A stretch of DNA of 52,802 bases from an uncultured Candidatus Saccharibacteria bacterium (GCA_964424985.1 CAYRKQ010000004.1:1-52802); one strand, 5' to 3'. Positions 1 to 52,802 are shown, counted from the stretch's first letter. A program made the numbers and translations. Notes: generated by a model not told the origin, from the letters alone.

Positions 1-1
1 G

Positions 2-928
2 GCTGGGTTATGGCATCGGGGCTGGCTACCGCCGCTCGATCTTTTGTTTGGCAAAGGCACCTACATATTTCCCCGCTTTGTTGGCTCAAGATTACTGTTT
101 AGTAAGTCTGTAGCTCAGATATTTGATCTTTCCTATGAACTGCACCGTGAGTACTCTGACGAGAAGAACGCTGAATTTTTGTCTAAAGGTGTTCGCAGAA
201 CGCTTAAGAAATCTAGCAAAGTTATTACCATTTCTGAAAATTCTAAGCGTGAAATTATCGACTTCTATAAACTAGCGGGCAAAGATGTTGTTGTAGCCTA
301 TCCAGCAACCGATCCGAGCGTCTTTTATAGAAGGAGTCAGTCGGAAATCGATAGAGTTAAGCAAAAATACGGCGTTAGCGGTGATTATATTCTAGCGCTC
401 TCCAACCTAGAGCCCCGTAAAAACCTGTCAGCTCTAGTTGATGCTTACTGCCGGTTACCGAGAAAAATCAGGTCAGATACCTCTTTACTGCTTGTAGGTG
501 TCAGTGGCTGGAAGACCGAAAGGTTATTTGGTGACATCGTAAAGAGAGTTGAGGCCGGTGAAAAAATCATCAGACCATCCCAGTATGTTACCGATGAGGA
601 CAAACCGGCTATAATCTCTGGCGCTAAGATGTTAGTTTATCCTAGTCATTACGAAGGCTTTGGTATGCCGCCCCTCGAAGCCCTGGCCTGCGGAGTTCCA
701 GTCATCACTGCCAATAATTCATCACTGCCCGAAGTAGTTAAAGGTGTGGGTGCCATGGTTGAGAGCAAAGACATCGAGGAGCTACATAAAACTATGCTGG
801 AGTATTTAGATACTATTGACGAGAAAACCAAGCAAGCAGGCATCAATGGTCCAAAACGAGCCCTTGAATTTAGCTGGAAGAAAAGTGCGCAGGTTTTTCT
901 TGATGCGGCAACGGAGATAGAAGAATGA
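2..928 (+). CDS. Glycosyltransferase family 4 (GT-B fold), 5' end cut by window edge
   Basis: The frame is open from nt 2 with no upstream stop, so the TTG at 44 in the ORF track is probably internal. C-terminal GT4 signature PSHYEGFGMPPLEALACGVPVITANNSSLPEV. Confidence 0.8.
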   Translation, partial: AGLWHRGWLPPLDLLFGKGTYIFPRFVGSRLLFSKSVAQIFDLSYELHREYSDEKNAEFLSKGVRRTLKKSSKVITISENSKREIIDFYKLAGKDVVVAYPATDPSVFYRRSQSEIDRVKQKYGVSGDYILALSNLEPRKNLSALVDAYCRLPRKIRSDTSLLLVGVSGWKTERLFGDIVKRVEAGEKIIRPSQYVTDEDKPAIISGAKMLVYPSHYEGFGMPPLEALACGVPVITANNSSLPEVVKGVGAMVESKDIEELHKTMLEYLDTIDEKTKQAGINGPKRALEFSWKKSAQVFLDAATEIEE

Positions 929-2217
929 AAATAGCAATTGACTTGACACCACTCCAAGGGCCACATAGGCTGCGCGGTGTTGGAGCAGTTATAGTACACT
1001 TTATCAATAACTTGTCAGCGCAAGCCAAATCTAAGCATGAGTTTGTTTTTTACTTACATGAAAAAATCGACGAAGACTATGGAGATCCTTTTGACTTACT
1101 CGATCTATCCGACTGTACATATTCTCTAGCAAAACAGAAAACACCCCAGCCTAAAGCCAGAAGACTAGCGTTACCTCACAAAATAGATGTCGCTCTAAAT
1201 ATTATCTCTAGATCACTAAGCAAACTTGCCGTATTTTACTTTGGGGATGACCGCCTTAAAACTGTTGGCGAAGTTGATGTTTTTTTGCAGCTAGACCAAA
1301 TGAAGCCGCTGCCCAAAGGTAAAACCAAAAAGGCCTTAGTACTGTATGATGTTATCCCCTATGTACTCGAAGCTGACTATCTGTGGTCTTATAAAACCGC
1401 CCGGCTTAGGGGCTGCTCTATAAAGGGCTCCGTTTGGAGATCTGTCCAAAGGTGGTTCTATATTTACCGGTTAAAACTAAATACCAGGCGGGCCAATATT
1501 TTGCTGGCTATTTCTCAAAACACTAAAGCTGATTTTGTAAAATACGTAGGTACTAACCCAAATAAAATATTGGTAACGCCTCTTGGTGTTAATGAAGTTA
1601 ACGCATCCGACCAAGAAACAAGTCACTCCCACTACATAGAATCGGGCTGGGGTTATATTGAAAAGCCATACACATTTGATAAGTCTATTCCTTACCTCCT
1701 TTTTGTTGGAGGAGTCGACCCAAGAAGAAGACTAACTGACGTTATTACAGCCTTCAATCGAATAAGAGCTTCTGGTCAGCCACTTAAGCTAGTTTTAGTG
1801 GGAGATATATTGCAAGGGCCAGAAAATATACCTGTCATCGAAACGAGAAACGCTCTTGAGCTTTCTTCATATAAAGAAGATATAGTCTACATGGGCTTTG
1901 TGCCAGAAAGTAAAAAAAATGATCTATATAAAAATGCGCTGGCCTTTGTTTACCCAAGTTTGTATGAAGGCTTTGGGCTACCAGTGCTAGAAGCCATGTC
2001 TTACGGAACACCAACTATAACACGTAACAATTCTTCTATCTTTGAGGTCGCCCAGGACGCCGCCTTCTATGCCAATGATGCTATATCTACCGAAAACTGC
2101 ATAAACCAGCTTCTTTCAACCAAAGATACTCGCAAGATTAACGATACGTCAATAAAGCAGGCTTCGTTTTATAAATGGTCTGCTACTTCCAAGCAAATTA
2201 TTAAAGCACTGTCTTAA
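925..2217 (+). CDS. Glycosyltransferase family 4
   Basis: 430 aa. ATGA start/stop overlap with the upstream GT. C-terminal PSLYEGFGLPVLEAMSYGTPTITRNNSSIFEV motif. Confidence 0.8.
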   Translation: MKIAIDLTPLQGPHRLRGVGAVIVHFINNLSAQAKSKHEFVFYLHEKIDEDYGDPFDLLDLSDCTYSLAKQKTPQPKARRLALPHKIDVALNIISRSLSKLAVFYFGDDRLKTVGEVDVFLQLDQMKPLPKGKTKKALVLYDVIPYVLEADYLWSYKTARLRGCSIKGSVWRSVQRWFYIYRLKLNTRRANILLAISQNTKADFVKYVGTNPNKILVTPLGVNEVNASDQETSHSHYIESGWGYIEKPYTFDKSIPYLLFVGGVDPRRRLTDVITAFNRIRASGQPLKLVLVGDILQGPENIPVIETRNALELSSYKEDIVYMGFVPESKKNDLYKNALAFVYPSLYEGFGLPVLEAMSYGTPTITRNNSSIFEVAQDAAFYANDAISTENCINQLLSTKDTRKINDTSIKQASFYKWSATSKQIIKALS

Positions 2218-2222
2218 ACTTA

Positions 2223-3206
2223 CTAAGCTTCCGGTGGTCTGTGGGCTAAGGGCTGGTTAAATATCATGTGATAATTATTTGGGTTAATAATTTTAGTGAA
2301 AACCTTTAGTTTTGCCTGGTTATATAACGCTTTTATTTTACTTCGCTTTTTTAAGTCGTTAATAAACCAGGTTTGGGCCTTATAGTAAATTATCCTCAGA
2401 GTTTCTCTTGCGTCTGGTTCATTAATTAGTTGAAGCTCATTGAACCATTCTTTATGAGATTTAAAAGTAAGAAACGGCCACCCCTGTTCAATCATTGACT
2501 CTCTGAACCCGTTACCTATATCAATAGTTCTTTGCATTTGCTCAGCTCTACGCGTAAAAGATATTCCATTTTCGTTTTCGCGGTAAAGATAAAGGGACTC
2601 TGGAAGTGTATAATATGTAGTTGCATCCTTAGAAGATGCTGCTACACGAGCCCAGCAAGCATAATCTTCGGCTGCCATATTTTGGCGGAAGCCGCCAGCT
2701 TTTTGGACCACTCTCTTCTTAAACATGGCTGTAGCTCCACTAGGAGCACAACCATAACCTAAAAATAACTTTGTACCATGATCGCCGATTGGCTTAGGAT
2801 CCATATGTTTCTTCTTGCCATTTTTATCAACTAGAGTTAGCTGGCAACTAACTATTGAATATTCGGGGTGTTTAATTAAGAAATTATATTGTTTCTCAAA
2901 TCTCTCAGGCAAAGAAATATCGTCGGCATCCATCCGCACGACAATATTGGTTTTAGTTTCCTTTAACCCCTGGTTCAGAGTTGTGCTGACGCCTTTATTC
3001 CTCCTTGTAATAACACGTATGCGCTGATCTTTTTTGGCATATTTATTAATAATAGCCAAACTACCGTCAGTAGACCCATCGTCAATGATTAAAAATTCAA
3101 ACTCAGCTAGAGTCTGTTTAAGTACACTCTCGATAGCCTGACCTACGTACTTTTCGGCGTTGTACACTGGCATCAGAACTGTAAATAATGGCTTAGTGGT
3201 GTTCAT
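2223..3206 (-). CDS. Glycosyltransferase family 2
   Basis: N-terminal FTVLMPVYNAEKYVGQAIESVLKQT...LIIDDGSTDGS and DxD-like RMDADD, typical of the GT-A fold. Confidence 0.85.
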   Translation of the reverse strand: MNTTKPLFTVLMPVYNAEKYVGQAIESVLKQTLAEFEFLIIDDGSTDGSLAIINKYAKKDQRIRVITRRNKGVSTTLNQGLKETKTNIVVRMDADDISLPERFEKQYNFLIKHPEYSIVSCQLTLVDKNGKKKHMDPKPIGDHGTKLFLGYGCAPSGATAMFKKRVVQKAGGFRQNMAAEDYACWARVAASSKDATTYYTLPESLYLYRENENGISFTRRAEQMQRTIDIGNGFRESMIEQGWPFLTFKSHKEWFNELQLINEPDARETLRIIYYKAQTWFINDLKKRSKIKALYNQAKLKVFTKIINPNNYHMIFNQPLAHRPPEA

Positions 3207-3243
3207 TCTATATCTTTCACTTTATACTTCAGTTATTATTTTA

Positions 3244-4107
3244 CTAAATTTTAATCCAACTTTCGGGCACTATACTAGAAGAGTTTATCGATCCATCTAA
3301 AAACCAAGTCTGTGGTGCAACAACAATCTTTTTTGGATTTTTATTTAACCAGGCGCCCCACCAACTATACGAGCTGTTGGCTATGACATTATGATCACAA
3401 TGGCTCATTAGCCAAATGTCGTCAAAACTTCTTTCAGCATCCTCTACAAACCTAGTAGGATATTTGAACTTTAGATTATTTTTACACCAAGCTTGATCAT
3501 CCGAAAAAACAAATATGCTAAGTTGTCCTCCGACAAGCTTTTCTAGTTTTTCCACGGCTAACTTGTAGTAGTTAGTGCCTTTTGGGCCGTGTGTTTTGCT
3601 GTAAGTATTATGATCTATATAATCAGTACGTCTTACATGCACAGATACGCTATTTTTGGTTTTTTCTATCAAGGACAAATTCTTGCTAACTATCCTTGAG
3701 AGTTTATAGGAAGGTGTAAATTCTTTTAACAAATTCTCTTTTACATCTGTAAAGTATCTTTCATTCTGAAAATCACCATTTATAATAACGTTGTTTGGTA
3801 GGCTCAGGACCTCCTCGTTAAAACCAAAGCTTGGGTTGAAATATGTACTGTACATATCTGGCCCATATAGTACAGGCCACTTAAACCCAGGTTCATAGAT
3901 CTTTCCGTCAATAGGCTTCTCTGTGTATTCTGCCTGTATATTTAACTGGTCAAGCTCGTAGTGACGAACAGTTTCCCCAACAGGTATGTTTTTAAACCAG
4001 CTTCCGTTTAAAATTAGTTTTGTTTTATGTCTCTCTGATAACTGTCTGGCTGCGGCATATCTAAACATTTGATTGCCCAAGCCAGCTGCAAGCAAAGCAA
4101 CTATCAT
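3244..4107 (-). CDS. Alpha-1,2-fucosyltransferase-like glycosyltransferase (GT11)
   Basis: All four GT11 motifs are visible: GLGNQMFRYAAA, HVRRTDY, IFVFSDD, ANSSYSWWGAWL. Confidence 0.85.
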   Translation of the reverse strand: MIVALLAAGLGNQMFRYAAARQLSERHKTKLILNGSWFKNIPVGETVRHYELDQLNIQAEYTEKPIDGKIYEPGFKWPVLYGPDMYSTYFNPSFGFNEEVLSLPNNVIINGDFQNERYFTDVKENLLKEFTPSYKLSRIVSKNLSLIEKTKNSVSVHVRRTDYIDHNTYSKTHGPKGTNYYKLAVEKLEKLVGGQLSIFVFSDDQAWCKNNLKFKYPTRFVEDAERSFDDIWLMSHCDHNVIANSSYSWWGAWLNKNPKKIVVAPQTWFLDGSINSSSIVPESWIKI

Positions 4108-4162
4108 ATTAGTCTCTCCTATGCTGCTTGTTTGGTAAAAAAGATCTGCACATCATTGAAAT

Positions 4163-6409
4163 CTATGTCTCTATATACTCTTTGTCTTTTTTTACCTGCT
4201 CTATGAAGTGCTGCCAGGTATGTCTCTCGTTAACTAAGGCTTGGGCGTTTACCCTATATTTTTCTAAATTACTCGGGTCTTTTATAATATCCTTCAAAGC
4301 ACCTATGTAGGATCCTACCTTATCGAACGGTGACACTAAATAACCTGTTTTCTTATTGACAATAATCTCCCGAAGGCCTCCCGCATCTGACGCTACTATT
4401 ACTAAGCCAGCGGTAATGGCCTCTAGAACTGCGTTTGGTAGACCTTCCCACTGTGAGTTTATTAAGAAAACATCGTATTCGTTTAAATTTAGCGAGTTTA
4501 GGCCATTATCATAAGATCCTTTATAATCAATTGCTTTGCTTCTCTTTAACTTTTTTACAATATCATTACCATCAAGAACTGGGCTGCCGTAAACGTCAAA
4601 CTTAACCGGCAAATCTTGTTTTAATGCTTCATCCGCGATCCTTAGTAGTAGGTCGGGTCTTTTTTGCGCATCCAACCTACCCGCCCATAAAACTCTCAAC
4701 GGTTTTTGATGGGAGAAATCTCGAAGTTTGTTGAATTTAGTTTTTTTGGAGCCAGATTCCATCGGTTGATAGTGGCATGCGAACTTATCTCTAGGAAGTG
4801 CTTGGAGTTTAACAATCTCATCGATCACATTATGATTATCAGTAAAGATCTTTGTTAAGTAATTGACCTTGTCTTGCAGTTGTTCTATAAAGTAATGGAC
4901 TGTCTGTCCATCTGGCGTTCTGTCTAAACAAAAGACTTGGATGTATAGCTTCGAAGCCTTACTTAAGATTTTGGCGTACATCTCGAACATGTTATACCCG
5001 ACCGGTGAATTAACCAGGTGAATTCTTTTCGGTTTTAGCTGAATGCATACGGTCGTAAGCAGCCTTCTTTGATCCGACATAGACATTACATACATTTTTT
5101 TTCCTAAGTTTATAAATTTTACTCTTTTATCTAACCTTTTCGCCCATGGCGATTCACTGTTTTCGGTTGCTATAAGAACAACTTTAGCCAAAGGATTAAT
5201 CTCTAAAATTGCTTTAGTATAATTTATAACTTCTAAATCCGCCCCCCCCTTCTTTAGCCATGGCAGTAGAAACAAATGCGTGCAATCATCACCAATTTGC
5301 TTGGCTAAGTCCCAGTAAATCTGAGTGAACATACTGGGTTTCGGTTCATAGAAATACATGTATCTAGCCCGGGTTTTTGAAAGAAACACTCTATGGTCAA
5401 ATTCATGTAAAGCCCGTATCTCATCTATAAGCCAATCTGGTACTTTTTCTTTTCTTTCGACATCAGGCATACCCGGGGGCCTAAAAAAATGAAGTGTTTC
5501 GTTTTTCAGACTAGGTATGTACGCGGCAATGCGGTGATGTAGAGGTTTGAATGGTGAAAGTAAAATAAACAAGCATCTACTGGCTGTGGTGAGTAGTTTT
5601 AAAAGTACGCGCTTTAAATATTTCTTTTTTAGTTTTTGGGGTGAAGCCTGTAAGCTGTTTGTTATAGCCCTAGGTGAATTTACCGAACCGAAGTAGTCAG
5701 TTCTAGGCATAAGACAGTCAGCCCATGAAGAAAGTCGCGAACCCTGTTGTTTCCGCCTGTAGGCATACATTGTTCTAGGGGCTATGATATGTTCAATGCC
5801 CTTCTGCAAAGTGTCGCAATTCCAGAGCCAATCTTCATACCCAAGTAAATCTTTTGCATTAGTATACCTGTATGGTGTTTTTTTAACTACATCTCTGGTT
5901 GTCATCATCATTGAACAAAAATAATTAACTTCAACGGAACCGGCATGAGAAAAATAATCCGAAGTTGACGAACCCATCTTCCAGAGTAAAGTAAATGCCC
6001 CGAATGAAAATTGATACTGTGGATGGACAATAGTGGCATTTTTACTACTGACGAGACTTTGCCTAGCCTTAATTAACCAATTGCCTGACATGAGGTCATC
6101 CCCATCCATGATGGTAACAAACTCCCCATTTGCTAGGCTAATTCCATGATTCCTCGAAAGACCAACATCTTTATGAGAAACATATTCCACCCTGTATTCA
6201 AAACCAATATCTTTTAAATTGAGCGTGTTTAGGTAGTTCTTGGTTTCTTGATCTATTGTGTCGGCAACAATTATAACTTCGGCTGATAGATTACTTTTCT
6301 TCGCGACCCCAATTGAACGTTTGATACTTCTAAGAGTATGGTGCAGTAAAAGCCCCTCGTTATGTGTGCATATTATTATACTGATATCTGGTCTTTTAAC
6401 TTTAGCCAT
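4163..6409 (-). CDS. Two-domain glycosyltransferase (N-terminal GT2 fused to C-terminal GT4)
   Basis: 748 aa. N-terminus ISIIICTHNEGLLL...MDGDD (GT2). C-terminus NSQWEGLPNAVLEAITAGLVIVASDAGGLREII (GT4). Confidence 0.75.
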   Translation of the reverse strand: MAKVKRPDISIIICTHNEGLLLHHTLRSIKRSIGVAKKSNLSAEVIIVADTIDQETKNYLNTLNLKDIGFEYRVEYVSHKDVGLSRNHGISLANGEFVTIMDGDDLMSGNWLIKARQSLVSSKNATIVHPQYQFSFGAFTLLWKMGSSTSDYFSHAGSVEVNYFCSMMMTTRDVVKKTPYRYTNAKDLLGYEDWLWNCDTLQKGIEHIIAPRTMYAYRRKQQGSRLSSWADCLMPRTDYFGSVNSPRAITNSLQASPQKLKKKYLKRVLLKLLTTASRCLFILLSPFKPLHHRIAAYIPSLKNETLHFFRPPGMPDVERKEKVPDWLIDEIRALHEFDHRVFLSKTRARYMYFYEPKPSMFTQIYWDLAKQIGDDCTHLFLLPWLKKGGADLEVINYTKAILEINPLAKVVLIATENSESPWAKRLDKRVKFINLGKKMYVMSMSDQRRLLTTVCIQLKPKRIHLVNSPVGYNMFEMYAKILSKASKLYIQVFCLDRTPDGQTVHYFIEQLQDKVNYLTKIFTDNHNVIDEIVKLQALPRDKFACHYQPMESGSKKTKFNKLRDFSHQKPLRVLWAGRLDAQKRPDLLLRIADEALKQDLPVKFDVYGSPVLDGNDIVKKLKRSKAIDYKGSYDNGLNSLNLNEYDVFLINSQWEGLPNAVLEAITAGLVIVASDAGGLREIIVNKKTGYLVSPFDKVGSYIGALKDIIKDPSNLEKYRVNAQALVNERHTWQHFIEQVKKDKEYIET

Positions 6410-7377
6410 TACTGTAGTTCTGTCTTGTTTTTACCGACCATGCTTTTTATCCGCTTGCCGATACTTGTTCTTTCTACGACTTTGGCTTCTAGTTCTCGAA
6501 TCTGTTCACCTAGATTGGCTAGCCTATCCTCAAGTTTTAGCAACGAAGAGCCCTCCTGTTCGTTACGATATCTGATTTCGTTAATTATATAGCCGATACC
6601 TAAGCTTCCTTTTTTAAGATCTTCCCTGAGATACTTATTCATTAAGTAGTTTATGTATTTTTTATCCAAGTTGTTACCCGCAAAAACACTGTTACCTTCT
6701 GCACCTGGCATGTAGTTTCTGTGATGATAGTTGGCTAGGGCTACTTCGGTGTCTAAAAAGTCAACATCATAGTTAACAATAAATCTTATGCCAAAATCCC
6801 AGTCGCCGCACACAGTCAGATCTTCGTTATAATAGCCGATTTTTTTGAACACTTCGCGCCTGTATAAGAAGGTTATAGGCGTCATTAAATTTTCGAAGCA
6901 CTGCCTGTATAAACTAATTTCTTTAAGGTCTGGTATCCATCTCTCCTTGCGCACAAAAGTTACTGAGCCATCTGGATGTAAGTCTTCAATTATATTATCG
7001 GTAGTAACAACCACTCCCATCGCACCGCTGTTTTCAAGTTGTTTGGTCGTTTCTAGCAAAAAGTCTGGGTGCCAAGTGTCGTCGTCGTCATGAATTGCTA
7101 TAAAAGTTGAATTAACACTTTTTATTGCTCGGTTAGAGCCGACCTCAACGCCAAGCGAAGTTTCATTGTGCAACAATTTTACACGATTTTTGGTGATATT
7201 TTTGTGTTTTTTTACTAGATTTTCTACCAATTTTTTATCGCCGCCATCATTGATAATAACGTGAACGAAATCTGTCATAGTTTGAGAGTGAACACTTTTT
7301 ATAGCACGATCCAGCAGATTGGTTCTATTTTTTGTACGAGTTATGACAGCTACTTTCGGAAGCTTTAAACCACTCAT
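6409..7377 (-). CDS. Glycosyltransferase family 2 with charged coiled-coil-like C-terminal tail
   Basis: VAVITRTKNRTNLLDRAIKSVHSQT and IHDDDD (DxD). TAATG 1-nt overlap with the downstream fused GT. Confidence 0.75.
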   Translation of the reverse strand: MSGLKLPKVAVITRTKNRTNLLDRAIKSVHSQTMTDFVHVIINDGGDKKLVENLVKKHKNITKNRVKLLHNETSLGVEVGSNRAIKSVNSTFIAIHDDDDTWHPDFLLETTKQLENSGAMGVVVTTDNIIEDLHPDGSVTFVRKERWIPDLKEISLYRQCFENLMTPITFLYRREVFKKIGYYNEDLTVCGDWDFGIRFIVNYDVDFLDTEVALANYHHRNYMPGAEGNSVFAGNNLDKKYINYLMNKYLREDLKKGSLGIGYIINEIRYRNEQEGSSLLKLEDRLANLGEQIRELEAKVVERTSIGKRIKSMVGKNKTELQ

Positions 7378-7378
7378 C

Positions 7379-8116
7379 TTAAAATAACTCCGTATATTTT
7401 TTGCCTATTTTTTGAGCGGTGCCAGATTCAGATATAACCCCATTTTCAATCAGAATTGCCCTATCGCAAAACTCTTCTACGGCATCCATATCGTGACTCA
7501 CGAACACAACTGTTACGTGTTCCTTCTTGAGTCTTCTGAAGTAATCAAAGCACTTCTTCTGAAAATCAGCGTCACCCACAGCTAGCACTTCATCAATTAG
7601 TAGAACATCTGCCTTAGCTCGTACCGCCATCGAAAATGCTAAACGGACCTGCATACCAGAAGAGTAATTTTTTAACTTTTGATCCATGAATTTTTCTATC
7701 TCAGCAAAATCAACAATGTCATCGTACATACTTTCAACTTCCGTGCTAGTAAAACCAAGTAGGGCGCCATTTAAAAAGACATTTTCGCGGCCGGTAAGCT
7801 CCGGGTTAAAACCGACGCCAAGTTCAATGAACGGCACTAATTTGCCCTGAACCGAGATCTTGCCTTCTGTTGGCTGGTAAATGCCGGCTAGCATTTTCAG
7901 CAGCGTGCTTTTGCCGCTGCCGTTTCTGCCGACTATCCCAAAGAATTCGCCTTTCTTGACTTCAAAAGAGACATCCCTGAGCGCATGTTGAACCTCGTAA
8001 CCCTTTTCACTTCTAAAGATATTTACGATCCTGCTTTTTAGCGAGTGGAATCTTTCGTGAGGTAACTTAAAGTTTTTACTGATATGATCGACTTTAATTG
8101 CAATGTGCTCACTCAT
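7379..8116 (-). CDS. ABC transporter ATP-binding protein, polysaccharide/teichoic-acid exporter type (Wzt/TagH-like)
   Basis: Walker A GRNGSGKSTLLK, ABC signature YSSGMQVRLAF, Walker B VLLIDEVLAVGD. Confidence 0.9.
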   Translation of the reverse strand: MSEHIAIKVDHISKNFKLPHERFHSLKSRIVNIFRSEKGYEVQHALRDVSFEVKKGEFFGIVGRNGSGKSTLLKMLAGIYQPTEGKISVQGKLVPFIELGVGFNPELTGRENVFLNGALLGFTSTEVESMYDDIVDFAEIEKFMDQKLKNYSSGMQVRLAFSMAVRAKADVLLIDEVLAVGDADFQKKCFDYFRRLKKEHVTVVFVSHDMDAVEEFCDRAILIENGVISESGTAQKIGKKYTELF

Positions 8117-8940
8117 TAAACGTTCTCCGCAAAATACTTAGATTCTTTTCTGAAGTATCTAAAGCCAAGTATAATAGTTGTTACAACCAGTAAAAAAGGT
8201 AGTAGCCAATACCAGCCACCTTCAAAAACACTGTATGGTGTAGCCGTCTTGTCGGTTATAAGGCCGTATCGAATATCTTGAATTATTTGTGCTAGTGGGT
8301 TTAACATGAATATCTTCGAAAGCGTCACCCCGCCTTTTTCGACTACAAAAGAAAAGGCATATAAAATTGGTGTTGCATAAAAAAGCACCTGAGTAATAAC
8401 CTCCCATATGAAATTAACGTCACGATACTTAACGAAAGCGGCACTCAAAAATAGGGCAATAGCAAAAGAAAAAACAAAGAATTCTACTATAAGAAGGGGT
8501 ATTAATAATGCAAACTTATTTGGATCGGCCCCGGCTATAACCATAAATAAGCCTATCACTATAAAGTTCAGACTCAGGTTAATGAGCGCTGAAATAGAGT
8601 TAGCTAAAATAACTACATAACGCGGGAAGTTTATTTTTCTCATCAAATCACCCTTGCCAACTATCATGGTGACACTGCCAGTGGTTGATTCTATGAAAAA
8701 GTTCCACAGCACTAAGCCAAGCAGCAAGTAGGTGCCGAAATACGGCACATCACCACTAGTATCTAGTATTATGACAAAAATTACATATAGTACACCAAAC
8801 AAAAACAATGGCCTGAGCAGTGACCACAAGTAACCTAGTATTGAATTTTGGTATCTGAGCTTAAAATCGGTGACAACAAGTTGCTTTAGTAGAATGAAGG
8901 TGTAGCGGTAGCGCTGCTTTATCTTTTGTAGTGAATCCAT
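8116..8940 (-). CDS. ABC-2 type exporter permease (Wzm/TagG-like)
   Basis: 274 aa, about six hydrophobic helices. 1-nt overlap with the ATPase gene. Confidence 0.85.
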   Translation of the reverse strand: MDSLQKIKQRYRYTFILLKQLVVTDFKLRYQNSILGYLWSLLRPLFLFGVLYVIFVIILDTSGDVPYFGTYLLLGLVLWNFFIESTTGSVTMIVGKGDLMRKINFPRYVVILANSISALINLSLNFIVIGLFMVIAGADPNKFALLIPLLIVEFFVFSFAIALFLSAAFVKYRDVNFIWEVITQVLFYATPILYAFSFVVEKGGVTLSKIFMLNPLAQIIQDIRYGLITDKTATPYSVFEGGWYWLLPFLLVVTTIILGFRYFRKESKYFAENV

Positions 8941-8963
8941 TTGTACGCTATATTATATCAGAG

Positions 8964-9893
8964 ATGAGTGCACAAAAAATTGTTATAACTGGTGTTAACG
9001 GCTTCGTTGGTAAGCATCTTGTAAACGAACTTTCCGGTAGTGGCTTTGCTGTCGTTGGAGTTGACCGAGCAGATGGCCCAGACCAATCGATTGCTTCGAT
9101 CTTAGATTCTTTTATTTCAGCCGATCTTGCTGAGGGCTGGCCAGAAATTAATGACGTTACGTCAGTGATACACCTCGCTGGGCTGGCTGCCGTAGGACCC
9201 TCATTTGACGACCCACAGTCATACCTAACAATTAATAGCTCAATACTGACCCACATGGCAGAGTTCTACTTAAAATCTGAAACGAAGCCCAGAATTATTG
9301 TAGTAAGTAGTGGTGCAATCTACGATTCCACCAGCCCAATGCCCCTTACCGAGGAGTCACCAGTGGGCCACAATTCACCTTACGCCCTAAGTAAGATACT
9401 CAACGAACTACAGTGTGATTATTACAGGAGCCGTGGACTAGACTGCGTTATCGCTCGGCCCTTCAACCATATCGGCCCTGGTCAGAAAGCTGGTTTTTTA
9501 GTGCCAGATTTATACGAACAACTTCTGAAAGCAAAGAGCACTGGTGAAGATCTAAAAGTTGGGAATCTGCAAACACAAAGGGACTACACAGATGTACGTG
9601 ATGTTGTGAGAGCCTACAGACTTTTAGCCACGACTGAAAAACTAGACCATTCCCTCTATAACATCTGCTCAAGTACAAGTGTGGCTGGTGAGGAAATACT
9701 AAAGCTGCTTCAAAAAACTACGGCTACTAAAGATGTCGCAGTTGTTGCCGATCCTTCAAAAATAAGACCTAATGACGCGCAAAATATCGTCGGTGACAAC
9801 TCGCTCATTAAAAATGATACCGGCTGGCAGCCAGAAATTGCTTTAGAACAAACCATTGCCGACTTTGTTGAAGATTCTAAGCTTCAAGCTTAA
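8964..9893 (+). CDS. rmd: GDP-4-dehydro-6-deoxy-D-mannose reductase (SDR family, Rmd-like)
   Basis: Rossmann motif GVNGFVGKHL and catalytic YALSK. Blocks ARPFNHIGPGQK and TGWQPEI match my memory of Pseudomonas Rmd. ATG 8964 is preferred over GTG 8931, which overlaps the divergent permease start. Confidence 0.75.
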   Translation: MSAQKIVITGVNGFVGKHLVNELSGSGFAVVGVDRADGPDQSIASILDSFISADLAEGWPEINDVTSVIHLAGLAAVGPSFDDPQSYLTINSSILTHMAEFYLKSETKPRIIVVSSGAIYDSTSPMPLTEESPVGHNSPYALSKILNELQCDYYRSRGLDCVIARPFNHIGPGQKAGFLVPDLYEQLLKAKSTGEDLKVGNLQTQRDYTDVRDVVRAYRLLATTEKLDHSLYNICSSTSVAGEEILKLLQKTTATKDVAVVADPSKIRPNDAQNIVGDNSLIKNDTGWQPEIALEQTIADFVEDSKLQA

Positions 9894-10914
9894 GGTCGTG
9901 CTCTACCATCAGCTTCACTAGAGCAGGGAAGTCAACTTTACGCTTCCAGCCGAGTTCTTTCTCAGCTTTTGTAGGATCACCAAGTAGTAGATCTACCTCT
10001 GATGGTCGGAAGAATTCAGAATTGATTTTTACTAGGACATTTCCGGTTGCAGAATCGACACCAGCCTCTTCTACTCCCGCGCCTTCCCACTTCAATTCGA
10101 TGCCAATTTCTTTAAAAGCTAGCTCGCAAAACTCACGAATCGAGTGCGTTTCGCCTGTTGCAAGCACGTAATCTTCTGGCTTTTCTTGCTGCAAAATTCG
10201 CCACATGCCTTCTACGTAATCGCCGGCATATCCCCAGTCACGCTTGGCATCAAGATTACCTAGTTCAATAGAGTCTTGTTTACCGTGTTTAATGCGAGCG
10301 ACGGCTTGGCTAATTTTACGAGTTACAAATTCGGGGCCTCGGCGCTCGCCTTCGTGGTTAAACAAAATCCCGCTAACCGCAAACATGTCGTAGTTTTCTC
10401 GGTAGTTTTTAGTTATCCAGTAGCCGTACAGCTTCGCGACGCCATAAGGACTTCGTGGATGAAATGAGGCCTCTTCTGTATAGCCGGCTTCTGGTCGATT
10501 GTAGTCAAGACCACCAAACATTTCTGAGGTTGAAGCTTGGTAAAATTTTGTTGTCTTCTCAAGCCCCGCTAGACGAATAGCTTCGAGCATGTTCAACACC
10601 GCCTTACCAGTTACGTCTGCGGTGAGTAGTGGGTTTTTAAATGAATACCCCACATGACTGATTGCCGCAAGATTGTATACCTCATCTGGCTTAATTTCTT
10701 GCAGCGCTCTGGTGAGTGACGAAAGATCAAGCAGATCTGCTGTTACTATGTGCAGAAAAGGAAATTCTTTTTGTAGCGCCTGATAGCGTGGGTGACTGGC
10801 TTCAATCTGCCCTCGAATCGTGCCGTACACCTCGTAACCTTTTTCATTAAGAAGCTTTGCCAGGTGCCCACCATCTTGCCCAGCAGTTCCAGTAATAAAT
10901 GCACGTTTTGCCAA
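9877..10914 (-). CDS. gmd: GDP-mannose 4,6-dehydratase
   Basis: AFITGTAGQDGGHLAKLLNEKGYEVYG, STSEMFG, YGVAKLYGYWITKNYRE, GILFNHEGERRG. Confidence 0.95.
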   Translation of the reverse strand: MAKRAFITGTAGQDGGHLAKLLNEKGYEVYGTIRGQIEASHPRYQALQKEFPFLHIVTADLLDLSSLTRALQEIKPDEVYNLAAISHVGYSFKNPLLTADVTGKAVLNMLEAIRLAGLEKTTKFYQASTSEMFGGLDYNRPEAGYTEEASFHPRSPYGVAKLYGYWITKNYRENYDMFAVSGILFNHEGERRGPEFVTRKISQAVARIKHGKQDSIELGNLDAKRDWGYAGDYVEGMWRILQQEKPEDYVLATGETHSIREFCELAFKEIGIELKWEGAGVEEAGVDSATGNVLVKINSEFFRPSEVDLLLGDPTKAEKELGWKRKVDFPALVKLMVEHDLKLEA

Positions 10915-10984
10915 CTTTTCCTCCTGTTTTATTAACGTGTAATGACTCTATCATACCAGTTTTTTAAGGTATACTTGTCTAGAT

Positions 10985-12085
10985 ATGAAGCGAATTGTCA
11001 TTGATGCCCGAGAATATCCGACCAGCACCGGTAGATACATTAGAAAGCTCTTGGAGTACCTTGAGAAGATCGATGCAGATTCAGACCGTGAATATGTGGT
11101 TTTAATAAAATCAGCCGATTTTGATAGCTACCAACCAAAAGCGAAGAATTTTTCAAAAGTTATAGCTGATTTTAAAGAATTTACCTTTGCCGAGCAATTT
11201 CCCTTTTTGCGACAGATTCGCAATTTGAAAGCAGATCTTGTTCATTTTGGCATGGTACAGCAACCTGCTTTTTATAGCGGCAACGTCGTCACTACCATGC
11301 ATGATCTCACCACCCTACGGTTTGTGAACCCTGAACGAAGCTCTCTCTACATTAGAACTAAAATGCCCGTGTACGCCTGGCTCAACAAGCGAGTGGCTAA
11401 AAAATCAGCGCACATCATCACCCCTACCGAGTTTGTGAAGCAAGATATTATCAATTACACGGGTGTACCCGCAGATAAAATCACCGTTACACTGGAGTCC
11501 GCTGATAAAATCACTGTTCCTGCAGAAGAATTTAAGCCATTACAAAATCAGCAATACCTTATGTACGTTGGACGAGCCTTGCCGCATAAAAACTTGATGC
11601 GTCTGGTTGACGCGTTTGGCGTTTTGAAGAAAACCCATCCGGATCTAAAGCTGGTGTTAGTCGGCAAGAAAGATTCGCACCTCGATCGCCACCTAGCTTA
11701 TGCTGAAGAACAAAACATTAAAGATGTTATTGCCACCGGCTACGTCTCAGAAGGCCAGCTCAGGTGGCTCTATGAGAATACCGCTTGTTATGTGTTCGCT
11801 TCTCTCTCAGAAGGGTTTGGCTTGCCAAGTCTTGAAGCCATGGCTCACGGTGCGCCCGTCGCTAGCTCTAACGCCACCTGCCTGCCAGAAGTGAATGGTG
11901 ACGCGGCGCATTACTTTGACCCCCTTGATATTAACGATATGGCTGATAAGATCAACGACGTCTTAACAGATGAAACACTGCGAAAAGCGCTCATTAAAAA
12001 AGGTGCTGAGCAAGTAAAGAAATATTCTTGGGAACGCATGGCCGAGCAAACACTTTCTGTTTACAAAAAGTGTTTGCGGGGCTAG
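10985..12085 (+). CDS. Glycosyltransferase family 4
   Basis: 366 aa. FASLSEGFGLPSLEAMAHGAPVASSNATCLPEV. Confidence 0.8.
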   Translation: MKRIVIDAREYPTSTGRYIRKLLEYLEKIDADSDREYVVLIKSADFDSYQPKAKNFSKVIADFKEFTFAEQFPFLRQIRNLKADLVHFGMVQQPAFYSGNVVTTMHDLTTLRFVNPERSSLYIRTKMPVYAWLNKRVAKKSAHIITPTEFVKQDIINYTGVPADKITVTLESADKITVPAEEFKPLQNQQYLMYVGRALPHKNLMRLVDAFGVLKKTHPDLKLVLVGKKDSHLDRHLAYAEEQNIKDVIATGYVSEGQLRWLYENTACYVFASLSEGFGLPSLEAMAHGAPVASSNATCLPEVNGDAAHYFDPLDINDMADKINDVLTDETLRKALIKKGAEQVKKYSWERMAEQTLSVYKKCLRG

Positions 12086-12112
12086 GGATTGGTTACTAGT
12101 TACTGGGGTGGG

Positions 12113-12502
12113 CTATAAAAGAGCTGCCTCTTTGAGGTCACGGGCTAATTTTCTATCGAATGTATAGAGCGGTTCAGCGTCGTTCAGTCTGGCCTGCACT
12201 GCCAAGCAGACATCTACAAACGAAACACTTTTATTACGCTCGTAAAGTGGTAAAACCTGCTGTAACATCGTTTTATTACACGTAACGGTATCTACGTTTA
12301 CGATGGCACGAATATTATCAACCACACCGCCCCTGTTCATTTCATAGCCTTTATTGAGCACGTATTCAACTTCACTAAATACGAGGTCGCTAATGTGGCA
12401 TTCTTGGCTCTTTAGTTGGCGCTCTACCGCCAACCGCTCCTTTTCTCTACCGGGCAGCAGCAACGCCAACACTGCATTTGTATCGAGTGAACAAGCTCTC
12501 AC
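12113..12502 (-). CDS. vapC: PIN-domain toxin (VapC family)
   Basis: 129 aa. N-terminal LDTN acidic motif. 4-nt overlap with the upstream antitoxin gene. Confidence 0.7.
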   Translation of the reverse strand: MRACSLDTNAVLALLLPGREKERLAVERQLKSQECHISDLVFSEVEYVLNKGYEMNRGGVVDNIRAIVNVDTVTCNKTMLQQVLPLYERNKSVSFVDVCLAVQARLNDAEPLYTFDRKLARDLKEAALL

Positions 12503-12765
12503 GCTCTATACTTCTTTTTAATAGCTACCACCCGCGCTTTATCTGCACGTTTTTTAGCCTCTGCCAGCGTAAGATCTGGTGTAGTTTTATGTATATGAAC
12601 CTGGTTACGACGTCTCACCTCTTCTAAGGTAAGTGCCTTTTCTATTACAACTCCGCCTTTGGCAAAGGCAAATGTCAGACGAGATCCTGGTTTTAAATTT
12701 AAATAGTCACGGACCTCTTTAGGTATAGTGGTTGTTCCTTTAGATGTAATGACCGTGCTCTTCAT
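12499..12765 (-). CDS. AbrB/SpoVT-type antitoxin (VapB-like)
   Basis: 88 aa. Swapped-hairpin motif GTTTIPKEVRDYLNLKPGSRL. Confidence 0.7.
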   Translation of the reverse strand: MKSTVITSKGTTTIPKEVRDYLNLKPGSRLTFAFAKGGVVIEKALTLEEVRRRNQVHIHKTTPDLTLAEAKKRADKARVVAIKKKYRA

Positions 12766-12771
12766 TCTTAC

Positions 12772-12800
12772 ATACTAGTAAAAGTAATACTTTTTGTCAA
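12772..12800 (-). promoter_or_regulatory. Sigma70-like promoter for the AbrB-VapC operon, leaderless geometry
   Basis: On the minus strand: TTGACA (12795-12800), 17 nt, TAGTAT (12772-12777), then 6 nt to the ATG at 12763-12765. Confidence 0.55.
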
Positions 12801-12836
12801 TGGTAATACTTTGAGAGTATACATTGAAGTAAGTAC

Positions 12837-12866
12837 TTGACTAGACCTAGTCTAGTCTGCTATACT
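12837..12866 (+). promoter_or_regulatory. Sigma70-like promoter plus palindromic operator for the Phd-VapC operon, leaderless geometry
   Basis: TTGACT (12837-12842), 18 nt, TATACT (12861-12866), then 6 nt to ATG 12873. The spacer contains the inverted repeat GACTAGAC-cta-GTCTAGTC (12839-12857). Confidence 0.55.
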
Positions 12867-12872
12867 GCAGTT

Positions 12873-13091
12873 ATGATTATCAACACCTATGACGCCAAGA
12901 CCAATCTTTCTAAGCTGCTCGCCCGGGTAGAAGCTGGCGAAACTATTACTATCGCTAAGGCTGGCAAGCCTATTGCGGAGCTAAAACCCCATTCCCCCGC
13001 TAAAACATATTACGATATGATCGGTACTGTTAAGCCGCAACCGACCGATGCCACAAAGCGGGTAAGAAAGCTTCGTGATAACTGGAGGTAA
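12873..13091 (+). CDS. Phd/YefM-type antitoxin
   Basis: MIINTYDAKTNLSKLLARVEAGETITIAKAGKPIAEL. ATG 12873 is preferred because the promoter occupies the upstream part of the listed ORF. Confidence 0.7.
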   Translation: MIINTYDAKTNLSKLLARVEAGETITIAKAGKPIAELKPHSPAKTYYDMIGTVKPQPTDATKRVRKLRDNWR

Positions 13092-13094
13092 GAA

Positions 13095-13469
13095 GTGGTA
13101 TATGTAGACACCAACATTCTTATTTACCTGTTGGAAGGAAAAGAATGGTCGCATCCGATTGCCGACAAACTCACCGCCCTATCACTTCCACTTAAAACTT
13201 CCGCCCTGACAATTACTGAATTTCTATCCGGAGCAATTAATTTTGAGGACGCCAGAGCATCACTTTACCAGATGCCCTCACTGGTTTTTATAAAAGTAAA
13301 TGAACCGATTGCTGAACGAGCTGCGGATCTGCAGAAGAATCACGGTCTTAAGATTGGCGATGCTCTTCATCTTGCCACGGCCATTGAAGGCGATTGCACG
13401 TACTTTTTCACTAATGATCTAAAGTTAGCAAAAGCTGCAGGCAAGTATCTTGCAGTTTTAAAACCATAA
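13095..13469 (+). CDS. vapC: PIN-domain toxin (VapC family)
   Basis: VYVDTNILIYLL and GDALHLATAI motifs. GTG start just after the antitoxin stop. Confidence 0.75.
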   Translation: MVYVDTNILIYLLEGKEWSHPIADKLTALSLPLKTSALTITEFLSGAINFEDARASLYQMPSLVFIKVNEPIAERAADLQKNHGLKIGDALHLATAIEGDCTYFFTNDLKLAKAAGKYLAVLKP

Positions 13470-13503
13470 ATAAGACCGCTAAAAGGTAGTTTCTGATCTG
13501 GTG

Positions 13504-13971
13504 CTAGTTTCCGCTAAATTCTAAAACAATATGCCGCTCGCGCCCTTCACCTTCGGAGTGACTGGTGATGTCACTGTAATCTTCAAGGCCGCGGTGAATG
13601 GTGCGCCGGTCGGCTCCGTTCATGGGCTGTAGCGCCTTACTTTTTTTTGCTTCGCGAACTTCTTTTACCCACTCTCCGAGCTGCTGTAGCAATTTTTCAG
13701 CGCGGTGTTTTTTATAATCAGCAATGTCAATATTCACCCGCGTCAGGGGTGCCTCTGCATTTTTTAGCATCGTGCTCACCAGTGCCTGCAAAGCTCTGAG
13801 TGTTTCACCGTTTGAACCGATTAAAAAGCCGTTTAAGTGGGTTGAAGGCACGTTCAGCTCAATCACGTCTTCGTCGTGAGAACTGGTGACAACGGCATTT
13901 AAACCAAAGAATGAGAGAATATCTTCAAGATACTTTCGGGCCGTTTCTATCGCTTGATCCTGCTCGCTCAT
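13504..13971 (-). CDS. jag: Jag/SpoIIIJ-associated RNA-binding protein (KH plus R3H)
   Basis: R3H-like LQPMNGADRRTIHRGLEDY. 1-nt overlap with yidC. Conserved yidC-jag order. Confidence 0.8.
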   Translation of the reverse strand: MSEQDQAIETARKYLEDILSFFGLNAVVTSSHDEDVIELNVPSTHLNGFLIGSNGETLRALQALVSTMLKNAEAPLTRVNIDIADYKKHRAEKLLQQLGEWVKEVREAKKSKALQPMNGADRRTIHRGLEDYSDITSHSEGEGRERHIVLEFSGN

Positions 13972-14960
13972 TATCGCCTCTTCTTTCGTTTCGCCTTCTT
14001 CTTTTGAGGAACGCCTGAAGGAGCAATAATACGTGTTTTGGTGGTGACCTTTCCTTTATTTGTTTTTTCAGTGACGCTGGGTTCTTCTTTTTTAGGTGGA
14101 ACGGGCTTCTTTTTTACTGAAACCACTTCGGCGACCTCTTCCATTTCTTCAGTGTCTTTTTTGAAGATCAGTGACTGCTGGAAGATACCAATGGCGCTAG
14201 AGGCCAGCAGATAGACAACCATGGCACCTTGAGTGAACAGACCAAAGGACAGCGTTAGAATCGGCATTAAGTAGGTCATGGTGCCACCCATAGCCGCGGC
14301 CATGTCTTCTTGCTCGGGTTGCTTACCACTACCGGATGCTTTGAGGATGTCGCGCAGACGCTTTTTGTTCTTTTGTTCGGGGAGAATCTGCTTAGTTTGA
14401 TAAAACGCCAGTACCGTGGCAGCAAGCGCTAGTAGTAACAGCGGCCAGTAAACAGCGCCACCGGCAATTGCTTTTTTACTCAGATCAATAAAGCCAAAGC
14501 TAATATAGCTAAAGACGCTATTATTTTGAATCACCTCTTGAACGTGAGGAATCTTCTGAACAAATGAATACGTAAAGTTGCCGATATCGCCTAGGTTCTC
14601 AGTCAGGTGACGCGCCGCCTGGAAGACCCCAATAAAGAGCGGCAGTTGAATAAGCGTCAGGCCGATTGAACCAAACGGGCTAATGCCCCTTTCTTTGTAG
14701 AGTTCCATCATGAGAGCGGCCTCTTTTTGTTTATCCCCTGCTGCTGCCTTTTTTACTTTTTTAAGCTCAGGCTGCAGATCGCGCATTTTTTTACTTTGGT
14801 GAAGCTGTTTTTTGAGCAGTGGCCACATGGCTAAACGGATCACCACGGTGAAAACAATTAAACTCAGGCCCAGGTCGTGCCCAGGAAGCAAGCCATAAAT
14901 GGCGACCAGCAAGTTATAAAGCGGTTGGACAATCAGCGTTTGAAACATTACACCTATCAT
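13971..14960 (-). CDS. yidC: Membrane protein insertase YidC
   Basis: 329-aa polytopic protein. RLAMWPLLKKQLHQSKKMRDLQPELKK block and polybasic C-tail. Sits in the rpmH-rnpA-yidC-jag neighbourhood. Confidence 0.9.
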   Translation of the reverse strand: MIGVMFQTLIVQPLYNLLVAIYGLLPGHDLGLSLIVFTVVIRLAMWPLLKKQLHQSKKMRDLQPELKKVKKAAAGDKQKEAALMMELYKERGISPFGSIGLTLIQLPLFIGVFQAARHLTENLGDIGNFTYSFVQKIPHVQEVIQNNSVFSYISFGFIDLSKKAIAGGAVYWPLLLLALAATVLAFYQTKQILPEQKNKKRLRDILKASGSGKQPEQEDMAAAMGGTMTYLMPILTLSFGLFTQGAMVVYLLASSAIGIFQQSLIFKKDTEEMEEVAEVVSVKKKPVPPKKEEPSVTEKTNKGKVTTKTRIIAPSGVPQKKKAKRKKRR

Positions 14961-15271
14961 ACCACATCTTATGGGTTAGGGACTGGGGTATGGGTACTGG
15001 GTGGTAGGGGCCTCGAGACCCGGGGGCTAGTAGATGTTTTTCCTTTGTTTAGTAGCTAACGAAAACAGTGTGTCGCCTTTTTAGTCGCAAACAAGCAGGT
15101 GTCCGGCTAACGCCGGACTTGAAGCAAAGGTGGTTCAGATTGGCTGGGGCTCGAGTTCCTTAATAGAACTTTTTCAACTCAAGAGGATGACCCGATTGTC
15201 GATGTAGATGAGATTCGAGAGCTACTTGATGAAAACGATTGTTATATTCGAAAGTGAGATAGTCTTATTAG

Positions 15272-16330
15272 TCATTGTGGCGCAATATTATAGTTGTTAG
15301 CAGCAAATATATACTGCTCAATGAAAAGCTTCTTAAATGGCACCACGCTATTTTGCTCATAGAATACGAGTGTAGCTTCTTTGTAGTCTCTATCATCGAT
15401 GCTACGATAAGAGAGCGGGGCGAGGCCGTCACTAAGCAGTATTGCATTACCTAGCAATCTACTGGTTCGCTTATTGCCATCAACAAACGGTTGGATATAA
15501 CTTATACCAAGCACGCTTAGAAGTGCCTTTTCATACACATTGTCGGTATCTGCAATCCATGCAAACAATCGTTCTAGTGCCTCTCGAATTTGAAACTCGC
15601 TATCTAGGGGTCGGTAATTTGTTCCTGTTATACCGACTATACCCTTTCGTAGGTTACGTGAAATATTGAGGTTTTTACCTACAATGGCGTGAAGTTTCTC
15701 TAGCTGGGCAATGGTCGGATTTTTCCATGTCTTAATATCTTCAAATATGAACTCTAGGGCATCTTTTTGATTAAGTATCATTTGGGATTCATATTCAGTA
15801 TTACTTTCTGACTTTTCACCGTATCGAAGCAAACGTTCAGTTGATATCAAATCATATGTATTTCCTTCGATTTGCGATGTTTTCCACGAAAACTCGACAA
15901 TAAAGCGTAGTAGCTCTTTATTGTGAACACTGTTATCTGCTTGACGCGCATTAGCATGGTATAGGTCTGTAGCCGTTCCAAGTTGAACTACCTCTTCTTC
16001 TGATAATAGAGGTGCATATGGTTCTTCGAAAAGGGTAAAGTTAAATGAGGTATTCCCACCACGACTATCGGGATTGATGCCTAGGTAGGATCCTACGTTA
16101 ATCGGTTTAAGAAGTAGCCCTTTTTTTGAAAGCGTATATACTACTGATCTACCAGCGCCACTTTGTGAGAGTAACCCTGATTCAACCAATTCTGATAAGC
16201 GTCGTTTTACCGTCACCAAAGAAACCTCAGAAATCCCCTTATGAACCTGGGATGAGCTAAGACTATTGTCTGCGGTGAACAAAGCTAGTATTTTCTTATT
16301 CGTATCATTCATGTGCTTTAATCGTATCAT
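15272..16330 (-). CDS. Fic/DOC family protein with N-terminal winged helix and degenerate active-site motif
   Basis: IQPFVDGNKRTSRLLGNA aligns to HxFx(D/E)GNGRxxR with Q in place of the catalytic H. N-terminal wHTH-like VTVKRRLSELVESGLL. Alternative start at 16312. Confidence 0.8.
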   Translation of the reverse strand: MIRLKHMNDTNKKILALFTADNSLSSSQVHKGISEVSLVTVKRRLSELVESGLLSQSGAGRSVVYTLSKKGLLLKPINVGSYLGINPDSRGGNTSFNFTLFEEPYAPLLSEEEVVQLGTATDLYHANARQADNSVHNKELLRFIVEFSWKTSQIEGNTYDLISTERLLRYGEKSESNTEYESQMILNQKDALEFIFEDIKTWKNPTIAQLEKLHAIVGKNLNISRNLRKGIVGITGTNYRPLDSEFQIREALERLFAWIADTDNVYEKALLSVLGISYIQPFVDGNKRTSRLLGNAILLSDGLAPLSYRSIDDRDYKEATLVFYEQNSVVPFKKLFIEQYIFAANNYNIAPQ

Positions 16331-16342
16331 AGTGATACGATT
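16320..16342. promoter_or_regulatory. Perfect 10-bp inverted repeat over the fic start region (candidate operator)
   Basis: AATCGTATCA-tag-TGATACGATT. A third half-site-like TCGTATCA lies at about 16300-16307. Confidence 0.3.
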
Positions 16343-16520
16343 AGTGTCAATATGTTTATGCTATAAAAGTTTGGTCGTCCTGTTTGCCCTGTCGAAAATA
16401 TAACTTTTTTGATCTGAAGTTTCTGGATAATGTATTTGGCTGGGGGGTAGGGACTGGTTACTAGCGAGCCCGCAAAGCCGCTGCAGCCACCCCCATTACC
16501 TAGTACCCGCAGACCATGCC

Positions 16521-16871
16521 CTATCTTTTGTAGAGATTAGCTTTGTGAAGTAGTTCAACGATGTTTTTGTTGAGCTCAGCTGACGACATGGTAGCAGCGC
16601 GCTCATCGAAAACGGTGATTACTAAGTCGTAAGGAGTTTCGAGCATTGACCAGTGTTGGCGCGCTGTTTCGTAGACGCGGCGGCGAATGCGGTTGCGAAT
16701 GGGGGCTTTTTTGGTGACTTTTTTAGAAACAATAACCGCCAGGCGATTTTCTATTCGCCGGCCGTTGTTGGTGTATTTGAGCTGAAAGAACCCCGCTCTA
16801 ACACTCTTGCCTTTGGAGTGCACAAAATTGAGGCTATTATGCCCATGAAAGCGAAAAAGTTTTTTGAGCAT
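16521..16871 (-). CDS. rnpA: Ribonuclease P protein component
   Basis: 116-aa basic protein. AVIVSKKVTKKAPIRNRIRRRVYE. Lies immediately downstream of rpmH. Confidence 0.9.
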   Translation of the reverse strand: MLKKLFRFHGHNSLNFVHSKGKSVRAGFFQLKYTNNGRRIENRLAVIVSKKVTKKAPIRNRIRRRVYETARQHWSMLETPYDLVITVFDERAATMSSAELNKNIVELLHKANLYKR

Positions 16872-16873
16872 GG

Positions 16874-17011
16874 CTAGTAACTAAGGCGCGCGCGGCCTTT
16901 TAGGCGACGGTTTTTAAGCGTTTTCCGGCCAGAGGCTGAACTCATGCGAATACGAAAGCCGTGCTTTTTTTGGGCGTGGCGTTTCTTCGGTTGATGGGTG
17001 CGTTTAGGCAT
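16874..17011 (-). CDS. rpmH: 50S ribosomal protein L34
   Basis: Absent from the ORF track (45 aa). Manual minus-strand translation gives [45 protein letters not shown]. The stop lies 2 nt before the rnpA start. Confidence 0.95.
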
Positions 17012-17071
17012 GGTTGGTAACTCCTGTAACTTCGTTGATTTTTAGTTAGACATATTGTATCACAATTTCCC

Positions 17072-17186
17072 TTTTCCACATAACCCCTTCCTCTTTCCAC
17101 ATGCCCTACCCTGTTAATCTGCGGCTGTGGAAAAGTTTGCTGTGAGAGTGGTGATTCAGTACCGCCCACTATCCACTTGTGGAAAA
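17072..17186. promoter_or_regulatory. DnaA-box cluster upstream of dnaA (candidate oriC part 1 / dnaA promoter region)
   Basis: TTTTCCACA 17072-17080, CTTTCCACA 17093-17101, TGTGGAAAA 17126-17134, CTATCCACT 17169-17177, TGTGGAAAA 17178-17186. Each differs from TTATCCACA at 1-2 positions. Confidence 0.7.
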
Positions 17187-17237
17187 GTGTCAATCTTTTG
17201 TATAGTGGTTGGTAGGAAACAAAAGTGAGGGAGCTAC

Positions 17238-18566
17238 ATGTACGATACCGTTTGGCGATCAGTCTTGGCAGAAATAGAGGTCAGTGTTTCGCGGGGAAAC
17301 TACATGACGTGGTTTAAAAACACCGAGCTCTTGGAAGAACGCGATGGCCACGTTACCATAGCCGTGCCCAACGTTTTTGCCCGGCAGCAGTTTGAAATTA
17401 AGTACAACGACACCATTAAAGAACTGCTTGAAAAACACGGGGTGCAGGCCGAGCGAATTTCGTACACCTTCGCCTCTTCTGGCAAAGCACGCCCTAAGGC
17501 AGAGCCACTTCCTGCGCACGTGGCTCAGCCGGCAAAATCAAGTGCCCGGCAGCAGCTTTCCATTAACGAAAAATATACCTTCGATTCATTTATTGTTGGC
17601 TCCAGTAACGAACTTGCGTACGCCGCCTGCCAATCAATTGCCACGAACCCCGGCACCAAGTATAATCCCCTCTTTATTTACGGTGGTGTGGGGCTGGGCA
17701 AAACACACCTTATTCAAGCTGTTGGTAATGGCATTAAACAAACCCGGCCCGAGGCCAAGATTGTCTACGTTTCAACCGAAACCTTTATTAGCGAATTTCT
17801 CGATAGCATTCGGTTTAAAAAACAAGGCTTTGCTGATAAGTACCGTAGCGCTGATGTGCTAATTGTTGACGATATTCAATTTATTGCCGGCAAAGAAAAA
17901 ACCCAAGAAGAGTTCTTTCACACTTTTAACGCGCTGCACCAAGCCAACAAACAGATTATTCTGAGCAGTGATAAATCACCTAAGGCTATTCCGACACTTG
18001 AAGAACGCTTGAGGAGCCGCTTTGAATGGGGTATGGCTATTGATGTGCAAGCTCCAGACTTTGAAACTCGCCAAGCCATTTTACAGGCCAAGGCGCAGCT
18101 GCACGACGTCACGCTTGATTCGCAGGTGGTTGAATACCTAGCTAAAAACATCCAGACGAATATTCGTGAACTGGAAGGCGCACTGAATCAGCTGCTGGCT
18201 TTTTGTGAGCTCCGGCAGATTGAACCAGACCTCATCACCGCCCAAGCCCTCTTGAAAGGGCGCCATCATCGACCCCGATCGCTCACCCCAAAAATGGTGG
18301 TGGAAAGAACCGCCCAACACTTTGACATCAGTGTGAAAGAAATCACTGGCCCCAAACGAGATAAAGACATTGTGCTGCCACGGCAAGTGGCTATGTATCT
18401 GCTACGGAGTGAGCTGCATGTAAGCTTTCCTAAAATTGCCCGGGAACTAGGGCGAACCGATCACACTACGGCGCTGCACTCCATTGATAAAATTGAACAC
18501 CTTTTAACCACCGATTACGTTATGCGTCAGCATTTAGAAGAGATTCGGGAGCTCCTACATGTGTAA
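17238..18566 (+). CDS. dnaA: Chromosomal replication initiator protein DnaA
   Basis: Walker A GGVGLGKTHL, Walker B VLIVDDIQF, sensor NIRELEGAL. C-terminal DNA-binding block RQVAMYLLR...TDHTTALHS. Confidence 0.97.
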   Translation: MYDTVWRSVLAEIEVSVSRGNYMTWFKNTELLEERDGHVTIAVPNVFARQQFEIKYNDTIKELLEKHGVQAERISYTFASSGKARPKAEPLPAHVAQPAKSSARQQLSINEKYTFDSFIVGSSNELAYAACQSIATNPGTKYNPLFIYGGVGLGKTHLIQAVGNGIKQTRPEAKIVYVSTETFISEFLDSIRFKKQGFADKYRSADVLIVDDIQFIAGKEKTQEEFFHTFNALHQANKQIILSSDKSPKAIPTLEERLRSRFEWGMAIDVQAPDFETRQAILQAKAQLHDVTLDSQVVEYLAKNIQTNIRELEGALNQLLAFCELRQIEPDLITAQALLKGRHHRPRSLTPKMVVERTAQHFDISVKEITGPKRDKDIVLPRQVAMYLLRSELHVSFPKIARELGRTDHTTALHSIDKIEHLLTTDYVMRQHLEEIRELLHV

Positions 18567-18604
18567 AAACTGCGTACAACCTTTGCAAAAGCGCGGGATA
18601 GTTT

Positions 18605-18797
18605 GGTGGATAAACACTGGTTGTACACAGGCTTTTAAAAGAGTGGCGGCCATCCACGACTTACCCGCAGGTTTACGACGCGCTTTTACCACCTTTACAC
18701 ACATGTCTTTAGCGCTTCTGTGCCAGGTAGAACGTCGCCTCTTTTCCACGCTATCCACAGTGCCTACTATTACTACTATGTATATAAATAATGAAAC
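18605..18797. promoter_or_regulatory. DnaA boxes plus AT-rich tract between dnaA and dnaN (candidate oriC part 2 / DUE)
   Basis: GGTGGATAA 18605-18613, TTTTCCACG 18742-18750, CTATCCACA 18751-18759, then AT-rich CTACTATTACTACTATGTATATAAATAATGAAAC (18765-18797). Confidence 0.6.
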
Positions 18798-18818
18798 CAA
18801 CTTGGGGGGCAGAAGGAG

Positions 18819-19922
18819 ATGAATATGAAAATTCAAATAACACAGCAGAACTTACAGCGGGCTTTAGCGGTGATGTCCCGGGTGGCAAGCACAAAAACCG
18901 AGTTGCCCATTTTAGCCAACGTCCTCATTGATGCCACCAAAGAGATGGTGTCACTTTCAGCCACTAACCTTGAAGTGGCGGTTATTCATAGAGCCAGCGC
19001 CAAGGTAACAAACCCCGGCAAGGTGGCGGTCCCCGCCCGGCTGTTTTACGAGTTTGTCTCGCAGCTGCCCAAAGATGAAACGGTATCACTGACGCTCGAA
19101 AAAAATAAACTCCTCATTGCGGCGGGCAACTATAGCTCTCACATTCAAGGCACCAACACCGAAGACTTTCCTGCTCTCCCCCAGGTTAGTAATGCGCAGC
19201 ATACCACTATTTCAAACCACACCCTGCAAGATGCAGTAACCAAGACAATTCTGGCCGCCTCGCATGATGAAACCAGGCCGATACTGGGCGGTGTCTATAT
19301 TCATTCGCACAGTAAAAAACTCTACTTTACGGCCACTGACGGCTATCGCTTAGCGGAAGCAGCAACCTCACCACTTTCATTTGATGTCGATTGTGTTGTG
19401 CCCTCACAGGCGCTACAAGAGGTGCTCAAAATGGTACAAGACACAAGCGAAGAAACCAGTGAGCTCTTTTTTGGCGACGGGCAGTTTGCCGTAAAAACTG
19501 AAGACACTCACCTTATTAGCCGACTGGTGGAAGGAGCCTACCCGGAATATCGCCGCCTGATTCCTGAAAAAAGCAGTATTTCTTTTGAAATCAACCGACA
19601 GGAGTTCCAAACAGCAGCCAAGCTGGCTGGTTTATTTGCCCGGGAAAGTGGTGGCAGCATTACTATTACCGCTAGTGAGGATGACAAAAAAGTTATGATC
19701 GCCTCTGTAGCCTCGCAAGTTGGTGATAACAGCTCCTCGGTTGACGCGGTGGTTTCTGGCAGTGGCGCCGTGGTAGTCAACGTTCGCTACCTCAGCGACG
19801 CCCTTAATTGCTTTGAAAGCGAAAAAATAACCTTCCGCTTCGGCGACTCAATCGCCCCCTGCGTCCTGAGCTCAAAACAACAACCAGACTACCAGCACAT
19901 AGTAATGCCCCTCAAAAGCTAG
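18819..19922 (+). CDS. dnaN: DNA polymerase III beta sliding clamp
   Basis: 367 aa. N-terminus MKIQITQQNLQRAL. AAGGAG Shine-Dalgarno upstream. Directly downstream of dnaA. Confidence 0.95.
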   Translation: MNMKIQITQQNLQRALAVMSRVASTKTELPILANVLIDATKEMVSLSATNLEVAVIHRASAKVTNPGKVAVPARLFYEFVSQLPKDETVSLTLEKNKLLIAAGNYSSHIQGTNTEDFPALPQVSNAQHTTISNHTLQDAVTKTILAASHDETRPILGGVYIHSHSKKLYFTATDGYRLAEAATSPLSFDVDCVVPSQALQEVLKMVQDTSEETSELFFGDGQFAVKTEDTHLISRLVEGAYPEYRRLIPEKSSISFEINRQEFQTAAKLAGLFARESGGSITITASEDDKKVMIASVASQVGDNSSSVDAVVSGSGAVVVNVRYLSDALNCFESEKITFRFGDSIAPCVLSSKQQPDYQHIVMPLKS

Positions 19923-19934
19923 CTACTACTATTT

Positions 19935-21458
19935 TTATGGGCCAGCTTTAAAGTAGAGTTTATAACTACTAATATCTAGTCCGGACTCTTTCAGCTGTTT
20001 GATAATCAACTCTTTTTTACGCACGTATTCACTATTGTCGTAGATAAAACTGCCGTTACCCTTGTCTGCATATGCTGAGTCGAGTAGAACCGCGAAGAAA
20101 ATAGACTTCGAAGAATAGTCGCTCGTAATAACTGGCAACTCCTTTATAGTATCGTTCATTAGATCAAGTGGGTCGGTGGGACTTTTACTAACTGAGCTCG
20201 CCGAAGAAAAGTAAGTGCTAAGTGTTGCCAAGCTAGAGCTGTGGGAGCCGGTAAAAAGCACGCCATCCTTAGTGTCGACTAATGAGTCGATTGCCAAGCC
20301 AGTTTCTCGCAGTAAATACGACATACTCCTGTGGGTGTCATAACGGTAAAGCATGTCTGATTGAGTGTAGTATAGGTTGTTACTAACCATAACTGCCAAA
20401 TCTGTGTTTGGGATCATCAGTTCTTTCTTGAGATTTTCAGCATTGAATAGAACGGTTTCTTTAGAGAAGTAATCATGAAAAACAAGTAGCTTGCCACTAC
20501 CCGACAAGCCTATGTTATCTCCATGACCCTCTCCAATTACCTGTGCTTCTTGTTTTCTTACAATCTTGTCATTAACGACATATGTTAGCCCGAAGGCCTT
20601 GCCCATTTGTTCGCCAAACTCATCTTTCTCTACAGTTGGTCGTTCATTGTATGTGACTATCGCTATTCCTTCGCCGAGTACACCTACTACATTTGATGAG
20701 TCGGCTAGATTCGAAGCGTCTTTGGCGAAGGAGTAATCAATAGGTTGCTTATTATAGTCTGAGAAGTAGTAAAGTTTCTTTGTTGCGTCATTTGTGATTA
20801 AAAATTCATTGCCATGCACTGATATTTTCCCAAAAGACGAACCTATGAATTTGCTAACTCGTGGCTCAATGATCGACACTCCCCTAAGGCTTATATACGC
20901 CAACTGTATATAATTATCGGCCTCCTCGCTGGTTCCTTCGTATGTGATAAAGCTCAAAATACCGTCTTTGTAAGGAACGGGTTCAGTCTGGATAGCGACA
21001 CTGGTCAGGTATGGCTGATTTTTAAATACGTCTCCAGCTTGTCGTTTAAATAATTTTCCACCAGAGCAGTAGATGTAGACATTGGTCACATCTCCAAATA
21101 GACAGGTTGCCTCAACTTGATTCGGGGCTACTTTTTCCACCACTTTTTGATTTTCAAAGCTAACATATAAACGCTCAACTCGTAGTGCCCGAACGCGTGG
21201 GTAGGCTGTTGTTTTCATCATACCCTTGGTTGCTCGGAGGCTGTAGTTACCTCGTCGAACAATATTTATGCCATTTCGTAATGCTTTTTCTTTGGCGCCG
21301 TTTTCTGTAGCCGTTAGTGTGAGCTGTTCTGGCGCCTGATCCGGCGCACCGCTAATAATAAGAAAAGAATAGTTGCTTGCCGCGTACAATGCTACTGCTA
21401 TCAAACACAGGAGTATGACAAGAAGCTTGTGGCCCTTAATGTAGTTAATATATTTCAT
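19935..21458 (-). CDS. Hypothetical membrane-anchored protein, last gene of the T4SS-like operon
   Basis: Single N-terminal TM helix (LLVILLCLIAVALYAA) and a beta-rich ectodomain of about 470 aa with no motif I recognise. TAATG overlap with the upstream gene if the start is 21458 (alternative 21470). Confidence 0.6.
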   Translation of the reverse strand: MKYINYIKGHKLLVILLCLIAVALYAASNYSFLIISGAPDQAPEQLTLTATENGAKEKALRNGINIVRRGNYSLRATKGMMKTTAYPRVRALRVERLYVSFENQKVVEKVAPNQVEATCLFGDVTNVYIYCSGGKLFKRQAGDVFKNQPYLTSVAIQTEPVPYKDGILSFITYEGTSEEADNYIQLAYISLRGVSIIEPRVSKFIGSSFGKISVHGNEFLITNDATKKLYYFSDYNKQPIDYSFAKDASNLADSSNVVGVLGEGIAIVTYNERPTVEKDEFGEQMGKAFGLTYVVNDKIVRKQEAQVIGEGHGDNIGLSGSGKLLVFHDYFSKETVLFNAENLKKELMIPNTDLAVMVSNNLYYTQSDMLYRYDTHRSMSYLLRETGLAIDSLVDTKDGVLFTGSHSSSLATLSTYFSSASSVSKSPTDPLDLMNDTIKELPVITSDYSSKSIFFAVLLDSAYADKGNGSFIYDNSEYVRKKELIIKQLKESGLDISSYKLYFKAGP

Positions 21459-23185
21459 TAGTTTGAACACCCCCTTGTTGGTAATGTTGAAAGGTTAATG
21501 TTTGTTTTGCCCTCCCCGAGCTGTCTAAATAAATCCTGAGGGCAGTGTTTTGTTCCATTAATGGAAATGCCAATGTGCAGATGGGGGCCGCTACTATTCC
21601 CCGTGTTGTCAGATGTGAAAATCTGTTGCCCAGCTTTCACTTGTTGTCCGTTTGTTATTTTTTCACTCCCGGGAATTCCATGACAGTAATTAAAGGTGAT
21701 GCCCCCCGGCATATCAACGGAAACGCCGGCACCACATGCGCCACCCGATTTTCTCGCAGTACCTGAGGTCATGCTATAGACTGGTGTACCGGTGGCAACT
21801 GGTATATCAGACGCTGGATAGTCGTGATGGGGCTTGGTGAACCAGTTAGGATTTTCGTTCCAGTATTTTACATCAACTGGCCAGGCAAGATCGCCAACCA
21901 TACTTCCCGAGCCCCCTCCGTTACAGGTCTCTGCGCTGGAAGCCTCTCCCTGCAACGACCCGTATTGATTAAGTGCTGATAATGCATACGCTGTTCTTTT
22001 GTCCAGGTGCTGAACATTCGTTAAAGGCGTCTTGCTTGTGCTACCTCCAATTACTGCAACTTCGTAGAAGCGACCCCAGTACCAAGTGGCGTGCTGATAA
22101 TCCTGCTGTTGCTTCAGGCCTTCGATATCGCCTCGCTGTTCCGCCTCGACAATACTAAACCGAAGTTGAGCATCGAGTGTAAGCGGGTCAAGCCCTTCGC
22201 CTTTTGCCCACTCCACAAGTCTTGGCCACCGATGGCTCTTGTCCCATTGAAAAATACCACGATAACCAGACGGACTGACAATTGTCGGGTCAATATTAGG
22301 GCCAGATTCTGCCATGGCGTTTCCGACCACTCCTGCTGCTTGGTGCGGAGCCAAACCGATATTTAATAGATGCTGAAACATTATTTTTGGGTTTTCACCA
22401 TCTATGGGAACGCTGGCAGTGGTGGTACAGGGGGCGCAGCCTGTGGAGTCCTGCGATGGCGAAGTGCCTGCCCGCCCGCCAGTAGTTCCTGATTTGATGC
22501 CACTTGCAACAACCGGCGCCAGTTTTGTGTAGTCTGGGTGCACTCCGTCCGAGCCGGGTACCACAGTGTTATTGATAACGGTTATGCCCGAGGCTTGAGA
22601 TAGGTGCGTGTTAAACTCCTCCCCTTTGGCATCCTCGTTTGCGTCAATCAGTGAGCCCTTCTGAAGATTTGTGTTAAGCCAAAATATTGGCGCACCTGTT
22701 TTTATATTTGAGACCATCTCCTTGATGCCTTCAGGATTGCCTTTCGCACTGTCCAGATTTGAACCAAGTACTACAAGCACATAATCGGCGTCAGTAAGAT
22801 CTTGAGGCAATGATTTTACAACTTCTATCCCTTTGCTCAATGTCCTGCCTTGAAGGACGTCTCCCTTTATAGACCAACCACTACTTTCGGGCAGCTCTGT
22901 TCGTAGTGTCCCCGGGTTTTTAATAAGACCCTCGCCAAGTGAATCACCAATCACAAATATATCCCCAGGGGCTAAAGGTGTTTGTACTGAGTTGGCAGCA
23001 GCTTTACACTGATCGATATCATAGTAATCAATTCCTAGGTTGAAAAGCCGTATTTGCTCGGGGCTCAGACCTTGGCCATAAACTGGTTGCATCTGTAAAA
23101 ATATATATGCCAGAGCCAGCACTACTAAAAGCATTGGGTTGAGTAGCTTTTTGATGGTGGTTAATTGAGTAAGTATAGTTCTCAT
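21458..23185 (-). CDS. Secreted three-domain cell-wall hydrolase: SGNH/GDSL esterase, lysozyme-like domain, M23 peptidase
   Basis: Signal peptide MRTILTQLTTIKKLLNPMLLVVLALAYIFLQ (start 23185 preferred). GDSL block IFVIGDSLGEG, GSNLD and DGVHPD (DxxH). Central AAGVVGNAMAESG...YRGIFQW resembles phage-tail/conjugative lysozymes. C-terminal M23 HxH motif GPHLHIGI. Confidence 0.75.
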   Translation of the reverse strand: MRTILTQLTTIKKLLNPMLLVVLALAYIFLQMQPVYGQGLSPEQIRLFNLGIDYYDIDQCKAAANSVQTPLAPGDIFVIGDSLGEGLIKNPGTLRTELPESSGWSIKGDVLQGRTLSKGIEVVKSLPQDLTDADYVLVVLGSNLDSAKGNPEGIKEMVSNIKTGAPIFWLNTNLQKGSLIDANEDAKGEEFNTHLSQASGITVINNTVVPGSDGVHPDYTKLAPVVASGIKSGTTGGRAGTSPSQDSTGCAPCTTTASVPIDGENPKIMFQHLLNIGLAPHQAAGVVGNAMAESGPNIDPTIVSPSGYRGIFQWDKSHRWPRLVEWAKGEGLDPLTLDAQLRFSIVEAEQRGDIEGLKQQQDYQHATWYWGRFYEVAVIGGSTSKTPLTNVQHLDKRTAYALSALNQYGSLQGEASSAETCNGGGSGSMVGDLAWPVDVKYWNENPNWFTKPHHDYPASDIPVATGTPVYSMTSGTARKSGGACGAGVSVDMPGGITFNYCHGIPGSEKITNGQQVKAGQQIFTSDNTGNSSGPHLHIGISINGTKHCPQDLFRQLGEGKTNINLSTLPTRGCSN

Positions 23186-23196
23186 TATAAATCCTA

Positions 23197-26154
23197 TTAC
23201 GGAGGCGTTGACACCTCTCGTGTGCCCCAGTGCCAATATTCTTTCCAAAGTTGACTAATACCATGTGTACTGGCATTATTGTTCATCCACGTCCATGTCC
23301 CAGATTCTGGAAGCTCACAGCGAGCTTTCTGAGTAGTTTTTTGTAAACATCTGCCACTCATTGCGGCGCTTCCGGTTCCAAGGCCATCAAAGTTGAAATC
23401 AATAGCGAAGCCCATTTGGTGATTAGACTTCCCGGGCTCGGCCACCAAGCCGTTATCTCTGCTTGATTGCGGAGCATCGTCATATAATCTTTTCTGCTGC
23501 TCCATTGTTCGGAAACTGCTGTCGAGGCCGTTGACTACAAGTGGGTGGCCTGCTGCACTTGCCGCCTCTGCTAACTCATAAAAGTTTTTAGAAACCGTTG
23601 AGTTGACTCTTACCTTAGCGCCTGCGGCTAAGCTTGAAATATTTGGGATAATACAGATTTTGATTTTTCTAGGCTTACCGTCAGCATATCCCAGGTAGGC
23701 GCCGTCTTCGGGTTTATAGTCTTTGTCTTCAACGGTTCTTGAATCGCAGGGTACATCATCGGTATCATCTTCGCTGTCGGCAGCGCCATCGGCTGTCGTG
23801 GCTGTAGCGGTAGGGGTGTCAAATCCAAGCAGTTGGCAGGAGTCGGCTTCGCCGTTGTAGCAATTCTCTGCTTCTAGAGTCATTACGTCCATAATGTAAA
23901 ATCGTACACGCGTCCAGTCCTCGCTCGTGTCATTACATCCGGCGGCTTCATCACGAGCCTTACTAAGATATCTTGTGCCTTGAGGAACCGGAGTTAAGCC
24001 GCCTTCATCATCGACTTCAAAGCCAAAGCAATCTCTAACTCTATCTTTATCTAACCCTATATCATTGATAACTTTATCTTCGTTTTCAAACGGGTTTTCA
24101 TACCGCTCATCATTAAGTTCAGCTTGGCTGAAGCCAACTTGCTTAACTTTATCACCGAAGACTTCCTTAAAGCTTGATGAGCCCTGCGCCTTGGCGGTTC
24201 CGGTGAGCGCACCAGCATACATTTGAGGGGTGCTCACTGTATTTGAAAATGCAAAAGAGGCCATGCCGCTTAGTGCGACCCTAGGGTCTCGCGTTGCGGG
24301 TAGCGACATTAGTGCCGTTGAGGTTATTGAATCTTGCTCTCTGGGGCTAAATAGCCGTGCCAGTAATGGCTTCTTTTTAAATTCCGCTAGCCGTTTATCT
24401 CGCAGGTAAGCTTGCTGCTTACTCTGTTCTTGGTCGGTGAGTTCCCTCCCGCCAAAAGTTAGGGCATGTTCGTTACCTCCTAGCAAAGAGCCCCACACTG
24501 TGTAGCTACCTAATACCGCCCCTGTAACATCGTCCTTAATCTGTGTTCCAGCCAGTGATGACACCATCCACTCCACAATACCACTACTTGCTATAACGGC
24601 ATTCTGTATCTCGCCTAACACAACCGCAGTTATACCGCCACTCAATAAATCAACAGTCCAGCCAACTGCCCTATTGGTTACAAACCCACACGCCTTACCG
24701 ATTAACTCTTCGCCGCCAATTTTTCTAAATATCTCTATAACAGGGTTGCCTGCATTTGTTGGGTGGGCTTCATTTGGAAGGCTGGGGCCAGTCGCTGGCT
24801 GGCCGTTAAGATATTGTACTTCTCTTGCTTGGTTCCAAGAGCGTTCACTCTTCTCGGCGCTTGCATCATAAAGATCTTGTGTGGCAAAGCCGATTTCGTC
24901 TATATCAACTTGCCCCGACTGTAGTTGCGTACCGAGTGACATATATCTTGCGCCTGTTCGTATCAGAGGTAACACCACATTGGCTGTACGCAACTCAGAT
25001 GCGGAGTCGACAATTTGATAAGCGGCACATACAAGACCGACTACGGCCACTCCTTTTGCCGCTTTGTTCACCCGGGACTTTATCTCGGGCTCACTATTTA
25101 CATCGATGGAATCTGTTTCAGGTATCTTGTTGCCATCGGGATCGACATTGCCCGAGTCCCCGGTTGAAGTAACCGATCCTGCTGGTTTTGCACCCTCTCG
25201 TATCGCTGCTCGTTTTTTTTCACGGTAAGTATCGTATTTTACTTTAGCATTTTGTGCCAAACGATGAGACTCTACGTTGGCAAAGTTCACACCAGCTTTT
25301 ATTTTTAGTACTCGCGCACCAAGCACGCCTGGCTTGACGTCAAGATTTTTCAGTCCGGTCTTCAGTTTCATGATGTTTGCTCGTGCTGTATTTGCGCGTC
25401 CACCAAAAGGGTCAATTTCTATATAACGTCTACCCCCAGTGTCGACCGTTCCGGCCTTGACTTCAAACTCCCCCCCGACGCCTGAGGCGCGGAATTTTCC
25501 TTCGTTGGCTGGATCAATCTCGATACGCACGAGTCTTCCCCGTTCAAACACAGGCTCCATACCCTGTGCTCCTAGCTTTGCTTCAAATTTCTTTACTGAC
25601 CTTCGGCTTAGCATTGACACCTTCCCAAGCCGACGCATTTCTCTTTGGTCGGGATACTTAAGATAGCGGTAGGCGCGACCTAAGCGGTCTTCTGAGCTGT
25701 TGTTCGTGCCGTCAAAACCGAAGCCACTCAAAAGTTTAGAAATCTGTAGTATTTGAAATGGCTGAATTGCCATAAATCCTGCAATAAGTAACCCAATGCC
25801 AACACCGGTAGCCACAGTTGCGCCCGAGGATACTTTATGGTTGCGTATGAAGCCGGTAAATTTTTGTCTTCTGCTCTTCTTTATGGTTGGATCGGTAGCT
25901 TCAGGAGATGGTTTATATAAAGACTCTCCAGCACTTTCAGAGATTGCGTTTTTCTCAGCTTTCGCTTCTTCACTTTCGGTGGGTGGAGGTTGTTTTTCAA
26001 GGTCGGGAAGCTCGTGGTCGCGAGCTATTGCATTGCCTCGGTCATCCAAGGCCTGCATATCCGGCTGGCCGACAATTGAATCAAAGGTATCGTGGTAATT
26101 CTCCTCGGAAGGATTCGGTACTTCTTGTTCGGGTTTGTCTGTTTTTGTGCTCAT
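23197..26154 (-). CDS. Large membrane protein with C-terminal VanY/M15-type carboxypeptidase-like domain
   Basis: 985 aa. Acidic disordered N-terminus and TM segments (VATGVGIGLLIAGFMAI, VAVVGLVCAAYQIV). C-terminal SFRTMEQQKRLYD...EPGKSNHQMGFAIDF matches the SxHxxGxAxD zinc-peptidase motif of VanY-like enzymes. Confidence 0.7.
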   Translation of the reverse strand: MSTKTDKPEQEVPNPSEENYHDTFDSIVGQPDMQALDDRGNAIARDHELPDLEKQPPPTESEEAKAEKNAISESAGESLYKPSPEATDPTIKKSRRQKFTGFIRNHKVSSGATVATGVGIGLLIAGFMAIQPFQILQISKLLSGFGFDGTNNSSEDRLGRAYRYLKYPDQREMRRLGKVSMLSRRSVKKFEAKLGAQGMEPVFERGRLVRIEIDPANEGKFRASGVGGEFEVKAGTVDTGGRRYIEIDPFGGRANTARANIMKLKTGLKNLDVKPGVLGARVLKIKAGVNFANVESHRLAQNAKVKYDTYREKKRAAIREGAKPAGSVTSTGDSGNVDPDGNKIPETDSIDVNSEPEIKSRVNKAAKGVAVVGLVCAAYQIVDSASELRTANVVLPLIRTGARYMSLGTQLQSGQVDIDEIGFATQDLYDASAEKSERSWNQAREVQYLNGQPATGPSLPNEAHPTNAGNPVIEIFRKIGGEELIGKACGFVTNRAVGWTVDLLSGGITAVVLGEIQNAVIASSGIVEWMVSSLAGTQIKDDVTGAVLGSYTVWGSLLGGNEHALTFGGRELTDQEQSKQQAYLRDKRLAEFKKKPLLARLFSPREQDSITSTALMSLPATRDPRVALSGMASFAFSNTVSTPQMYAGALTGTAKAQGSSSFKEVFGDKVKQVGFSQAELNDERYENPFENEDKVINDIGLDKDRVRDCFGFEVDDEGGLTPVPQGTRYLSKARDEAAGCNDTSEDWTRVRFYIMDVMTLEAENCYNGEADSCQLLGFDTPTATATTADGAADSEDDTDDVPCDSRTVEDKDYKPEDGAYLGYADGKPRKIKICIIPNISSLAAGAKVRVNSTVSKNFYELAEAASAAGHPLVVNGLDSSFRTMEQQKRLYDDAPQSSRDNGLVAEPGKSNHQMGFAIDFNFDGLGTGSAAMSGRCLQKTTQKARCELPESGTWTWMNNNASTHGISQLWKEYWHWGTREVSTPP

Positions 26155-26161
26155 GAGCTTG

Positions 26162-28063
26162 TTACTGTCCTAGTTGCGAAGGCGCCTCAGCTTGCGGAGG
26201 TTGTCCGCTTGCGTTGCCGCCGGCCATGACTTCGTAGGCCTGCTGGGCATTTAAGGCAATTTCTTGCATCTTTTTTATTTCTTCAGGGTTAGTGGTGATA
26301 AGGCTGGCTTCAGTGGGGCTTGGCACCACTTGAACATGAACATGATTTTGGCCTGCAAACAATAATCCTTGCCCTACCGGAAACTGGCTAAGACGCTTGC
26401 GTTCCTCGCTGGTGAGTTTAAACACTGCTGAAAGCACGTCGACGGCTGACGTCGACTGCTTTAGAAGAATCTGCATGGAAGAGTTGGAAACAATGGCCCG
26501 GCCAGTTTGGGAGCTCATCATATCTTCGACATCTTGGCTGATGGTGGTTAAGCCCAAGTTGTACTTACGGGCTCGTTTGGCTAAAGAGAACATAAAGTTG
26601 GCTGAATCTTGATATTTCAGCAGCTGCCAGGCTTCGTCAATAATCAGCATGCGGCGCTTCCTGTCTGACTTGGTTTTATTCCAGATGTGATTTAAGACAA
26701 TATACATAGCAACTGGTCGCAGCTCGTCTTCAAGATCACGAACGTTAAAGACCACCATTGAACCATTCACGTCAACATTTGACTGCTGGCTAAAGATGCC
26801 GGCAAATGTTCCCGTAGTGTATTTTCTCAGGCGCTGCGCCATGCTGGGTCCGGTTCCTTGCATGTGCAGGAGCGTTTCGTATAAATCCCCTATCACAGGC
26901 GGCGACGTTTGGTGTGTCAGAGGGTCTGAGGTGATGCCAGCTTTGGCGTAGGTGTCAATCAAGGCTTGGTCAAGATCGGCCTCTTCTACGGGGTTGAGTG
27001 CACCGCCCATCATAAGCCGTAGGAGCCCGTGAAGGGTAATAATATTGGCTCTCAAAGCGTCATTGGCCTCGTCTTTATCGACCACTTGAGGGAGATCAAA
27101 TGGGTTGATGCGGGTCGTTGAGCTCAGTGCCATGCGAACATACGAGCCGCCAACCGCTTCACATAACTTTTGGTACTCATTTTCTGGGTCAATAATAATA
27201 ACTTCGGTGCCCATCATCATGGAGCGTACGGCCTCGAGCTTCACCATGAACGATTTACCAGCACCAGACTTTGCAAAGACCACCATGTTGGCGTTTTCTA
27301 AACTAAAACGGTCGAAAATGACCAGGCCATTATTGTGCATGTTGATGCCATACAAAATACCTTTTTCATCCGTCAAATCGGCGCTGGTGAAGGGAAAGCT
27401 GGTAGAAATAGCACCGGTGTTCATGTTGCGGCGTACTTGCAGTTGGTCGGTAAACTGGGCAATGGTAGAGTTTAGCCCTTGTTCCATCTGGACAGTTGCC
27501 GGCTTTGAATACACCAGCTGTTGCCCCAAAATAGTTTCCACCTTATGCTGCACCACCTCGAGTTCTTCAATTGAGTTAGCGTAGAGCGTAAAGTACAGGC
27601 TAAAGCGGAAGAAGCGTTCTTCACCGACCTGAAGTTTGTCGCGAAGTTCTTCGGCGTCCATAATGGCTGCCTGTTTGCCTGGGTCACGAACGCGGCCTTT
27701 TTCGGCATCAATTTGCAAACCAGCCTCCAGTTGGCTCACTTTTTTACGCAAATTTTCCAACACCACCCGGCTCGCCACTGGGTAGATAAACATAGAAATA
27801 TCAATTTCTTCATCGATATTAATGACTGGTGAGAGCCAACCAGTGAAAATTTGCCGCGGGTAGCCGTAAACGTAAAACGAACGGGCGTATTTGGTTCCCA
27901 GACGAAAATGGCCAGATTCCAGCTCCAGCGAACTTGGTGCAATAAAGTCGCGCAGCTCCGAGATGCCCTTTTTAAAGGCGGCCTCAACCTCTTGCTGCTC
28001 GCGCATACGCTGCTGCGTAGCCAGATCCACCGTGTTACCCACCGGTTTTTGACCTCCCGCCAT
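26162..28063 (-). CDS. virB4: VirB4/TraE-like type IV secretion ATPase
   Basis: Walker A FAKSGAGKSF, Walker B RMLIIDEAWQLL. N-terminal YARSFYVYGYPRQIFTGWLSPV block typical of Gram-positive VirB4-like proteins. Confidence 0.85.
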   Translation of the reverse strand: MAGGQKPVGNTVDLATQQRMREQQEVEAAFKKGISELRDFIAPSSLELESGHFRLGTKYARSFYVYGYPRQIFTGWLSPVINIDEEIDISMFIYPVASRVVLENLRKKVSQLEAGLQIDAEKGRVRDPGKQAAIMDAEELRDKLQVGEERFFRFSLYFTLYANSIEELEVVQHKVETILGQQLVYSKPATVQMEQGLNSTIAQFTDQLQVRRNMNTGAISTSFPFTSADLTDEKGILYGINMHNNGLVIFDRFSLENANMVVFAKSGAGKSFMVKLEAVRSMMMGTEVIIIDPENEYQKLCEAVGGSYVRMALSSTTRINPFDLPQVVDKDEANDALRANIITLHGLLRLMMGGALNPVEEADLDQALIDTYAKAGITSDPLTHQTSPPVIGDLYETLLHMQGTGPSMAQRLRKYTTGTFAGIFSQQSNVDVNGSMVVFNVRDLEDELRPVAMYIVLNHIWNKTKSDRKRRMLIIDEAWQLLKYQDSANFMFSLAKRARKYNLGLTTISQDVEDMMSSQTGRAIVSNSSMQILLKQSTSAVDVLSAVFKLTSEERKRLSQFPVGQGLLFAGQNHVHVQVVPSPTEASLITTNPEEIKKMQEIALNAQQAYEVMAGGNASGQPPQAEAPSQLGQ

Positions 28064-28899
28064 TACGAGTTCTCCCCCTGTTGCGGCTGGGTTTGAGCCC
28101 GACCAACGCCCTTGGTAATAACTGGCACACCAACAGCCTGGCTATCGGCTAGCGTCTGACGAGGCGCGGTATCAGGATTATACGAATTATAGTAAAGTTC
28201 AATCAGCTCCTGGGTATCGAGCGGCGCGCCTTGTACGCCCATTTGCTGCAAGCCATCAAGAACTGCCCCAACACGGTTTTTTAGCTCGACTTTAGCTTTT
28301 TGTAAATCAGCTTCGTTAATGTGTACCACGGGACCCTTTTTGTCAAAAATGCCATCAAGCAGTTTTTTGCTGCTAGCCAAGGCTTGCTTGCCGCTTACTT
28401 CTGGGTAGTACGGAATCACCAGATAAAATTGTTTACTCATAATATTTGTTTGGCTTACCAAATCGCTAATGAAGTAGATGTAGTCTTCCATCAGCATACC
28501 AAGCAGCATATTGTCGAGATTGTTATGAATATTTTCAAGTCTCTCCAAGTACGGGCGCATATCAATTTTGCGCGATTTTATGACGATTTGCATGTCAAAG
28601 TACAAGGAATTAATAAAGCCTTGGTAGGCATACTCCACCGCCTCGCGTTCTTGCTCACTCATGAGGTCGAAGTTGATGCTTTTTGCCAGCACCACTGAAC
28701 GAAAACTGCCGTCGGCCATTATGGTAATACCATCACGGATCTCGGCCACTAGCAGGCTGTTTTGGGTACTGTTAGGATTGCTCGGCGCAACATTTACCGT
28801 TGGTGGCTGTTGTGTTGCTGCCGGCCTCATAGGCATGCCCGGTTGAGGCGCTTGAGGTTGAGTCGGCACTCCTTGTAATGGTTGTTGATTTGGCTGCAT
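28063..28899 (-). CDS. Hypothetical protein resembling the extreme N-terminal domain of Gram-positive VirB4-like ATPases, with a P/Q-rich N-terminus
   Basis: EIRDGITIMADGSFRSVVLAKSINFDLMSEQEREAVEYAYQGFINSLYFDMQIVIKSRKIDMRPYL resembles, from memory, the first domain of long VirB4 homologues. TAATG overlap with virB4. Confidence 0.5.
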   Translation of the reverse strand: MQPNQQPLQGVPTQPQAPQPGMPMRPAATQQPPTVNVAPSNPNSTQNSLLVAEIRDGITIMADGSFRSVVLAKSINFDLMSEQEREAVEYAYQGFINSLYFDMQIVIKSRKIDMRPYLERLENIHNNLDNMLLGMLMEDYIYFISDLVSQTNIMSKQFYLVIPYYPEVSGKQALASSKKLLDGIFDKKGPVVHINEADLQKAKVELKNRVGAVLDGLQQMGVQGAPLDTQELIELYYNSYNPDTAPRQTLADSQAVGVPVITKGVGRAQTQPQQGENS

Positions 28900-28948
28900 A
28901 AATACACCTTATTATGTCACACCAGAGGCCAGTATGTACAGGTTATGC

Positions 28949-29806
28949 TTATTTCTTATGATGCAGATTGATGACGACTTCTCCATCATCTGCCATTGTC
29001 GCCTCTGTTTCGGGGCTTGGTACGGCGACTGGAGCTTGATTCTCAGGGGATGGCGGCTCTGTTTGTTGCGGCTGATCGACTAGTGGGTCTTGTGGCGGTG
29101 TCGGTGTGGGGGCGGGAATGTCTACTATCGGCGCGGGCGTCACTTCCTCTGACGATACCTCGCTGCGTGCTTGTTCAACAACGCTCAGTGCATTTTGCCG
29201 CTGTGCTTTCTCCGCCTGCGAGAAATCCTGAGTTATTACTTGTGCGGTACGGTTGCGTGGATCTTCGTGGTCGTACTGATCACGCATGCTATCGCGTTCG
29301 GCTTCAATCGGGGTTATGGGCTGGGTGAAACGAGAAAGTTCCTCAGCATTAAAGAGCCGTTGCCCGGTTTGTACCTGCGTGGCGTACTTACTAGCCCAGC
29401 CACGACTGTCTAACATAGAAGAAAGTTGGTTAAGGCGGCTATCTACCTGTTGTTGAGTAAGGCCTTTTGTGTAGACCTTTTGCACAAACTTAGGAACAGT
29501 AATAATAACCCGCTCTTCCAGCCCTTCTTGATCCCACTTTCTCACACGAGGTTTTAGTTTAAAGCGAAGCCACGAAGCGAGGAATACTTCCACGGGCTGG
29601 TCGCTACGCTGGTATAGCCCCAGCACGCCACTAACGATAGCAATCGGTAGAGGGATAATTATGAGCGCAATGTTTATCTTTGCCAGCATCCAGCACATCC
29701 ACAAAGATGCCACCATCACCAACACAAAAATAAACTGCTTTAGGCTTAAAAAGCCAACTAGCTTATCTTCAGCTTCAACATCTTGTGGTACGCGGTACGT
29801 TGCCAT
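28949..29806 (-). CDS. PrgI/VirB3-like small membrane protein extended by a long P/Q-rich tail
   Basis: N-terminus MATYRVPQDVEAEDKLVGFLSLKQFIFVLV followed by two TM helices, the PrgI-family pattern as remembered. The C-terminal 100 aa is proline/glutamine rich. Confidence 0.5.
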   Translation of the reverse strand: MATYRVPQDVEAEDKLVGFLSLKQFIFVLVMVASLWMCWMLAKINIALIIIPLPIAIVSGVLGLYQRSDQPVEVFLASWLRFKLKPRVRKWDQEGLEERVIITVPKFVQKVYTKGLTQQQVDSRLNQLSSMLDSRGWASKYATQVQTGQRLFNAEELSRFTQPITPIEAERDSMRDQYDHEDPRNRTAQVITQDFSQAEKAQRQNALSVVEQARSEVSSEEVTPAPIVDIPAPTPTPPQDPLVDQPQQTEPPSPENQAPVAVPSPETEATMADDGEVVINLHHKK

Positions 29807-29863
29807 ATAAGCATAAGTATACCATTTGGTGCGCGACAGGTGGTAGATACCGACTTACTTTTC

Positions 29864-31840
29864 TTAATCATCTGCATCGTCCCAGGTTCTAGTGGTTTCG
29901 GTTCTTCCTCCATCTGGTGTTTCTCCTGCCGCAGCCCTCCGGGCCCTTTCGGCGTCAAAATCTGCCGTGGGTCGTGGGCCGGCTGAACCACTGGGAGCTG
30001 CTGGCCCGGGCATTACAAGTTGCTGAGGTATCATATTGCCATCACCGTCAGCTCCCATTCTTGTGCCAAGACCACGAGTGCGCATTTCATTGACTTTTGC
30101 TTCAACAACTCTAGCGGCATCTGGGTTATTTGCCAGTGCGTTTGCAACATGTGCCTTGGTATTCGCATCCGTGTAGCTACCCTCCATTGATAGCATGGCA
30201 ACCATCTCGACTCTAGCGGCTTTTTCACGATCGCGGTTGTCATACTCTTCTTGTGTGACTTCTGGGCCGCGAGTGCCGTCGGCATTTGGTCTGTCGTACA
30301 TCTTGCCAGTACTTACGTCGGAAGTCACTCCTTCGTTATCATCCCGGGCGGCGTTTCTTACAAGTGACTCCACCACTACCTGCTTGTTGTTGTAGGAACT
30401 CTCTGTCCCGGCGATAACGTTACCAGAGTCGTCATATTGTGCGTAGTTTATATCGTAATCCTTAAGCTGCCCAAGATGGCCAGGGCCAAGCTCTCTTGTG
30501 GCTTTGTCCAGAGTTGCATAGGCCTTTGACCTTAAGCCAGGATCCTCGCTAGACAAGGTGTACACTTGACCAGACGTAGCATCATAGCCGGCTGCGAATC
30601 CTGAAAAGTTCCCCTGACCCTTATTAGTTTCTCTAAGTTTGTTGACGGCGTTTTGCTTAAATGCTCGATCCATAGAGCTATTCCCATAGATTGTGTTAAG
30701 CGACTCAAGTGCGGAGTCATCTAGTTTACCGAAGCCAGAAGATATACCCATGGCGGCGACTTGGTATCGGGATCCAGTTTTGCCATACATGCGCTCAAGT
30801 CTTGCGGCTTGTGCGACCTTCTTATCGTCACCACTCTCGCGTAACTGCTTAACTCTTCTACGCAATGTCCCGTTTGATGCTCCATGTCGGGCAAATTCAT
30901 TGGCAGTGTCGTGATCTTTTATGCCCAACTTCATCATCTCTTCCTGAGCCTCATCAATTTCTCTAGAGTGATTACGCATAAAATCAGTTGCTGATTTTCC
31001 ACCTATTCGACCTCCTGTTGCTCCGTGGAGCACTGAGGTAGGCCGATTTGCTATAAACGCAGCTTTATTAAAGAAGTTCGCTCGTTTACTGTTTCCGTCA
31101 AATTTACGACCCTGTCTAGCTGCCTGTCTACTCATTGCTCCGGCTTCATGGGCTGACTTGCGTCTTAGGCTAATAGATTCACGCGTGGCATTCTTCAGAA
31201 GGCCGCCAACTGTTCCCATTGTGGTGCCTGCGAACTTAAAGGTGAACGGGACTAAGAAGAACGGCGCAAATGTTAAAATAAAGCGAGCAAGCGTACCCCA
31301 AACCCCAGGGTCTCCGTCTCCATTAAGTTCAAATAATCCAGACGCAAACTTACCACTAATAAGTAAGAGTACTATGATCGGATACATGAGGAGCACCTTA
31401 ATGTAGGTGTTAAACCATTTTTTTGCGAGAGCTTCGGTTCCTGGCAGAATCCAGAGCGCGATGGCAATTGGCGAAGCCAGAATTAAAAATATAATCATTA
31501 TTTGACGGAATAAGACAGTCATCACTGCTGAAGCAAGTGCCACCGCGCCAACCATGAGCATCGGGACGAATATTTGAAACGAACCATAAGCAAGAGTAGC
31601 GCCTATCACCACGCCAATTAACGTGAAGGTACCGGCTTGTGTTCCAGCGTTAGAACTAGATATTAGTTCATAGTTTAAGTTTAACGCACCACCTATGTTC
31701 GTTAGCATAGCTTGAACTGAATCGCCTAATGCATTTGAAAAATCTAACAAAATTGTACATATAGACCACGATAAGTTTACAAATACTACTGCCAATATTA
31801 ACCTTGGCAGCATTTTTTTAACTGTATAAGCGTCTAGCAC
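29864..31840 (-). CDS. VirB6/TrbL-like polytopic membrane protein with a hydrophilic C-terminal extension of about 430 aa
   Basis: At least six hydrophobic helices in the first 220 aa or so, followed by a long charged region. Position next to the VirB3/VirB4-like genes. Confidence 0.6.
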   Translation of the reverse strand: MLDAYTVKKMLPRLILAVVFVNLSWSICTILLDFSNALGDSVQAMLTNIGGALNLNYELISSSNAGTQAGTFTLIGVVIGATLAYGSFQIFVPMLMVGAVALASAVMTVLFRQIMIIFLILASPIAIALWILPGTEALAKKWFNTYIKVLLMYPIIVLLLISGKFASGLFELNGDGDPGVWGTLARFILTFAPFFLVPFTFKFAGTTMGTVGGLLKNATRESISLRRKSAHEAGAMSRQAARQGRKFDGNSKRANFFNKAAFIANRPTSVLHGATGGRIGGKSATDFMRNHSREIDEAQEEMMKLGIKDHDTANEFARHGASNGTLRRRVKQLRESGDDKKVAQAARLERMYGKTGSRYQVAAMGISSGFGKLDDSALESLNTIYGNSSMDRAFKQNAVNKLRETNKGQGNFSGFAAGYDATSGQVYTLSSEDPGLRSKAYATLDKATRELGPGHLGQLKDYDINYAQYDDSGNVIAGTESSYNNKQVVVESLVRNAARDDNEGVTSDVSTGKMYDRPNADGTRGPEVTQEEYDNRDREKAARVEMVAMLSMEGSYTDANTKAHVANALANNPDAARVVEAKVNEMRTRGLGTRMGADGDGNMIPQQLVMPGPAAPSGSAGPRPTADFDAERARRAAAGETPDGGRTETTRTWDDADD

Positions 31841-33246
31841 TATAGCTTCCCTCCAAGTGTCTGAGAAATGATCAGTATAAGAAATGCAATTACAAACAGT
31901 ATATTGGCAATATTTCTAAATATGGCCCAGGCTTCGTAAAGCGAGTCGCTTACTTCGTAGCGTAAATTATCTTTAAGGTAATCACCAAACATCCTTAGAG
32001 CACCTTCAATTGTGTCAATGATTGGGCAAAGAATCCACGAAAGTGGACTGTTTAGGTTTGCATCACATGAATCTTGATCAACACTTTGGTCATCATTACC
32101 TTGATCACCGAGGCCATCAGTAGTTGGAGCGGTTACTTCAAGGGTACTCTTTATTTTACTAGCCAGCGGGCTTTTGTTAACTATACAATCTTTTATATAG
32201 GCGGTACTCAGCTCATTAACAGTCAGTCTGCCCTGAGCGTACCTAAGTTTATCGTACTCTTTTATAATACCTTCAGCAATCGATGATGCCTGGTCGGCGA
32301 TGGGCATGCCTGAAAATGACGATTCTGCGCTTGCGCCAGCAACACAGAACTTAACTGAGTCATAATTGTCACTTGCAAGTATCTCTCTGGCTTTTTCAAG
32401 CTTGTACTGCAGTATTTCTTCATCAAGTGCTTCTTCAAGGGCACTTTCACCAAAGGTCAATAAATATCGATTACTGGGGTTGTCAATAATGAAACTTCGT
32501 ATGGAATCACAATCTGCAAGCCCGGTGGTGTATGTACCGTAAATACGCATCGCGCCCATGTAGCCCACTACGCGAAGTCGATTATCTTCTGGTATCCAGT
32601 TTTCTTTTTTCGCCCGTGTTTCGTCGGTTCTTTCGATACTTGAGTCCTTCCATTTCCAGCAGGCACCAAAAGCATCGCTAATAACGTGGTCTCTCCATAA
32701 ATTAAAACTATCACTTCTGCCAGCAATGAGACTTGTTGCATAGTTTTTAATATCAGTTTGGAGTTTGCTCCAATTAGTCCTCGGGGTGTAAGGGAATGAA
32801 CCGGTATTGTAGTGGTCTTTAATAAATGCTTGACGCTTTTCCGGCTTGGAAGCTCCCTGGTAAGCAGTCTCATAGTACTCGGACAGAGCCTTCGCACAGC
32901 TTATAGTTGCTAAGTTTGAGTTAGATGAGCCAAATAGTATTGAAGGCACTGAGAATGTGTTGCCGGCAGTGGCCTTTAACGGGCTGACGCTTGGATTTTC
33001 ATAATCATTTTTGGTGAGTGACTTCAGGTCGAGCAAACAGACCGACTGACTGTTATTATCTGTCTTTTTCGCTCCTGTAAGTGCCCGTAGAGTTTCATAG
33101 CGAACCACAACTGTTTGATTACCCGGCATACGCGCACTCCCGCTATTTTGTGCAAAAATGACTAACGGTGACAGGGCGGAGATACCAACAGAAACTAAAA
33201 AGAGAGACAGCAGAAAACCACCCCCAAGTCTGCGTAGTTTTCTCAT
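31840..33246 (-). CDS. Hypothetical secreted protein with C-terminal membrane anchor, 8 Cys
   Basis: Signal peptide FLLSLFLVSVGISALSPLVIFAQ and C-terminal TM ILFVIAFLILIISQTL. No recognisable family. 1-nt overlap with the VirB6-like gene. Confidence 0.6.
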   Translation of the reverse strand: MRKLRRLGGGFLLSLFLVSVGISALSPLVIFAQNSGSARMPGNQTVVVRYETLRALTGAKKTDNNSQSVCLLDLKSLTKNDYENPSVSPLKATAGNTFSVPSILFGSSNSNLATISCAKALSEYYETAYQGASKPEKRQAFIKDHYNTGSFPYTPRTNWSKLQTDIKNYATSLIAGRSDSFNLWRDHVISDAFGACWKWKDSSIERTDETRAKKENWIPEDNRLRVVGYMGAMRIYGTYTTGLADCDSIRSFIIDNPSNRYLLTFGESALEEALDEEILQYKLEKAREILASDNYDSVKFCVAGASAESSFSGMPIADQASSIAEGIIKEYDKLRYAQGRLTVNELSTAYIKDCIVNKSPLASKIKSTLEVTAPTTDGLGDQGNDDQSVDQDSCDANLNSPLSWILCPIIDTIEGALRMFGDYLKDNLRYEVSDSLYEAWAIFRNIANILFVIAFLILIISQTLGGKL

Positions 33247-33863
33247 AATTTTGCAATCTCTCGGTTATAGCTCCGCAGCGAAAGGAGGTCTTTGGTAGCA
33301 CTATCTTTGGGTATGAATGTAGAGGCGATTTTCCCAGCGTTTTTCTCAAGTTGCGATCCGCTAGTATAGTAAAAACTTATCTTCCATACAAAAGCCTCAC
33401 CGAAAATGTAATAGTCCGTGTAGGGAGTTTCACCTGCTATTTTGGTAACAACTGCGTCGTTCTCCCCAATCCTGGTCGTTTCTACGGTGGCACCGGACGA
33501 AGAGATCGCCTCTTTGAACTTTTCGATATCTGGTACGGCACCTACATCTGTATATCTTGAAACCTTATATGAATCAGTTGTGCCTCCTTGGCTACTATCT
33601 TTGGCCGTGAAGGTAACGTTAACGTAGTCTCCTTCTCGCTGGTATGCCTTCGGAAAGTTAATTGAAAACCAGGAATTACTGTAGAGGTTAAAATCCTCTC
33701 TGAGTGTTCCGTCTTGCCCGACTTTATTACCCTGACTTGTTCCTAAAACTGTCACAATAATTACGATGACAATAGCTAGCAAAGTAACGCCTACTAATAG
33801 TAGGCGACGTTTGCCATTAGAAGACCGAGTCTGAGAATCCCCAGTCTTATAAAATGTACTCAT
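33243..33863 (-). CDS. Hypothetical bitopic membrane protein, first gene of the operon (VirB8-like in architecture only)
   Basis: N-terminal TM RLLLVGVTLLAIVIVIIVTVLG plus a globular domain of about 150 aa. 4-nt overlap with the next gene. Confidence 0.55.
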   Translation of the reverse strand: MSTFYKTGDSQTRSSNGKRRLLLVGVTLLAIVIVIIVTVLGTSQGNKVGQDGTLREDFNLYSNSWFSINFPKAYQREGDYVNVTFTAKDSSQGGTTDSYKVSRYTDVGAVPDIEKFKEAISSSGATVETTRIGENDAVVTKIAGETPYTDYYIFGEAFVWKISFYYTSGSQLEKNAGKIASTFIPKDSATKDLLSLRSYNREIAKL

Positions 33864-33935
33864 GCTTAAATGATAGCAATAAATTACCTGTTCACAAAGT
33901 CAAATTCCCCAAATTACCGAGGAAGCCGAGCAGTT

Positions 33936-33944
33936 TGCTATACT
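33936..33944 (+). promoter_or_regulatory. Extended -10 element (TGCTATACT) 9 nt upstream of the first pilin-like gene
   Basis: TGnTATACT at 33936-33944, ATG at 33954. No clear -35 or Shine-Dalgarno sequence. Confidence 0.4.
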
Positions 33945-33953
33945 ATCTCTGAC

Positions 33954-34313
33954 ATGACGCAAAAAATAAAACAACTAGCTCTTCGTGGTTCTCTATTTTT
34001 AGTGGTATTCTCTACAGTACTAAATGAGTCTGTTTTTGCACAAGATTTAGACCCGGCTACTGTCGGCACGCCGCCCACCGGTGGTAGTGTCTACGACTGG
34101 CTTAGTATGATTATTAACGTACTCTCCGTAGTGGCACTGTCGCTTTTTGTGCTTAGCATGATTATTGCTGGCTATCAATACATGACAGCCAGGGACAATG
34201 CCCAGCAAGTTTCAGATGCTAAAAATAGAATAACTACTACTGTAATTAGTATTATTTTGTTTGTCTTTGGGTATGCTTTTTTGCAATGGCTTATACCCGG
34301 CGGCGTTTTTTAG
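33954..34313 (+). CDS. VirB2/TrbC-like pilin paralog 1
   Basis: Signal peptide ending VFAQ, then two hydrophobic helices flanking AGYQYMTARDNAQQVSDAKNRI. No Cys. Start 33954 is preferred over the listed 33870. Confidence 0.6.
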   Translation: MTQKIKQLALRGSLFLVVFSTVLNESVFAQDLDPATVGTPPTGGSVYDWLSMIINVLSVVALSLFVLSMIIAGYQYMTARDNAQQVSDAKNRITTTVISIILFVFGYAFLQWLIPGGVF

Positions 34314-34379
34314 TAATAGCCACGCTACTCTTTGAATTATCATTAAATAATATGATCAAATGAGGTACTATAAATACAT

Positions 34380-34826
34380 ATGTTAAAACGTGCCTTATTT
34401 TCTATAGTGCTTTTTAGCACCATCATCATGGCTGGGCTAGTATTTACAACGCAGCCGACCTACGCTTGTGATCCAGTTCCGGGTGACGGTGGTTTTGCTG
34501 AAGACATATTTCCCCCTTGGTACAAATATCTAGACGGTGTAGAAGATTCTGAAGGTGTATGTCGAGTCGATGTAACAAATGCAAATCCAGCCAGAACGGC
34601 TACCCTTATTCTTATTGCAATCATTGAACTACTTACAAGATTGGCGGCGCTCGTAGCTGTTGGGTTTGTAATATACGGTGCAATACAGTACATAGTTAGC
34701 CAAGGCGATTCACAATCACTTAGCAATGCCAAGAGTACTATTGCAAACGCCCTGATTGGCTTGATTATCACACTGCTATCCGTTGCTTTGATACAATTTA
34801 TAGGGCGAATATTCGCTGTGAAGTAG
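34380..34826 (+). CDS. VirB2/TrbC-like pilin paralog 2
   Basis: Signal peptide ending TYA. Cys-bracketed 32-aa loop (CDPVPG...SEGVC). Core YGAIQYIVSQGDSQSLSNAKSTI between two TM helices. Confidence 0.6.
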   Translation: MLKRALFSIVLFSTIIMAGLVFTTQPTYACDPVPGDGGFAEDIFPPWYKYLDGVEDSEGVCRVDVTNANPARTATLILIAIIELLTRLAALVAVGFVIYGAIQYIVSQGDSQSLSNAKSTIANALIGLIITLLSVALIQFIGRIFAVK

Positions 34827-34835
34827 GGATTATAG

Positions 34836-35126
34836 ATGAATACGATCATACAACTTGGTATTTTGGCACAAACAGTATCGGCCCCCCTGCTCCCTAAACA
34901 GTCTGTCGGGGGCGTAGTCCCCGTGTTGTTGAAAATTGTATTTGGAGTGGCAGCATTACTGGCCATAATTTTTATTGCTTACGGCGGGCTTAAGTACACA
35001 ACTAGTAACGGTGATTCAAATGCTGTGCAAAGCGCCAAAAACACTATTTTATCTGCGGTAGTTGGGCTGGTGATTGCTGTTTCGGCTTTTGCGATTGTTG
35101 ATTTTGTGGTTGGGAAGCTGGGATGA
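34836..35126 (+). CDS. VirB2/TrbC-like pilin paralog 3 (short, no obvious signal peptide or Cys loop)
   Basis: Core YGGLKYTTSNGDSNAVQSAKNTILSAVVGLV. ATGA overlap with paralog 4. Confidence 0.55.
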   Translation: MNTIIQLGILAQTVSAPLLPKQSVGGVVPVLLKIVFGVAALLAIIFIAYGGLKYTTSNGDSNAVQSAKNTILSAVVGLVIAVSAFAIVDFVVGKLG

Positions 35127-35542
35127 ATATAAAAAAATACTGCATGCTTATTGCTACCTTTTTGTTCTTAGTTATCGGCATACAGTCACTTTTGGTCTAC
35201 GGGAGTGTATCGGTAAACGCGCAAGACCCGTTTGTTTATACATGTGATGATGCCGTTGGTGCCGATACAGAATTTTGTAAAAATGTAAACTCAGAGAGCT
35301 CAAGAAGTATTTTATTTGGTGATAAAAGTATGCTTTATATGATTGCCCAAACTATTGTTTGGCTTGTCGGTATACTCTCGGTCATTATGGTTATAATTGG
35401 CGGCTTTCGGTATGTAATTTCGGCCGGTGATAGCAATGCGGTTCAAGGCGCCAAAAATACTATTATGTATGCACTTATTGGTGTTGTAGTCGCTGCATTT
35501 TCTCAAATAATTGTAACTTTTGTTTTGTCGAAATTTATCTAA
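35123..35542 (+). CDS. VirB2/TrbC-like pilin paralog 4
   Basis: Signal peptide ending VNA, loop CDDAVGADTEFC, core IIGGFRYVISAGDSNAVQGAKNTIMYALIGVV. Confidence 0.65.
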   Translation: MNIKKYCMLIATFLFLVIGIQSLLVYGSVSVNAQDPFVYTCDDAVGADTEFCKNVNSESSRSILFGDKSMLYMIAQTIVWLVGILSVIMVIIGGFRYVISAGDSNAVQGAKNTIMYALIGVVVAAFSQIIVTFVLSKFI

Positions 35543-35564
35543 GTGGTATACCATGGAGGAAGCT

Positions 35565-35969
35565 ATGAAGAACATAATTAAAAACATTACCGCAACTCTT
35601 CTACTAGTAGTGGGGTTGGGGGTTGTGCTTACGCCCACAATTTATGCTAGCCCGGCATCTGATTCTTGTGACGTGCTTAAGAGTATTGACGATACCGTAA
35701 CTTGTGACTCGGCCACTTCTAAAGAAGCTGGTAATAACATTGCAATAAAAGTGATAAATATACTATCAGTGGTAACTGGATCCATTGCTGTAATTATGGT
35801 TATAATTGGCGGAGTAAGGTATGTAATTTCGGCCGGTGATAGCAATGCGGTTCAAGGCGCCAAAAATACTATTATGTATGCATTGGTCGGTCTTGTAGTG
35901 GTATTATTTGCACAGGTTATTGTTCGTTTTGTGCTTTCTACTGCTACAAACCCAACACCCACCCCATAG
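35565..35969 (+). CDS. VirB2/TrbC-like pilin paralog 5
   Basis: Start MKNIIKNI preceded by GGAGGA. Signal peptide ending IYA, loop CDVLKSIDDTVTC, core IIGGVRYVISAGDSNAVQGAKNTIMYALVGLV. Confidence 0.65.
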   Translation: MKNIIKNITATLLLVVGLGVVLTPTIYASPASDSCDVLKSIDDTVTCDSATSKEAGNNIAIKVINILSVVTGSIAVIMVIIGGVRYVISAGDSNAVQGAKNTIMYALVGLVVVLFAQVIVRFVLSTATNPTPTP

Positions 35970-36051
35970 TAAAGCCGCTTGTGTAATGTGGCTGTGTCCG
36001 TTATAATTTGCCTTATAGCTAGCTTTTAATCGAAAGGAAACAATAAATATA

Positions 36052-36483
36052 ATGAAAGCTCTACTTAAAAAAATTGTCAATCTAATTAGCGTTGCAGCTC
36101 TTGTTGTAGTACCGCAGACAGCGGTACTTGCCGGAGTGGCGCATGCGCAATCTGAGGTGCCTCAGGTAACAACTGATATACAGAATGCTGCCTGTCAAGG
36201 TGCGAATCTGAGTACTAGTACAGAATGTACCCCTGGCGACTCACAAGGGAATTTCAACACACTTATGACCCGTATCATTAATATCTTCTCGATTGTTGTT
36301 GGTGCCATCTCAGTTATCATGGTGATTATTGGCGGCTTCCGCTACATCATTAGCAACGGTGATAGCAATGGGGTGTCTGGTGCCAAAAACACCATCCTCT
36401 ATGCCCTCGTTGGTTTAGTGGTAGTGCTCTTCGCTCAAATTATTGTCCGCTTTGTTCTTTCAAACGCAACTGCTGACGTATAA
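36052..36483 (+). CDS. VirB2/TrbC-like pilin paralog 6
   Basis: Signal peptide ending AHA, loop CQGANLSTSTEC, core IIGGFRYIISNGDSNGVSGAKNTILYALVGLV. Confidence 0.65.
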   Translation: MKALLKKIVNLISVAALVVVPQTAVLAGVAHAQSEVPQVTTDIQNAACQGANLSTSTECTPGDSQGNFNTLMTRIINIFSIVVGAISVIMVIIGGFRYIISNGDSNGVSGAKNTILYALVGLVVVLFAQIIVRFVLSNATADV

Positions 36484-36501
36484 ATAATCGGCCTAGATTT
36501 T

Positions 36502-36530
36502 AAAAGACCCCGTACTCAGGGGTCTTTTTA
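36502..36530 (+). terminator. Rho-independent terminator after pilin paralog 6
   Basis: AGACCCC-gtactca-GGGGTCT followed by TTTT. Confidence 0.7.
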
Positions 36531-36568
36531 GTTTACTGACTCCTTATAAAGTGATACTATTTTAGTAT

Positions 36569-37066
36569 ATGAAACACACCGTGAGACACCTCCTCAGCTG
36601 TTTGCTTATAACTGCGTTTATTCTGGCTGCTGGTGTCATGGCCGTAACTCCAGTTTATGCGCAGGAAACAACTCCCCCGCCAATTACACAGCAGACGGTG
36701 GCGGATAGCGTGTGTCAGGGTGTGCTTGGTACGCAAGACGTAAATGTGGATACCACCGTCACGGCCGCGGATTGTAAAGAAAATGGCAGCCAGACGTTCA
36801 ATGATGTGATTCGGCGTATCATCAACATCTTCTCCATTGTCGTGGGTGCTGTTTCAGTCATCATGATCATTATCGGCGGCTTCCGCTACATTATTTCAGG
36901 CGGCGATTCAACTGGTGTCAGTGGCGCTAAAAACACCATCCTCTACGCAGTAGTTGGCCTGGTTATTGTCCTGTTTGCACAAGTTATTGTCCGGTTTGTC
37001 GTAGCAAACCTCTCCACCCCCACGACTCCCCCACCGGTTTCAAACACCAGCCAGCCACAAAACTAA
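36569..37066 (+). CDS. VirB2/TrbC-like pilin paralog 7 with Pro/Thr-rich C-tail
   Basis: Signal peptide ending VYA, loop CQGVLGTQDVNVDTTVTAADC, core IIGGFRYIISGGDSTGVSGAKNTILYAVVGLV. Confidence 0.65.
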   Translation: MKHTVRHLLSCLLITAFILAAGVMAVTPVYAQETTPPPITQQTVADSVCQGVLGTQDVNVDTTVTAADCKENGSQTFNDVIRRIINIFSIVVGAVSVIMIIIGGFRYIISGGDSTGVSGAKNTILYAVVGLVIVLFAQVIVRFVVANLSTPTTPPPVSNTSQPQN

Positions 37067-37073
37067 CTACCGC

Positions 37074-37111
37074 CTAATTTCCAATTTTGCAGTTTTCAAT
37101 TTACAATCAAT
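37074..37111. repeat. Left arm of the 38-bp inverted repeat enclosing the four-helix-bundle gene
   Basis: 37082-37111 is the exact reverse complement of 37477-37506 (30 bp). It extends to 38 bp with one mismatch and one G-T pair. Confidence 0.9.
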
Positions 37112-37117
37112 TTAGCA

Positions 37118-37474
37118 ATGAGTGGGCAGCAAAAATTTGATTTAGAAGAACGCACTGCTTTATTTGGTGAGGATACCATAAAGTTATGTCAAAAATTACC
37201 AAAAACCCAAGTGGTTAACCCGCTTGTGAACCAGATTATTCGATCTGCGACGAGTATTGGCGCAAATTACATGGAGGCCAACGGGGCAAGTTCTAAGAAA
37301 GATTTTCGTAATAAAATACACATCTGTAAGAAAGAGGCTCAGGAAACTCAACATTGGCTTCGCATGCTCAGCGTTGCCTCTCCAGAATATAAAGACGAGC
37401 TCCGCACGCTTTGGCAAGAGGTGCACGAACTCGTACTTATTTTTCAGAAGATAACGTCTACTTTGAAAAATTGA
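37118..37474 (+). CDS. Four-helix-bundle protein (23S rRNA intervening-sequence protein family)
   Basis: QIIRSATSIGANYMEANGASSKKDFRNKIHICKKEAQETQHWLRML matches the family pattern. Confidence 0.85.
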   Translation: MSGQQKFDLEERTALFGEDTIKLCQKLPKTQVVNPLVNQIIRSATSIGANYMEANGASSKKDFRNKIHICKKEAQETQHWLRMLSVASPEYKDELRTLWQEVHELVLIFQKITSTLKN

Positions 37475-37476
37475 TC

Positions 37477-37514
37477 ATTGATTGTAAATTGAAAACTGCA
37501 AAATTGAAAATTGG
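37477..37514. repeat. Right arm of the inverted repeat enclosing the four-helix-bundle gene
   Basis: Begins 2 nt after the stop codon. See the left arm. Confidence 0.9.
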
Positions 37515-37534
37515 ATCGCAGGAATGACGCGAAG

Positions 37535-37557
37535 CAAAAGGTCGCCCTATGGCGACC
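37535..37557 (-). terminator. Rho-independent terminator for hsp20
   Basis: On the minus strand: GGTCGCC-atag-GGCGACC followed by TTTT. Confidence 0.65.
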
Positions 37558-37595
37558 CTGCCCTAACCACTCATCACAAATCACTATCCACTAAC

Positions 37596-38093
37596 TTAGC
37601 TGATTTGAATCTTTTTAACGGTTTCTTGTTTCACTTTTGTAAAGATAACGCTTAGTACGCCGTCTTTTAGTACTGCTTCAACCTCATCTTCTTTTACCGG
37701 CACTGGAAGCGCCAGAGTTCGGCTGAATTCACCCCAGTAACATTCTTGTACGTGGTAATTTTCAGCGTCAACTTCATCACCGCTTGTCAACGTGCCCTTA
37801 ATGGTCAGCGTATTATCAGAGATGCTTACATCAAGATCATCTTTGTTTACACCGGCTGTACGAGCCTTCACAATCAACTTTTCTTTGGTTTCGTACACAT
37901 CTACCGCAAGCATACCGGGCATGTCTTGCATTTGGTCTTCGTCCCAATCGTCGTTTGATGCAGGAACAGTTGCGTCTTGAGGTTCATCAGCGCTTGAATC
38001 GGCAACACCTGTTGGTGTGCTGTCATCTAAAAAGGCCGCCGTCAGTTCATCTTCCATTAACAGATCGTTGTCATTTTTTTGGCGTCGTGCCAT
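37596..38093 (-). CDS. Hsp20/alpha-crystallin family small heat-shock protein
   Basis: Alpha-crystallin domain LAVDVYETKEKLIVKARTAGVNKDDLDVSISDNTLTIKG...ALPVPVKEDEVEAVLKDGVLSVIFTK. Confidence 0.9.
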   Translation of the reverse strand: MARRQKNDNDLLMEDELTAAFLDDSTPTGVADSSADEPQDATVPASNDDWDEDQMQDMPGMLAVDVYETKEKLIVKARTAGVNKDDLDVSISDNTLTIKGTLTSGDEVDAENYHVQECYWGEFSRTLALPVPVKEDEVEAVLKDGVLSVIFTKVKQETVKKIQIS

Positions 38094-38186
38094 GTGAAAC
38101 CTCCACTTTCTCGCAGTTTTTACTAATTTGCATTATAGCGAAAACTTTGCCCTATATGCAATAATTGGCCATGGGTTGTTGTAAAA

Positions 38187-38873
38187 ATGTTTAAGTCACC
38201 TCTAGAATCAGCACTATCACTTTTAACGATTGAAAATTGCCTCATCTGTAACGCCGCCGGTGAACAACTTTGTGAGGGGTGTTTTGCTGCCAGTTTTGAT
38301 ACTTTAGAATCTCGTTGTTACATTTGCAACAAGCTTACTGCTCAAAACCGCGTCTGTAAGAGCTGCAAATCACGTTCACGTCTTCGTCGTGTCTGGTGGC
38401 TTTCAGGGTATAGCGGCGTTTATAAAGATCTTGTCTGGCAAGTAAAATATCAACGAAAACGAGCCACGGCGCGGTTGCTGGGCAGATACCTTGCGGATAC
38501 CCTGCCGTTTTTACCCCCTGAGACGCTCGTAGTGCCGCTTTCTACCGCTACGAGTCGTATACGGCGTCGTGGCTACGATCAGGCTGTCATGATGGCTGCA
38601 GCGTTCGCCAGGGCTCGAGACCTTTCGGTGGTTCCCGCTCTCATCCGAACTGATCAGAAAGAACTCATCGGGATGCGTCGAAACGATAGATTAAAAGCAA
38701 TGGAGGATAGTTTAGCACTAAAGTCCGGGGTTGATTTAAAGAATAAATCAATTCTGCTTATTGATGACGTTCTGACTACCGGCGCCAGTCTGGAGGCAGC
38801 TGCTAAACTGCTGAGAAAAAATGGAGCTGCTCATGTCGACGCGGCAGTGATTTGTCGTAAAGCACCCGTGTGA
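38187..38873 (+). CDS. comF: ComF family protein (phosphoribosyltransferase-like competence protein)
   Basis: Two N-terminal CxxC pairs (CLICN..CEGC and CYICN..CKSC). C-terminal PRTase motif ILLIDDVLTTGASL. Confidence 0.85.
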   Translation: MFKSPLESALSLLTIENCLICNAAGEQLCEGCFAASFDTLESRCYICNKLTAQNRVCKSCKSRSRLRRVWWLSGYSGVYKDLVWQVKYQRKRATARLLGRYLADTLPFLPPETLVVPLSTATSRIRRRGYDQAVMMAAAFARARDLSVVPALIRTDQKELIGMRRNDRLKAMEDSLALKSGVDLKNKSILLIDDVLTTGASLEAAAKLLRKNGAAHVDAAVICRKAPV

Positions 38874-39031
38874 ACTACTGCTGGTAGATAGTATGGGTCG
38901 TTTTTTTCGTTTCACAAGAAGAGAAACGCCCAGACAAAGGTCTGAGCGCTCCCCTGCTGGCGTAATTCTACGACCACGCTCGAACCTATTTAAGTTGGGT
39001 AAACAGACAAGCAGGGGTAGATATACGCTTG

Positions 39032-39898
39032 CTATACGTCTTTGGACAAGCTCTTTAGGCTCATAGACCTTGGCTCATCATCAACTTCGACCCTCAACCA
39101 CACTCTGTCGGCTGCTTTTGTCGCTTTCATAAGCTGCTGCCTGGTAGTCGTACCAAACACCAGCTCATCATCCCAGGCTTCATCCAAGATATGCTTCATC
39201 TGTCTGTTAAGCTTCTTCTGGCTTCGTTCATTTGCACATATGGCGAGGATTGCCGGAAAGGGTTCATCTGCTTGCCAATCACCGCTTTCCTTGAAGTTCG
39301 CGTAGTTCCTGGTTTTTCTGATACTGACAAAGAAGGGCTTGGTGCCATCCCAGATGTCGAGGAAGTAGTGCTTGGCTGGAGCGTCGTCTCTGCCTGGTAT
39401 CTCAAGATGCAAATCTGGTGTCCAAACAGGGTAATAGTCGTACTGTGCCATATGGCTTTTAGGCAAGATTTGGGACTTATCCCCGCCACCGTACATGGCT
39501 CTGAGCTGCTGAGATGTTTCAGTAACAGTGATGCAGTGAGCTAAGAAGTCTTGCGATACTGTTTTGTTTTTGTATAGGCTCTTGGTTGCCCACTGGTTGG
39601 TGGTGTTTGGTTTGGCTTTCTCGAGCTGACATGCGCCTTTGGGAGTAATAAAGTACTCGGCTGGTCTGCCCGCCAGCTTGTAGCTCTTGTTATAGTGTTT
39701 GCTAATGAAGCCCTGGGCTTCAAGTACCTGTAGTTTATTCTGTATTGCTTTGTGGCTGGATCTACCGAGTGAGCGAGCCAATTGTTTGGCGGTGCAGAAA
39801 CGGTACCAATACAGCAGGTGCAGAGTTTGAAGCTGCTGGGCATTGAGTGGTCTGCGGTACTTCGCTGTGCTGGCTTTGTTAACGACCATATCACTCAT
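39032..39898 (-). CDS. Replication-relaxation family-like winged-helix protein
   Basis: LNAQQLQTLHLLYWYRFCTAKQLARSLGRSSHKAIQNKLQVLEAQGFISKHY...YFITPKGA fits the remembered pattern of the plasmid/ICE replication-relaxation family. Confidence 0.45.
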   Translation of the reverse strand: MSDMVVNKASTAKYRRPLNAQQLQTLHLLYWYRFCTAKQLARSLGRSSHKAIQNKLQVLEAQGFISKHYNKSYKLAGRPAEYFITPKGACQLEKAKPNTTNQWATKSLYKNKTVSQDFLAHCITVTETSQQLRAMYGGGDKSQILPKSHMAQYDYYPVWTPDLHLEIPGRDDAPAKHYFLDIWDGTKPFFVSIRKTRNYANFKESGDWQADEPFPAILAICANERSQKKLNRQMKHILDEAWDDELVFGTTTRQQLMKATKAADRVWLRVEVDDEPRSMSLKSLSKDV

Positions 39899-40195
39899 AC
39901 TACGATCTCAATATCCACGAGCGCATACGTAACTACATCACTTAAACTACTGATATGCCTCATTAGTGCTCTAGCCATACAATCCACAAAACCTATACCT
40001 AAACATTTACCTGCAACCATTCATCACTCACTTTGTATCTTCTCTTCTATATTTATATATAAAGAAAGGAAGAAAAGAAAGAGAAGAAATAGAGAAGAGT
40101 AAATAAGATAGATTGGGTGTCGGTGGATAACTTATGTTAAGTGAGATGTACTGACGATCCGGCCTATACGAGGGAAGATAAAAAATAAAAATGTA

Positions 40196-40224
40196 TTGAC
40201 AATAGATGTACACTTACTCATAAT
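40196..40224 (+). promoter_or_regulatory. Consensus sigma70-like promoter for brnTA, leaderless geometry
   Basis: TTGACA (40196-40201), 17 nt, CATAAT (40219-40224), then 6 nt to ATG 40231. Confidence 0.6.
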
Positions 40225-40230
40225 GTAAAT

Positions 40231-40521
40231 ATGGCTTTTGATATATCTTTCAATGAAGAAAAGAATCAATTATTAAAAGCTATGCGAGGCGTTGGGTTTG
40301 ATGAGATTATCTTGGCTATCGAGGCCGGTAACTTACTTGACGACATGGGGCACCCAAACAAGAAGTACTCTCATCAGCGAGTATACGTGGTACGCATTCG
40401 TACGTACGTCTATGCAGTCCCTTATGTTGTTAACCCAAAGACTAAGGAGATTTTCCTAAAAACAGCCTATCCCAGCAGAGTTTTAAAGCGTAAATATATT
40501 CAAGGAGATAATCATGAGTGA
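40231..40521 (+). CDS. BrnT-like (DUF497) toxin
   Basis: 96 aa. FNEEKNQLLKAMRGVGFDEI N-terminal pattern. 8-nt overlap with the downstream RHH antitoxin. Confidence 0.55.
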   Translation: MAFDISFNEEKNQLLKAMRGVGFDEIILAIEAGNLLDDMGHPNKKYSHQRVYVVRIRTYVYAVPYVVNPKTKEIFLKTAYPSRVLKRKYIQGDNHE

Positions 40522-40822
40522 TACATCCAGTCCCTACACCAATCTAGTTCTAGATGATGAAGAGCAGGCTCTTGAGAATGCTCTGGAGCGGGGTGAATTT
40601 GAATCTGTCGACAACTTTGAAGAGGTGAAGAAACAAGCTGAAGCAGCCGCAAAACGTCATATTGAGTTACAGACCAGCAAGCCTGTTACTTTGCGCGTCA
40701 AGCAAGCTGACCTCATTAAGATAAAGGCAAAGGCAAAGCGAGGTAATATACCCTATCAGACGCTCCTCGGCGCAGTACTACATGATTTTGCTGAGAATAA
40801 AACAGAAATTAAGTTACGTTGA
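40514..40822 (+). CDS. BrnA-like CopG/RHH antitoxin
   Basis: C-terminal PVTLRVKQADLIKIKAKAKRGNIPYQTLLGAVLHDFA. Confidence 0.6.
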   Translation: MSDTSSPYTNLVLDDEEQALENALERGEFESVDNFEEVKKQAEAAAKRHIELQTSKPVTLRVKQADLIKIKAKAKRGNIPYQTLLGAVLHDFAENKTEIKLR

Positions 40823-40960
40823 TAAACATAGCTCATTAGAAACGTACGTCTCGGGGGCACTTATTATTGTTGCTACTTAGGTAAAGGTCTATGGACGACA
40901 TAAAAAATTACGAACCTAAAAAACCAACACCTTTTTCAACTTCTAAAAATCTCAAAGTGT

Positions 40961-41039
40961 TGGCGGAGCCATGTACCGTACGGATAAAGAAGAATAAAGG
41001 GTTCAAAAGTGTTGGCGGAGCCATGTACCGTACGGTACA
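40961..41039 (-). repeat. 79-nt tRNA-Ser 3' trailer repeat, copy A
   Basis: 78/79 identical to the reverse complement of 44126-44204. Contains two direct copies of GTACGGTACATGGCTCCGCCA. The 24-bp perfect palindrome GCCATGTACCGTACGGTACATGGC (41020-41043) includes the tRNA GCCA end. Confidence 0.9.
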
Positions 41040-41127
41040 TGGCGGAGAGGGAGGGATTCGAACCCTCGAAGGCTTGCACCTTACCGCTTTTCGAGAGCGG
41101 CCAGTTCAACCACTCCTGCACCTCTCC
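41040..41127 (-). tRNA. tRNA-Ser (anticodon CGA), class II with long variable arm, CCA encoded
   Basis: Manual cloverleaf: GGAGAGG acceptor, anticodon stem CCGCT/AGCGG, loop CTCGAAA, T arm GAGGG-TTCGAAT-CCCTC, 3' end CCTCTCC-G-CCA. Confidence 0.85.
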
Positions 41128-41214
41128 ATATCTGTTATTTTAACAGAAAATCACCACTTCCGTGATGATGCGCGGCAGAATTAGCGCTACGCTTCTCCGT
41201 TCAAGCTTCACATC

Positions 41215-41454
41215 CTACAAGAAATGCTTACGAGCAAAAGCAATTCCTGAGCCAGTTTTTAAGTATTCTTCAAAGCTGCGAGCCTTGGATTCACTTTCAA
41301 ACAATAAGTACATCACTAATTTCCATGGCTTGTATTTTTTTGTGTGATTACTGCGACCAGCATTGTGATCTAGAAATCTTCTCTTTAAATCTTTGGTGAA
41401 GCCAGTGTAAATTTGATTATGCCCTTCACTACCCAAGATATAAACGTAATACAT
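41215..41454 (-). CDS. Small GIY-YIG nuclease family protein (YhbQ/UPF0213-like)
   Basis: MYYVYILGSEGHNQIYTGFTKDLKRRFLDHNAG. Confidence 0.8.
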   Translation of the reverse strand: MYYVYILGSEGHNQIYTGFTKDLKRRFLDHNAGRSNHTKKYKPWKLVMYLLFESESKARSFEEYLKTGSGIAFARKHFL

Positions 41455-41612
41455 TACTTTGATTTTAAACTAAAAAGCCCCCCCTTCGCACCAGGCTTCG
41501 GAGGGCATTCTACTAATTTAATTCTACGAAACTTTATGTGAAGTAGAATGGTACGGCATTATCAACGAGGTTAGAAAAATTTACTTGTTGGGTTAGGTAC
41601 GGCGGCCCAACA

Positions 41613-41954
41613 CTATAATGATAAAACTAGACGAATGCCTTCATCAATCTGTAACATCATTACATGGTCTACTTGGCCAATTTCCTCTGATAGGAATCGT
41701 TTATCAATCGTTATAATTTGAGATACGTTGACAACTGATTCTTTGATCAGGCCCGTTTTAGTCTTAGGCAAAATTACATTACCCGGAGCTTTGGCTAATC
41801 GGAGATTGGAAGTTAAAGCAACAGCTACTACGGTATTTATGCTACTACGGTTAAAGTCATCAGACTGAACGATAACGACTGGACGTCTAAGGCCTGGTTC
41901 TGACGCGACTGGTTCGCCTAAATCGGCCCACCAAACTTGTCCTCGTTTCACCAC
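41613..41954 (-). CDS. mazF: MazF/PemK family toxin
   Basis: RGQVWWADLGEPVASEPGLRRPVVIVQSDDFN. 7-nt overlap with the antitoxin gene. Confidence 0.85.
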   Translation of the reverse strand: MVKRGQVWWADLGEPVASEPGLRRPVVIVQSDDFNRSSINTVVAVALTSNLRLAKAPGNVILPKTKTGLIKESVVNVSQIITIDKRFLSEEIGQVDHVMMLQIDEGIRLVLSL

Positions 41955-42184
41955 TTATCTTTCGATAACGACTGGAGCTGCAAATCTTTCAGCACAGGAT
42001 CAAGTTGGGAATTAGTTTGACGGTACACTGCATCAAGCTTCTCGGTGACGCTGTCGTTGCGATATTTTTCCAGATAGCGACTGATAGCCTGCGTATACAG
42101 CTGGCTGCGAGATTTCCCTAATCTATTGGCTAACTCTTCAGCAGACTTAAATACTTGGTCGGGTATTGATATCGCAGTCTTCAT
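41948..42184 (-). CDS. RHH/CopG-type antitoxin of the MazF pair
   Basis: MKTAISIPDQVFKSAEELANRLGKSRSQLYTQAISRYL. Confidence 0.7.
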   Translation of the reverse strand: MKTAISIPDQVFKSAEELANRLGKSRSQLYTQAISRYLEKYRNDSVTEKLDAVYRQTNSQLDPVLKDLQLQSLSKDKW

Positions 42185-42190
42185 ATTATG

Positions 42191-42220
42191 AGTATAACTT
42201 TAGTTATACCTTATTGTCAA
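42191..42220 (-). promoter_or_regulatory. Sigma70-like promoter plus palindromic operator for the mazEF-like operon, leaderless geometry
   Basis: On the minus strand: TTGACA (42215-42220), 18 nt, TATACT (42191-42196), then 6 nt to ATG 42182-42184. Palindrome GTATAAC-ttta-GTTATAC at 42192-42209. Confidence 0.55.
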
Positions 42221-42279
42221 GGAGTATCAGTAGTTCGGGCGTCTACGATGGTCTTACAAAAATAGCAGATACAGAATAT

Positions 42280-42328
42280 CGTGGTACGCGCGGCAGGATT
42301 AGCGCTGACGCTTCTTCTTTCAAGCTTT
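42280..42328. repeat. Duplicate of the tRNA-Arg 3' end (21 bp exact) plus a shared adjoining sequence of about 28 bp
   Basis: 42280-42300 is identical to 42457-42477. The whole 49-bp block recurs, diverged, at 41161-41208. Confidence 0.85.
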
Positions 42329-42426
42329 CTCAAAGCAAGCTCTTGCGAGAGCTTTCACTCCACGACCCACGACTACCATCTGCTTCGCATCTGAGTCGTA
42401 GAACCAAACCTGGCAGCATGTACCAC

Positions 42427-42452
42427 GCAAAAGCCCCACAAGAAGTGGGGCG
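42427..42452 (-). terminator. Hairpin plus T-run directly downstream of tRNA-Arg
   Basis: On the minus strand: GCCCCAC-ttctt-GTGGGGC followed by TTTT. Confidence 0.6.
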
Positions 42453-42458
42453 TTCACG

Positions 42459-42535
42459 TGGTACGCGCGGCAGGATTTGAACCTACGACCTTCGGCTCCG
42501 CAAGCCGACGCTCTATCCAGCTGAGCTACGCGCGC
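42459..42535 (-). tRNA. tRNA-Arg (anticodon GCG), CCA encoded
   Basis: Manual cloverleaf: GCGCGCG acceptor, D arm GCTC-AGCTGGATA-GAGC, anticodon stem TCGGC/GCCGA, loop TTGCGGA, T arm GTAGG-TTCAAAT-CCTGC, A73-CCA. Confidence 0.8.
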
Positions 42536-42597
42536 ACAAGCACTTCACTCATCTGTCTAGAGCAGGCCGCTAACTTTCATTATCGGCTTCACCTGGG

Positions 42598-42618
42598 CAG
42601 CTGAGCTACGTGCGTGCG
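42598..42618 (-). pseudogene. Fragment resembling the 5' acceptor/D-arm of tRNA-Arg
   Basis: CAGCTGAGCTACG (42598-42610) is identical to 42518-42530 inside tRNA-Arg. The downstream sequence cannot close a D stem, so it is not a functional tRNA. Confidence 0.5.
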
Positions 42619-42720
42619 TTTGGCGAATGTCCTAAGACATCACGCCGCACTAAATTTGAGGTACTTTCTGCATTTTAAAGGGCAGAACAGAGGCCAGTGT
42701 AACATAGTTACATACAGGCA

Positions 42721-42987
42721 TCAAAGATTCTTGTAGACATCACGCCGATGCCCTGCTCGTAAAACTTCAATCAATATCATTTCTTCCTTAATCCTATATA
42801 CCACCCTATAGTCTCCAATACGTATGCGGTAGCTAGATTTGCTTCCTTTTAGCTTTTCACAACCAGATGGTCGAGGAGTTTGAGCTAACTGATAAATTTT
42901 TATTACAACTCTGTTACGAACAGTGCCCGGCAGCCCTCTGATGTCTTTCTGCGCTGAACGTACGATCTGAATTCTATAAGAGCCCAT
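42721..42987 (-). CDS. relE: RelE/ParE family toxin
   Basis: 88 aa. YRIRIGDYRVVYRIKEEMILIEVLRAGHRRDVY. Confidence 0.85.
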   Translation of the reverse strand: MGSYRIQIVRSAQKDIRGLPGTVRNRVVIKIYQLAQTPRPSGCEKLKGSKSSYRIRIGDYRVVYRIKEEMILIEVLRAGHRRDVYKNL

Positions 42988-43192
42988 CGGCCTTAAGTTC
43001 TTTCACGAACTCGTCAAAATCAATTGCTGGTTCATTTTCACGCTCTTTAGCAACCCTTAAGTCATCTAAATCTTCTAAAATCTGGTACTTAATTGCATCT
43101 TCAACTAGAGAAGAGATAGTCTCATCACTTTCGGCAGCACGTATTTTTAGTGCTCTATAAAGTTTATCGTTTAAGGTAATTGTTGTTCTCAT
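42974..43192 (-). CDS. RHH-type antitoxin of the RelE pair
   Basis: MRTTITLNDKLYRALKIRAAESDETISSLVEDAI. 14-nt overlap with the toxin gene. Confidence 0.7.
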   Translation of the reverse strand: MRTTITLNDKLYRALKIRAAESDETISSLVEDAIKYQILEDLDDLRVAKERENEPAIDFDEFVKELKADGLL

Positions 43193-43266
43193 AGCGTATC
43201 CTTTCGGATATCATCATAACATCAATGCATCATCGCATCAATATGCCTACTTCTGTCAGCAAGTTA

Positions 43267-43836
43267 TTAAAAACGGATTTTACGCATCATTTTGTCGACA
43301 AAATCGAGTTCTTTTTCTTCGTGCGGGAGGTGCTGAGCGAGGGCATCAAAGATTTTCTCACCGTCGCTATGATCAAAATAAATGGTGAGAGGCGGCATTA
43401 AGCGTTTTACAGGTTGCAGCACCACGCTAAAAAGGGCGCCGTCTTGAATCACGCTGAACGAACGGAAATCCTCATAGTGATAGGTTTTACCTTCAATTTT
43501 AATAGCTGAAGGGAGCAGCGTATAACTGAGTGTTCGCGGTTTTTTATTTGCAAAGACCGCTGCCGTTGCCCCAGCTACTAACACCACAATCGTGGCTAAA
43601 ATGTCACGTGTCAGCAAGTACATTAACAGGCCAACTACAATAGTTGCTGCTATCAACCCCAAGAACCATAGACTCGACTTCTGATGATCAATAAATTCCG
43701 ACGCTTTCCAAAAAATACCCTCTAAACCATTTTCGGGCTTGTCAGTAGGAGCTGATTGAGGCTGGGGAGCAGAAACGGGATCGACAGGTTGCCCCGACGT
43801 ATAGTGAAAATTGTCTTGCTCATCACCTTCTTGCAT
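43267..43836 (-). CDS. Hypothetical membrane protein (two TM helices, P/Q-rich N-terminus)
   Basis: LWFLGLIAATIVVGLLMYLL and ILATIVVLVAGATAAVFA. No recognised motif. Confidence 0.5.
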   Translation of the reverse strand: MQEGDEQDNFHYTSGQPVDPVSAPQPQSAPTDKPENGLEGIFWKASEFIDHQKSSLWFLGLIAATIVVGLLMYLLTRDILATIVVLVAGATAAVFANKKPRTLSYTLLPSAIKIEGKTYHYEDFRSFSVIQDGALFSVVLQPVKRLMPPLTIYFDHSDGEKIFDALAQHLPHEEKELDFVDKMMRKIRF

Positions 43837-44035
43837 ATGTTTAGTCTAGCTCAAGCAGTATGCTTTCTCAACATGTTCCTTCATTAACAGATGAGATATG
43901 CTATACTTGCGGATGGTCTATAACAAATTGAAAAACAAAGCCTTAGCGACTTTTTCAATTTGAGACGAGGAAGTGCGGTAAGTGGAGCTTTTCTGATCTT
44001 GTCAGAAACAGAACTTTTTAGCAGCTTCCGAGGAG

Positions 44036-44125
44036 GAGAGGTGACCGAGTGGTTGAAGGTACCGGTCTTGAAAACCGGCAGGCCGGCAACGGTCTCGAGG
44101 GTTCGAATCCCTCCCTCTCCGCCAT
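44036..44125 (+). tRNA. tRNA-Ser (anticodon UGA), class II, CCA encoded
   Basis: GGAGAGG acceptor, anticodon stem CCGGT/ACCGG, loop CTTGAAA, long variable arm. The T arm and acceptor are identical to tRNA-Ser(CGA) over the last 30 nt. Confidence 0.85.
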
Positions 44126-44204
44126 GTACCGTACGGTACATGGCTCCGCCAACACTTTTGAACCCTTTATTCTTCTTTATCAGTACGGTACATGGCTCCG
44201 CCAC
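44126..44204 (+). repeat. 79-nt tRNA-Ser 3' trailer repeat, copy B
   Basis: Inverted copy of 40961-41039. Direct 21-mers at 44132-44152 and 44184-44204. 24-bp palindrome at 44122-44145. Confidence 0.9.
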
Positions 44205-44223
44205 TAACTGCTACAATCGAAAT

Positions 44224-44487
44224 ATGTATTACGTTTATGTATTGTTGTCTAGTAAAGATAACAATTTTTACATAGGATTCACTTCCGATCTTAAGAAAAG
44301 ATACTCAAGGCATGAAAAAGGGGATGTTACTGCCACAAAAAACCGACGTCCTGTAACTCTAGTTTTCTACGAAGCGTACGTTGATAAGTACGATGCTTTA
44401 AGACGAGAGAAATATCTTAAAAGCAGCAAAGGCCATACGACATTAAGAGCAATGCTCAAAGAGTATTTAGAGAAAAACCTATCTTAA
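44224..44487 (+). CDS. Small GIY-YIG nuclease family protein (YhbQ/UPF0213-like)
   Basis: MYYVYVLLSSKDNNFYIGFTSDLKKRYSRHEKG. The upstream part of the listed ORF 43960-44487 runs through the tRNA and is rejected. Confidence 0.8.
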   Translation: MYYVYVLLSSKDNNFYIGFTSDLKKRYSRHEKGDVTATKNRRPVTLVFYEAYVDKYDALRREKYLKSSKGHTTLRAMLKEYLEKNLS

Positions 44488-45698
44488 ATCAAAATTTCTT
44501 CGGCTGGCTCAAATCCACAATAGCGCTTTGCAGACATTGTAGCTCCGTAGGCGCCCGTCCCCCCGATAACAACGATATCGCCAACTGCCGCCACTCCTAG
44601 TGTCCGAGCAGTAATTTCCTCAGGGTTACCCGGGGCTGGCGTAAGGATGTCACCACTTTCGCAGTGGGGTCCAACCACCACTACTTCGGCACTCTCTTCG
44701 GGTAATCTGCCGTCTTTGCCAACCACTGTTAGGGGGTGTTGTGCTCCATAAGTTGCTGGACGCATGTTGTTACCCATGCCACTGTCTACAAGGTAAAAAC
44801 TTCTAGAACCCTCCCCTGTGCCAGTATTTTTAAGATCCATCACTTCCGAAAGGATTACCCCGGCATTCGCAACTAAAAAGGTGCCTGGTTCAATTTCCAA
44901 CTGTAGCTCTCTGCCAGTTTTGGCTGCAAAATCTTTTAACAGCTGCTCAAGGCGTCGTCCAATGACGGACATGTCGGCTGAGCTTTCTCCAGGCATGCGC
45001 CCTACTTTAAAACCACCTCCCAAATCAAGAGATGTAGCATCTGGGAACTGTTCAACAATAGCCAGACTTGTGAGGGCTGCATCTTGCCATGCTTCAGGGT
45101 CTGTGCCTGAGCCAATGTGAGTGTGAACCTTGTTAATTGTCACTCCACTCCGCTTAGCAATTTCATGTACTCGAGGGATTTCTTCATGCCAGATACCAAA
45201 CGGTGAGTTGAGCCCGCCAGTGTTCGTACGGTTATTCATTCCGTCACCTACTCCAGGGTTTATCCGTACACTTACGTTGCCCCCAGGGAAGAGCTGACAG
45301 TAGTTCTCTAGCTGGTGAAGACTTGTTGCGTTATATAAAACCCCAACCCTAACTAACATCTCCAAATTCTTCGGGATCATCTGAGAGGTAATAAGTATCT
45401 GCGAAGGTTCGAACCCAGCCTCCATGGCCATTTCAGCTTCTTCGCCAGAACTGGCGTCGATATCTAACCCTGCCGTAAGAAAAGTATGTAGTACCTCTGG
45501 ATTAGAGTTCGCTTTCATTGCAAATCTAACATTTAAGCCATAAGGCGCGCCCATTTCTTGGGCTGCAAAAGCTTGCTCTTGCAAGGCCTCCTGACTGTAA
45601 ATATGAAGTGGTGTCCCGTGTTCTTCGGTCAAAGCTATTGCTGCTTCTGGGGATAGCCACTGGGGCATAAGATTTAATTGGTCGGCTGATTGGGTCAT
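44484..45698 (-). CDS. lysA: PLP-dependent Orn/DAP/Arg decarboxylase family, diaminopimelate decarboxylase-like
   Basis: FAMKANSNPEVL (PLP lysine), LDLGGGF, GPHCESGDIL, GAYGATMSAKRY. Confidence 0.7.
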   Translation of the reverse strand: MTQSADQLNLMPQWLSPEAAIALTEEHGTPLHIYSQEALQEQAFAAQEMGAPYGLNVRFAMKANSNPEVLHTFLTAGLDIDASSGEEAEMAMEAGFEPSQILITSQMIPKNLEMLVRVGVLYNATSLHQLENYCQLFPGGNVSVRINPGVGDGMNNRTNTGGLNSPFGIWHEEIPRVHEIAKRSGVTINKVHTHIGSGTDPEAWQDAALTSLAIVEQFPDATSLDLGGGFKVGRMPGESSADMSVIGRRLEQLLKDFAAKTGRELQLEIEPGTFLVANAGVILSEVMDLKNTGTGEGSRSFYLVDSGMGNNMRPATYGAQHPLTVVGKDGRLPEESAEVVVVGPHCESGDILTPAPGNPEEITARTLGVAAVGDIVVIGGTGAYGATMSAKRYCGFEPAEEILI

Positions 45699-45906
45699 TA
45701 CGTTCCTCGCATTAATTTGTTATGTGAAAATTTTACTCGAAACAGGAGCCGAATGGAAAAGTTTTAGAATATTGTTAAGAAATAGATAAAAGTGTTAAAA
45801 TTTGGTACATGATTAGTTACCGTAACTCGATTTACTGGATCCCCGCCTTACTCCTTCGCCAAGGCTTCGGCGCACAGGTCGCGGGGATGACGGAGGGCGG
45901 GAGTAC

Positions 45907-46548
45907 ATGATTACCATTGCTAAGCGGGTGGAACAGCTTATTGAACAGTGGCCATTGTTTCGGCAAGGGCTGCAGCTTGATCTGCTTAATACCTCGGCAG
46001 TGGCGCGTTATTTAAAGCCAGAGGTGGAGCGCGAAGTTGGCGAACGGGTATCAGAGGCGGCGGTGTTGATGGCCATCAGGCGCTATCAAGAGAGTGTTGA
46101 GTTGAAACAGACGAGCCGACCACAGGATTTTCTGGGTGATATGAGTCTGCGCTCCAACCTCGTGGATCTTACCTACGTCAACTCCCCCACCTTGCCGCGG
46201 CTTTTAGCAAAATTTGCCCACGACCTGACCTCGCAGCACTACCTCACTATCAGCCGTGGTGTGCTGCAGACCTCTGTTGTGGTTCACGAGCATCATCTTG
46301 AGCTCATCAAAGGTGCGCTTCAAAAAGAACAGCTTTTGATTGAGACACCTTGCCTGACGGCCATTACACTTCATCTGACCCATGGCCACGACTATCAAAC
46401 CGGCATACTTGCCTATCCTTTGCAGCTGCTCGCCTGGCGCGGTATTCCGGTCGTAGAACTTGTTTCAACCAACGATGAATTCAACATTATTCTCTACGAC
46501 AAAGACGTCAACACCGCCTTCACTACGCTTAATCAAGCTCTCAACTAG
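45907..46548 (+). CDS. Hypothetical protein
   Basis: 213-aa ORF with GGAGGG Shine-Dalgarno upstream. No motif recognised. Confidence 0.5.
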   Translation: MITIAKRVEQLIEQWPLFRQGLQLDLLNTSAVARYLKPEVEREVGERVSEAAVLMAIRRYQESVELKQTSRPQDFLGDMSLRSNLVDLTYVNSPTLPRLLAKFAHDLTSQHYLTISRGVLQTSVVVHEHHLELIKGALQKEQLLIETPCLTAITLHLTHGHDYQTGILAYPLQLLAWRGIPVVELVSTNDEFNIILYDKDVNTAFTTLNQALN

Positions 46549-48188
46549 TTTGTTGCTTGCTGCACATCAACATTTTCAATAGTAACTACGCCTTCGTTAG
46601 AGACGGAGATCAACTCAATGCGAACGACTTTTTTGGTAGCTGGATCCATAAAGACCATACTGTACGCCGATGGTTGCCCGTTGCCCTCATACGTTCTAAG
46701 GCCACCCCCGCCACTACTTCCCGTTACCAAGAGAGGCGCGTTATAGTCGGTCTTCTGATGAACCTTTGCGGTGTGGGTGTGTCCGGCAGCCAGCAGCGAA
46801 GCTGATTCCGGAATTAAATCTTCTTGGCTCATTTCCTTTAGTAGCTGCGGATCGTGCGTCATAAGAATATCAGGTTTGGCTTTTTCGATAGCCTCGAATC
46901 GTTCAGGAAGGTACAGCTCTAACAGATTAGTTTTGGCTTCGTCTGCTCCTTGCATTTCATCGTCGGGAGTATAGCGTAGATCAGGGATCCCCATGAGCGT
47001 GAGCTTTCGTTTAACGCCACCAATGGTGTAGTAAATGGTAGAAGGTTCTTCATCTAAAACGGTGACATTGTCAATTTGATCGAGCATCTTCATTGCCGAA
47101 TCGGGATCGTGATTGCCTTTTACTTGAAAGATAGGCTGTTTTATATCGTCTGGCCCGTTCACGCCGTTGCAGCCTCCTTTCGGTGCGAGCAAGCCTGATT
47201 CCGTTTCAGCCCATTCGTATTCATCGCCGGGGTTCAAGATGAACTCGGTGTCATAGGCTGCGGCGAGGAGCGCTATTCGCTCGTACGCACAGGGGCGAGA
47301 GTGAATATCGGAGATCACCATAAACCGCAGGTAGCCGTCATCTTCTGTTGGTGCTGTTAACTCTTGCTGCAACTGAGCAATCTGCTCAATCCAGCGGGTA
47401 AGCTCGCCGCTTTTTTCTTGATACCCTTTAAGCGTGAGCTTTCCACTATCAACAATTTCTTCAATATCTTTTAAGTATCCTTCGTATCGCGGGTTCTTAA
47501 AAGCCTCTTCGTTGACCGTCGACCCTGCCCATGCCATTGAACTAAGTCCCGGAAGCGCCGCAAAAAGGGTGGCTGATGCAAGAAGTAACAGGCGTCTTTT
47601 ACGGTTCATTTCTGTCGGACGAAGTACGTTAATGCCTGCATAGACTGAAAGTGAGCCTATAAGTGCGCCAATTCCACCAACAGCAATTGCATTCTTGCCG
47701 CTTTCCACAACAAGGGCGCGCGCCTCTCGTCGACACACCTCCTCGAGCGCTTGAAGTTCGCTGGTCGAACCGGATTCCAACGTTTGCTGAAGGGTCTTAA
47801 TTTCCTCTTTATCAATATCCGTGATGCTGACAGAGGACTTTAAAAAGGGGTTGCTGCTTGCCTTGGGTATATTTGCCGAAAAGCCCGGTGCAAGCTGTGC
47901 CTCTACCGAAGGTTCAGAGGTGTGAATGGTAAAAGGGGTGTGTTCGACAGTGGCCGTAACCGCACAGACCTCACCTTCTGTTTCACCAGCCAGCTCAATT
48001 GCGGTGTTCCCGCCCACCACAGCTCCTAGCCATAAAGCCCCACCCAGGGCGGCTACTCGGGCTTGCTTGGAGGATATGCCTGAAACAACGGCTTCGTACA
48101 TTCTTAAGCTCAAGCGAGCTTGCTCGTCTGCTTGTGGTGGTGTCTCTGACATTACTTCTAGTATTGTGTTTTGGAAGATGGAGTTCAA
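46545..48188 (-). CDS. Membrane-associated calcineurin-like metallophosphoesterase
   Basis: VISDIHS (DxH), NPGDEYEW (GD), VKGNHD (GNHD), AAGHTH (GHxH). Hydrophobic segments in the N-terminal half. Confidence 0.75.
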   Translation of the reverse strand: MNSIFQNTILEVMSETPPQADEQARLSLRMYEAVVSGISSKQARVAALGGALWLGAVVGGNTAIELAGETEGEVCAVTATVEHTPFTIHTSEPSVEAQLAPGFSANIPKASSNPFLKSSVSITDIDKEEIKTLQQTLESGSTSELQALEEVCRREARALVVESGKNAIAVGGIGALIGSLSVYAGINVLRPTEMNRKRRLLLLASATLFAALPGLSSMAWAGSTVNEEAFKNPRYEGYLKDIEEIVDSGKLTLKGYQEKSGELTRWIEQIAQLQQELTAPTEDDGYLRFMVISDIHSRPCAYERIALLAAAYDTEFILNPGDEYEWAETESGLLAPKGGCNGVNGPDDIKQPIFQVKGNHDPDSAMKMLDQIDNVTVLDEEPSTIYYTIGGVKRKLTLMGIPDLRYTPDDEMQGADEAKTNLLELYLPERFEAIEKAKPDILMTHDPQLLKEMSQEDLIPESASLLAAGHTHTAKVHQKTDYNAPLLVTGSSGGGGLRTYEGNGQPSAYSMVFMDPATKKVVRIELISVSNEGVVTIENVDVQQATN

Positions 48189-48221
48189 GTGTAGTTTTTA
48201 CAAAACTGCTAAAATAAAACT

Positions 48222-48620
48222 ATGGAAGATTCAATTTTTACGAAAATCATTAAAGGTGAAATTCCTTGCCATAAGGTGTATGAAGATGAAAAAGTACTGG
48301 CATTTTTAGACATTCACCCCATTCAACCAGGTCAGGTACTGGTGATTCCAAAAGTGCAGGTTGGGTTTGTTTGGGATCTTTCGGCCGATGATTACCATGC
48401 TCTTATGGAGGCGGTGCAAAAAGTCGGCAAGCGGATTCGAGAGATTTTCCCTGAGAAAGACAGAGTTGGCGTGATTATCGAAGGGCTCGATGTTACCGAC
48501 CACGCTCACATAAAAGTATTCCCTTTTAGTGGCGAAGCTGAATTCCGCCATGTGCCAGATGGCACTGCTGAACCAGATCACGAAGCACTCGCAGACATTG
48601 CCAAAAAACTCGCCTTTTAA
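48222..48620 (+). CDS. HIT (histidine triad) family protein with variant triad
   Basis: FTKIIKGEIPCHKVYEDEKVLAFLDIHPIQPGQVLVIPK. The triad region reads DHAHIKVFP, with the third His position replaced by Lys. Confidence 0.8.
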   Translation: MEDSIFTKIIKGEIPCHKVYEDEKVLAFLDIHPIQPGQVLVIPKVQVGFVWDLSADDYHALMEAVQKVGKRIREIFPEKDRVGVIIEGLDVTDHAHIKVFPFSGEAEFRHVPDGTAEPDHEALADIAKKLAF

Positions 48621-48635
48621 ACAGGTATCATTCAG

Positions 48636-51200
48636 TTATAGGTGTTTTAGTTGTTTCTTCAGGTGGTCGGTTTGGGTGTTGAGGCGGGTTTGTTCTTCGC
48701 GGCTTTCGGCTACTAAAGCCTCGGGCGCATTTTTGACGTAGCTTTCATTGGAAAGGCGCTTTTCTAGCAGTTCCAAGCTGGCCTCAAACTTCTCAAGTTT
48801 CTTCTCAAGCGATGATTTATAGGTGGTGATCTGCTCTGGTGAAAGACTCAGCCAGACCGGTTCATGCGTACTAGTAAGACGTAAGCCACTGCCCTCTTCA
48901 AGCTCTTCAACGTAGCCAACGCGGCTCATCTTTCTAATCAGTTCAGCATTTTCTAGAATAAGCGCCGAGGTTGAGGTGAGAGCGATGTCATGCGTGCCAA
49001 CTTCTGCCAGCACTTCTCGTGTTTCGGTAATGACTGCTTGCAGCTGTTCGAAGGCCTCAGCCTGCTTTTCGTCGTAGTCTACCCTGGTTGGCCAAGGGCT
49101 GGTGATAAGGAGAGAGTCTTCATGGGTGCTTTGCCAAATAGTTTCGGTGACAAAGGGCGCAAAGGGGTGCGCAATTTTGAGGCAGGTTTCCAATACCCAA
49201 CTCATAACAGACGCCTTCTGAGGCGATTCCTCAGCCGTTTTTGAGGCTTCTAAGTACCAATCGGCTACTTTGTCCCAAATAGTATGATAAACGGCTTCTA
49301 CGGCCTCTGAAAAGCGATATTCTTCCAGCAAAGCGGCCACTTCGTTGGCAGCCGCGTCTAACTCGCGCATAATCCAGTGGTCGTGAGAAGAATGAGGAGT
49401 GGGGAGTGAAGAATGTGGTTTTCTCCCTTCTTCATTCTGCGTTCCTCCTTCTATAAACCGGGCGATATTCCACAGCTTGTTGGCAAAGTTGCGGCCAGCT
49501 ATAACTTTGTCTGCCCCAAATGCTTGGTTCTGGCCAGCTGAGCGAGATGAAAGCAGGCCAATTCTGAGGGCATCAGATCCGTACTGCTCCATAACTTCTT
49601 GCGGGTTAACAACGTTACCCCTGCTTTTACTCATCTTTTGGCCATGTGGGTCGAGCACTAGGCCATGCAGATAGACGGTTTTAAATGGCACCTGCTTTTC
49701 AACGTAAAGGCTCATCATGAGCATGCGTGAAACCCATGGGAATAAGATGTCGTGCCCCGTTTCCATGACGGTGTTCGGAAAGAACTCCCCTAGCTCGCCG
49801 CTGTCGTGATACTTGGTGGTAATGTATGGCCACTGACCACTGGAAAACCAGGTATCAAAGGTGTCTGGATCACGCTGGTATTTTTTACCATCAACTTCAA
49901 TAGTTTCCTCTGTGACTCTCTCGTCAAAAATCCAATCATCGGAATCATCTACGTTCTGGAAGGCGGGTATTGGAATGCCCCAAGGAATTTGCCGAGAAAT
50001 ATTCCAATCTTTCAAGTTCTTTAGGTAGTTAACCAGCACTCTGCCCTTGTTTTCAGGCACGAATGTCACTTCACCTTCTTCAATGGCCTTGACTGCCTCT
50101 TTGGCAATGCCCTCAACCTTAATAAACCACTGATCTTTTAGGAGCGGTTGAATAACGGTGCCACACTTGTAGCAGTGGCCAACGCTGTGCTTGTAGTCTT
50201 CTTCGGCCACCAAATAGTCGTGGGTTTTTAGATCTTCTACTACTGCTTTTCTCGCTTCGTTGACGGCCATTCCCTGGTACTTCTTTGGTACGTTTTCGTT
50301 CATTGTGCCGTCGTAATTGATGACGTTGATTCGTTCTAAATTATTACGTTCCCCTGCTTCGAAGTCGTTTTGGTCGTGGGCCGGGGTGATTTTTACGGCG
50401 CCAGTACCAAACTCCATATCAACAAAATCATCAGCAATAACCGGGATTTCACGCTCGGCGATCGGCAGCATCAGCTTCTTGCCGATTAAGTGTTTATAAC
50501 GTTCGTCATCTGGATGAACAGCTACGGCAGTATCACCAAACATGGTTTCAGGTCTGGTTGTGGCAACAATCAGTTCGTATGAGCCATCTTTGGCAGGGTA
50601 GCTAATATCCCAAATATGAGATTTCTCATCTTTAAAAGTCACCTCAATATCAGCAAAGCTGGTGTCGTGCTTAGTGCAGTAATTAACGAGCCGTTCACCT
50701 CTGTAAATTAATTCATCTTCCCACATTTTTTTAAAGGTTTTGTAGGCAACATTGACGACTGAATCATCGAGTGTGAAGACTTGTTTGCTCCAATCGCAGC
50801 TAGCACCTAGTTCGCGAACCTGAACTTCCATGTTGGATCTATTTTTGGCCACAAAGTCCCAGGTCTGTTGATACAGCTCTTCTCTACTGAAATCAAAACG
50901 AGTCTTACCTTCTTTTTCAAGCTGTTTTTCGTAGACAACCCAGGTTTCAAAGCCGGCGTGATCAGCACCCGGAATATAGATAGTTTTTTTACCACGCATC
51001 CGATGATAACGGATCAGCCCATCTTCAACAGCATTTATTAAAGCGTGACCAAGGTGAAGATTGCCGTTAGCGTTGGGCGGCGGCATAACAATGCTAAAGG
51101 GCTCCCCTTCTCCAGATGGTTTAAAGGCGTCACTGGTTTCCCACAGCTGATAAATATCAGCTTCGTACTTCCCTGGTTCATATGTTTTCGGTAAATTCAT
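48636..51200 (-). CDS. valS: Valine--tRNA ligase
   Basis: HIGH motif PPPNANGNLHLGHA, KMSKS present, C-terminal coiled coil. Start MNLPKTYEPGKYE (51200) is preferred over 51239. Confidence 0.95.
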   Translation of the reverse strand: MNLPKTYEPGKYEADIYQLWETSDAFKPSGEGEPFSIVMPPPNANGNLHLGHALINAVEDGLIRYHRMRGKKTIYIPGADHAGFETWVVYEKQLEKEGKTRFDFSREELYQQTWDFVAKNRSNMEVQVRELGASCDWSKQVFTLDDSVVNVAYKTFKKMWEDELIYRGERLVNYCTKHDTSFADIEVTFKDEKSHIWDISYPAKDGSYELIVATTRPETMFGDTAVAVHPDDERYKHLIGKKLMLPIAEREIPVIADDFVDMEFGTGAVKITPAHDQNDFEAGERNNLERINVINYDGTMNENVPKKYQGMAVNEARKAVVEDLKTHDYLVAEEDYKHSVGHCYKCGTVIQPLLKDQWFIKVEGIAKEAVKAIEEGEVTFVPENKGRVLVNYLKNLKDWNISRQIPWGIPIPAFQNVDDSDDWIFDERVTEETIEVDGKKYQRDPDTFDTWFSSGQWPYITTKYHDSGELGEFFPNTVMETGHDILFPWVSRMLMMSLYVEKQVPFKTVYLHGLVLDPHGQKMSKSRGNVVNPQEVMEQYGSDALRIGLLSSRSAGQNQAFGADKVIAGRNFANKLWNIARFIEGGTQNEEGRKPHSSLPTPHSSHDHWIMRELDAAANEVAALLEEYRFSEAVEAVYHTIWDKVADWYLEASKTAEESPQKASVMSWVLETCLKIAHPFAPFVTETIWQSTHEDSLLITSPWPTRVDYDEKQAEAFEQLQAVITETREVLAEVGTHDIALTSTSALILENAELIRKMSRVGYVEELEEGSGLRLTSTHEPVWLSLSPEQITTYKSSLEKKLEKFEASLELLEKRLSNESYVKNAPEALVAESREEQTRLNTQTDHLKKQLKHL

Positions 51201-51395
51201 GTAAGAAAATATTCTTTCTGTATCTGGAAGATATTCCAAAACTTAGTTGCATTCATGTGAAATTGAAGTTGTAATATTAAGCCCTGGTGGGCACAACACT
51301 TCGAGCAGTTCCAAAATGAAATTTCACAGATTGCATCAACATAACTACCCAGATTGTACCACTTCCCTACCCCTGACACAATTCGTATTGGTTGG

Positions 51396-51713
51396 CTATA
51401 AGCTGAACATGGTTTCTAAAATGGTGCAGGTTTGTTCGGCGTCTGATTGTTTTAGTCTGCCGTAGGTTTTTAGTAGTCGCTTTTTATCGATACATCTGAT
51501 TTGATCACAGGCGATTGAACCGGGTGTCGTGTCGTGGGTGATGTTGAGCCGATACCCAAGATTGCGCCGTGTTTTGGTAATGGGCGTCACCACTACTGTT
51601 TTCAGCTCACTGTTAATTTCATCTGGCGAGACAATAACACACGGTCGAATCTTCTTAATTTCGCTGCCAATTGTGGGGTCAAGATTAACCCAGTACACAT
51701 CAAACCGTTTCAC
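51396..51713 (-). CDS. mazF: MazF/PemK family toxin
   Basis: KRFDVYWVNLDPTIGSEIKKIRPCVIVSPDEIN. 4-nt overlap with the antitoxin. Confidence 0.8.
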   Translation of the reverse strand: MKRFDVYWVNLDPTIGSEIKKIRPCVIVSPDEINSELKTVVVTPITKTRRNLGYRLNITHDTTPGSIACDQIRCIDKKRLLKTYGRLKQSDAEQTCTILETMFSL

Positions 51714-52024
51714 TGACAGCCCTTCGTATAGAGGTCTAACCAGTAATCATCTTCGTTTTCATCAAGACCGTCACTTACCGCGCTATCGAAAAGCTGTCGA
51801 TCAGTTTGCTCATCGGTTGTTTCGGCCTGCTGCGCGAATGCTTGTTTGGTTTGTTCGTGCCAGGCAGCGCGTGGGTTTTGCTGAGCCATAACGACAATTT
51901 TGCCCGGAGTGACCTCAAGAACAACGTTCTCGCCAAGATCGCCGATAAGTCGAGCTGCTCGTGGCAAACGGATTACGAAACTGTTCCCGCCTTTGGCTAT
52001 TTTCGATGGATATACACTTTTCAT
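51710..52024 (-). CDS. AbrB/MazE-type antitoxin
   Basis: KGGNSFVIRLPRAARLIGDLGENVVLEVTPGKIVV. Start 52024 is preferred because the -10 box overlaps the ATG at 52033. Confidence 0.7.
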   Translation of the reverse strand: MKSVYPSKIAKGGNSFVIRLPRAARLIGDLGENVVLEVTPGKIVVMAQQNPRAAWHEQTKQAFAQQAETTDEQTDRQLFDSAVSDGLDENEDDYWLDLYTKGCQ

Positions 52025-52031
52025 GTAATAC

Positions 52032-52061
52032 ATTGTACTTACAACTATGAGTAGCTGTCAA
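52032..52061 (-). promoter_or_regulatory. Sigma70-like promoter for the second mazEF-like operon, leaderless geometry
   Basis: On the minus strand: TTGACA (52056-52061), 18 nt, TACAAT (52032-52037), then 7 nt to ATG 52022-52024. Confidence 0.55.
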
Positions 52062-52137
52062 CTTTATGGCACCTCAATCACAAAACCCCCGATCTATTAG
52101 TTTGTCATCTTGAGCTTGCGGTGCCTCGTGATTGAGG

Positions 52138-52802
52138 TTATAGCGGCCAAGAGGGTTTGGGGTCGAGATGGCGAGGGTCGATTGGATCCTCGCTTTTTGA
52201 TTGAAAGTAGGCGCGGGCGCCGATCATGGCAGCGTTGTCAGTGCATAAAATTTGGGGGGCGTAAGTGATTTCAATTGGCAGCGCTTCGGAAAGAGCCTGG
52301 CGAAGGGGGAGTGAGGCTGCGACACCACCACCAATAATGACCGTTTTGGGCTGAAATTCCTCAAATGCCAGTTTAATTTTAGAAACCAAGTAGTTGATGG
52401 CCGTTTTTTGGAAGCTGGCCGCAAAATCTGCCTTTTGAGCGTCATTTAAGCGGGCTGCAAGCTCAAAACTAGGGAAGTCGTGTTCGACACCGCATTCTTT
52501 TTGCACTGCTCTTAGTAAGCCTGTTTTGAGCCCGCTGAACGAAAAATTATAAGAGATCTTAGATGGTAGATCTTGGATCTTAGACTCGACACCAGAGCCG
52601 GCTGCGACTTCTCTAAGATCTAAGAACTGAGATCTAAGATCCGCCAAGCCCGGATCAATGGTGTCTACTTTCGGGGTGGTCAGGTGGTACTTATCGGCAT
52701 TACCGTTTTCGGCGGCTTTTGCCACACTGGGGCCGCCAGGGTAGGGGAGACCAAGTACCTTGGCGGCTTTGTCGAAGGCTTCGCCCACGGCGTCATCTTG
52801 GG
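52138..52802 (-). CDS. tsaD: tRNA N6-adenosine threonylcarbamoyltransferase TsaD, 5' end beyond window edge
   Basis: DDAVGEAFDKAAKVLGLPYPGGP, FSFSGLKT, CTDNAAMIG. The frame stays open to nt 52802. Confidence 0.9.
   Translation of the reverse strand, partial: QDDAVGEAFDKAAKVLGLPYPGGPSVAKAAENGNADKYHLTTPKVDTIDPGLADLRSQFLDLREVAAGSGVESKIQDLPSKISYNFSFSGLKTGLLRAVQKECGVEHDFPSFELAARLNDAQKADFAASFQKTAINYLVSKIKLAFEEFQPKTVIIGGGVAASLPLRQALSEALPIEITYAPQILCTDNAAMIGARAYFQSKSEDPIDPRHLDPKPSWPL
52555..52641. repeat. 87-bp imperfect palindrome inside the tsaD coding sequence
   Basis: Arms 52555-52584 and 52612-52641 pair at 25 Watson-Crick plus 2 G-T of 30 positions. The arms are built from GATCTTAGA / TCTAAGATC units. 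The loop is 27 nt. Confidence 0.85.

Follow-up and report, generated by a model that had tools for sequence, protein, structure and literature searches.

In the 52,802-nt stretch of DNA analysed here (the window), we identified a locus that, with a probability of about 95%, is the chromosomal type IV secretion system (T4SS) inherited vertically in the Saccharimonadia (Saccharibacteria), the counterpart of Ca. Southlakia epibionticum SEML1_0004–0019 and part of the 'Patescibacteria clade', whose T4SSs derive from the MPF-FATA conjugation machinery of monoderms. The locus is real and already known, the same system having been published as conserved and essential in epibiotic Saccharibacteria; because it matches that system gene for gene, it represents interesting biology but no new discovery. 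A first interpretation made from the DNA alone (the sequence-only reading) had proposed a chromosomal T4SS-like machine rather than an ordinary conjugative element, and this was upheld by a VirB4 scoring above its cut-off, by the fixed flanks and by the lack of an integrase or VirD4 in the window. It had also regarded the architecture, the substrates and the role at the epibiont-host interface as undefined. Since the architecture, the origin-dosage idea and the host-contact/uptake hypothesis are all in print, the claimed novelty was not supported; the missing relaxase and coupling protein, the pilin arrays and the origin proximity have been reported as well (Wang 2023; Quiñonero-Coronel 2025), and every point of that reading is described in the latter study (PMC12102498).

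Nine co-directional minus-strand ORFs (19935–33863) faced seven plus-strand ORFs (33870–37066), the arrangement originally proposed (Table 1). The gaps at the junctions of the nine genes measured –13, –52, +7, –1, +49, +57, –1 and –4 nt, so that only three of eight fitted the 1–4 nt overlaps said to run throughout the cluster. As noted earlier, the cluster adjoins dnaN, whose end (19922) lies 12 nt from the cluster, with dnaA upstream of dnaN. On the other side, hsp20 and comFC are conserved neighbours of the pilin array; their order is the same in related loci and in S. epibionticum (SEML1_0020/0021). The GC content of the cluster (0.42–0.50) was close to that of the adjoining core genes.

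Table 1 Features of the T4SS locus and its surroundings (positions in the window)
Feature	Position	Strand	Details
dnaA	17238–18566		upstream of dnaN
dnaN	18819–19922	+	three DNA_pol3_beta domains; boundary neighbour, outside machine
511-aa protein	19935–21470	–	N-terminal TM anchor (residues 8–40), ~470-aa exported domain; last operon gene
Secreted peptidoglycan hydrolase	21458–23248	–	signal/TM segment; PF18013 Phage_lysozyme2 69 bits; PF01551 Peptidase_M23 54 bits
985-aa membrane-anchored protein	23197–26154	–	TM 110–133; PF02557 VanY 40.5 bits, residues 849–936
VirB4-family ATPase	26162–28063	–	signature T4SS motor; NF045971, PF19044, AAA_10, DUF87 matches
TrsD-like protein, 278 aa	28063–28899	–	NF041427 TrsD and VirB4 CD1110 N-terminal profile, below cut-off
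PrgI/VirB3-like membrane protein	28949–29806	–	PF12666 51.5 bits (cut-off 27), residues 5–90
Extended VirB6-like protein, C-terminal part, 658 aa	29864–31840	–	polytopic domain, ~450-aa hydrophilic tail
Extended VirB6-like protein, N-terminal part, 468 aa	31840–33246	–	signal peptide, ~400-aa exported domain, one TM helix
206-aa bitopic protein	33243–33863	–	TM helix, PsbP/Mog1-like ectodomain; first operon gene
VirB2/TrbC-like pilin 1 (pil1)	33870–34313	+	TrbC 28.8 bits (cut-off 27.9); T4SS_pilin 25.4 bits
T4SS pilin 2	34380–34826	+	PF18895 28.6 bits (cut-off 26.6)
T4SS pilin 3	34836–35126	+	PF18895 37.8 bits
T4SS pilin 4	35123–35542	+	PF18895 36.3 bits
T4SS pilin 5	35520–35969	+	PF18895 39.0 bits
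T4SS pilin 6	36052–36483	+	PF18895 42.7 bits
T4SS pilin 7	36569–37066	+	PF18895 47.4 bits; TrbC 32.5 bits
hsp20	37596–38093	–	HSP20 domain; conserved neighbour, pilin side
comFC	38187–38873	+	Pribosyltran and DZR_2 domains; conserved neighbour, pilin side
Mobile module, ~1.95 kb	39012–40954	mixed	Replic_Relax gene, AT-rich repeat-bearing spacer, putative toxin-antitoxin pair
Replic_Relax/MOBC-superfamily protein	39032–39898	–	PF13814 51.6 bits (cut-off 25.3)
Putative toxin-antitoxin pair	40231–40521, 40514–40822	+	read as BrnT/BrnA-like

The sequence-only reading had staked its hypothesis on the product of 26162–28063 scoring as VirB4. Indeed, this protein matched the NCBIfam profile NF045971 ('VirB4-like conjugal transfer ATPase, CD1110 family') with 374.5 bits (cut-off 325) and the VirB4 crystal structure 4ag5 with E = 1.3e-47, and the Walker A (GAGKS) and Walker B (IIDEAW) motifs were visible in the translation. 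This VirB4 is closest to the CTn2-type CD1110 family; its matches to the CedB and CedD profiles (58 and 28 bits) were weak and far under the cut-off. The alignment covered profile positions 179–732, the usual N-terminal domain being missing. The 278-aa protein, whose stop codon shares 1 nt with the start of virB4, matched TrsD (NF041427, E = 1.8e-6) and positions 11–119 of the VirB4 CD1110 profile (E = 2.7e-6), both below cut-off, and its gene stood beside virB4 in 79 of 80 loci (~51% identity). It thus corresponds to a detached VirB4 N-terminal domain. The predicted PrgI/VirB3-like protein was confirmed by its Pfam match; it carries a hydrophobic segment (14–66) and a long, low-complexity C-terminal extension, and its gene was found in 48 of 49 long related loci. 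For the VirB6-like polytopic protein, the single-protein evidence was weak (658-aa ORF vs TrbL, 18–20 bits, below cut-off), but the assignment stood at the family level: TrbL was matched by 8 of the 15 members of the VirB6-like family (best E = 4.7e-7), and the sole PDB match of the family profile was TrwI/VirB6 of R388 (E = 0.02). The ORF contains at least five hydrophobic segments. Its N-terminus and the C-terminus of the 468-aa ORF aligned contiguously to single 950–1190-aa ORFs of other Saccharimonadales; here the two are parted from each other by a frame change of 1 nt at 31840 (TAG/GTG overlap). They are two parts of one extended VirB6, so that the 468-aa protein, earlier considered to belong to no nameable family, is its N-terminal part; the split could reflect a disabling mutation or an assembly error. 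As judged from these assignments, the motor is a VirB4 with its N-terminal domain encoded as a separate TrsD-like protein, and the membrane channel comprises PrgI/VirB3 and the split VirB6; the seven VirB2-type pilins are divergent in sequence and are transcribed away from these genes.

The expected VirB2/TrbC-like small proteins were recovered on the plus strand, where six of the seven ORFs passed the T4SS_pilin (PF18895) cut-off and pil1 that of TrbC instead. Each encodes a signal peptide and two TM helices, and the real start of pil1 is probably Met29 at 33954. Pairwise identities among the paralogues ranged from 21 to 50% (mean 34%); arrays in relatives comprise 1–8 genes.

The proposed link to wall-degrading enzymes was substantiated by Phage_lysozyme2, Peptidase_M23 and VanY domains, and three peptidoglycan-cutting activities (lysozyme-like, M23 and VanY/LAS) are encoded downstream. 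The secreted hydrolase, which also showed M23 matches in NCBIfam and probably starts at an internal ATG (Met22), is the positional equivalent of SEML1_0006, essential in S. epibionticum; SGNH-like motifs read by eye at residues ~100–250 found no HMM or PDB support. The 985-aa protein ends in a VanY/LAS-type (Hedgehog/DD-peptidase) peptidoglycan peptidase domain (PF02557) and corresponds in position and domain to SEML1_0007, likewise essential in S. epibionticum. Its N-terminal ~700–800 aa are close to an orphan: a search with the first 800 aa returned one weak homologue among 5.8 billion proteins. The 511-aa protein gave no Pfam or NCBIfam match and is lineage-specific: of the 80 related loci, just two (L002, L005) encode a homologue. 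Like the N-terminal ~700 residues of the 985-aa product, it had been described as lacking a nameable family, and both stayed orphans after profile searches. The 206-aa protein had been listed in the same way. Structure prediction (AF2, pLDDT 86) and Foldseek disclosed a PsbP/Mog1-like fold with PsbP (E = 4e-5), BT_1490, Tsi3, Apa, EagT6, DcrB and LpqN as best matches; among 1.84 billion representative proteins it had 32 matches including itself (31 distant homologues, identity ≤34%). The 206-aa protein, the one VirB8 candidate tested, is thus not NTF2/VirB8-like, and no VirB8-like component was found in the cluster. [quoted passage not shown]

The comparison of synteny across related genomes drew on the best 80 of 457 virB4 relatives confirmed in GTDB species-representative genomes, among which VirB4 was 73–84% identical. 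The order comFC-hsp20-pilins-VirB6-PrgI-TrsD-VirB4-hydrolases-dnaN-dnaA recurred across Saccharimonadales species, and dozens of them kept the whole locus with the same neighbours, with dnaN/dnaA at the hydrolase end, where dnaN was present in 47 of 49 long loci, and hsp20-comFC-tRNA-Ser at the pilin end. Identity was 75% for VirB4, 51% for TrsD, 38% for PrgI, 30% for VirB6 and ~29% for the hydrolases; conservation thus drops from the cytoplasmic to the exposed parts, the exposed accessory proteins being orphans.

The locus of S. epibionticum ML1 (Wang 2023, Cell; PMC10633639) has the same order and orientation. From dnaA-dnaN, both carry minus-strand genes for exported accessory proteins, for a hydrolase of the lysozyme type and for a protein of >900 aa with a DD-peptidase fold at its end, then those for VirB4, a TrsD-like protein of ~290 aa, PrgI and VirB6-like proteins; in ML1, six plus-strand pilins (seven here) precede hsp20, comFC and tRNA-Ser. 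Neither cluster contains a recognisable relaxase or coupling protein. In ML1 only, recF follows dnaN. ML1 has two ~1000-aa VirB6-like genes, whereas here there is one, split in two, and the NTF2-like (VirB8-like) SEML1_0012 has the PsbP-like 206-aa protein in the equivalent position, with no VirB8-like protein detected. The hydrolase domains are also different, M23 being found here and a cysteine peptidase plus another lysozyme-like domain in ML1, and the accessory proteins of the two loci lack detectable sequence similarity. Essentiality data pertain to ML1 only: in this one species tested, most genes of the locus were essential, pilins and hydrolases included, with the exception of SEML1_0012, and the locus includes neither a coupling protein nor a relaxase that can be recognised (Wang 2023; PMC10633639). 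No essential difference was seen from the 'Patescibacteria-clade' T4SS (Quiñonero-Coronel 2025, Microb Genom; PMC12102498), which shares the MPF-FATA-related VirB4, TrsD by virB4, PrgI/VirB3 and VirB6, has VirB2 arrays of 2–11 genes (~25% mean identity) and alternative wall hydrolases, usually lacks a relaxase or T4CP nearby and lies near dnaA/dnaN/rnpA. The monoderm MPF-FATA systems (pCF10 Prg/Pcf, CTn2 CD1110 family, ICEBs1 Con) likewise combine the VirB4 family with PrgI, a VirB6-like protein and, straight after virB4, multi-domain wall hydrolases anchored in the membrane. The pCF10 order prgH-I-J-K corresponds to the VirB6-VirB3-(TrsD)-VirB4-hydrolase order seen here. These systems differ in residing on mobile elements, in possessing a T4CP, a relaxase and its oriT, VirB8-like proteins and adhesins on the surface, and in lacking VirB2 pilins, whereas the locus here is fixed in the chromosome, with a pilin array and no detected T4CP.

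A domain scan that covered the plausible ORFs of ≥100 aa, nested ones excepted, found no VirD4, VirB11 or integrase domains in the window, in agreement with the sequence-only reading. For the coupling protein this covers one 53-kb window, and a distant T4CP may exist elsewhere in the genome; in a published survey, VirD4 homologues occurred in most Patescibacteria genomes, distant from virB4 (Quiñonero-Coronel 2025; PMC12102498). As to function, we tentatively favour, at slightly less than even odds, a contact conduit without coupling protein that brings host macromolecules into the epibiont, rather than a conjugation machine. VirB4/TrsD would power the building of a VirB2 pilus via the VirB3/VirB6 platform, with pilins drawn from the membrane as subunits, and the hydrolases would open the epibiont's own wall and probably that of the host. 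Acting coupling-protein-free at the epibiont-host interface, the machine may have as its essential job the import of host macromolecules, most plausibly nucleic acids, to a cell unable to make nucleotides. Import rather than export, with no relaxase, is a feature of Helicobacter pylori ComB and Sulfolobales Ced. To our knowledge, both work without a coupling protein; ComB is a diderm VirB-type system with VirB7–10. Neither shows specific homology to the present locus past the shared VirB4/HerA-type ATPase. Ced has been described as a DNA importer, and a 2024 review cites ComB as a precedent for an uptake role in Saccharibacteria, while calling the role 'completely unknown'. In S. epibionticum, a T4CP homologue elsewhere in the genome is dispensable and a comEC deletion is viable; nucleotides therefore arrive by another route. 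Furthermore, in a parasite feeding on host RNA, tubules that may be T4SS pili were observed to extend to the host. Points that run counter to uptake are that most characterised T4SSs export, that the pilins have a MOBC-superfamily gene 2 kb away, that no VirB8-like protein was found and that the split in VirB6 could be disabling.

Export being the usual T4SS direction, the machine might instead inject or release epibiont proteins (toxins, host-manipulating factors, possibly hydrolases) into or onto the host, which we consider less likely. Wang et al. (PMC10633639) suggested that the system 'may instead export proteins' or have 'an alternative capacity' and modelled it as 'DNA or protein delivery', the 2024 review notes speculation on effector delivery to host cells, and fast-evolving exported operon proteins would fit an arms race. 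However, there is no coupling protein in or near the cluster, and the distant T4CP of S. epibionticum is dispensable while most T4SS genes are essential. Sec-dependent loading of the Ptl type would moreover need a periplasm, which a monoderm lacks, the exported proteins of the cluster bear their own signal peptides or TM anchors, and no effector is known. That the VirB2 pilus is solely a host-specific attachment organelle through which no cargo passes appears improbable. The divergence of the seven paralogues and the variable arrays of relatives suggest adaptation to host surfaces, and monoderm T4SSs are normally pilus-free, making the gain of a pilus the main innovation; yet adhesion and motility of Saccharibacteria are already served by type IV pili, which are essential, and the retention of VirB6 and three wall hydrolases, essential in S. 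epibionticum, suggests a channel and not only a fibre.

The statement that no relaxase lies next to the cluster did not hold: a PF13814 Replic_Relax gene (39032–39898), the 16th CDS from virB4, was located 2 kb past the pilin array. It belongs to a mobile unit that adjoins the T4SS locus without being part of it. The module was 79% identical at the nucleotide level to that of another genome (L081), while the housekeeping ValRS of the same pair reached only 57% (aa) or 65% (nt). The genomic position of the gene varies, and it was seen in 1 of 80 virB4 loci, which reach only 10 kb from virB4, the gene here being 11 kb away. In three of five other contexts, a large serine recombinase lay within 2.5–3 kb. 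At E ≤ 0.001 the protein had 287 homologues, of which the top 120 (63–100% identity) lay on chromosomal contigs, and a search for plasmid or viral relatives found none. Its predicted structure combines helices at the N-terminus, which we read as a winged helix-turn-helix, with a PD-(D/E)xK-like fold whose best matches were FokI, YaeQ and restriction enzymes. The Pfam family PF13814 counts as the MobC relaxase superfamily, and MOBC is the commonest relaxase class in Patescibacteria. The chromosomal T4SS could thus serve as a mating pore for small mobilisable elements that bring their own Replic_Relax/MOBC-type nuclease, a quite improbable reading. It would agree with the nuclease-like fold and the mobility of the module, but the gene shows no synteny with the T4SS, no T4CP is nearby, the NCBIfam MobC score was only 16 bits (cut-off 200), the catalytic motif is non-canonical (PD...DxW...K), the family takes in replication proteins and members annotated by JGI as HTH regulators, and conjugation would leave the essentiality unexplained. 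An ICE or plasmid remnant that happens to adjoin dnaN in this genome, as the homology to MPF-FATA conjugation genes and the neighbouring TA-rich, tRNA-flanked island with the Replic_Relax gene might suggest, is contradicted by the synteny, which extends to ML1, and by the core-like GC content and lack of an integrase, and can practically be dismissed. If the MOBC profile of the published survey detects the 39032–39898 protein, the window would join the minority in PMC12102498 whose MOBC-type candidate lies no more than 20 CDS away from virB4.

The ORF map displayed nine co-directional minus-strand genes facing seven plus-strand ORFs, as the sequence-only reading had described. The overlaps of 1-4 nt that it assigned to the minus-strand genes were found at three of the eight gene junctions when these were measured, but not at the others. 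The ATPase, for which scoring as VirB4 had been named as the test, passed the cut-off of the NCBIfam family NF045971 ('VirB4-like conjugal transfer ATPase, CD1110 family'; 374.5 bits, cut-off 325), also matched TraG P-loop, AAA_10 and DUF87 in Pfam/NCBIfam, and found the VirB4 crystal structure 4ag5 (E 1.3e-47). From the profile score and the PDB match together, this is predicted to be the signature ATPase VirB4, in its monoderm form (CD1110/PrgJ-like). The neighbouring 278-aa ORF matched TrsD (E 1.8e-6) and aligned with positions 11-119 of the VirB4 profile (E 2.7e-6), both below the curated cut-offs, and the ATPase covered positions 179-732 of that same profile. Since the two ORFs match successive parts of the profile, we concluded that VirB4 consists of a TrsD-like N-terminal protein and an ATPase. 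Their genes share a 1-nt stop/start overlap, and a TrsD-like protein stood beside virB4 in 79 of the 80 best related loci.

The PrgI/VirB3-like protein was recovered as well (PrgI domain, 51.5 bits, cut-off 27). The proposed VirB6-like assignment failed for the single protein, which scored 18 bits and thus below the Pfam cut-off, but stood at the family level: Pfam TrbL was matched by eight of 15 VirB6 family members (best E 4.7e-7), and a profile of the polytopic core yielded TrwI, the VirB6 of R388, as its sole match in the PDB (E 0.02). The 468-aa protein, formerly counted as a separate protein without a family, proved to be the N-terminal part of an extended VirB6. Its C-terminal helix, together with the N-terminus of the 658-aa part, aligns unbroken to single ORFs of 950-1190 aa from other Saccharimonadales. 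The split is caused by a TAG/GTG overlap arising from a 1-nt frame change (31838-31842; …GGKL* / LDAYTVKK…), which sits exactly within the loop between two helices and is read through in relatives. We therefore treat the pair as one extended VirB6, laid out as a signal peptide, an exported domain of ~400 aa, the polytopic core and a hydrophilic tail of ~450 aa. The interruption may be genuine, with the two parts translationally coupled, or it may reflect a recent mutation or an error of assembly; several relatives likewise show truncated VirB6-like ORFs, of 420-540 aa.

The VirB2/TrbC-like pilin array was confirmed, with six of the seven plus-strand ORFs passing the cut-off of PF18895 and pilin 1, the first of them, passing that of PF04956. 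Each pilin exhibits a signal peptide and two hydrophobic helices; pairwise identities range from 21 to 50%. The earliest possible starts of the 206-aa gene and pilin 1 (33863-33954) lie on opposite strands, 6 nt apart, and for pilin 1 the probable start is Met29 (33954). Upstream of the 206-aa gene, a -10-like hexamer ends 7 nt before the ATG, a placement that would leave the operon mRNA with no leader or almost none. Apart from this site, promoter and terminator scans returned mostly non-diagnostic consensus matches.

Wall-degrading domains were found in two proteins. The 596-aa hydrolase combines Phage_lysozyme2 with Peptidase_M23 (Pfam), and a VanY domain ends the 985-aa protein, whose first ~700-800 aa gave one weak homologue and no Pfam match, in keeping with its earlier listing as unnamed. 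The 511-aa protein likewise had no nameable family and almost no relatives. At residues ~100-250 (window 22500-23000), ahead of its lysozyme-like domain, the 596-aa hydrolase contains the motifs GDSLGEG, GSN and DGVHP, ordered as blocks I, III and V of SGNH esterases. The region could be a peptidoglycan O-acetyl esterase, but this SGNH-esterase reading stays at the level of motifs, being unsupported by Pfam (E <= 10) or by PDB sequence search. The 206-aa protein, claimed to be without family, did look like an orphan in a word-indexed search, but a full HMMER search revealed 31 distant relatives, and its predicted model (pLDDT 86) comprises a TM helix and a PsbP/Mog1-like ectodomain, with PsbP, BT_1490, Tsi3, Apa, EagT6, DcrB and LpqN as top fold matches. 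This confident model ruled out the 206-aa protein as the VirB8-like component, a reading suggested by analogy to the NTF2-like SEML1_0012 of Saccharibacteria strain S. epibionticum ML1; at this positional candidate, the only one considered, no VirB8-like (NTF2-fold) bitopic component was found in the predicted structure.

To place the locus, we searched species-representative genomes with VirB4, confirming 457 relatives and retaining the best 80 (73-84% identity). Nearly all of these 80 were labelled Saccharibacteria/Saccharimonadales or unclassified, and a few bore other phylum names. The exact VirB4 sequence was looked up as well and had no existing record. Neighbours were counted in the 49 related loci of at least 20 kb (see table). 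The cluster indeed abuts dnaN, with dnaA and dnaN adjoining it, and on the pilin side hsp20 and comFC follow in every relative whose fetched flank extends that far. The neighbours are conserved across related loci; thus, the T4SS locus is a fixed chromosomal feature of the order Saccharimonadales and no mobile element. This agrees with the earlier argument against an ordinary conjugative element, as the synteny comparison showed the same core-gene flanks across related species, ruling out the ICE hypothesis. No domain of VirD4, VirB11 or integrase, reported as missing near the cluster, turned up in the ORFs scanned across the window. The Pfam domain of the type IV coupling protein (T4CP; VirD4/TcpA family) was absent from all ORFs scanned in the window, and no integrase or recombinase domain bounds the T4SS genes there, the flanks being core genes conserved across species. 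Immediately after comFC, relatives and S. epibionticum have tRNA-Ser(tga), so that the ~5.1 kb following comFC here represent an inserted or rearranged island.

Positions of the features discussed, with the number of long related loci that share them
Feature	Position	Strand	Content	Long loci (of 49)
Surface-polysaccharide cluster and the genes after it	44-12085, 12113-16330
DnaA-box copies between rnpA/rpmH and dnaA	17072-17186
dnaA	17238-18566			44
dnaA-dnaN interval	18605-18759
dnaN	18819-19922			47
Minus-strand T4SS genes	19935-33863	-	nine genes
511-aa protein	19935-21470	-
596-aa hydrolase	21458-23248	-
985-aa protein	23197-26154	-
VirB4-like ATPase	26162-28063	-
278-aa TrsD-like protein	28063-28899	-		49
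PrgI/VirB3-like protein	28949-29806	-		48
VirB6, 658-aa part	29864-31840	-		47 (VirB6)
VirB6, 468-aa part	31840-33246	-
206-aa protein	33243-33863	-
Pilin array	33870-37066	+	seven genes	38
Putative IVS-like cassette	37076-37512		PF05635 ORF 37118-37474
hsp20	37596-38093
comFC	38187-38873
Variable island	38874-44034
~1.95-kb module	39012-40954		Replic_Relax gene, AT-rich spacer, two small ORFs (96, 102 aa)
Replic_Relax gene	39032-39898	-	PF13814
AT-rich spacer	39899-40230		palindrome 40044-40079
109-nt inverted repeat	40961-41069 / 44095-44203
GIY-YIG-like small ORFs (putative)	41215-41454	-
	44224-44487	+
Related module, L081	8909-10887
Large serine recombinase, L081	13033-14691		Resolvase, Recombinase, Zn_ribbon_recom
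Large serine recombinase, L085	13720-15456		Resolvase, Recombinase, Zn_ribbon_recom
Large serine recombinase, L087	13695-15383		Resolvase, Recombinase, Zn_ribbon_recom

Conservation drops from the cytoplasmic motor toward the exposed parts. Median identity in related loci was 75% for VirB4, 51% for TrsD, 38% for PrgI, 30% for VirB6 and ~29% for the hydrolases, and the accessory exported proteins were not detected in relatives in the same locus-wide comparison.

The locus matches the T4SS of S. epibionticum ML1 (SEML1_0004-0019) gene for gene. By Tn-seq in that strain, most of SEML1_0004-0019 had been found essential, the pilins and both hydrolases among them and SEML1_0012 excepted; the system had been likened to the conjugative systems of Gram-positive bacteria, from which it differs in having pilins and in lacking any recognisable coupling protein or relaxase (PMC10633639). 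SEML1_0012 was reported to have an NTF2/VirB8 fold, whereas its positional equivalent in the window, the 206-aa protein, is PsbP/Mog1-like. A 2025 survey of Patescibacteria described a VirB4 clade that is monophyletic and has its kin in MPF-FATA; TrsD, PrgI/VirB3 and VirB6; substitute wall hydrolases; VirB2 arrays of 2-11 genes; rare relaxases, most often of the MOBC class; T4CP homologues whose genes lie far from virB4; and proximity to dnaA/dnaN/rnpA together with a gene-dosage idea, and hypothesised import of DNA or other macromolecules (PMC12102498). Reviews restate this picture and stress that the function of the T4SS is unknown, and a 2026 preprint reported a host-RNA-feeding parasite with tubular structures that extend to the host and may be T4SS pili. 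The architecture, taken as undefined by the sequence-only reading, is therefore not new: every element of its finding and hypothesis is already in print, and the window locus genuinely represents, in well-preserved form, a system that had been described before. Few machines have been shown to be indispensable for epibiotic life among the CPR/Patescibacteria, a branch of the bacterial tree that is large and for the most part uncultivated, and the Saccharibacteria T4SS is among them. To this system the window adds a well-preserved example with VirB4 as TrsD plus ATPase, a split extended VirB6 and three wall-cutting activities, a PsbP-like accessory protein at the VirB8-like position of S. epibionticum, and very fast evolution of all surface-exposed parts; from the window alone, the question of cargo and direction is no more testable than via published work.

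As to function, VirB4 and TrsD would power assembly of the VirB2 pilus through a VirB3/VirB6 platform. The hydrolases would be Sec-exported or membrane-anchored, the lysozyme-like domain cutting glycan strands, M23 cross-links and VanY stem peptides, and the essential function of the T4SS would be independent of a coupling protein. The machine may then serve as a contact conduit, mainly for the uptake of host macromolecules, to which we assign a tentative probability of about 0.45. We rank uptake first because the T4CP is dispensable in ML1 while most T4SS genes are essential, because deletion of comEC is viable although nucleotides cannot be made, because T4SSs for DNA uptake exist (H. pylori ComB, the archaeal Ced system), and because the imaging hint of the preprint (tubes reaching the host) points the same way. 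These arguments put uptake ahead of effector export, which we consider rather unlikely, and of a role in adhesion only, which appears improbable.

DNA transfer or mobilisation, including Replic_Relax modules as mobilisable elements that use this T4SS, we judge somewhat less probable again. It involves a gene that was overlooked when the cluster was said to have no relaxase next to it: the 16th CDS from virB4 encodes a protein with PF13814 Replic_Relax (51.6 bits, cut-off 25.3), a family treated in the literature as the MobC/MOBC relaxase superfamily. Against NCBIfam MobC the product scored 16 bits (cut-off 200). We obtained 287 homologues at E <= 0.001; the best 120, headed by the protein of the window itself, were 63-100% identical and lay on chromosomal contigs of up to 1.1 Mb, with 119 of these 120 carrying PF13814. 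No relatives were found on plasmids or viral contigs. The predicted model, whose mean pLDDT of 67 is exceeded in the C-terminal domain, exhibits a C-terminal alpha-beta-beta-beta-alpha-beta core, and its N-terminal helical region was read as a putative winged helix-turn-helix. Foldseek returned FokI (E 1.7e-4), followed by YaeQ, PaqCI, EcoO109I and BamHI, with restriction enzymes thus among the best matches. We read this as a putative nuclease domain with a PD-(D/E)xK-like fold; residues P161-D162, D181, W183 and K187 are invariant and the (D/E)xK element is non-canonical.

The genomic position of the Replic_Relax gene differs among genomes. Of five other contexts, three have a large serine recombinase 2.5-3 kb from the homologue, which suggests small integrative mobilisable elements, and in one complete genome the homologue resides inside a polysaccharide cluster near yidC/dnaA. 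Within the window, the gene belongs to a module of ~1.95 kb whose spacer contains direct repeats and a palindrome. The two small ORFs were read from their translations as a putative BrnT/BrnA-like toxin-antitoxin pair; CopG_antitoxin gave a weak match for the 102-aa ORF only. The module shares 79% DNA identity with its counterpart in L081 (toxin 93%, antitoxin 97% at the amino acid level), and ValRS of the two genomes is 57% identical at the protein level. It has the look of a plasmid-like or IME-like Saccharibacteria unit that moves horizontally. The short contig L082, considered as a circle, turned out to be a fragment of L081. The gene occurred in one of 80 virB4 loci, which reach only 10 kb from virB4, the gene here being 11 kb away. 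We therefore place the Replic_Relax gene outside the conserved T4SS, on a separate mobile module, although its nearness does qualify the earlier statement on a missing relaxase.

The Replic_Relax/MOBC-like protein is highly conserved and spread over Saccharibacteria chromosomes, often accompanied by either a toxin-antitoxin pair or a large serine recombinase. That this putative nuclease is the missing relaxase of small integrative mobilisable elements, which borrow the chromosomal T4SS as a mating pore, is a long shot. If true, the T4SS would keep a DNA-transfer function rather than being DNA-blind, and could lend itself to DNA delivery into uncultivated CPR bacteria; the neighbouring module offers a small lead on mobile DNA in Saccharibacteria genomes. 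An ICE remnant has next to no probability, being contradicted by the synteny across related loci.

The region after comFC appears, from its gene content, to be a TA-rich variable island. Besides Replic_Relax and the BrnTA-like pair, it holds tRNA-Ser(cga) and tRNA-Arg(gcg), a GIY-YIG-like ORF, one MazEF-like and one RelBE/ParDE-like pair, and a membrane protein of 189 aa; the names given to toxins, antitoxins and the GIY-YIG ORF are putative and derive from translations, not HMM matches. A 109-nt inverted repeat (99% complementary) spans the 3' ends of two opposed tRNA-Ser genes and the downstream palindrome GCCATGTACCGTACGGTACATGGC, with a small GIY-YIG-like ORF after each copy. The 3-kb segment between the copies could be invertible. 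Between the pilin array and hsp20, an ORF for a '23S rRNA intervening-sequence protein' (PF05635) is bounded exactly by 36-nt inverted repeats with one mismatch; a homologue in the equivalent position was seen in only one related locus (L005). The element resembles a small cassette of IVS type that was inserted outside rRNA.

On the dnaN side, three copies of TTTTCCACA precede dnaA, and two further DnaA-box matches with one mismatch each lie in the dnaA-dnaN interval. Window-wide, DnaA boxes were not above chance (10 found, 12.6 expected), with only the local cluster adjacent to dnaA being suggestive; the dnaA-flanking region is the likely oriC. GC skew follows gene orientation and gives no origin location. 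The other side of the origin genes is occupied by a surface-polysaccharide cluster with at least seven glycosyltransferases, an ABC-2 exporter, a GDP-mannose dehydratase and an epimerase, after which two PIN-domain toxins and a Fic protein are found beside yidC/jag/rnpA.

What the first reader, a model, noticed from the sequence alone, without database searches (positions are those of the whole stretch)
33954..37066. Seven tandem pilin-like paralogs: conserved two-helix core, hypervariable Cys-bracketed loop, and a gene-conversion tract
All seven ORFs share a core of hydrophobic helix, (I/Y)GG(F)RY(I/V)xSxGDSxxVxGAKNTI, then a second helix.

Five of them (paralogs 2, 4, 5, 6, 7) carry exactly two Cys in the mature N-terminal segment, just after a signal peptide ending in A. 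These Cys bracket loops of 12-32 residues with unrelated sequences: CDDAVGADTEFC, CDVLKSIDDTVTC, CQGANLSTSTEC, CQGVLGTQDVNVDTTVTAADC, CDPVPG...GVC. Paralogs 1 and 3 lack the loop, and paralog 3 also lacks a signal peptide.

At the DNA level, paralogs 4 and 5 share a 65-bp identical run (35409-35473 equals 35818-35882) plus a 20-bp identical run just upstream. Their 5' halves are unalignable.

This pattern suggests concerted evolution of the membrane core with diversification of an exposed, probably disulfide-locked epitope. That could reflect a repertoire for host-range or immune/phage evasion, or a heteropolymeric filament. VirB2-type pilins are unusual in Gram-positive-type T4SSs.
Basis: seen in the sequence. 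Interest (0 to 1): 0.75.

Follow-up and report, generated by a model that had tools for sequence, protein, structure and literature searches.

The report
Saccharibacteria secretion-system pilin gene array

Summary
Seven tandem + strand genes (33954-37066) share a two-helix core. Five carry exactly one Cys pair in the mature N-terminal segment. Paralogs 4 and 5 share identical runs of 65 and 20 bp, a significant gene-conversion tract (permutation p<5e-5).

All seven match Pfam T4SS_pilin or TrbC/VirB2. They lie divergent from a monoderm-type T4SS operon (VirB4, TrsD, PrgI/VirB3, VirB6, wall hydrolases), next to dnaA/dnaN. This is the pilin array of the Saccharimonadia T4SS, published in 2020, 2023 and 2025. 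In Southlakia ML1 each of the six array genes scores as essential.

The "hypervariable epitope" reading fails. In 80 related genomes, arrays of 6-7 genes keep the same order of types. Each window paralog has a one-to-one orthologue whose loop is recognisably conserved. In the closest relative the p7 loop shows 2 changes in 21 residues with synonymous sites saturated. Between paralogs, core similarity comes mostly from purifying selection, with short conversion tracts confined to the core and mostly between the distal paralogs (23 of 81 loci).

Two details seem unreported: Cys counts are almost always even (417 even, 16 odd), and the types hold fixed positions.

Best reading: non-redundant subunits of one heteromeric T4SS tube or pilus. 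Known system, modest interest.

The parts
33954..34313 (+). p1, type-1 pilin (119 aa). It has a signal peptide and a short ectodomain without Cys. In most relatives the type-1 ectodomain is large and holds 4-12 Cys.
   Evidence: Pfam TrbC 29.1 bits (cut-off 27.9) and T4SS_pilin 26.2 bits (cut-off 26.6). Position 1 of related arrays hits p1 best in 61 of 62 arrays.
34380..34826 (+). p2, type-2 pilin (148 aa). C30 and C61 bracket a 30-residue loop that contains the conserved PWYKYL motif.
   Evidence: Pfam T4SS_pilin 28.6 bits. Position 2 hits p2 best in 62 of 62 arrays. A W[YF]x[YFW] motif is found in 44 of 62 position-2 proteins and at no other position.
34836..35126 (+). p3, type-3 minimal pilin (96 aa), with no canonical signal peptide and no Cys.
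   Evidence: Pfam T4SS_pilin 37.8 bits. NCBIfam NF045849, the Mycoplasma ICE Mbov_0395 pilin-like protein, scores 44.7 bits against a cut-off of 40. Short Cys-free proteins occupy position 3 in 50 of 62 arrays.
35123..35542 (+). p4, type-4 pilin (139 aa). It has a C41/C52 loop and an ILFG motif just before the first membrane helix. Its start overlaps the p3 stop by 4 bases.
   Evidence: Pfam 36.3 bits. The L155 orthologue is 20/33 identical in the ectodomain. The hydrophobic-hydrophobic-Gly motif occurs in 21 of 62 position-4 proteins against 6 at all other positions together.
35565..35969 (+). p5, a distal 'CxG-class' pilin (134 aa from the ATG at 35565; alternative starts at 35553 and 35520), with a C-C loop of 11 residues.
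   Evidence: Pfam 39.2 bits. A GGAGGA sequence lies 6 nt before 35565. The L155 orthologue is 15/28 identical in the ectodomain.
36052..36483 (+). p6, a distal CxG-class pilin (143 aa), with a C48/C59 loop.
   Evidence: Pfam 42.7 bits. Orthologues are found in L154, L155 and L156.
36569..37066 (+). p7, a distal CxG-class pilin (165 aa), with a C49/C69 loop of 19 residues and a Pro/Thr-rich C-terminal tail.
   Evidence: Pfam T4SS_pilin 47.4 bits and TrbC 32.5 bits. Of 120 homologues, 119 have the Cys pair, mostly 19 residues apart. The AF2 model shows helices 74-109 and 117-148.
35384..35473 (+). Gene-conversion tract, p4 copy: 20 and 65 identical bases, with 5 mismatches in 90 nt. It encodes the end of helix 1 and the inter-helix loop.
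35793..35882 (+). Gene-conversion tract, p5 copy. p5 is the likely recipient: here it reads like p4 orthologues (RYVISAGDSNxVQG) and not like the L155 p5 orthologue (RYIISGGDSNAISG).
   Evidence: the direction is an inference.
19935..33863 (-). Divergently transcribed monoderm-type T4SS operon. Members: 206-aa and 468-aa membrane proteins; VirB6/TrbL-like (29864-31840); PrgI/VirB3 (28949-29806); TrsD-like (28063-28899); VirB4 ATPase (26162-28063); VanY-domain protein (23197-26154); lysozyme plus M23 hydrolase (21458-23248); and a 511-aa protein of unknown function.
   Evidence: Pfam and NCBIfam. The same gene order is seen in L155 and L156.
17238..19922 (+). dnaA and dnaN, which mark the locus as chromosomal and close to the replication origin.
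   Evidence: Pfam.
37596..38873 (.). Hsp20 (37596-38093, - strand) and a ComF-like phosphoribosyltransferase (38187-38873, + strand). These are conserved downstream neighbours of the array.
   Evidence: Pfam. The same neighbours follow the array in L155 and L156 and in Southlakia SEML1_0020/0021.

Best explanation
This is the VirB2-like pilin operon of the chromosomal, origin-proximal type IV secretion system of a Saccharimonadales (Patescibacteria) bacterium.

Each product is inserted into the membrane. Six of the seven lose a Sec signal peptide after an A-x-A type site. The mature protein is an N-out/C-out two-helix hairpin. Its conserved basic loop (R-Y...S-x-G-D-S...A-K-N-T) faces the cytoplasm, or the lumen once polymerised. 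Its N-terminal extracytoplasmic segment is stapled by a disulfide.

The seven proteins are not interchangeable variants. They represent at least five old, position-fixed subunit types:
- type 1, with a variable ectodomain that is often Cys-rich;
- type 2, with the WYKYL loop;
- type 3, minimal and without a signal peptide;
- type 4, with an LFG motif;
- a distal CxG class of 2-5 members.

The VirB4/VirB3/VirB6 machine most likely extracts these types from the membrane and assembles them together into one envelope-spanning tube or pilus, with the disulfide loops on its outer surface. Only the distal class turns over, by duplication and loss, and exchanges short core segments by gene conversion.

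Shown: family membership, genomic context, orthology and order of the types, the even-Cys rule, and the conversion tract. Inferred: disulfide formation, topology, co-assembly and the roles of individual types.
For: Family and context:
- All seven hit PF18895 and/or PF04956 at or near the curated cut-offs.
- T4SS genes lie alongside, on the other strand.
- dnaA and dnaN are adjacent, as described for Patescibacteria T4SS in PMC12102498.

Conservation of the array:
- Arrays of 6 genes (35 loci) or 7 genes (28 loci) predominate in 80 Saccharimonadales genomes.
- Position 1 maps to p1 in 61 of 62 arrays and position 2 to p2 in 62 of 62. Position 3 is short and Cys-free in 50 of 62.
- In the neighbour-joining tree, p1, p2 and p3 types form clades with one member per genome.
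- L155 carries the same seven genes one-to-one. Its ectodomains are 42-64% identical for p2-p7 and 21% for p1. Orthologous ectodomains score 65-161; paralogous ones score at or below 19.

Cys pattern:
- Counts are 417 even, 16 odd and 76 zero (p about 5e-102).
- Cys makes up 5.1% of ectodomain residues and 0.06% of core residues.

Selection:
- In 120 p7 homologues the Cys pair, the loop length and the loop flanks are conserved.
- Against L154, synonymous sites are saturated while the p7 loop has 2 changes in 21 residues.

Non-redundancy:
- In Southlakia ML1, the six pilin genes SEML1_0014-0019 are each scored growth-defective, then essential, in Tn-seq (Table S1 of PMC10633639).

Structure:
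- The AF2 model of p7 gives a signal helix followed by a long two-helix hairpin.
Against: - No filament or complex made of these proteins has been seen.
- The extracellular filaments solved from one CPR bacterium of this kind, Ca. Mycosynbacter amalyticus, are Ig-fold Pam pilins, not VirB2-like (bioRxiv 10.64898/2026.03.03.709456).
- From my own knowledge, all solved conjugative pili are homopolymers of one pilin plus lipid, so a heteromeric VirB2 assembly has no precedent.
- Tn-seq essentiality of the upstream array genes could reflect polar effects on downstream genes.
- The AF2 model has only moderate confidence (pLDDT 69.7; the loop scores about 50). Foldseek found no significant PDB match, and a profile search of PDB sequences found nothing.
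- Orthology within the distal class (p4-p6) is blurred.
- No disulfide-forming enzyme was looked for.
Confidence: 0.55

Rival explanations
1. Variant repertoire. The paralogs are interchangeable major pilins, each able to form its own homopolymer. They are kept as a repertoire so that the exposed disulfide loop can be varied for host range or to evade phage or immunity. This is the first reader's main idea, and PMC12102498 suggests the same by analogy with Bartonella and Anaplasma.
For: - The loops are unrelated between paralogs.
- The centre of the p7 loop is variable across distant homologues, at about 3 bits of entropy.
- The number of distal-class genes varies between genomes, with arrays of 5-10 genes.
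- Conversion tracts recur and are confined to the core, in 23 of 81 loci.
- The p6 loop shows relaxed constraint against L154, with 4 changes in 12 residues plus an indel.
Against: - Types 1-3 and the p7 lineage are single-copy orthologous groups with fixed positions across the order.
- Every window paralog has a one-to-one orthologue in L155 with a recognisably conserved ectodomain.
- The p7 loop is under purifying selection.
- Loop variability does not exceed that of the signal peptide, linker or tail.
- All six genes score as essential in Southlakia, which a redundant repertoire does not predict.
Confidence: 0.2
2. Membrane-embedded channel parts only. The hairpins never leave the membrane as a filament. 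Instead they form a ring or lining of the translocation channel, or act as assembly chaperones for VirB6-like proteins.
For: - Two-helix hairpins resemble many membrane ring subunits. The structure-based annotation in PMC10633639 lists ATP synthase subunit c among the top fold classes for one Southlakia pilin.
- Foldseek found only generic helical hairpins.
- No VirB2-type filament has been reported so far in this group.
Against: - The HMM matches are specific to VirB2/TrbC-type pilins. From my own knowledge, VirB2 family members studied so far polymerise.
- Conserved, disulfide-stapled extracytoplasmic segments, and the large Cys-rich ectodomains of type 1 in relatives, suggest exposure beyond the membrane.
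Confidence: 0.2
3. Something other than T4SS structural parts: secreted effector or toxin subunits (the ptx/ptl analogy in PMC7427843), or small membrane proteins such as holins or bacteriocin immunity proteins.
For: McLean et al. 2020 first described the array as small Sec-secreted proteins and compared the locus with ptx/ptl.
Against: - Each protein keeps two strongly hydrophobic helices after signal-peptide removal, so it is an integral membrane protein, not a soluble secreted one.
- No holin or immunity family appears among the Pfam or NCBIfam hits. Only pilin families reach the cut-offs.
Confidence: 0.03

Closest known systems
Pilin array of the Saccharimonadia T4SS: Southlakia epibionticum ML1 SEML1_0014-0019; the 'Sec-secreted array' of Nanosynbacter lyticus TM7x; and the 441 VirB2 arrays surveyed by Quinonero-Coronel et al. 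2025
   Same: - Tandem PF18895 genes, divergent from prgI/virB6/virB4.
- Location near dnaA, followed by Hsp20 and comF-like genes.
- Low identity between paralogs.
- A short third gene: 312 bp in ML1, 291 bp here.

   Different: - Seven genes here against six in ML1.
- Type 1 here has a minimal, Cys-free ectodomain.
- In the texts I read, these papers do not report the even-Cys rule, the position-fixed types or the core-restricted conversion tracts.
VirB2/TrbC/TraA conjugative pilins of Gram-negative T4SS (Pfam PF04956)
   Same: A signal peptide, two hydrophobic helices, a short basic connecting loop, and genes placed beside virB3/virB4/virB6. p1 and p7 pass the TrbC cut-off.
   Different: - Here the cell envelope is monoderm and there are seven paralogs instead of one.
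- The N-terminal disulfide loop is an addition.
- No VirB5, no relaxase and no coupling protein were recognised in the operon.
- No significant structural match was obtained.
Tandem VirB2 paralog families of Bartonella (TrwL) and Anaplasma/Ehrlichia
   Same: Several tandem VirB2-like genes that are divergent in exposed parts. PMC12102498 cites them as the analogy.
   Different: Those families are interpreted as lineage-specific amplification for antigenic or host variation. Here most paralog types predate the divergence of the order and keep position and sequence.
Mycoplasma ICE pilin-like conjugal transfer protein (NCBIfam NF045849, Mbov_0395/MMCAP2_0565 family)
   Same: A small two-helix pilin-like protein in a monoderm T4SS, next to a VirB4-type ATPase. 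All seven window proteins hit the model, and p3 passes its cut-off (44.7 against 40).
   Different: The model is only 80 positions long and carries no Cys loop. p1, p2 and p4-p7 score below the cut-off.
Major and minor pilin sets of type IV pili and type II secretion pseudopili
   Same: A functional analogy only: several conserved, non-redundant pilin paralogs with a shared hydrophobic core, different exposed parts and frequent disulfide-bonded loops, which assemble into one fibre with specialised positions.
   Different: The fold and the assembly machinery are unrelated, and no homology exists. The analogy comes from general knowledge and was not tested here.

Membership tests
VirB2/TrbC-type T4SS pilin (Pfam PF18895 T4SS_pilin, PF04956 TrbC) | Match to the family HMM at or above the curated cut-off | tested here: met
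   PF18895: p2-p7 score 28.6-47.4 bits against a cut-off of 26.6; p1 scores 26.2, just below. PF04956: p1 scores 29.1 and p7 32.5 against a cut-off of 27.9.
VirB2/TrbC-type T4SS pilin (Pfam PF18895 T4SS_pilin, PF04956 TrbC) | Signal peptide followed by two hydrophobic helices joined by a short charged loop | tested here: met
   Alignment. AF2 model of p7: helices 2-24, 74-109 and 117-148. p3 lacks a canonical signal peptide.
VirB2/TrbC-type T4SS pilin (Pfam PF18895 T4SS_pilin, PF04956 TrbC) | Encoded with VirB3, VirB4 and VirB6 homologues | tested here: met
   PrgI, a TraG P-loop/AAA_10 ATPase, TrbL-like and TrsD-like proteins are encoded at 26162-31840 on the - strand.
VirB2/TrbC-type T4SS pilin (Pfam PF18895 T4SS_pilin, PF04956 TrbC) | Structural similarity to solved conjugative pilins | tested here: inconclusive
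   Foldseek against the PDB: best E-value 2.9, only generic helical hairpins. Profile search of PDB sequences: no hit.
VirB2/TrbC-type T4SS pilin (Pfam PF18895 T4SS_pilin, PF04956 TrbC) | Polymerises into an extracellular pilus (with phospholipid) | not testable with these tools
   This needs cryo-EM, cryo-ET or biochemistry.
Saccharimonadia origin-proximal T4SS pilin array (PMC7427843, PMC10633639, PMC12102498) | 2-11 tandem PF18895 genes next to the T4SS genes | tested here: met
   Seven genes, starting 91 bp from the divergent T4SS operon.
Saccharimonadia origin-proximal T4SS pilin array (PMC7427843, PMC10633639, PMC12102498) | Chromosomal location near dnaA, with conserved downstream neighbours (Hsp20, ComF-like) | tested here: met
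   dnaA lies at 17238-18566, Hsp20 at 37596-38093 and the ComF-like gene at 38187-38873. The order is the same in Southlakia Table S1 and in L155 and L156.
Saccharimonadia origin-proximal T4SS pilin array (PMC7427843, PMC10633639, PMC12102498) | Origin in a Saccharimonadia genome | tested here: met
   All named homologues and all 80 related loci come from Saccharimonadales/Saccharibacteria MAGs or from unnamed bins. The window's own record is not named.
Saccharimonadia origin-proximal T4SS pilin array (PMC7427843, PMC10633639, PMC12102498) | Required for epibiotic growth | not testable with these tools
   Known only for Southlakia ML1.
Antigenic or host-range variation families of VirB2 paralogs (Bartonella TrwL, Anaplasma VirB2) | Paralogs arise by lineage-specific amplification, so they cluster by genome and not by position | tested here: not met
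   p1, p2, p3 and p7 types form cross-genome clades with fixed positions. Orthology with L155 is one-to-one. Only the distal class shows some turnover.
Antigenic or host-range variation families of VirB2 paralogs (Bartonella TrwL, Anaplasma VirB2) | Elevated non-synonymous change in the exposed segment between close relatives | tested here: not met
   Against L154: the p7 loop has pN 0.04 with pS 0.89; the p6 loop has dN/dS of about 0.45. This rests on a single pair, so power is low.
Mycoplasma ICE pilin-like protein (NCBIfam NF045849) | HMM score above the curated cut-off (40 bits) | tested here: inconclusive
   p3 scores 44.7 (met). p1 scores 33.8 and the others 16.8-25.3 (not met).
   No such family appears among the Pfam or NCBIfam hits up to E = 1 and 0.01 respectively.

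The most novel reading that the evidence does not exclude
The Saccharimonadales T4SS builds an obligately heteromeric VirB2-type tube or pilus from at least five anciently diverged pilin types that keep fixed positions in the array. Each exposed N-terminus is braced by a disulfide, and type 1 carries the lineage-variable, Cys-rich host-contact domain. This would be the first multi-subunit conjugative-type pilus and the first in a monoderm. As far as I could find, the position-fixed types and the even-Cys rule that support this idea are not in the literature.
Probability: 0.35. Interest if true: 0.65.

Novelty: already known. Interest (0 to 1): 0.3.

Why it matters
The T4SS and its pilin array are essential for the epibiotic growth of Saccharibacteria, and reviews call their role completely unknown (PMC11665869, PMC12857230). 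The window adds one more example of this system, not a new system.

The comparative results do narrow the hypotheses. The paralogs behave like specialised, co-required subunits with disulfide-stapled exposed loops, not like an antigenic-variation repertoire. This points experiments towards co-assembly and stoichiometry, Cys-to-Ser mutants, and type 1 as a candidate host-contact subunit. It points them away from switching or redundancy.

Tried and rejected
- Exact-sequence look-up of p7 in the assembly index found nothing.
- The metagenome scan with p5 found no relative closer than about 47-56% full-length identity, so strain-level dN/dS could not be done. Only L154 was close enough, with its p6 and p7 orthologues (p7 85% identical), and even there dS is saturated.
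- Foldseek against the PDB and the profile search of PDB sequences gave nothing usable for a two-helix hairpin.
- The promoter and terminator scan gave promoter-like counts at shuffle level and no terminator-like site at the ends of the array, so operon boundaries remain inferred from spacing.
- I considered that type 2 could be a lipoprotein, because its first Cys directly follows the signal peptide. Only 17 of 55 orthologues have a lipobox-like tripeptide there, and the second Cys is conserved, so a disulfide is more likely. The point is not settled.
- I considered that the 65-bp identity could be an assembly artefact. Repeats of that size can cause mis-joins but do not create identity, and both p4 ends match the L155 p4 orthologue, so I rejected this.
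- I considered general concerted evolution of the core and rejected it because codon identity at shared residues is only 27-50% for all pairs except p4/p5.
- The 2026 'novel pilus in CPR' preprint describes unrelated Ig-fold Pam pilins.

Full report
**1. Observation**

The region 33954-37066 holds seven + strand ORFs in tandem. Spacers are 9-85 bp, and the p3 stop overlaps the p4 start by 4 bases. Their products align over about 70 C-terminal residues: a hydrophobic helix, then (I/Y)GG(F)RY(I/V)xSxGDSxxVxGAKNTI, then a second helix.

p2, p4, p5, p6 and p7 each have two Cys in the mature N-terminal part. These bracket loops of 12-32 residues, counting the Cys. p4 and p7 each carry one more Cys, inside the signal peptide. 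p1 and p3 have none.
- 35409-35473 is identical to 35818-35882 (65 bp), and 35384-35403 is identical to 35793-35812 (20 bp). The 5' halves of p4 and p5 do not align.
- One correction: p5 most likely starts at the ATG at 35565, six bases after GGAGGA.

**2. What the proteins are**

All seven match Pfam PF18895 (T4SS_pilin). Six are above the curated cut-off. p1 is 0.4 bits below it but above the cut-off of PF04956 (TrbC/VirB2), as is p7. No holin, immunity or other family reaches significance.

An AlphaFold2 model of p7, built with 32 homologues, has moderate confidence (pLDDT 69.7). It shows a signal helix, a short helix at the start of the Cys loop, and a long two-helix hairpin at residues 74-109 and 117-148. 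Foldseek and a PDB sequence-profile search gave no significant match. Family membership therefore rests on the HMMs and the genomic context, not on a structural match.

**3. Context**

Ninety-one bases upstream a - strand operon begins. It encodes:
- two membrane proteins of unknown family;
- a TrbL/VirB6-like protein;
- PrgI/VirB3;
- a TrsD-like protein;
- a VirB4-type ATPase;
- two large wall hydrolases (a VanY-domain protein, and a lysozyme plus M23 peptidase).

dnaN and dnaA lie directly beyond this operon, followed by rnpA, yidC and a KhpB-like gene. Downstream of the array come a 23S-rRNA-IVP family gene, Hsp20 and a ComF-like gene. The locus is therefore chromosomal and close to the replication origin.

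**4. Already described**

This is a published system.
- McLean et al. [quoted passage not shown]
- Wang et al. 2023 (PMC10633639) called them predicted pilin subunits. They noted that Gram-positive T4SSs normally lack a pilus. Their Table S1 lists six genes, SEML1_0014-0019. The sizes are 399, 558, 312, 381, 384 and 417 bp, and each is scored growth-defective and then essential. Hsp20, a K02242 (comFC) gene and tRNA-Ser follow.
- Quinonero-Coronel et al. 2025 (PMC12102498) found 441 arrays of 2-11 pilin genes in 383 Patescibacteria assemblies, with a mean identity of 25%. They proposed host-strain adaptation, by analogy with Bartonella and Anaplasma.
- A 2025 review (PMC12857230) highlights the array as a possible first pilus of a monoderm T4SS.

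**5. Are the loops a diversifying repertoire?**

I fetched 80 loci from different Saccharimonadales genomes. I located pilin genes in them with an HMM of the window's core.

Array size and order:
- Arrays of six genes (35 loci) or seven genes (28 loci) predominate.
- Position 1 best matches p1 in 61 of 62 arrays, and position 2 best matches p2 in 62 of 62.
- Position 3 is a short, Cys-free protein without a canonical signal peptide in 50 of 62 arrays.
- Positions 4 onward belong to the two-Cys p4-p7 group.

Type-specific motifs:
- A W(Y/F)x(Y/F/W) motif, PWYKYL in p2, occurs only at position 2 (44 of 62).
- A hydrophobic-hydrophobic-Gly motif before helix 1 occurs almost only at position 4.

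Tree and orthologues:
- In a neighbour-joining tree of eight arrays, p1, p2 and p3 types form clades with one member per genome. There is also a p7 clade. p4-p6 are less cleanly resolved.
- The closest long relative is L155, whose array genes match those called on a 417-kb JGI contig (sample 3300056388). It has the same seven genes one-to-one.
- Its ectodomain identity is 42-64% for p2-p7 and 21% for p1. Core identity is 59-90%, and signal-peptide identity is 10-56%.
- Orthologous ectodomains score 65-161 in global alignment. The window's paralogous ectodomains score -25 to +19.

The p7 lineage:
- Among 120 p7 homologues, 119 have exactly two mature-region Cys, about 100 of them 19 residues apart.
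- The flanks are conserved (SIADNVCxGVL...T...C.E.G). The centre is about as variable as the signal peptide, linker and tail.
- Against the nearest relative (L154, 85% identical), synonymous sites are saturated (pS 0.7-0.9). The p7 loop has 2 changes in 21 residues. The p6 loop has 4 in 12 plus an indel, dN/dS about 0.45.

The loops are therefore paralog-specific and inherited. They are under purifying or at most relaxed selection, not hypervariable in the evolutionary sense. Loops do vary more than the core, but no more than other weakly constrained segments. The power of the close comparison is also low.

**6. Cys pairs**

Across 509 pilins from the 80 loci, the number of Cys between signal peptide and helix 1 is even and non-zero in 417, odd in 16 and zero in 76 (binomial p about 5e-102). 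Cys makes up 5.1% of ectodomain residues and 0.06% of core residues. Type 1 ectodomains in relatives hold 4-12 Cys. This is strong indirect evidence for extracytoplasmic disulfides. I did not find it mentioned in the papers I read.

**7. Gene conversion and 'concerted evolution'**

- At residues identical between p4 and p5, 73% of codons are identical. For every other pair the figure is 27-52%, apart from the distant pair p1-p4 (9 of 15). p5 and p6 share 72% of core residues but only 30% of the codons at them.
- A Sawyer-type permutation test finds 29 consecutive matching polymorphic sites for p4/p5, 17 of them third positions (p<5e-5). The other five pairs among p4-p7 show nothing.
- The tract is absent from the L155 orthologues. 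In the tract, window p5 resembles p4 orthologues, so the conversion was probably p4 to p5 and recent (inference).
- Identical runs of 25-226 nt between paralogs occur in 23 of 81 loci. They lie in the core in 27 of 31 cases and mostly involve the distal genes of the array, usually neighbours.

Core-restricted conversion is therefore real and recurrent within the distal class. Most of the core similarity, however, is maintained by purifying selection.

**8. Mechanism**

- Shown: the family, the context, the order and orthology of the types, the even-Cys rule and the conversion tract.
- Inferred: Sec or YidC insertion; cleavage after the conserved small-x-small site (VxA|Q in p7 homologues); N-out/C-out topology with the basic loop on the cytoplasmic or lumen side, as in VirB2 family pilins (general knowledge); disulfide stapling of the exposed N-terminus.
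- Also inferred: extraction and polymerisation by the VirB4/VirB3/VirB6 machine.

Every type is kept in order across the order, and every array gene scores as essential in Southlakia (polarity is a caveat). I therefore favour co-assembly of specialised subunits into one wall-spanning tube or pilus.

Type 3 is the only paralog above the cut-off of the Mycoplasma ICE pilin-like family NF045849. It may represent the ancestral minimal monoderm subunit. Type 1, with its lineage-variable ectodomain, is the best candidate for host contact. These role assignments are speculative.

**9. Rivals**

- An interchangeable variant repertoire retains some support from turnover and conversion in the distal class, but conflicts with orthology, purifying selection and essentiality.
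- A purely membrane-embedded role cannot be excluded. The only filaments solved so far from a related bacterium are unrelated Pam pilins.
- Soluble effectors, holins or immunity proteins are disfavoured by the two retained membrane helices and by the HMM results.

**10. Verdict**

The system is already known, and the window is another orthologous instance. The modest added value lies in the position-fixed types, the even-Cys rule and the core-restricted conversion tracts. Together these argue for a heteromeric assembly and against antigenic-type variation.

Noticed in passing
window 37118-37474 (+): A gene of the 23S rRNA intervening-sequence protein family (PF05635, 63.7 bits) sits between the last pilin gene and Hsp20. 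A shorter homologue (79 aa) lies on the opposite strand at the same place in L156 and L157. L155 has none there.
   Followed up: partly
window 39032-42535: A possible small accessory island lies between the ComF-like gene and housekeeping genes. It holds a Replic_Relax protein (39032-39898), a CopG-like protein (40514-40822, below the cut-off) and a MazF/PemK toxin (41613-41954), together with tRNA-Ser (41040-41127) and tRNA-Arg (42459-42535). GC is lower here (0.406 at 40-42 kb). In Southlakia, tRNA-Ser follows comFC directly.
   Followed up: no
window 26162-28899 (-): The VirB4 function appears to be split. A 278-aa TrsD-like protein, which matches VirB4 N-terminal parts, ends at 28063, exactly where the 633-aa P-loop ATPase gene starts.
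   Followed up: partly
window 33954-34313, and position 1 of L001-L080: The type-1 pilin ectodomain varies greatly in size and Cys content between genomes. It is about 14-22 Cys-free residues in the window and L155, and up to about 210 residues with 12 Cys in L012. It is the only truly plastic exposed domain of the array.
   Followed up: partly
window 34380-34826, and position 2 of related loci: In type-2 pilins the first Cys directly follows the signal peptide (TYA|C here). It is preceded by a lipobox-like tripeptide in 17 of 55 orthologues, often FAA(A/G/S)C after a very short N-terminal segment. Lipidation instead of a disulfide is not excluded for this type.
   Followed up: partly
window 15272-16330 (-): A Fic/DOC family protein (48.5 bits) is encoded between the yidC/khpB-like genes and rnpA/dnaA at the origin region.
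   Followed up: no
window 34460-34966 (-): A 168-aa antisense ORF runs across p2 and p3. It lies opposite two genes with strong family matches and is most likely spurious.
   Followed up: no
L016, L019, L066 (positions 6-9 of their arrays): Some related genomes have much longer identical runs between neighbouring distal pilin genes (130-226 nt). This suggests very recent duplication or long conversion events in the distal class.
   Followed up: partly
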